The position numbers and the translations under genes were made by a program. A stretch of DNA of 21,572 nucleotides from Chiloscyllium plagiosum (lineage: Eukaryota). The notes beneath the pieces are model-generated. The model saw nothing but the letters and a program-made list of their open reading frames with translations, was not told where the DNA came from and did not search any database. Positions 1 to 21,572 of the stretch are shown piece after piece. The stretch is from NCBI RefSeq assembly GCF_004010195.1, contig NC_057718.1, forward strand, positions 54,944,497 to 54,966,068, written 5' to 3'. Numbering within the stretch: position 1 is the stretch's first letter; the number at the start of each line of letters is the position of its first letter.

Positions 1-502
1 GTGCAATATTGTTTCTGGTGAAGTTGTCTGTATAATTATTTCATTGCTACATTACTGTTGATAAATAAACTTCTTGAAGTTGAACATTTTTTGAAATTGT
101 AAAGTATCTCTCATTTGAGTTGGTCTCTACAGCAAAATGAGTGCGCTGAATTTATGAAAGTCTGTAGTTATCCACATAAGCATAATATTTAATTTGCACA
201 TTCTGATCACAGAAGACATTGCACATAGTTAGCAATATATTTCAAGAGCTTCTTTAGATTTTACTTTTCAATGCCACATATATGATCCATGCCAGGATCT
301 TGTATGTGGATAAGTCTGAAGACCAGTTGCCAGGGAAGACTAAAAGGGTAACTCACTTTGGCCAGGGTAGGAAAGTTGGTGATTGTAGATTAGCTATGTG
401 TCTGTCATACATACCACTCGATTTTCCTTTCCATTATATTCATTGATCTGCAGCTGTGAGTTTTCTGCCCATATCCAAAATGGAAATTAACCCATTACAT
501 TC

Positions 503-1130
503 TTGAGAGAAACCATAACAGAGCTATGCATACTTTTGCAGCCAGACTTGAGATTTGCCTCGAGAGATTGCTCTCTCTGTCTTTGAAGGTTACAGCTGCA
601 TTGAATATTTTTACAGAAGGGTCTTTATAGGCAACCTTTGGAGACCTCTGTCACATTTTTAAAATTCCGTCCACAATTGTATCACACAAATCAGGGATGT
701 ATTTTAGCCAGGGCCAATAAAATTAACTGTTTCCCTTTGGAAAACAACTGACATAGGATTAAATTTTCCACTCCTGTCATGTTCCACGGAGTACGAGACA
801 TATTTGACTATATGCACGTTACACAATGATGGTGCATTCATGAACACAAAGAGCTAAATTCATGTGAATGTGGAGCTGTTCTGTGACCACTTTGCATGTA
901 TAGCCAATCCAAGAACATGTTGAACAAAATAAGACAAATGAAAGAAATACCAGATATACAGTTGGAGTTTGTCAGCAACAGCAGCTGAAGAGGAAGACAA
1001 ATTACTGTTCGAAAGGTTAAAGTGCAGGTAGAGTACAGTGTATTTTTGGCTATCCATTTGAAACTTCTAATGGTCGTACAGGGGCCATAGACCCCTATTT
1101 AAAAATGCCTGTGCTAAGTCACAGCAGGAG
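503..1130 (+). pseudogene. Decayed PIF/Harbinger (HARBI1-like) DDE transposase fragment
   Basis: Translated across frameshifts and stops, in collinear order: LRETITELCILLQPDL (503), LKVTAALNIFTEGSL*ATFGDLCHI (583), VHNCITQIRDVF (669), FHGVRDIFDYMHV (782; cf. FPxVxGxIDCTHV), GAFMNTKS*IHVNVELFCDH (831; cf. FxNRKGxHSxNVQxVCD) and GYP (~1048). Boundaries are approximate. Confidence 0.75.
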
Positions 1131-1292
1131 ATTCTATCATTTAGTTTCAGCCATTTACCTCAGCTACCAGGAAATTGGCTTTGAAATCAACCAGTAACTA
1201 TCCCTGATATGGCGATGTCTGTGTTGGACTAGAGTGTACAAAGTTAAAAATCACACAACACTAGGTTATAGTCCAACAGGTTTAATTGGAAG

Positions 1293-1327
1293 CACTAGCT
1301 TTCGGAGTGCCGCTCTTTCATCAGGTG
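1293..1327 (-). ncRNA. Minimal hammerhead ribozyme motif (family A)
   Basis: Minus strand reads cac-CTGATGA-a-agagc-ggc-actcc-GAAA-gcta-gtg. Stem I is cac/gtg, the palindrome is AGCT and the triplet is CUA. Stem II has two mismatches. Confidence 0.7.
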
Positions 1328-1341
1328 GTTGTGGACACAGC

Positions 1342-1376
1342 CAACTGATGAAGGAGCAGCGCTCCGAAAGCCAGTG
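1342..1376 (+). ncRNA. Minimal hammerhead ribozyme motif (family A), cleavage triplet mutated
   Basis: caa-CTGATGA-a-ggagc-agc-gctcc-GAAA-gcca-gtg. Stem II is perfect, but the U of the NUH triplet is changed to C. Confidence 0.65.
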
Positions 1377-1413
1377 CTTCCAATTAAACCTGTTAGACTA
1401 TAATCTGGTGTTG

Positions 1414-2280
1414 AGTAACTATACCATCAGTATGCTTCTCAGTCTTATGTAGAGTGATGGAACATGTCATTAACAGCATTATAAAGGCAGTAGTTACTCA
1501 GCAATTGCTCACTGATGCTTAACCTGGGCTCCATCAGTGCCATTTGGCTTTGACCTCATCACAGCCTTGGTCCAAACTCAGACAAAAGAAAATTCCAGAG
1601 GAGATGGGAGAATGACTGAAATGACCAAGAGTGGGGTCAAGGAGCTCTGGAAAGTTGAAATCAGTAGGAATAAGGGAAAATTTTCCACTGGCTGGATTCA
1701 GATCTTGCACAAAATAAATGCTTGTTGCTATTAGAGGTCCATCACGTCAGCCCCAGGCACTAATGCAGGAGTTGCTCAGGGTTGTTTTCTAACCTTATCA
1801 TGACCCTGCATCCCTTCATCCTAGGGAATGTTTGCTCATGATTGAACAAGGTTCAATGTCATTTGCATTTCCTTCAGATACTGAAGCAATCTGTATCCAA
1901 ATGTGGGAAGACCTGGAAAATATTCAGGCTTGGGCTGGTAAGTGGCAAGTAATATGCACATCACAAAGTGAAAATTAAACTATCTCCCCCTTTACATTCC
2001 ACAGTATTACCATTATTGAAATCCCCAATATCAACAACTTGGGAGTTAACATTGACAAGAAATTTAAATGCATTGGTCATAAAAAATACAGTGGTTACAA
2101 AAATAGGTCAGAGCCTTGGATTTCTGCAGCGAGTAACTCACCTGCTAACTCCACAAATTCTGTCATTCATCTACAAGGCACAAGTCAGGAATGTGACAGA
2201 ATGTACTCTGCTTCAAGTACACCTCCAACAACATGCCAAAACCTCAGTGGTATCCAGGACAAAGCAGTGTACATAATCTG
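1414..2280 (+). mobile_element. Decayed L2/CR1-group LINE, reverse transcriptase region (begins at ~1180, split by the PLE)
   Basis: DLITALVQT (1552), AGVAQG (1765; cf. GVPQG), GMFAHD (1825; cf. FADD), IQAWAGKWQV (1922), LLTPQILSFIYKAQVR (2142). Multiple stops and frameshifts. Confidence 0.85.
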
Positions 2281-2399
2281 TAAGATAGTATTCCATGTGC
2301 CTTCTTAATTACTTGCTGTAACTACATACTAACTTTCTATGACTCATCTACTGGAACAACTAGATCCCTTTGCTCCTTGAAATTCTGCTGTTACTCTCC

Positions 2400-2760
2400 A
2401 TCTAAGTAATGCTTTTTATTTGCCTTGCCAAAGTGAACAATTTCACATTATACTCTGCCAGATTTTTGTCCACTTGCTCAATCTATCTATATGCATCTGT
2501 AACCTTATTATATCCTCTTCACAATACTTTCCCACCTATCTTTGTGTAGTCTACAAATTTAACTACCATGCCTTCACCATGCCTTTGTGAAAAACTGACG
2601 CCCCAACGCAGACCTCTATACAGGATAATCCTCATCAAATGCTACCAGTCAGAAAAATACCTACTCATGTATACTCTGTTTTCTGCCAGCCAGTCAACCT
2701 TCCATCCATGCTAATATCTTGCCTAATACTGCACACCATTTACTTTTCACCACGTAAAAT
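2400..2760 (-). mobile_element. Decayed CR1 LINE RT fragment (downstream part)
   Basis: Minus strand reads MVVKFVDYTKIGG at ~2531-2569 (cf. KFADDTKIGG). Confidence 0.75.
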
Positions 2761-2770
2761 GTATCTTCGA

Positions 2771-3110
2771 AAGGTTACACAATCCTTTATCTGAAATCCT
2801 CATGGCCAGCTGTTTTTCAGAATTCGAAATTTTTCGGGTTTTGGAATAAATGACATTTTCACAGTGAAATTAAAAAAATCTTACTGAGCAGCAGATACAA
2901 GTGTGTCTACTAGGAGCACTGAGACACGATTGACACCTACCAGTGCTGGGCCACACTGCCACGTTACATCTGAGTGATGTGGGTCGAGTGACTGTGGAGT
3001 TGGGTTAACTGTTTGTACGCCAAATAACCTTGTTATGCAGAAAAAAACTTCACGAAAAGCACTTTGGATTTCGGAGCTTTTCAGATTTCAGATAAAGGAT
3101 TGTCTACCTG
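2771..3110. mobile_element. Tc1/mariner-group (Tigger/pogo-like) MITE, ~340 bp
   Basis: Perfect 20-bp inverted repeat acaatcctttatctgaaatc at 2779-2798 and 3084-3103. Right end is ACCTG followed by TA; the left end is eroded. Subterminal ttttc(a/g)gatttc-type repeats; it interrupts a CR1. Confidence 0.8.
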
Positions 3111-3112
3111 TA

Positions 3113-4050
3113 CTTACATTGGCTCCCCCTTATCCACATAACATATTACTCCTTCAGAAGGTTCCAAAAAATTGTTAAAACATGATTACAGTTTCACAAA
3201 TGTATTCTGGTGTTTATTGAATACTTTGAATTTTTAAAGGACCCAGCTATAGCCTCCTTCATGGTCAATTCAACACCTTTTATTTCAGACATCAAGAAAA
3301 CTGGCCTGTATTTACCTTATTTTCTGTCTGTCTCACTTCAATAATAGAGGCATTATATTTCCTACTTTCAGTCCTGAATTGAGGGAATTTTGGAAGTTTA
3401 ATACCAATACATTGCTACCTCATTGAAGTCCATCAGGACCTGGGGACTTGTCAGTCTGTAGTTCCATTAGTTTGCTCAGTACCACATTCCTAGTGATTAC
3501 AATTCCACCAAGTTTCTGTCTGTCTTCCACATCCTAGTTTATAGCTATTACTGGTATATGTTTTGTATCCTCTATAATGAAAACAAAAGCAAAGTATTTG
3601 TTAATTTCATGTGTCATTTCCATATCATCTATTGTGAACACTGCATTCCTATTGTTAGAGAACCAATGCTAATTTTATTTATCCCTTTTCTATTTTTAAA
3701 TACCTGTAGAAACTCTTGCTACCCATTTTTTACATTTCTGGCTAATTTGCTCTACTATTCTAATTTCCTGAATAACCTTTTAGTCATTCTCTGCCATTCT
3801 TTATATTTTGGCAAATCATTTGACTTGTCACTGACCTGAAATAATTTTTTTTTTCTTTTTTGATGCTTTCCTTAATTTCTTTATGTTATTGTAGGAATAT
3901 AAGAGTTTTGTGAAATATCTCTTAAATGTATCTCTGTTGATAGTGGTCCAGTGCACTTCAGATAACTCAGCTTTCATGTTTAATATACTAATCTTAGAAA
4001 CATTCTTCTCCCTTTCAATCTGAATGTAAAATTCAATCATATTTTAGTCG
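3113..4050 (-). mobile_element. Decayed CR1 LINE ORF2 fragment (upstream part)
   Basis: Minus strand reads DKSPGPD at ~3432-3452 and CFNNFLEPSEGVICYVDKGEPM at ~3118-3183 (cf. CLTNLLEFFEGVxxxVDKGEP). Confidence 0.75.
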
Positions 4051-4455
4051 AAGACCAGAACAGGTGAAAACGGGAAGGTCTTACCCTAAAGAAGATCAGT
4101 GAAACAAATGGATTTTTATCGAAATCTGGTGGCTTTAAATCCACATTACTGATATTAATTTTATAATTCAAGATTTATTTAATTAACAGCATTTAAATTG
4201 CTCAGTTGCCATTGTGAATTTTGAACTCATGTCACTGGATTATTAGGAGGAAATGAGGACTGGAGATGCTGGAGATCAGAGTCGAGACTGTGGTGCTGGA
4301 AAAGCAGAGCTGGTCAGGCAGCATCCAAGGAGCAGGAGAGTTGACTTTTCAGACAGAAGCCACATTCCTGATGAAGGGCCTATGCCTGAAATGTCAACTC
4401 TCCTGTTCATTAGATTATCAGTCCACTTTTCTGGATTACTAGATCTATAACACAA
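4050..4455 (-). mobile_element. tRNA-derived SINE (same family as 7400-7830), interrupted by a PLE end
   Basis: B-box-like gagttcaaaat on the minus strand (4218-4228). The body aligns by eye with the copy at 7400-7830. Confidence 0.6.
4247..4406. mobile_element. Penelope-like fold-back end, family B, hammerhead motif on + strand
   Basis: Tail is on the left. Inverted segments caggagagttgac / gtcaactctcctg. CTGATGA(4368)-a-gggc-ctat-gcct-GAAA-tgtc. Degenerate TSD tcactggattattag (4232-4246) / tcattagattatcag (4407-4421). Confidence 0.75.
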
Positions 4456-5244
4456 TTTCTATGTTCCATCCACTGTCTTTAATTATAATCAAGCACAGCT
4501 ATGTGGCTAAATGGAAACTTTTTTGATTATAAATGCTTAACTGTATTCAATTTAGAATCCAACCCAAGCAAATCCTTTGCTCAAAATAATAAAGATATCA
4601 TCATTCTCCTCGAAACCATTGCCTGTATGGAATAAGGTAAAATGCAGCTAATATTCCTGCATCCACTTCATTTTCTCAGGAATGTGCAGCCAAATAGTAG
4701 TTACATTTTAATGATCAAAGGAACTGACAAGGCAATCAGATCTCTGCTAATATTCAAAAAAGTTAAAATATTTTCAAGTCTGTTTATAATCACAGAACTA
4801 TTAAAATTAATTTAAGTGATTGCTAATGTCCCAGACTGCCACCTTGGGAATACAGAACACTGCTTGTCTAAAATCAGTTCAGGCTGATTCTGTACATTAA
4901 AGGTATTTTACTTCATTCAAGTAAATTTTGAAATAATCATGTAAATTTTGTAATATAACAGTGTACTAATTCAAAAAGCACTTGGCTGCAGTGTTGAAGA
5001 ATCATTCACTATGAGCACAGATAAACAGTGAAAAGTACAGGGTATTGAAGTGGTTTGTATTGTAATGATGGAAGTGAGAAGCTTTGTGTGGTTTTCCTTC
5101 CAGCAATCAACTGCTGGTACTAGTCTAAGCAACCGATAACACGTGGGGAGGATGTCCATACAAAGTCTTCAGCAAGGTCTAGGCTCAATCTAGATAAACA
5201 ATAAACAGGTTTGATATATATTACTTAGTAGCTGGTTACATCTG

Positions 5245-5340
5245 AGTGGGAACGATCAGCCATGATCATATTGAATGGTGAAACAGGCTTGAAGAGTTGA
5301 ATGACCTACTTATGCGTCTATTTTCAATGTTTTTATGTTT
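5245..5340 (+). mobile_element. CR1 LINE 3' terminal fragment
   Basis: gatcagccatgatcatattgaatgg...gaatgacctact followed by a tatgttt-type tail. Confidence 0.7.
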
Positions 5341-5614
5341 GTGTGTACGATTTTGTAATGAATCACACATCCTGACTTATCCTTTGAGTATTTCAATTGA
5401 GAAATAATCAGTCTGCTATTTTGAAGACCAATTCTGCTATTTTCCCACTTTATCTGTGCCACAGATGTCCTGTAAATGATATGGTGTTGAATTAGCTGCG
5501 TGCTGATAACAAGCTGCCACTCAAGAATTGCAAAATCTGGATATGCCATTCCTTAACTGCTGACTGCAAAATCCAGACCAGTTACAAACAAGTATGATTT
5601 ATTTAAATTGTTTA

Positions 5615-6532
5615 ACAGCCACTACCATCATTGAATCCCTTGCTATCAACTGAGTGGGAGTTATCAAACGTAACTGGACCAGCTATATAAATATTGCGGC
5701 TGTAAATGCAGTTCAAAGATTGGGAATTCTGTGGTGAGTAATTCACCTCTTGATTTCCCAAATTCTCTCTACCATGTAAAGGACAGAAATGAGAAGTAGC
5801 TGAAAATGTGTTGCTGGAAAAGCGCAGCAGGTCAGGCAGCATCCAGGGAACAGGAGAATCAACATTTCGGGCATAAGCCCTTCTTCAGCCCTTCTTTCGG
5901 CTTATGCCCGAAACGTCGATTCTCCTGTTCCCTGGATGCTGCCTGACCTGCTGCGCTTTTCCAGCAACACATTTTCAGCTCTGATCTCCAGCATCTGCAG
6001 ATCTCACTTTCTCCTCAAAGAAATGAGAAGTACAATGGAATACTCCCCACTTGCCTGGATAAATACCATTCCAACGGCACTCAAGAGGCTCAATACCATC
6101 TCGACTAAAGCAGTCTGCTTAATGCCATACACCACCTAAAACATTCAACCCCTCCAGCACCATTGTCCACAGTACTAACCATGCATACCATTTACAAAAT
6201 GCCATGCAGCAATTCACTCAGGCTCTTCTCAAAGTACCTTTGAACTCTGCAGGAACTATCATCAAAAGGAACATGTACATAGATATTTAGGAACACCACC
6301 ACCTGGTTCTTTATTCCAATAACACACCATCCTGGAAATATATTGGCACTTCTTCATTGCTGCTCGGTCACAATCTTGGAAATCCCACCCTATAGCATTG
6401 TGGGTGTACCTACATCATAAGAACGATAACGGTTGAAGAAGCTGGCTTACAGCCAAGTTCTCAAGGCTAATTCAGATTATGGATTAAATGTTGGCCTTGT
6501 CAGCGATCCTGACATCCCATCAATCATAAAAT
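5615..6532 (+). mobile_element. L2/CR1-group LINE 3' part, interrupted by a PLE at 5799-6018
   Basis: MEYSPLAW at 6035. Collinear with 2000-2280. The 3' end (gttgaagaag...ctcaagg...aaatgttggcc...catccca) matches the tail at 15005-15210. Confidence 0.8.
5799..6018. mobile_element. Young Penelope-like fold-back insertion, family B
   Basis: 82-bp arms 5798-5879 and 5899-5980 with 2 mismatches, both at CpGs; tail 5981-6018. Perfect 14-bp TSD agaaatgagaagta at 5785-5798 and 6019-6032. Minus strand reads CTGAAGA-a-gggc-ttat-gccc-GAAA-tgtt. Confidence 0.9.
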
Positions 6533-6889
6533 AGAACATTCTGAACATTAAACAATATAACAGAAGGAGGAATCAGATGTTTACTTGTAATAAAATGTAT
6601 TGTGTGGAATTTTCATTCTGAGGCTCAGTATGGAGGCAGATCAAAAAACAGGAGGGATTTCCACTTGGGGGCAAGATGGATTTCTCATACAATTAGGTTC
6701 ATACAAGCTTATTAACATATTTGTACTTAGGCAAAATGCCTGGCAAGCAGGTAGGAATTTCTGAAGTCCACAGGGATCTTTCAGCCATTATATTGGCACT
6801 GAGATAGCACTTCACGGTCTGCAATCCAGGATCATCAATGGACCTCAGCTCCCCACTGCCATGCATCCTTGTGATTTTAGACACACACA

Positions 6890-7105
6890 AAAGAAGAATG
6901 CTGCACACTTCAGGTGTTCTCCCGCAGGGCATCTACGAAACAAGGAAAGTGGTGTTTCCCAGGGCTAGCAACACAAGGTCATCCTGAATCACCAAGGTGA
7001 CTTGAATGGAGGTTGCTGCAGCAGTTTTCACCTATGGCAAAAGAAAAGCTGCTGTCATCATACAAAGATATCTCCTACACTGTTGTTCACACATCTGAAG
7101 GTAAC
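6890..7105 (+). pseudogene. Decayed Harbinger Myb/SANT-like DNA-binding ORF fragment
   Basis: VLPQGIYETRKVVFPRASNTRSS*ITKVT*MEVAAAV in one frame from 6916; TGA sits where the conserved Trp of AWxEVAxxV is expected. Ends near AAG|gtaact at 7100. Confidence 0.55.
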
Positions 7106-7399
7106 TACAGTGCCTCTGTACACGTGACTTTCTCTGTCGTCTGTTCTGCAATGCTTAAGAGACTGGCTCCCCTCCTCATGCACAACTTCCCCATTCACAG
7201 CTGAAGCCTCCTACACCTCAAGTTTCCAATTCTACTGTCATAGCACTTCCTTTTTTCTCTTTATCTTCTTAGTCTCAACAATGCTAAAACTACTGCTGGT
7301 TTCAATAATTCTAGCCTCTGGAATGGAGGTACTGATCTGTAACAAAATGGTAGGATGCTTTCCATTTAAGGTCTTGACACAGTCACTTCACGTTTGGGC

Positions 7400-7830
7400 C
7401 CTTATCATTCTGGGGTATGGGCATCACTGGCTAGATCAGTATTTATTGTCCATTCATAATTATCCAGAGGGCAATTTAGTGTCAACCACATTGTTATGGC
7501 TCTGTGATCAGAAAAGCCAGACCGGGTAAGCATGGCAGATTTCCTTCCCTATAAAACGTTCATGAATCAGATGGGTTTTCACAACAGTCAGCAATGATAA
7601 CATGGTCATCACTGGATTTTTGGATTGATCATTGCATCAGGTTTTTTTAGTTGAATCCAAATGTTACCATTAATGGCAACTAGGGATGGGTAATAAATGC
7701 TGGCCAACCAGTGATACTCACATCCCACAAATGAATAAAAATAATCTGCCATGGTGGGATTCAAACCCATGTACCCAAAATGTTAACCTGAGGTTTGGGA
7801 TTACTGGTTGAGTGACATTAGTATTGTGAT
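7400..7830 (-). mobile_element. tRNA-derived SINE with L2-type 3' tail
   Basis: B-box ggtttgaatcc on the minus strand (7757-7767). The tail at 7405-7460 is antisense to the LINE tails at ~6470-6530 and ~15140-15200. Confidence 0.7.
7675..7744 (+). mobile_element. 70-bp LINE/SINE 3' tail fragment nested in the SINE
   Basis: ggcaactagggatgggtaataaatgctggcc...catcccacaaatgaataaaa, similar to 15140-15210. Confidence 0.75.
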
Positions 7831-8499
7831 GGGGAGCCATGCTGCTCCTACTGCCACTGGTTCATGGAGAGGTACACCCCATTAACTCTCCATAAACCTT
7901 GAGTGTTTTTTTCTCTTTCCTAATGCTTCCATGTGCACAATATTTGTTTGCTTTATCATTGCTTTCCATGCATGTAGTAATTTGCACAATATGATTCTTG
8001 TTGTCCTTCATTACCATCAATGATGTAACCCTTGCACATTGCTTCCATAACATTTCCTTCCCCATGCCATTAACTTTCATAAGAATGGGCCTGTGAATGG
8101 TCTTGATCAGCTGATTGTACCTTAATTCCACACTGCTTCTCCCCATCACATTCCCCAGAGCTGCTGATGAATCTTGGTCACTCTTCTTGTGAAAGGCTTC
8201 TTGTGAATGACTGGAACTAGTTGTGAGATTGCTGTTTGTAGCTTTTAACCCTTATTCATCTTTAATATGCACTGATTGATTTGCTTCAATGCAAAGACCT
8301 TAATGGGGTACTCAGAAAACAGTTTTCTTCACTTCAGTTTTGACAGATGGTTTTGAGTGTGTGAATGCTATGCATACAAATTCAACACTTTTTTAGATAA
8401 TTGACTGCAATTATAGAAAGTCACAATCCGAAGCAATTTCTTACCTAAAGGTCACGATTATTTAAAAGGGATTTGGTCAAATGGCTCCAACAAGTTGTA

Positions 8500-9290
8500 T
8501 TGAAAAATAACAGATATTTATACATTTATTAATATGGATAAAAATAACAGGTAAAAGATTAATTGGTTAACAAGAAGTATAGAAGAGGTGTAAATGGGTA
8601 TTTTTTGGGTTGTCAAGCTGGGTCTAATGGAGTGCCGCAGGGATCAGGACCTTAGGATTCACAATCTATATCAATAACTTGGATAAAGAGACTAAATATA
8701 TGGTTGGTAGATTTAGGTTAGAGTGGTGCTGGAAAAGCACAGCAGGTCAGGCAGCATCCAAGGAGTAGGAAAATCAATGTTTCTGGCAAAAGCCCTTCAT
8801 CAGGACTGAAGGCCTTCAGTCTTGATGAAGGGCTTTTGCCTGAAACGTTGATTTTCCTACTCCTTGGATGCTGCCTGACCTGCTGTGCTTTTCCAGCACC
8901 ACTCTAATCTCGACTCTGATTTCCAGCATCTGCAGTCCTCATTTTTGCCTGGTTGGCAGATTTACCAATTACACCAAAATAGGTAGAAAAGTAAGTTGTC
9001 AGTAGTATCAAAGATTCTGCAAAGGGATTTGGCAGGTTAAGTGAGTAAATAAAAATTTGACAGATGGAATATTATGTGGGGAAATATGAACTTGTTCATG
9101 TTTGCAGAAAGAGTAGCAAAGCAGTTTACTATTTAAATGCAAACAAATTGGTGAACTCCGTTGCACAGAGAGATCAGGTGTCCTGATATCTGCATCACAA
9201 AGATATTACTATGCAGACACAGCAAGTGATTAGGGAGGTAATTAGAATGTTGAAATTTAATGAAAGGGTAATGAATTATAAAAGTAATAG
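8500..9290 (+). mobile_element. Decayed CR1 LINE RT region, split by a PLE
   Basis: GVPQGS (8629), TIYINNLDKETKYMVGRF, then FTNYTKIGRKVSC after the insertion (cf. FADDTKIG), and *QMEYYVGKYE (cf. WQMEYNVGKCE). Confidence 0.85.
8716..8949. mobile_element. Penelope-like loop-less palindromic insertion, family B, two hammerhead motifs
   Basis: 95-bp arms 8718-8812 and 8813-8907 with 3 mismatches and no spacer; tail 8908-8949. 15-bp TSD tggttgg(t/c)agattta at 8701-8715 and 8950-8964. Confidence 0.9.
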
Positions 9291-9437
9291 CTCACAGATT
9301 CATGGAGCATCAGGTAAACTGAGGGCCAGAGATTAGACCAATTACTACTAGAAGAAAAATATTGATATGACAGCTTATACTTATTTCAAAAGGATATCAA
9401 AAGCAGTTAAAACCCCAATAACATGGATTTATATGAT

Positions 9438-9650
9438 AGAAACAACTTGCCTTTTATATTGTATCCTTGATATCTTTATCTTAGCCTAAAGCGTTTTGCA
9501 GCCAATGTGACCTTATCACTTTATAATGTCGGAAACATAGCAGTCAATTTGCACATACCAAAGCCTCACAAATAACAAAAAGATAATGGCCTGAGAGTTA
9601 GTCTGTTATTAGTGACATTGGTTTGTGGATAAATGTTCACCAAAACACTA
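9438..9650 (-). mobile_element. Deu-domain-type SINE (AmnSINE1/SacSINE1-like), 3' half
   Basis: Minus strand gtgcaaattgactgctatgtttccgacatt...cattggctgcaaaacgcttt...tataaaaggcaag resembles the 3' region of this SINE group and the copy at 16998-17125. Confidence 0.6.
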
Positions 9651-9725
9651 ATGTAATTTAAATATAGCAACTTAAAGTGTTTAATTTAAAGTAAAAATGT
9701 ATTTTAAATACAACTGATCGACAGA

Positions 9726-9875
9726 AAGGGCTTATGCCCGAAATATCGACTCTCCTGCTCCTCAGATGCTGCTCCTCAGATGCTGCTCCTCAGATGCTGC
9801 CTGACCTGCTTTGCTTTTTCTAGTGCCACACGTTTGGACTCTGACTCTCCAGCATCTGCAGTCCTCACTTTCTCC
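9726..9875 (+). mobile_element. Penelope-like 3' end, family B, single arm with partial hammerhead
   Basis: agggc-ttat-gccc-GAAA-tatc (CTGATGA box lost), running through the tail ccagcatctgcagtcctcactttctcc. Confidence 0.8.
9755..9800 (+). repeat. Tandem repeat, 14-bp unit x3
   Basis: ctgctcctcagatg three times exactly (9755-9796), followed by ctgc. Confidence 0.95.
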
Positions 9876-9969
9876 AAAAAACTTTAAAATGGGTTTACTA
9901 GTAGCTTGACAAACATTTGCTCTAACTTTCATAAAAACTGATGTGTAGAGATTGTTTCTTTTCTGTTAG

Positions 9970-10190
9970 AATCACTCTCTTCAGCCTTCCACGCCACCTA
10001 CTCCACTAAACTAGGTCTAATCAAGACCACAAATAATATTCTCAATGAGGACGAGGGTGCATTCTTCCTCCTGTCAACTGTTCTCGGTAACTTCTGATAC
10101 AATCAACTGCATAACCCTTCTCCAAAGGCTGTTTTCCATTGCCCCACAGGGCAGGACCTGACATGGCATGTTTTCCATCTTACCCAATAT
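9970..10190 (+). mobile_element. Old L2 LINE RT fragment
   Basis: FHATYSTKLGLIKTTNNILNEDEGAFFLL from 9987 (cf. FRxxHSTETALxKVTNDILxxDxG). Confidence 0.65.
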
Positions 10191-10904
10191 TCCCTAAAAA
10201 CTACAAGTACTCACAACCATGAAACAACCCAAGAGTTACAGCACAGGCTGGTCAAAGTCATCCCCTTTAAGATGGTGCTTGTGCACAGCTGTGCAAAACA
10301 AAATAAAGGTTTGCAAAACTTGTGAATAGATAGTACAACCAAAGATATCAGAGAGGTCATTGCTCTTGCTTCATCAATTGTAATCTCAGCAGCTCTAATG
10401 ATGTTTTAACTTCTAGTTTATCTGTGGTTGTTGTTACTTTGTCACCCTCAAGCTACTGTCTGGTAATAACAATGTCCAGATTCACCCTGATGTCACTCAG
10501 CTTGACCTCTTTCAGCTTCTTCATGTCGTGATGCTGTCAATCTGCCACTTCAAAATGTATCATTATTTTCTCCAGTGAAACAGCAGGAAAATTCAGCCAT
10601 TTTTATTCTTGCTAATTTTACATCAGATGACTAAAACCTTGGTCAAAGAAGTAGCCTCCAAGGAATAATTAAATGATGAAATAGTTATGTGGAATGATAT
10701 TTGTGACCTCGATAAAAGTTGGGATGTTAGGTTGCAAAAACAGTGAGACAATTAAGGTTTGGTTTTTTGAGAAGACAGACTATAATAGCAGATTTAAAGG
10801 AGTGAGGGATAACACATGAATAGAGAGAACCATTTACAACATGAACTAAGATTGAGGCCAGGAGGAAATAATGGGGGATCAATTTAGCAGAACTATAAGG
10901 CTGT

Positions 10905-11575
10905 AAGGACTAAGAACAGGAGTAGATAGTTCAGTCCCTTGAGCCTGCTTTACTGTGAGCCTGCTCTACTATTTAATGTAATCAGGGTTGATCTCATCAC
11001 AGTCTCAGCTCCACTTTCCTGCCTCCTCTCCATAATTCTTCAACCCTTTATAATTAAACATTTGTCCATCTCTTCCTAAAATTTACTCAATATCCTGGCA
11101 TCCACTGTATTCTGGCATAATGAAATTCCACAGATTCATGAACCTTTGTGAGAAGTAATTCGTTTTCATCTCTGCTTTAAATCAGCCACCACTTGTCCTA
11201 AAACTATGACCTCTTCTTCCAGATTAGCCCATACGAGGAAGCATCCTCTTTATGTCTACTTTGTCAATCCCCTTTAGAAACTTATATACCTCAGTTGGAT
11301 CTCCTCTCAATCTTCTAAACTCCAAATATTATTGGCCTAAATTGCTCAATCTCTCTTCATAAAAGAAAAATCCTCATATGTGAAATCAACCAAGAGAAAC
11401 TTCCTCTGAACTGAATCCAATGCAACTACATCTCTCCACAGGTAAGAGTAATAAAATTGTATGCAAAACTTCAGAAGTGGTCTCATTAATGCACTGTACA
11501 GTTGTACCAACACTTCTCTACTTTTATACTCTATTACTCTTGCAAAAAAATTGCCAAAATTCTATTCGCCTTCCT
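10905..11575 (-). mobile_element. CR1 LINE 3' region
   Basis: Starts agaacaggagtag...ttcagtcccttgagcctg, which is antisense to the CR1 tail at 5245-5340, and continues into ORF2 C-terminal sequence. Confidence 0.8.
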
Positions 11576-11869
11576 TTCCTTCTACTTGCCTGAAGGAAAC
11601 ATGAGCTCAAAGGCCATGAGGGCACTTAAGAGAGAAACTAAAGAAACGTGGGTAAAGTCAAGGGGAACACTGTAGGATGTTTGGGCAAGTGGAGGGGAGG
11701 AAAACAGCAGGAGCAACTTAAAGAATGGTCTCAATCTGAGTGACGAAGAAATCCATGAGCCCCTTATACTTCCTTGTAGAGGTGAGGGGGGTTGGGAGGC
11801 AGAATCTTTACAACACCCATTGTCCATGTAGGTGAAATATTAATTCCATATTTCTTCTGAGAGACAAAA

Positions 11870-12350
11870 GGCTGAATCTTTCTTGAAAAAAGAACGTCCT
11901 GGTGTTAGGACCCAAACTACATTGTGTGGCCTCTCAGGCAGGACATGAAGTGGATTTTGGTGCCTGCACCTGGCAGATGTGAAGGCCAATCAGAAGGGGT
12001 GATGGCTAAGCAGGTATCCTGGCAGGTGAAATAGAGGTGCCATATTTAAAGAACAGCAGCACTTTAAAGTCATCACAAATAGCAATAGCCAAAAGGTAAC
12101 ATATACAAGAGCTGATTTCAAGGAATGGCTGCAGTTAGAGGAAGAATGTCAGCCAGATTTATGATGCCTCTAAACAGAAATGGCACAATGTAAAATGCTT
12201 TTCTCTGGCAGGGAAAAGAAGAGGCCTTTAAACCTCACCAAGAAGGCATGGCAGGAGGTCATAGATGAGGTCAGCAGCCATGGGATGGTCACATGGCATG
12301 TTGCAGTCACAAGTAATTCAATGGCTTGTGATCCCACAACATGAGTAAAT
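11870..12350 (+). mobile_element. Harbinger element 5' end with decayed Myb/SANT-like ORF (12125-~12330)
   Basis: MAAVRGRMSARF/DAS (12125), MLFSGREKKRPLNLTKKAWQEVIDEVSSHG (12195), K*FNGL (12311; cf. KRFNDL). Upstream are a TIR-like ggctgaatct (11870), CCAAT (11986) and tatttaaa (12043). Confidence 0.7.
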
Positions 12351-12629
12351 TCCATGATTCTGAATTTCACGAAAAGCAGCAAGGAAATGTGACAAGTGAT
12401 TGATAACTAAGACATCTGGTATTACATGGCGCTAGTCTTCACACTGAGAGGTACAGTCAACAGTGTCCCCTGTCACTGCCTAGAAAATCTTCAGAAAATA
12501 ACTCCTACTAATGGAATTGTTTGAACTATTATGATGGCCTCTCAAAATTAGAATGAGAAATTAGTATTGGATTATTTTTTCACTGCAACATAGATTAAAA
12601 TTGTTCCAAATGATTAAATGATTTGATTT

Positions 12630-12955
12630 GGGCAACACAGTGGCTCAGTGATTAACATTGTTGCCTCATAGATTTGGGGACCTGGGTTCAATTCCAGCCT
12701 GAGATGGCTGTCTGTGTGAAGTTACATGTTCTCCCTGTGTCTGCATGGATTTCTGCTGGATGCTCTGGTTTCCTCCTGCAGTCCAAAGATGTGGTTGTGG
12801 AAAATTGACTTTAATGTCCAGGAATGTGCATGATAGGTGAATTAGCCATGGTAAATGCAGGACATTGGGATTGGGTCTTGGTGGGATGCACTTTGGAGGG
12901 TTAGTGTAATCTTGATGGGCTGAATGACCTCTTTCCACATTGAGGGATTCTATAA
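12630..12955 (+). mobile_element. HE1-like tRNA-derived V-SINE, near full length
   Basis: A box tggctcagtga (12641), B box ggttcaattcc (12685), V-domain-like ttctccctgtgtctgcatggattt, and CR1-like tail gatgggctgaatgacctc. Confidence 0.9.
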
Positions 12956-13375
12956 TTATAAGTTCTTGTTTGAATTAAAAAAAAATCTAATTTGTAAATG
13001 TAGAGGCTAGAAACATTGTGCTAACACATTGCACCAATTAGGCCTCCATTTCTTTTCATTGTCCAATGTTGCTTTGGTAGCTATTCCTTTAAACCCATCA
13101 TAAACATATCGAGTTTAACTTCCAAGTATCACTCCATAATGAATAATGTTCCTGATGCAGTATTACCAAATTAATTGGTTATAGCCTGAGATATTGTTAA
13201 CTTACACAGAGTTGGGTAATTGCTTCAGTTTCAATTTGACGAAGATTTCATTTTGGAATTGGTAATTCAAATCCATAAAGTCCCAACAATAAAAAATATA
13301 TACTGGTCTATTTAAATTAAGGTTATGTTGGAAAGTTCCATGAGAACTCAGATATATTTTAACAGCTAACCACAT

Positions 13376-13653
13376 CATAAAGTTCCTACAGTTTGGAAAG
13401 AGGCCATTTGGCCCATCAAATCTGCACCAACCCTCCAAACATCATCCCATCCAAACCCAAGCTCTAACCTATAGCCGCACATTTATCATGGCCAATCCAG
13501 CTAACCTGCACTTTGGAAGGAATCTGGAGTGCCCAGTGGAAACCCACACAGACACACAGCAAACATGCAAACTCCACACAGACAGTCACTCAAGGCTAGA
13601 ATTGAACCTGAGTCCTTAGCACTATGAAGCACCACTGAGCTACCATGCCACCC
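13376..13653 (-). mobile_element. HE1-like V-SINE
   Basis: Minus-strand A box tagctcagtgg (13632-13642) and B box ggttcaattc (13599-13608); same body and tail as 12630-12955. Confidence 0.9.
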
Positions 13654-13867
13654 AATATATAATCATATTGTTTGCTATGTGCCTCTTAATTTTCTCATTC
13701 ACTTGAAATTTTAAACATAAAATGAGATCTGACATAATGCTTCATCACCATCACAGACCAGACTGAGATCATTTGATGATATAAATCTAATTCAGTCACT
13801 GCTAGGTGTGTGAGATTGTGCTGATGGTCATAAATGATCTCTTGGAAAGTGAAATATTTTCCTGTTG

Positions 13868-13971
13868 GCAAAAACAGAAATTGCTGGAAAAGCTCAGCAG
13901 GTCTGGCAGCATCTGTGGAGCAATTTCTGTTTTTGTTTCTAATTTACAGCATCCATAATTCTTTTGGTTTT
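13868..13971. mobile_element. 104-bp Penelope-like fold-back end, family C, no hammerhead
   Basis: 17-bp perfect inverted repeat caaaaacagaaattgct at 13869-13885 and 13919-13935, then a tail. Perfect 13-bp TSD tattttcctgttg at 13855-13867 and 13972-13984. Confidence 0.85.
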
Positions 13972-15004
13972 TATTTTCCTGTTGATTTAGGCACTGTGAC
14001 TGATCAAAAGATTATGGATGGTCTTATGGGTGCAATCTATGGCTTACTGAATCTTGGGGAATACTGCCACTTGGTAAAATTACATTGTTTTGTCAACCTG
14101 CTGCCAGTAGTCCATGGGAAAGTATGTGAACTGGCATACAACAGCATTTGTGACTCCTTTGATGTGTCTGTTTGTCCAGTGAGTTTCCAGTGAATATCCA
14201 CCAGTATTCCATATCTAACATAAAATTTATGGGTGACAAGACATTTGCAGATACTTGTGGAGCAGTGCATATAATCAGGATAGGATGGATATTGGATTTA
14301 GCAAGTGTTATGAATGTGTAATTTCGTGACTCATATGTTTGGGGAAAATAATGTTTGGAAATTAGATTTTAAAGATATGATAAATGGGAAAATCTGGATT
14401 TGGGAAACTAGTGAGTACTTCTAAGATAGCTACAACTCAGTGGTGGTCCATTATTTACTTAAAGGGATTAGAGTTAGAGGTGTATTAAAAATTAATCCTC
14501 TCTTGACTTTGTAATGGAGCCAGTGAGACAGATAAAATTGCCCCCATTAAGGTTTACATTTGCATTAGCCATATCATTTCCACAGATCATAGAAATTTTT
14601 GAAAGCAATTGATAAAATAAGGAATCTTTTAAAGAATTCATCTATTTTTCAGATCAAAGGGAAGGTTGGGAGGGTTGGAGATAATTGGTTTAAATTTTCT
14701 ATCTAGAATATCTGAGCTGTACCATCTTGCTATGAAATAAACTATATAGGGAGATATCCTTTTGTTTTGGGGTTTCCCATGTAAGGTGATTAAGGAACAA
14801 TGGAGTTCCTCTTGGGTGAAATAAAAGTAGAACATGAATTGTCTTGCTGAGACATTTGGACTTAGATTAGGTGTTTATCTAATATAGTGTTAAATTAGTG
14901 GTTCTTACTGTGCTTGACTCTTGTACGATAAAGGCTTTTATTTAAAGAATGAAATCAGGCAGCATAGTTCTTTCAGTTATTAACTGGCAGTCTGAATGCC
15001 TTTA

Positions 15005-15210
15005 TCCTGACTTGGAAATATATCACCATTCCTTCACTGGGTCAAAATACTGGAATTCCTTCCCTAAGGGCATTGTGGCTCAAGCTACAGCATGTGGACA
15101 GCAGTGGTTCAAGAAGGCTGCTTACCACCACATTCTCAAGGGCAACTAGGGACAAGTAATAAATGCTGGCCAGCCATCTATGTCCATGTTCCATGATTAA
15201 ATAAAAAAAA
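15005..15210 (+). mobile_element. L2/CR1-group LINE 3' end
   Basis: Aligns with 6330-6530 and ends in aaataaaaaaaa. Confidence 0.8.
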
Positions 15211-15394
15211 TTCTGCAATGAACTGTGAACTGCAAAGTCTCTAATCCTTGTCAAGTAGAATTCAATCTGTATATGGTGATGCCTCCTTTAGTATCAGAAC
15301 AATTTAGCAATCTTTTTCTTTTTCTTGTCACATTAAATAATATTCATAAACTATTTACGAAAAGGAAAACAAAAGAGGCCCCGAAAGTGTATCC

Positions 15395-15615
15395 CACAAT
15401 TCAATAAGGTCATGACTGATTTTATTGTTACTTTAAATCCACTTTCCTGCCTCTCCCTATCCCTTCCACTCCATAACCCATGGCTCCCTTGTCAATGAAA
15501 AATCTATTGCACTCTGATTGGATATTTTTATTAGATCAGCTTCCACTGTGAACAGAATTCCAAAGGCCAGCGCCCTCTGAGAGAGGAAATTCCTACTTAT
15601 CTCCATCTTAAGTGT
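15395..15615 (-). mobile_element. CR1 3' fragment
   Basis: Aligns with 10970-11180 (tccactttcctgcct, aattcca, tgagaggaaatt). Confidence 0.7.
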
Positions 15616-16875
15616 ATGGGAGAGGCTGCGACTAAAACAGGAGAACCTCAGAAAAATGGACACAATTAATGGTGCAGGAATTCTCAGCAGCAAGAATGAA
15701 ACAAGAGCATTTTTAAAACCTTGCAATGAATTATTTTATGACAACTAAACAATTAAACTAATATACTTTTTACCTTTTCATTCCTGTACAGTGAACATTG
15801 ACACTAGTTATATATCAACATCAGTGAAACTGGAGCAATAATGATAGAAAATGAGGCATTTAAGTCTTTATGTCATTTGCACCTTATTTAACAGCTGTTC
15901 ATTTTAAGATTTCAGACAGAAGTGAGTTTGGAAAATTTGACAGGCAAGATGTTGGCACTAATGCAGTATTATAGTTGCCTAATGCATTTCTCAGCTTGCT
16001 ACAATACCACTGAAACTGTTGCCCAGCACAGACCAGGTTGTTTATTTTAAAATCCAAAATGCTGCTAATGGTAATGATTTTTTTATTTGTCAACTATCAT
16101 AGATATGTAGCTGAGGTGGCATAAAAAGGAATTAATCAGGCTTTGCTTCTGATGAACAAATATTATCTGAAGTGCATTAAATTCTTACAGAAAGTACCTT
16201 TTTTAACTGGTCTCTGGCAATAACATAACAACCTTTCTCTTCAATGAAGAAACTTAAGGACAATACTTTATGATATCCCACTTATATTGCCCACCATTAT
16301 TTTCCCATTTAAATCAATGGATGGAAATCTAAAAGGAGTCTGCCTGAGATTTTGCAATTAGCTTCCTTTTGCATGCCAGACATGTATGTGAAATTAAGTC
16401 ATAGAACATTTTACCTATTAATGTGGATGAAATGTCCCAACTGACTGTACTCATTTCGGAATCAATGAGAACTTCTGCTTCTATGCTGTAAAAAAAACTT
16501 TTGAAAAATTACACATTGTTGAATGATGGGTAATTGGGTTTTTAACAGTATATCAAATTCATAGCTACTGCTAATCCGCCTCACTGGCTCAGAAAGTAAT
16601 TTCATATTTGCTTAATGTCAGATCTCTCCATTATGATAGATTCCACAAATGTAAATAAGTGTTTGTTTTTGATGTTTTAGCTTCTCCTTTAATTCCATGT
16701 ATATATCCCAATCATTTATTTCACCATCTGTAAAATATAAAATTAATAGTGAAGGGATTCAAAGGAGTTTCCTTCCTGGTTTATTGTCTGTATTGTGGTT
16801 GAATGCTTTCCCGACTCGCTGACGTCACTGCTGGAATGCTAGCGAGTCAGAATCCAGCCACAAATAGAGGTCTGA

Positions 16876-16997
16876 CCCGATGAAGGGTCACTGGTTTTGG
16901 AACATTAATTCTGCTTTATCTCCATTGATGCTGTCAGACCTGCTGAGTTTCTCCAGCAATTTCTGTTTTTGTTTCAAATTTTCTACATCCACTATTT
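16876..16997 (+). mobile_element. Penelope-like 3' end, family C, decayed hammerhead
   Basis: ccgatgaagggtcactggttttggaacatt, then gatgctgtcagacctgctgagtttctccagcaatttctgtttttg as in 13868-13971. Confidence 0.7.
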
Positions 16998-17125
16998 CTT
17001 GCTGTGTGTAAATTAACTGCTGCATTTCTACCTTGCAACAATAATGACATTTTAAAAGCACTTCATTGGCTGTTAATCACTTGAGGATGATGGCAGGTAT
17101 CATATAAATGTAATTCTTTCTTTCA
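16998..17125 (+). mobile_element. Deu-domain-type SINE 3' end
   Basis: cttgctgtgtgtaaattaactgc...cacttcattggctgt...tataaatgtaattctttctttc. Confidence 0.6.
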
Positions 17126-17550
17126 GATCCTCTAACGGAGTTACACCTTGGTCAAGAAACCATTAGTGGTCCCAAATGGAGACCTGTTGTTCAAATGAGT
17201 GCCTCTTGCCAAAAGCTAGTGATTTCTGATGGCTTTAGACAGCAGTGCATTTTAGTTTGGTAACTGAACAGCCTGATTTTTATCTGTGTCAAAATGTGTG
17301 GCGCTGGAAAAGCACAGCTGGTCAAGCAGCACCTGAGGAGCAACAGAGTCGATGTTTCGAACATAAGCTCTTCATCAGGAATGTGGGGTGTGGGGGATTG
17401 GGGCAAGGGAGCTGATAGATAAATGGGAGGGGAGTGGGGCAGGGGAAGACAGCTAGGAATGCGATAGGTGGATGAAGGTGGGGGGGGTGATGGTGATAGG
17501 TCAGAATGGAGGGTGGAGCGGATAGGTAGGAAAGAAGATGGACAGGTAGT

Positions 17551-18012
17551 TCAAGAGGGCGGTGCTGAGTTGGAGGGTTGGATCTGGGATAAAGTGGGAG
17601 AGGGAGATAAGGAAACTGGTGAAATCGACATTGATTCCTTGTGGTTGGAGGGTCCCAACGTGGAAGATGAGGTGTTCTTCCTCCAGGCGTTGGGTGACTA
17701 AAATTTGACGGTGGAAGCGGCCCAGGACTTGCATGTCCTTGGCGGAGTAGGAGAGGATGTTGAAGTGATCAGCCACAGGGCATTTGGGTGTTTTAGTGCA
17801 TGTGTCCCCAAGGTGTTCTATGAAAAATTTGCACTTTGGCGTCCTGTCTCCCCAATGTAGAGGAGGCATATCAAGAGGAATGGACACAATAATGAGGTGT
17901 TTGGACGTGCAGGAAAATTTCTGCCAGAAGGATCCTTTGGGGCCTTGGATGGAGATGAGAAGGGAGATGTGAGTGCAGGTTTTACACCACTTGCGGTGGC
18001 AAGGGAAGGTGC
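17551..18012 (-). pseudogene. PLE Cys/His linker plus GIY-YIG endonuclease, frameshifted
   Basis: TFPCHRKWCKTCTHI, LLYIGETGRQ, PVADHFN, RLEEEHLIFHVGTLQPQGINVDF. Confidence 0.88.
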
Positions 18013-18015
18013 TCT

Positions 18016-18330
18016 CGATGTGGTCTCCTCTACATTGAGGAGACTGGATGCCAACTTGTGGAACGTTTCGGAGAACATCTCTGGGACAAATGCACTAAAC
18101 ATCCCCACCACCCTGTGGCCAATCGCTTCAACTCCCCCTCCCACTCCACCAAGTCCTGGGCCTCCTCCACTGCCAAATCCTAGTCACCCGATGCCTGGAG
18201 GAAGAACTCCTCATCTTCCACCTTGGGACCCTCCAACCACACAGACTCAATGTTGATTTCACCAGTTTCCTTATCTCCCCTCCTCCCACTTTATCCCAGA
18301 TCCAACCCTTCAACTCGGCACCGCCATCTT
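18016..18330 (+). pseudogene. PLE GIY-YIG endonuclease C-terminal half, frameshifted
   Basis: RCGLLYIEETGCQLVERFGEHL...PVANRFNSPSHSTK, then VLGLLHCQ...LEEELLIFHLGTLQPHRLNVDFTSF. Confidence 0.88.
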
Positions 18331-18999
18331 GGACCGTCCTATCTGTCCATCTCCCTTCTCACCTATCCACTCCATCCTCCACTCTGACCTATCACTATTA
18401 CTGCCAAACTTCATCTACCTATCGCATTCCTAGCTACCTCGCCCCCAACCCCAACTCCGTCCCATTTATCTCAGCTCCCTTGGCCCCGTCCCACATTCCT
18501 GATGAAGAGCTAATGCTTGAAACGTCATCTCTCCTGCTCCTCAGATGCTGTCTGACAGGCTACGCTTTTCTAGCACCACAGTTTTTGGCTCTGGTCGCCA
18601 AATTTGCAGTCCTCATTTTCTCCTACCTGATTCTTATCTGTGTCCAAGAATGATGCATCTGACTACATCTGGCATCTCCTCTACTGGAACAATGATCACA
18701 CACTTGGGTCACTTTTAATGAGAGGAGTGCAATGAGCTAGGATCTGAAACATAAAGGATAAAACTTCAGTTGGAATACACGTGGGGTGAGTTTGAAATGG
18801 AAGCAGTCACTGAGGAATGAGATGTGGCTGTGGAAGTGAGCTTTAGCAAGTATCTTGTCAAACACTAGGAGCAACTACAAAAGTAATGATGATGAACAGG
18901 AAAAAAGATTAGAATGGAAATCCTATCGGAGAGAGGTATAAAACCTCTTCAAAGTGGGTATACCTGAAAGCGATGATACTGTGCGTTAAAACTTTTAAA

Positions 19000-19343
19000 A
19001 AAAGAACTGTGGATGCTGGGAATATAGAACAAAAACAGAAATTAGTGGAGACACTTAATAGACTTGGCAGTATCTGTGGGAAAAAGCAAAGTTAACATTT
19101 TAGGTCCAGTGACCTTTATTCACATCCATTGGGAGCTAGGAAAAGGCGGTATATATGCAGAAGACAGGAGGGTGAGGTGGGGTAAAGGAGTACATGATAA
19201 GTACAGATGGAGCCCAGAGAGAGAGAGAGAAAACAGCAGTTATACAGACAAAGGGATGGACAATAGTGAGCCATAGAGAAAGAAAAGCTAATAATAAAGA
19301 CCATAAGTGATAATGGGTTGCCAACAATGAAAACAGCCCATGT
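19000..19343 (-). mobile_element. Penelope-like 3' end and UTR, family C, older copy
   Basis: gaactgtggatgctgg...aaaaacagaaatt matches family C. Stem II remnant aggtc-actg-gacct at ~19103-19116. Confidence 0.7.
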
Positions 19344-19359
19344 CTGCTTTTGATTTTGA

Positions 19360-20046
19360 TACCATATTTTCTATATATATGTGTCCAATGTCCTTTGGTG
19401 CCACATGATTTGCAGATGTGAAGAACCACAGGACAATATCTGAGGAGGTATGAAAATCCTCATCTAGGATACATCTTGCTCGTTTGATATGCTTTGCTGA
19501 CTGCAGCAATTATGTTGCCTGCAGCCAAAGTTATAACTGATGTTGAACAACTGCAATTATTTCATACTGGTCTCCATCATCCAGCAAGATGTCAATGATA
19601 TGTCCTTTTTTCTTGTCCAGAAGATCTTTATAGAAGGAGGTATCAGAGTAGAGGTGATTTCTAACATGATTGGCCTCTGTGTGAGTTCTTCTTCAGAGAA
19701 ACACATTCATTCTCTTTGCTGTGGAATTGGGTGGCAAAGTCATTAATAGACTCTTGGGGTTTCTCTCTGTATAAGATGTGTTGGAATTTGTTGACTTGGA
19801 AGTTAATTTGTTCCTTGAACTTGATCCTTCAATATTCTTAGATCTTCTCTGGCTGTATTTTAGATCTTCAGGAAGACTAGATATACTTATTCTGCAAAGC
19901 CTTTCCTACATGATAGTAAGTAATATTTTAATGGATTTCTTCTTGGGATCACTTATGGTTTGCTCTATAAAGTAAAGCTAAAATAGCCTTAATTCGATGA
20001 AGGTGTCATTTGCAGCCCAATCCATAACCAAATGTTTGCCTTCCAT
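19360..20046 (-). pseudogene. Decayed Gypsy LTR-retrotransposon gag with two zinc knuckles
   Basis: MEGKHLVMDWAANDTFIELRLF from 20046, then YREKPQESINDFATQ (major-homology-like), SEEELTQR, KDLLDK, and YPR*GFSYLLRYCP followed by CKSCGTKGHWTHIY (CX2CX4HX4C with the last C changed to Y) at 19373-19414. Confidence 0.72.
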
Positions 20047-20604
20047 TTCTTACTGATGATCTATACCTTTTTGTTTTATTGATCAGTTTGTTTATTCCTT
20101 TCTTTTACTTGGTTCAGTCCTTTAATATTGCCGCCTTTTGCTTTACTTTAGTTCTCCTTGTTGTCACCTCTTTAGGAATGTTTGCCAAACATGTTTCTGT
20201 GCCTTTAAGAGATAAAGAGATAAAGGAATACCAAATAATGGCTGATGACATCGCAGCAGCTTTGGCGCTGCATTGAAGGAAACAAAATAGCAAAACTAAC
20301 TGGCCACTGCACATCGACTTTCTAGATTAGAAAATCACTCCTTAGTGCTTAAAATATCATGTATTTCAAACAAAAGGGCTGTATAGTAAAACTGACGTTA
20401 TGCTTTAACACTGTTCACTTTGAATCTGTAGAAAGCCTTTTGGCTGTTAATTTTACTTTTGTCTAATTTTCATTCATGATTCTTTTATAAGCAACTAATG
20501 ATACTTATCTTTGCTTGACAACCATGACATGATGATAAGGTGTGATAGGCAATGACCTGGAACTATCACTATGATATTTATGTTAGCTCCTATAATATAA
20601 ACAC

Positions 20605-21278
20605 GAGGCATTGGTCACATAGTTCTGAAGACTTCAACATGGAAAAGGACAAGGATGGACTTGAAATTGAAGTTCTCAACTGGGCAAAGATAACTTTAAT
20701 AGATCAGACATGATTTGGCCAGAGTGGACTGGGAACAGATACTTCCAGGTGTCTTAGAACAGTGGGATACATTCAAGAAGGAAAAATGGAGAGTAAAGGG
20801 CCAACATGTTCCAATAAAAACAAAAGGTGAGGCCATCAAATCCTGTAAACCCTAGATATCGAGGGATGTAGAGCATTTGATTAAGAGAAAAAGGGAGGTC
20901 AGATAGCAAGGGCTCAGAACAGCAGAAGTCCAAGAGAAGGATATAATGTGCAAGAAGGAACTTAAAAAGGAGATTAGGAGAGCTGGTAAAATAAAGGAAA
21001 TCCTAAATTGTTTTACAGGTACATTAAGGGTAAAAGGATAATAACGGAAAGAGTAGGGCCCATTAAGGAGTACAACAGTACATGTAGAGCCATTGGATTT
21101 AGGTAAGGTTCAAATGAATAGTTTATGTCGGTTTTTACTAGTGAGAGAGAGACAATATGGGTATGGAAATCAGGGAGAAAATATGTGATAAAATTAAAGA
21201 AGTTAACATAGACAGAGAGGAGGTTCTGGTCGGCTTTAAAATGGATACATATTCCAGGGCCAGATGGAATATTCTGGA
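20605..21278 (+). mobile_element. CR1 LINE ORF2 fragment between endonuclease and RT
   Basis: FNMEKDKDGLEIEVLNW, DLARVDWEQ, NPKLFYRYIKGKRIITERVGP, NE*FMSVFT and PGPDG (21254). Cut off by a PLE. Confidence 0.85.
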
Positions 21279-21572
21279 TCAGTGGTGCTGGAAGAGCACA
21301 GCAATTCAGGCAGCATCCGAGGACAGGCAAAATCGACATTTCGGGCAAAAGCCCTTCATCAGGAATACAAGCAGAGAGCCTGAAGCGTGGAGAGATAAGC
21401 TAGTGGAGGGTGGGGGTGGGGAGAGAGTGGCATAGAGTACAATAGGTCAGTGGGGAAGGAGATGAAGGTGATAGGTCAGGGAGGAGAGGGTGGAGTGGAT
21501 AGGTGGAAAAGGAGCTGGGCAGGTCGGACAAGTCCGGACAGGTCAGGGGATCGAGTTTCTGGAGGTTAGAAG
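21279..21572 (-). mobile_element. Penelope-like 3' UTR and end, family B variant, runs off the window
   Basis: Same layout as 17291-17560 and tail-less. Hammerhead at 21331-21366. Confidence 0.85.
21331..21366 (-). ncRNA. Minimal hammerhead ribozyme motif, best-preserved family B copy
   Basis: attc-CTGATGA-a-gggc-tttt-gccc-GAAA-tGTC-gatt. Perfect stem II and GUC triplet; the ACGT palindrome is changed to ATGT by CpG decay. Confidence 0.75.

Follow-up and report, generated by a model that had tools for sequence, protein, structure and literature searches.

Introduction

Minimal type I hammerhead ribozymes (min-HHRs) have been described in the pLTRs of metazoan Penelope-like elements (PLEs) by Cervera and de la Pena (2014, PMC4209133). 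In the sections of that paper used here, the class reads CUGANGA-H-stem II-GAAA-palindrome-UH, with an extra base at 9/10.1, a G10.1-C11.1 pair and a palindromic 15.2-16.2; a genome holds several families with compensatory changes, most copies are solo with some in opposite-strand pairs, and a dimer model is put forward. The shark motifs described below resemble the class in these respects, and the dimer model would extend to them. The extra base, palindrome, covariation and dimer model singled out by the original prediction all belong to this published description and are not new; as first stated, the finding adds a group not sampled before to a known class, and what stands out is its scale. 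The role of the hammerhead in PLEs has been termed unknown in the passages used of two later papers (PMC8557442, PMC7761336).

Insertions of EN+ PLEs, as far as the excerpts go (PMC3846280, PMC8557442), show head-to-head arms, a one-sided tail, 8-20-nt target duplications and an Inr-like pLTR sequence; the shark insertions share this architecture but are mostly reduced to the last 95-135 nt. In the Anolis Poseidon element PAc (Frangieh et al. 2024, PMC11167929), according to the portions used, the hammerhead sits at the pLTR-ORF junction, there are two internal priming sites, the enzyme works mainly on uncut RNA and cleavage requires protein. The shark elements are alike in the position of the hammerhead, in 3' ends about 35 nt apart (the tail), in what appears to be an uncut RNA template, and in having no read ends at the cut. 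The PAc start codon, however, lies at stem II, whereas in shark family B, at the single locus L259, the ORF apparently starts some 140 nt beyond the cut, and those portions discuss neither a ribozyme-sited transcription start nor an extra G in genomic copies. Non-LTR retrozymes (PMC7229834; bioRxiv 10.64898/2026.07.22.740005; both in excerpt) likewise carry type I hammerheads, are PLE-related and reach 120,000 in axolotl, with one chondrichthyan sampled in the preprint; they form head-to-tail arrays of 150-400-nt units, whereas the shark copies are solo or in mirror pairs.

Hammerhead-bearing ends in the window

The window is the whole analysed stretch of 21,572 nt from Chiloscyllium plagiosum (NC_057718.1), and positions are counted from its first base. 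It contains the following features.

1193-1204 / 1414-1425: 12-nt target duplication of the family A pair at 1204..1416
1204..1332, minus strand: family A end, left palindrome arm; box 1324, stem I CAC/GTG and AGCT intact, pair 10.1-11.1 broken
1336..1416, plus strand: family A end, right arm; begins G-ACA (extra-G junction class, a G that belongs to the left arm as well); box 1345, U16.1-to-C change
4245..4361, minus strand: core-less family B end; the left arm, tail present
4362..4415, plus strand: family B short arm; box 4368, ATGT, first pair of stem I broken
5782-5798 / 6016-6032: target duplication of the family B pair at 5798..6015
5798..5888, minus strand: family B arm; box 5888, 5' strand of stem I missing
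5899..6015, plus strand: tailed family B arm that has lost the first box; ACGT intact
8700-8715 / 8949-8964: target duplication of the family B pair at 8715..8948
8715..8812, minus strand: family B arm; box 8803, pair 10.1-11.1 broken, ACAT
8813..8948, plus strand: tailed family B arm; C3-to-U change at 8822, every stem intact
9725..9875, plus strand: solo end of family B that has lost the first box; an internal 13-nt unit is present three times
13869..13963, no strand assigned: family C tail palindrome without hammerhead; target duplication 13854-13867 / 13971-13984
16877..16992, plus strand: family C end; both boxes damaged
17271-17290 / 18625-18644: 20-nt target duplication of the insertion at 17290..18625
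17290..18012, minus strand: family B inverted copy; box 17378 (GAGC subfamily, ACAT), with the ORF's 3' part, broken
17962..18625, plus strand: broken GIY-YIG C-terminus, 3' UTR and family B end; box 18499, GAGC subfamily, ACGT intact, stem I broken
19002..19124, minus strand: family C end with damage in both boxes; its stem II reads AGGTC/GACCT
21281..21572, minus strand: TTTT-loop family B end, its upstream 3' UTR reaching the window edge; box 21362, the best-preserved copy

All eight boxes that had been listed are present at their starts, with CTGANGA and GAAA, all on PLE ends and all with the extra A after CTGANGA (8/8). The five partial or decayed copies exist as well, the box placed at 16879 lying at 16877 and the copy placed near 19110 being that at 19124 on the minus strand. 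A strict descriptor (both boxes plus a stem II of at least 3 bp) recovered six of the eight together with one unrelated match at 985, and 200 dinucleotide shuffles of the window gave a mean of 0.22 matches (maximum 3); 1324- and 8803- escape the descriptor because their pair 10.1-11.1 is broken.

Retention of the palindrome, however, had been overstated: AGCT or ACGT is intact in only two of the eight (AGCT in 1324-, ACGT in 18499+), the others reading AGCC, ATGT (three) and ACAT (two). With stem I included, every pairing plus a Watson-Crick palindrome is retained in none of the eight, and 21362- is the sole copy that passes once G-U is permitted in helix III. The letters of the five stem II forms had been given correctly, but the copy that supplies aggtc/gacct has lost both boxes to mutation, and a single subfamily stem, GAGC/GCTC, underlies both gagc/gttc and gagc/gctt, each through one C-to-T change. 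Of the three families proposed, B and C have a common 3' tail and form one lineage. The window stands at about twice the genome mean and is a sample of the genome-wide background. Its paired copies are head-to-head palindromes on opposite strands, with no tandem dimers in the window, and folding predicts long hairpins for these mirror pairs. Target duplications were found at 6 of the 9 window insertions tested, the one at 4245-4415 being tentative. As read from their letters, the window copies are mostly mutated, decayed PLE ends, and their hammerheads are predicted to be inert.

Not mentioned in the original prediction were the core-less arm at 4245-4361, the core-less family C palindrome at 13869-13963, the covariation of stem I and the target duplications. 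Immediately beyond the window's end (after 21572) the assembly reads N.

Genome-wide pool and motif anatomy

A very large pool of motifs had been anticipated, and it was found: at least 99,000 are exact (B 86,254, A 12,463, C 207; reversed controls 0), and a sample of 380 ends in 1.196 Mb, with 45 of the 380 intact, extrapolates to about 134,000 intact motifs and 1.1 million ends. The exact count compares with about 4,000 in coelacanth and 9,000 in Xenopus in the sections used of PMC4209133, in which no cartilaginous fish figures, and the pool is 10-30 times the published vertebrate min-HHR counts. That these families may be little characterised agrees with the literature searched, in which no shark families were found; Lunse et al. 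2017 or supplements may list shark motifs. An Rfam scan at E up to 5 gave 22 matches, none of them to a hammerhead family and all sub-threshold matches to hairpins, and a tRNA scan found no tRNA.

Both core boxes are retained in 107 of the 380 sampled ends. The unpaired base between 9 and 10.1 is A in 96 of 98 copies of families A, B and C and T in all nine of family D, and pair II.1 is G-C in 74 and G-T in 24 of the 107. By majority the helix III palindrome is AGCT in A and ACGT in B and D (for C, in exact copies); it is retained in 61 of the 107 box-selected copies. Stem I reads CAC/GTG (A), TC/GA plus a fourth A-U pair (B), GTT/AAC (C) and NCA/TGN (D). In family B it comes to 2 bp, a mismatch and 1 bp, and with its 4-bp stem II the motif is shorter than most alignment rows in the part used of PMC4209133. 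The predicted cut falls after GUC in B, CUA in A and GUU in C.

The stem II covariation claimed from the window is real between families and within one family B subfamily, but the rest of what the window shows is mostly CpG decay. In the 107 copies, chosen for their boxes only, Watson-Crick pairs exceed the maxima of all-family shuffles (in brackets) in stem I as well as stem II: II.2 98 (82), II.3 96 (77), II.4 94 (73), I.1 82 (71), I.2 96 (75) and I.3 38 (27). Genome-wide, pair 10.2-11.2 of family B is G-C in 86,254 copies, A.C in 1,305, G.U in 1,055 and A-U in 358, these double changes numbering 358 against 16 expected. Between-family double changes preserve pairing in stems I and II, and individual copies decay neutrally, at CpG in core and palindrome; pairs 15.2-16.2 are kept in 61/107, under the within-family shuffle mean of 68.

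Relation to Penelope-like elements

The identification as PLE minimal type I hammerheads is supported by the core boxes, the UH site and the link to PLE ORFs. Window 17962-18270 is, by translation, an endonuclease C-terminus with a motif that we take to be GIY-YIG; Pfam returned no family on this piece or on L043. At the L143 locus, remnants of an RT and an endonuclease precede a family B end, and the window remnants at 17290..18012 and 17962..18625 match its ORF by tblastn (E 1e-34 and 2e-18). RVT_1 matches were obtained in three of five ORF pieces, one of them over the cut-off, and at L259 the family B tail continues into an ORF start. Judged by its sequence, family B is an EN+ Penelope-like element, with RT followed by a C-terminal GIY-YIG beside the pLTR. 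Families C and D likewise have an endonuclease C-terminus upstream of the motif. In family A, 124 anchors gave a longest common upstream stretch of about 870 nt with no family-specific ORF seen, and its architecture (inverted arms, tail, duplication) fits an EN+ PLE. A search for an intact full-length element found none, the long 'open frames' being assembly gaps.

Among the 380 sampled ends, 160 stand in back-to-back pairs within 80 nt. Same-strand pairs number 3 within 80 nt against 80 mirror pairs, and 24 within 1.5 kb; the head-to-tail tandem units by which non-LTR retrozymes are recognised are not the arrangement of these copies.

Stub 5' ends, the extra G and the cut site

The 3' ends of the copies are bimodal, with two end points about 35 nt apart. 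Their 5' ends accumulate in an initiator context ahead of the core, 4 nt away in B and 8 nt in A, and both putative starts match the initiator consensus BBCA+1BW (PMC5287114, as excerpted). Homology stops within the 12 nt upstream of C3 in 86 of 123 copies of family B and in 19 of 25 of family A, a count from gapless extension to 12 and 6 references that inflates short ends in old copies, and the ends spread across 0-11 nt rather than falling on a single base. In the N7=A subfamily, a non-native base precedes ATTC in 6,965 copies, whereas the same count taken two bases upstream is 1,740; junctions 1 nt downstream are equally common (7,951, mostly microhomology joins).

At this junction an extra G is present in 55/100 B and 73/100 A copies, as against 13/100 and 14/100 at neighbouring junctions and a G background of 26% among non-C bases (Fisher p about 1e-9), hand-counted on the first 100 matches listed, first on contig C1 and a non-random draw. 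It lies outside a 14-16-nt target duplication in L285, L286 and L289. It falls within the duplication in L272, L276, L277, L279 and L283 (9 nt or shorter-match calls) and in L333, and at each of the 22 inverted-arm junctions of family A a G-rich arm could have supplied it; L282 has an extra A in its place. The excess is weak in the host-flanked sets as scripted (B 8/19, p 0.10; A 8/18, p 0.07) and becomes 12/24 and 8/11 after adjustment, in which five B loci classed 'direct' were added and seven A copies (native-extended, with a C-to-T change) were dropped by eye. A native-G subfamily was ruled out by the diverse flanks, a splice junction by the lack of AG before the A, and confusion with post-cut GATTC by its inapplicability to family A. 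That many stubs begin just ahead of the motif, with an extra G, is the less familiar point here, together with the scarcity of ends at the cut site; the motifs themselves belong to the already-described min-HHR class.

Junctions at the cut site number 602 under a two-base filter (about 1,700 corrected) versus about 8,800 at the putative start in a smaller subfamily, stub ends being at least 5-fold rarer. They compare with 617 at +2 and 69 at -2, all shaped by microhomology. Family A RNAs run uncut through the cut site, are polyadenylated 29-32 nt past it and are about 9:1 sense. In the one informative run (X19, a poly(A) single-cell library, 2% read), no RNA start pile-up was seen at the proposed +1 and no read ends at the cut; being a poly(A) library, it is no test of cleavage. 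A T-run precedes the family B cut site in 23 matches, and of 14 inspected, 10 are CpG-decayed native copies and 4 are host-flanked copies starting exactly at the cut. None of the 14 has U6 joined at the cut, and none of the 48 U6 places scored, out of about 453,000 candidates and with flanks unseen, coincides with the 23 matches.

Discussion

We consider that these sequences are probably decayed PLE end pieces with a min-HHR motif, the short ones likely reverse-transcribed from the front end of a capped, uncut RNA. Transcription would start at an initiator A, which precedes C3 by 4 nt in B and by 8 nt in A, and the RNA would therefore begin with the ribozyme. The PLE enzyme would nick the target and prime internally, some 65-100 nt beyond the cut site, for which the anole element offers an in vitro precedent, then copy to the cap and add a C opposite it. 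Either a jump to the RNA 3' end would follow, giving a long copy, or a stop, leaving a 95-135-nt stub, often with a mirror arm. Selection on the ribozyme would operate only in active parent elements, where two copies may pair via the 4-nt palindrome and cut weakly, probably helped by the element's protein; insertion would not need cutting. The junction statistics bear on the PLE RNA start site and on whether its template is capped and uncut, and with that on how the class copies its ends.

LTR elements make minus-strand strong-stop DNA, a short cDNA that runs from an internal primer to the capped 5' end. By likeness, family A would have a terminal repeat stretching from its putative start to the poly(A) site about 67 nt away; the proposed primer differs in being nicked target DNA rather than a tRNA, and the jump to the 3' end is conjectural. 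The extra G itself recalls L1, whose untemplated G is taken as a copy of the cap in the part used of PMC6425141. Extending this, we put forward more tentatively, and at somewhat less than even prospects, that shark-type genomes preserve a fossil record of how PLEs replicate, with an RNA that starts at the hammerhead, strong-stop-like copying from an internal site to the cap (the extra G) and an obligatory jump to a terminal repeat with a second hammerhead, the hundreds of thousands of stubs being failed jumps. If true, this would explain the regeneration of pseudo-LTR ends and tails, and would place both ribozyme copies on one RNA, able to dimerise; the ribozyme would then act as a switch for decapping or end joining, not as a cutter that releases monomers.

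The strongest competitor, which we hold to be unlikely, sees ordinary 5'-truncated stubs whose ends cluster through fold-back or microhomology joins (self-priming at short palindromes), with the G borrowed from the target or mirror arm and no cap involved. The 160/380 back-to-back ends would suit it, many listed junctions are joins to the mirror arm, and an inverted pLTR, tail and palindromic junctions are usual for PLEs in the excerpts of PMC3846280 and PMC8557442. It leaves unexplained, however, why G should be 4-fold more frequent than at the positions on either side, at an initiator A in each of two unrelated families, as well as the three Gs outside long duplications.

That the motif serves a non-cutting role (promoter, protein-binding, priming fold) and never cleaves in sharks seems improbable. 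The interrupted stem I of family B would agree with such a role, and unconstrained folds of intact copies did not yield the dimer ribozyme fold; thermodynamic co-folding did not recover it either, a result given no weight in either direction. Published min-HHRs are poor cutters and Naiad PLEs flourish without a hammerhead (PMC8557442), in the sections used. Against this, four families retain all catalytic letters, stems I and II, loop II, N7 and N17 vary only where a hammerhead permits, and the anole motif cuts with protein, with C3-G8 rescue.

Lastly, that the stubs are autonomous active ribozyme elements (retrozyme- or SINE-like), cutting as dimers and spreading by RNA circles, is very improbable, for although about 134,000 copies look intact, the family is transcribed, 4 of the 14 T-run-selected loci are host-flanked and begin exactly at the cut, and cut junctions (602) exceed those 2 nt upstream (69), these junctions equal those 2 nt downstream (617), no read ends fall at the cut, CpG decay affects core and palindrome (61/107 against 68), close same-strand pairs are 3 to 80 mirror pairs, and the mirror pairs are predicted to form hairpins of -124 to -187 kcal/mol.

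Hammerhead ends in the window and in the genome

The eight hammerhead cores placed in the window by the original prediction are all present at their positions, as are its five partial copies, and a profile search yielded 16 pieces, equal to 15 ends after joining one split end. A strict descriptor recovered six of the eight boxes plus one unrelated match (mean in shuffled sequence, 0.22). An Rfam search of the window returned no matching hammerhead model. Target duplications of 12-20 nt were found at six of the nine window insertions tested.

The very large motif pool anticipated for this genome was borne out both by exact-motif scanning of the 3.556-Gb assembly, in which the window lies at G000:C9:54944497-54966068, and by sampling.

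Exact motifs genome-wide, by family of Penelope-like element (PLE) end (reversed control, 0 in each case)
Family B: 86,254
GAGC subfamily of family B, additional to these: 358
Family A: 12,463
Family C: 207

Profiles were run on 124 stretches of 10 kb spaced evenly over contigs C1-C39 (1.196 Mb excluding N, small contigs lying outside the sample). They found 380 ends, a density of 318 per Mb (bootstrap 277-362), and none in the reversed control; both boxes are kept in 107 and all pairings in 45. If the sample holds genome-wide, these figures extrapolate to about 1.13 million ends, of which 318,000 would keep both boxes and 134,000 (98,000-179,000) would be intact. Single stretches held from 0 to 10 ends. 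At about 700 per Mb the window has double the sampled mean density; its motifs are real and ordinary for this genome.

All the structural features named in the prediction are already described in PMC4209133, and the shark motifs, as judged from sequence, are PLE hammerheads of the known class with putative cleavage ability. Among the papers listed by a literature search, thin on subscription titles, none was about shark PLE hammerheads or about a cap-derived G in PLE copies, to judge by the listings. What stands out is how many copies there are and the signature at their junctions.

Covariation and decay

The proposed helix covariation is strong between families, where it extends to stem I, which had gone unmentioned, and amounts to a handful of evolutionary events rather than 107 independent ones; variation from copy to copy turned out to be CpG decay. 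Family B itself shows one clear double change, namely A-U at pair 10.2-11.2 of stem II (358 observed versus 16 expected from single changes), whose carriers form one subfamily including the cores at 17378- and 18499+. Other variation between subfamilies lies in N7, loop II and N17. As for the 4-nt palindrome said to replace helix III, it is kept in two of the eight boxes and changed in the other six; none combines a Watson-Crick palindrome with every pairing intact, and one does (21362-) when G-U is allowed. CpG decay disrupts the ACGT palindrome at a higher rate than is seen in shuffled controls, and together these patterns argue that selection acted on the parent elements and that inserted copies drift.

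An extra G at the 5' junction

Homology ends at most 12 nt before core residue C3 in 86 of 123 family B and 19 of 25 family A copies. In the largest family B subfamily a non-native base precedes ATTC in 6,965 copies and the native C in 11,300, a count from which the leading filter drops many native copies. Of the first 100 family B matches listed, 55 have G as the extra base, versus 13/100 at 2 nt upstream and 14/100 at 1 nt downstream (all hand counts). Family A, unrelated in sequence to family B, has 2,171 copies with the junction before ACAAYCAC, with G in 73 of the first 100 listed. Both putative start A's match the initiator consensus BBCA+1BW, as given in PMC5287114, and that of family B doubles as the final base of stem I.

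Among 90 fetched loci (the first 50 family B and first 40 family A places listed), the G lay outside a long target duplication in three and within the duplication in six, and an A replaced it once; family A mirror junctions among these loci carried G in 22 of 22. Taken before by-eye reclassification, the host-flanked junction sets are only suggestive of the extra G. The simplest reading is that a C is added opposite the cap and then often pairs with a G of the target or arm.

With filters corrected, the predicted cut has at least 5-fold fewer junctions than the putative start, and the family B junction counts show no peak at the predicted cut versus the +2 position. Four host-flanked family B copies (centres of L363, L366, L367 and L370) start exactly at the predicted cut, two of them showing what look by eye like short T-rich duplications; these could be copied from the 3' cut product or be chance truncations.

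Copying and RNA

We propose that PLE RNA would begin at the first base of the ribozyme, and that this start would be combined with internal priming and an uncut RNA template, both shown for the anole element in PMC11167929. Family A ends in the genome lack poly(A) and run 25-65 nt beyond the poly(A) site, which argues that they were copied either from a leader or from a transcript reading through into a tandem copy. For the stubs, or short end pieces, the extra G favours a leader template; a bolder strong-stop reading of them is possible, and we lean slightly against it.

The RNA data come from one poly(A) single-cell run, with reads from many copies at 88% likeness. Family B reads fall on both strands with no pile-ups; family A reads are about 9:1 sense and show no drop across the cut site. 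No RNA start pile-up was seen in this run, where a 67-nt RNA would be poorly retained. Family A reads terminate in poly(A) 29-32 nt beyond the cut (836 reads at two places). This was noted at L223:1561-1564, and family A has AATAAA/ATTAAA directly past the cut, a hexamer missing from the B, C and D profiles; dispersed family A copies may therefore provide host transcripts with poly(A) sites. At L211:8839, 168 reads of run X19 have a common, loose 5' end (agreement 0.67), and probably come from one well-expressed family B copy elsewhere.

Arrangement and parent elements

Head-to-head pairs within 80 nt involve 160 of the 380 sampled ends, among which close same-strand pairs number three. Folding of a transcript that crosses such a head-to-head pair predicts a long hairpin (87-97% paired) that would bury the motif. 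In some perfect palindromes one G-C pair separates the two arms, each of which stops at the putative +1 A (G000:C1:6599257-6599307, locus L284, and five more among the first 100 listed family B junctions). The 3' ends cluster at two positions separated by about 35 nt, the PLE tail.

In the insertion at 17290-18625, two pieces of a GIY-YIG endonuclease C-terminus, in inverted arrangement, adjoin family B ends. Family C has a tail in common with family B and an endonuclease end upstream. Family D, absent from the window and making up 26 of the 380 sampled ends (e.g., L027, L045, L073, L076 and L083), has a 6-bp stem II, T as its extra base and a clear GIY-YIG upstream; its A9-T-G10.1 reads ATG where stem II begins, a feature matching the anole element as described in PMC11167929. 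Family A shares the architecture of the others, and no ORF tied to its ends was found among 124 anchors. At L222:1540-2690 two family A ends in inverted orientation enclose a family B-type ORF piece, which would reflect either nesting of insertions or RNA of one family captured by another. The family B ORF carries a long Thr/Pro/Ala-rich low-complexity stretch upstream of RT (L259, L267, L254), where many copies have assembly gaps.

Other features were noted in the window, the LINE-like fragments by eye:
12647-12950 (+) and 13384-13660 (-): opposed tRNA-headed SINE copies (inverted repeats I15 and I21), resembling the shark HE1/V-SINE
1470-2280, 6010-6540, 7400-7750, 8560-9290, 15000-15210 and 20600-21270: LINE-like 3' fragments, presumably of CR1/L2 type
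8715-8948 (a palindrome) and 21281 (a copy): apparently inserted within LINE-like fragments
17126-17200 and 15905-15925: short AG/GT-bounded stretches that may be + strand host gene exons

Follow-up and report, generated by a model that had tools for sequence, protein, structure and literature searches.

How did six short insertions, each made of two inverted arms with a tail on one of them, come to lie within a single 21,572-nt stretch of the Chiloscyllium plagiosum genome (the window hereafter), and are they independent products of reverse transcription or members of a MITE-like family? All six (I1-I6) were found where an earlier note had placed them: they are head-to-head units with one tailed arm in 6/6 cases, and, as that note had claimed, both arms point their 3' ends outward when read on the hammerhead-sense strand. 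They belong to three families, A (I2, I3, I4 and I6), B (I5) and C (I1), and span 104-1335 nt, with short stumps of 104-234 nt and a single 1.3-kb unit (I6); no ORF is found between the arms of any of them. Their parts, including the target-site duplications (TSDs) and the predicted hammerhead cores, are as follows.

I1, left TSD: 1193..1204, plus strand, matching 11/12 against 1414-1425.
I1, tailed arm of family C: 1205..1335, minus strand, with a 51-nt tail at 1205-1255 and a hammerhead core near 1324; it starts 11 nt before the core.
I1, tail-less arm: 1336..1413, plus strand, starting 9 nt before the hammerhead core.
I1, right TSD: 1414..1425, plus strand.
I2, left TSD: 4232..4246, plus strand, matching 12/15 against 4407-4421, or 13/15 with the T that organisms B and C carry at 4419 in the right copy.
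I2, tailed arm of family A: 4247..4361, minus strand.
I2, short arm of 47 nt: 4360..4406, plus strand, with a hammerhead core; it stops some 50 nt short of where tail-less arms usually end and overlaps the tailed arm by 2 nt.
I2, right TSD: 4407..4421, plus strand.
I3, left TSD: 5785..5798, plus strand, matching 14/14 against 6019-6032.
I3, tail-less arm of family A: 5799..5888, minus strand.
I3, junction filler of 10 nt: 5889..5898, no strand, a near re-copy of the left-arm end in the same orientation; the family continuation differs.
I3, tailed arm: 5899..6018, plus strand, with the tail at 5981-6018 and the family-wide 3' end near 6015.
I3, right TSD: 6019..6032, plus strand.
I4, left TSD: 8701..8715, plus strand, matching 14/15 against 8950-8964.
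I4, tail-less arm of family A: 8716..8812, minus strand, starting 9 nt before the hammerhead core.
I4, tailed arm: 8813..8949, plus strand, with the tail at 8910-8949 and a palindromic junction with zero spacer.
I4, right TSD: 8950..8964, plus strand.
I5, left TSD: 13855..13867, plus strand, matching 13/13 against 13972-13984.
I5, tail-less arm of family B, 53 nt: 13868..13920, minus strand.
I5, tailed arm: 13919..13971, plus strand, with 18 shared nt, a 35-nt tail and a 2-nt junction overlap.
I5, right TSD: 13972..13984, plus strand.
I6, left TSD: 17272..17290, plus strand, matching 18/19 against 18626-18644.
I6, tail-less arm of family A, 722 nt: 17291..18012, minus strand, holding the decayed remains of a CX4CXXC linker and of the GIY-YIG endonuclease end, followed by a pLTR with a hammerhead core.
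I6, tailed arm of 616 nt: 18010..18625, plus strand, starting within the GIY-YIG coding part, with the tail at 18587-18625 and a 3-nt junction overlap inferred from the two reading frames.
I6, right TSD: 18626..18644, plus strand.

The duplications, for which lengths of 12, about 15, 14, 15, 13 and 19 bp had been claimed, were recovered with the matches listed above and exceed chance: with 2000 pairs of positions drawn at random from the window and a slop of 3 nt on each side, the observed score was reached by 1/2000 pairs for I1, 14/2000 for I2 and 0/2000 for each of I3-I6. Solo arms near 16870-17001 and 19000-19340 gave no TSD, and the one at 9722-9875 gave a weak candidate only (12/14).

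Because they hold hammerhead cores and a GIY-YIG remnant, the units are very probably cut-short ends of Penelope-like retroelements (PLEs), of retrotranspositional origin, which bears out the assignment in the earlier note. A minimal hammerhead core pattern is predicted in 8/12 arms, of families A and C, and a core-like motif in a family-B arm at 16870-17001; this minimal form has been described for PLE pLTRs (PMC4209133). None of the 16 Rfam matches reached the gathering score, and those to miRNA models, which make up most of them, were discarded as hairpin artefacts. Translation of the left arm of I6 gave 263 protein matches at E<=0.001 (best 5e-21), and domain scanning of ten of them, the best-scoring one and nine others 707-927 aa long, found a C-terminal GIY-YIG domain in 9/10 and a reverse transcriptase (RT) match upstream as well in 8/10. 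The same arm holds a CX4CXXC linker that aligns with these relatives; since a CX2-5CXXC linker upstream of GIY-YIG marks Neptune and Nematis elements (PMC8557442), family A is, as judged from this motif, of the Neptune/Nematis type. The GIY-YIG evidence comes from family A only (I6), in a window that holds no RT part. Pfam gave 0/3 matches for three stop-free decayed pieces of the window, three word-indexed searches with the decayed window proteins gave no match, and the ESM Atlas gave no usable one. Taken as a set, the units most likely derive from three or more endonuclease-bearing PLE families, as insertions that are truncated at the 5' end and either non-coding or decayed.

Their architecture is already described and requires no new system. 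An inverted pLTR with a one-sided tail and a TSD has been published (PMC3846280, PMC8557442); for Penelope elements, the earlier note had named inverted pLTR structures with a short tail. As described there, the endonuclease-positive PLEs of Arkhipova et al. 2013 (PMC3846280) and Craig et al. 2021 (PMC8557442), in which the tail is optional, share with our units an inverted 5'-truncated copy in head-to-head orientation, a 30-40-bp tail at a single end, a TSD around the whole unit and junction palindromes. Unlike the copies in these descriptions, ours are stumps of 104-234 nt (and one of 1.3 kb) whose arms enclose no ORF, while their TSDs measure 12-19 bp, compared to 8-10 bp in rotifer PLEs, and the family C tail reaches 51 nt. 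No report of these structures in sharks was among the literature matches listed, from a search of non-subscription papers.

Where do the two arms start? The tail extends beyond the partner arm by 51 nt in I1, 38 nt in I3, 40 nt in I4, 35 nt in I5 and 39 nt in I6, very close to the shortfall of 35-50 nt that had been claimed for five units. The tail-less arm ends at a nearly constant point within a family, again as claimed: 14, 12 and 12 nt past a shared TTCCAGC-type anchor in I3, I4 and I6 (where the final base could equally belong to the TSD) and 15 nt past it in I5 of family B. I2 is the exception that the claim had implied, as its 47-nt arm stops about 50 nt before the shared point. At the other end, 9,754 reads exit at 6015 into mixed flanks (agreement 0.34), which indicates a family-wide fixed tailed end; on this raw-read scale, a true end gives 0.34 and inner points give 0.61-0.66, and the loose ends at 13869-13872 (0.53) mix tailed variants with possible tail-less ends. 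Primer-template homology at the tail-less ends, judged by eye, amounted to at most one base, which is within chance, and 0/5 folds at the start sites gave a significant stem-loop. A candidate open frame through the tail was dropped because family-A spacers of 8, 8, 9, 9 and 11 nt break the frame.

Two such sites have precedent in the Poseidon element PAc of Anolis (Frangieh et al. 2024, PMC11167929), for which in vitro assays are reported to show a tail bounded by two RT start sites, with no difference between strands, and cleavage and extension of both strands by a protein predicted to dimerise, in another PLE clade than family A. As we read our units, they have in common with PAc the two fixed tail-bounding start sites, the nicking and extension of both strands, the lack of primer/start-site homology and a hammerhead in the pLTR. 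The fixed second start site proposed in the earlier note is supported, though already published, with I2 bypassing the fixed point; it presumably acts on both target nicks.

The inner junctions had been called variable, and all six do differ, but their inner ends are not scattered: 5/8 core-bearing arms start 8-11 nt upstream of the hammerhead core. What is new here is that in 4/6 units (I2, I3, I5 and I6) each arm holds sequence without counterpart in the other, the tail-less arm reaching further inward and the other arm carrying the tail; in I6, about 135 nt of inner sequence in the tail-less arm are absent from the tailed arm. Neither arm can thus have been copied from the other, which rules out simple fold-back for these four units and favours two RNA-templated primings.

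Our preferred reading is that the GIY-YIG endonuclease of the element would nick both strands 12-19 nt apart, a spacing inferred from the TSDs, and that each nicked 3' end would then prime reverse transcription on element RNA. One 3' end would start at the outer start site and give the tailed arm, and the other at the inner site, 35-51 nt upstream, to give the tail-less arm. Both cDNAs would end early, many of them a short way upstream of the hammerhead, and their head-to-head joining would use a 2-3 nt overlap, a short palindrome or a brief filler copied anew, before fill-in creates the TSD. Both primings would belong to one event, presumably with two RNA molecules or two copies of the pLTR as templates. 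We consider the two-priming step probable on balance, the insertions themselves giving a slight hint that each cut DNA end starts its own copy.

During L1 twin priming, both target nicks also prime cDNA, leaving a head-to-head junction with short overlaps and a TSD around the unit; one RNA then supplies different stretches to the inverted and the direct part, with a second start that varies. In contrast, the two arms described here have the same stretch as template, with a fixed second start.

The rival that survives best, though we think it unlikely, is the one raised in the discussion of PMC3846280, according to which an antisense transcript folds back at its 3' end and self-primes, the resulting hairpin being integrated and trimmed by the endonuclease into a one-sided tail; PMC8557442 ascribes the tail to endonuclease resolution. 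The palindromic or near-palindromic centres of I4 and I1 would fit, and so would the extra inner sequence on the tail-less arm of 4/5 unequal units, as expected of a template arm with a loop. However, this bias is not significant (p=0.19), the tailed arm of I1 is the longer one by 2 nt, the zero-spacer centre of I4 leaves no loop, and the in vitro reaction is reported to use sense RNA and to extend both strands from two fixed sites (PMC11167929).

A single priming, after which the first cDNA would fold back or switch to its own strand until copying halts at a fixed block before the tail, is improbable. The near-identity of sister arms in young units (79/81 and 93/97) and the perfect palindrome of I4 agree with it. 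But it is compatible with I1 and I4 only, since I2, I3, I5 and I6 carry inner sequence without counterpart in the tailed arm, and a tail could not be gained by copying a tail-less cDNA.

The reads bear on whether the units were instead copied whole, as a non-autonomous palindromic family of MITE-like or retrozyme-like kind, which we regard as very improbable. The read lay-out covered window positions 1000-14200, with I6 outside, and was heavily repeat-laden: depth was 33,938 at 1292 and below 1 in unique bins, which puts family copy number on the order of tens of thousands or higher. Among the joints listed, a few junctions at other loci stand at 10-40 times single-copy depth. Some head-to-head joints elsewhere are deep, namely 8764>8870 (depth 312 and 1313, with 9 raw reads) and 8759>8825 (depth 1721 in organism C, 15-17 in organism B), and could reflect copying as a unit, although repeat words may inflate contig depth. 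We set aside the joints that run from 9875 to 13869-13872, since two abundant families may lie side by side by chance. The clustering of inner ends 8-11 nt before the hammerhead core also fits copying as a unit, and PLE-derived non-autonomous units are reported to exist (bioRxiv 10.64898/2026.07.22.740005). Against it, reads carrying family-like sequence leave exactly at the junctions of I1, I3 and I5 (6,422-19,333 reads), and the six distinct junctions come from three families, with lengths of 104-1335 nt. MITEs and non-LTR retrozymes, as described in PMC8969392 and the same preprint, are likewise short, non-coding, very abundant, and hairpin-forming or hammerhead-bearing; our units differ from them in lacking terminal inverted repeats at both ends, a fixed TSD length (12-19 bp here), a uniform interior and tandem arrays, and in having a tail on one end and six different junctions. 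The claim that these are independent products rather than a MITE family is supported for these six by the differing junctions, by I3 and I4, whose sister arms are closest to each other (70/72, versus 52-63/72 with other copies), and by the reads leaving at I1, I3 and I5; the clustered inner ends and the few deep joints keep this support from being complete.

That two insertions hit the same site independently, or that neighbouring copies in opposite orientation recombined, is scarcely credible despite the family copy numbers and an I6 whose arms match each other over the core (55/72) no better than they match other copies, since one TSD pair frames the whole unit, both sides always belong to the same family, and private columns are common to both arms in I3, I4 and I6 (3, 1 and 3 of 72).

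One locus bears on the timing of insertion. An 885-letter contig of a relative, organism B, fits 5264-5784 and departs immediately ahead of the I3 TSD, leaving 364 letters of its length; there the tool sets a joint whose letters are shared by both sides. From this first contig piece, organism B probably has an empty site for I3, the youngest unit, whose arms differ at 2/81 positions, both CpG, compared with a divergence of 3.3% between organisms A and B. Organism-B contigs extend 24-26 nt (one 38 nt) into I1, I2 and I4, which therefore appear to have been already in place there.

Coming back to two primings in one event, exactly one tail is found in 6/6 inverted units, an outcome expected 1 in 64 times if each nick chose its start site freely and evenly. 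We tentatively suggest that start sites may be obligately paired in each event by an asymmetric dimeric PLE complex on two templates or pLTR copies, outer with inner and never two alike, with the inner-site cDNA usually the longer.

PMC8557442 describes the origin of inverted PLE structures as undefined, and PMC11167929 does not validate what follows the first priming. In abundant short units with intact TSDs, the two priming points and the two stopping points of a single event are preserved, so that genome-wide counting over tens of thousands of copies could separate the two remaining models of PLE integration, twin priming and antisense self-priming. Annotators should take such hairpins neither for MITEs nor for microRNA precursors.

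The six head-to-head inverted insertions reported in the earlier note (I1-I6) were all found in the window at the coordinates it gave. They are listed here by family of arms (A, B or C), with the identity of the target-site duplication (TSD) flanking the unit and, in brackets, how many of 2000 random position pairs in the window scored as well. The tail is the 3' stretch beyond the partner arm's end, and the anchor is a shared TTCCAGC-type motif.

1205-1413: I1, family C; TSD 11/12 (1); tail 51 nt
4247-4406: I2, family A; TSD 12/15 (14); second arm 47 nt only
5799-6018: I3, family A; TSD 14/14 (0); tail 38 nt; tail-less end 14 nt past anchor
8716-8949: I4, family A; TSD 14/15 (0); tail 40 nt; tail-less end 12 nt past anchor
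13868-13971: I5, family B; TSD 13/13 (0); tail 35 nt; tail-less end 15 nt past anchor
17291-18625: I6, family A; TSD 18/19 (0); tail 39 nt; tail-less end 12 nt past anchor

A repeat finder placed inverted arms at 1253-1416, 5798-5980, 8715-8910 and 17290-18587 of the window, and exactly one arm is tailed in every unit (6/6). The TSD of I2, the weakest, rises to 13/15 with the base that two relatives (organisms B and C) carry at 4419. The fixed second priming site proposed earlier is supported in I3-I6, where tail-less arms end 12-15 nt past the anchor, but not in I2, whose short arm terminates about 50 nt earlier than the usual point.

Further arms occur in the window. A tail-less family-A arm (21268-21572, minus strand), ending about 13 nt past the same anchor and continuing beyond the window edge, probably belongs to a seventh unit as its left arm. 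A solo tailed family-A arm at 9722-9875 carries a 14-nt stretch in threefold tandem; its partner is absent and its flanking repeat is only weak. For two solo tailed family-B arms (16870-17001 and 19000-19340), a TSD and an inverted partner were looked for and neither was found; by eye, a short imperfect palindrome (about 16800-16860) lies directly upstream of the former. Another repeat, which may be SINE-like, is present in two opposite copies with inverted arms at 12656-12947 and 13384-13637 (74-77% complementary).

The six units are real, well formed and belong to Penelope-like elements (PLEs), and the earlier attribution to Penelope elements was correct, given hammerhead cores, GIY-YIG relatives of I6 and architecture. 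A hammerhead-type core (CTGATGA, stem, GAAA) is present in 8 of the 12 arms; it corresponds to the minimal form that PMC4209133 and PMC6155905 report from PLE pseudo-LTRs (pLTRs). The left arm of I6 translates into a decayed 143-aa piece that itself has no Pfam match and that gave 263 protein matches at E<=0.001 in a full HMMER search; among ten of these that were scanned, nine had a C-terminal GIY-YIG match and eight an RT match, several falling under Pfam's curated cut-off. In the alignment, a CX4CXXC linker precedes the GIY-YIG part, a feature by which PMC8557442 distinguishes the Neptune and Nematis clades. For families B and C, only the hammerhead motif and the architecture point to PLEs.

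PLEs are known to retain introns close to the pLTR. The tails at 5981-6018 and 13919-13971 are rich in pyrimidines and look like 3' splice-site tracts.

On each strand, the TSD-adjoining arm reads as cDNA begun at the element's 3' end, a geometry that fits a staggered cut at which both nicks served as primers. We lean, with modest confidence, towards twin priming at two fixed start sites as accounting for the units. Antisense self-priming (proposed in PMC3846280) followed by endonuclease trimming seems unlikely; the longer inward reach of the tail-less arm (4/5, p=0.19) is compatible with both. Simple fold-back is ruled out for four of the six units, since in I2, I3, I5 and I6 the tail-less arm includes additional inner sequence (about 135 nt of it in I6) and the tail lies on the opposite arm, so that each arm holds sequence its partner lacks and neither was copied from the other. 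The endonuclease-coding sequence in both I6 arms would require two templates or a tandem RNA, if both were primed on RNA.

This architecture is already published, and in vitro work has mapped its fixed second site. PMC3846280 reports inverted pLTRs, one of which may bear a 31-bp tail, together with TSDs of 8-10 bp, an empty site and palindromes at junctions; PMC11167929 shows cleavage and extension of both strands and a tail bounded by two RT start sites; and in PMC8969392 and PMC9977147 inverted pLTRs with short extensions, as well as very short truncated insertions of PLEs, are handled as ordinary features.

The junctions differ in form: 2-nt overlaps in I2 and I5, a 3-nt overlap derived from two reading frames in I6, a zero-spacer palindrome in I4, a near-palindrome in I1 and a 10-nt re-copied filler in I3. 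Four sequencing runs from organism A (that of the window) and relatives B and C were aligned to window 1000-14200; among the 24 pieces listed, B diverges at 403/12,080 letters and C at 304/6,909. Depth reaches 33,938 at 1292 vs <1 in unique bins; this thousands-fold excess of the elements implies tens of thousands of family copies or more. At 6015, 9,754 reads depart into mixed flanks, so the tailed end is fixed family-wide. Reads departing at inner ends (19,333 at 5888, 9,548 at 5899, 9,980 at 13920, 6,422 at 1335) carry family sequence, which means that the junctions here are not shared across the family. In this respect the earlier argument for independent insertions from variable inner junctions stands, but it is weaker by itself because inner ends cluster near the core, five of the eight core-bearing arms starting 8-11 nt ahead of it. 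Among the best-supported joints listed, 8764>8870 (9 raw reads; contig depths 312 and 1313; absent from the second B run) and 8759>8825 (depth 1721 in C vs 15-17 in B) also count against full independence; they may reflect amplification of whole units, repeated joining at microhomologies or repeat words that inflate the depth. In one B contig (depth 3658, in one of two B runs), arms of families C and A are joined (1284 to 4281), possibly a composite unit amplified in the B lineage.

Organism-B contigs continue from flanking sequence into I1, I2 and I4 for 24-26 nt, one reaching 38 nt into I4 (the sole one exceeding the tool's 31-letter rule), so that these three insertions are probably older than the A-B split. 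I3 is the youngest unit (2/81 arm differences, both CpG). One B contig matches 5264-5784 and departs one base before the I3 TSD with 364 letters remaining, the position at which the tool is expected to split a join spanning an empty site; organism B probably has such a site at I3.
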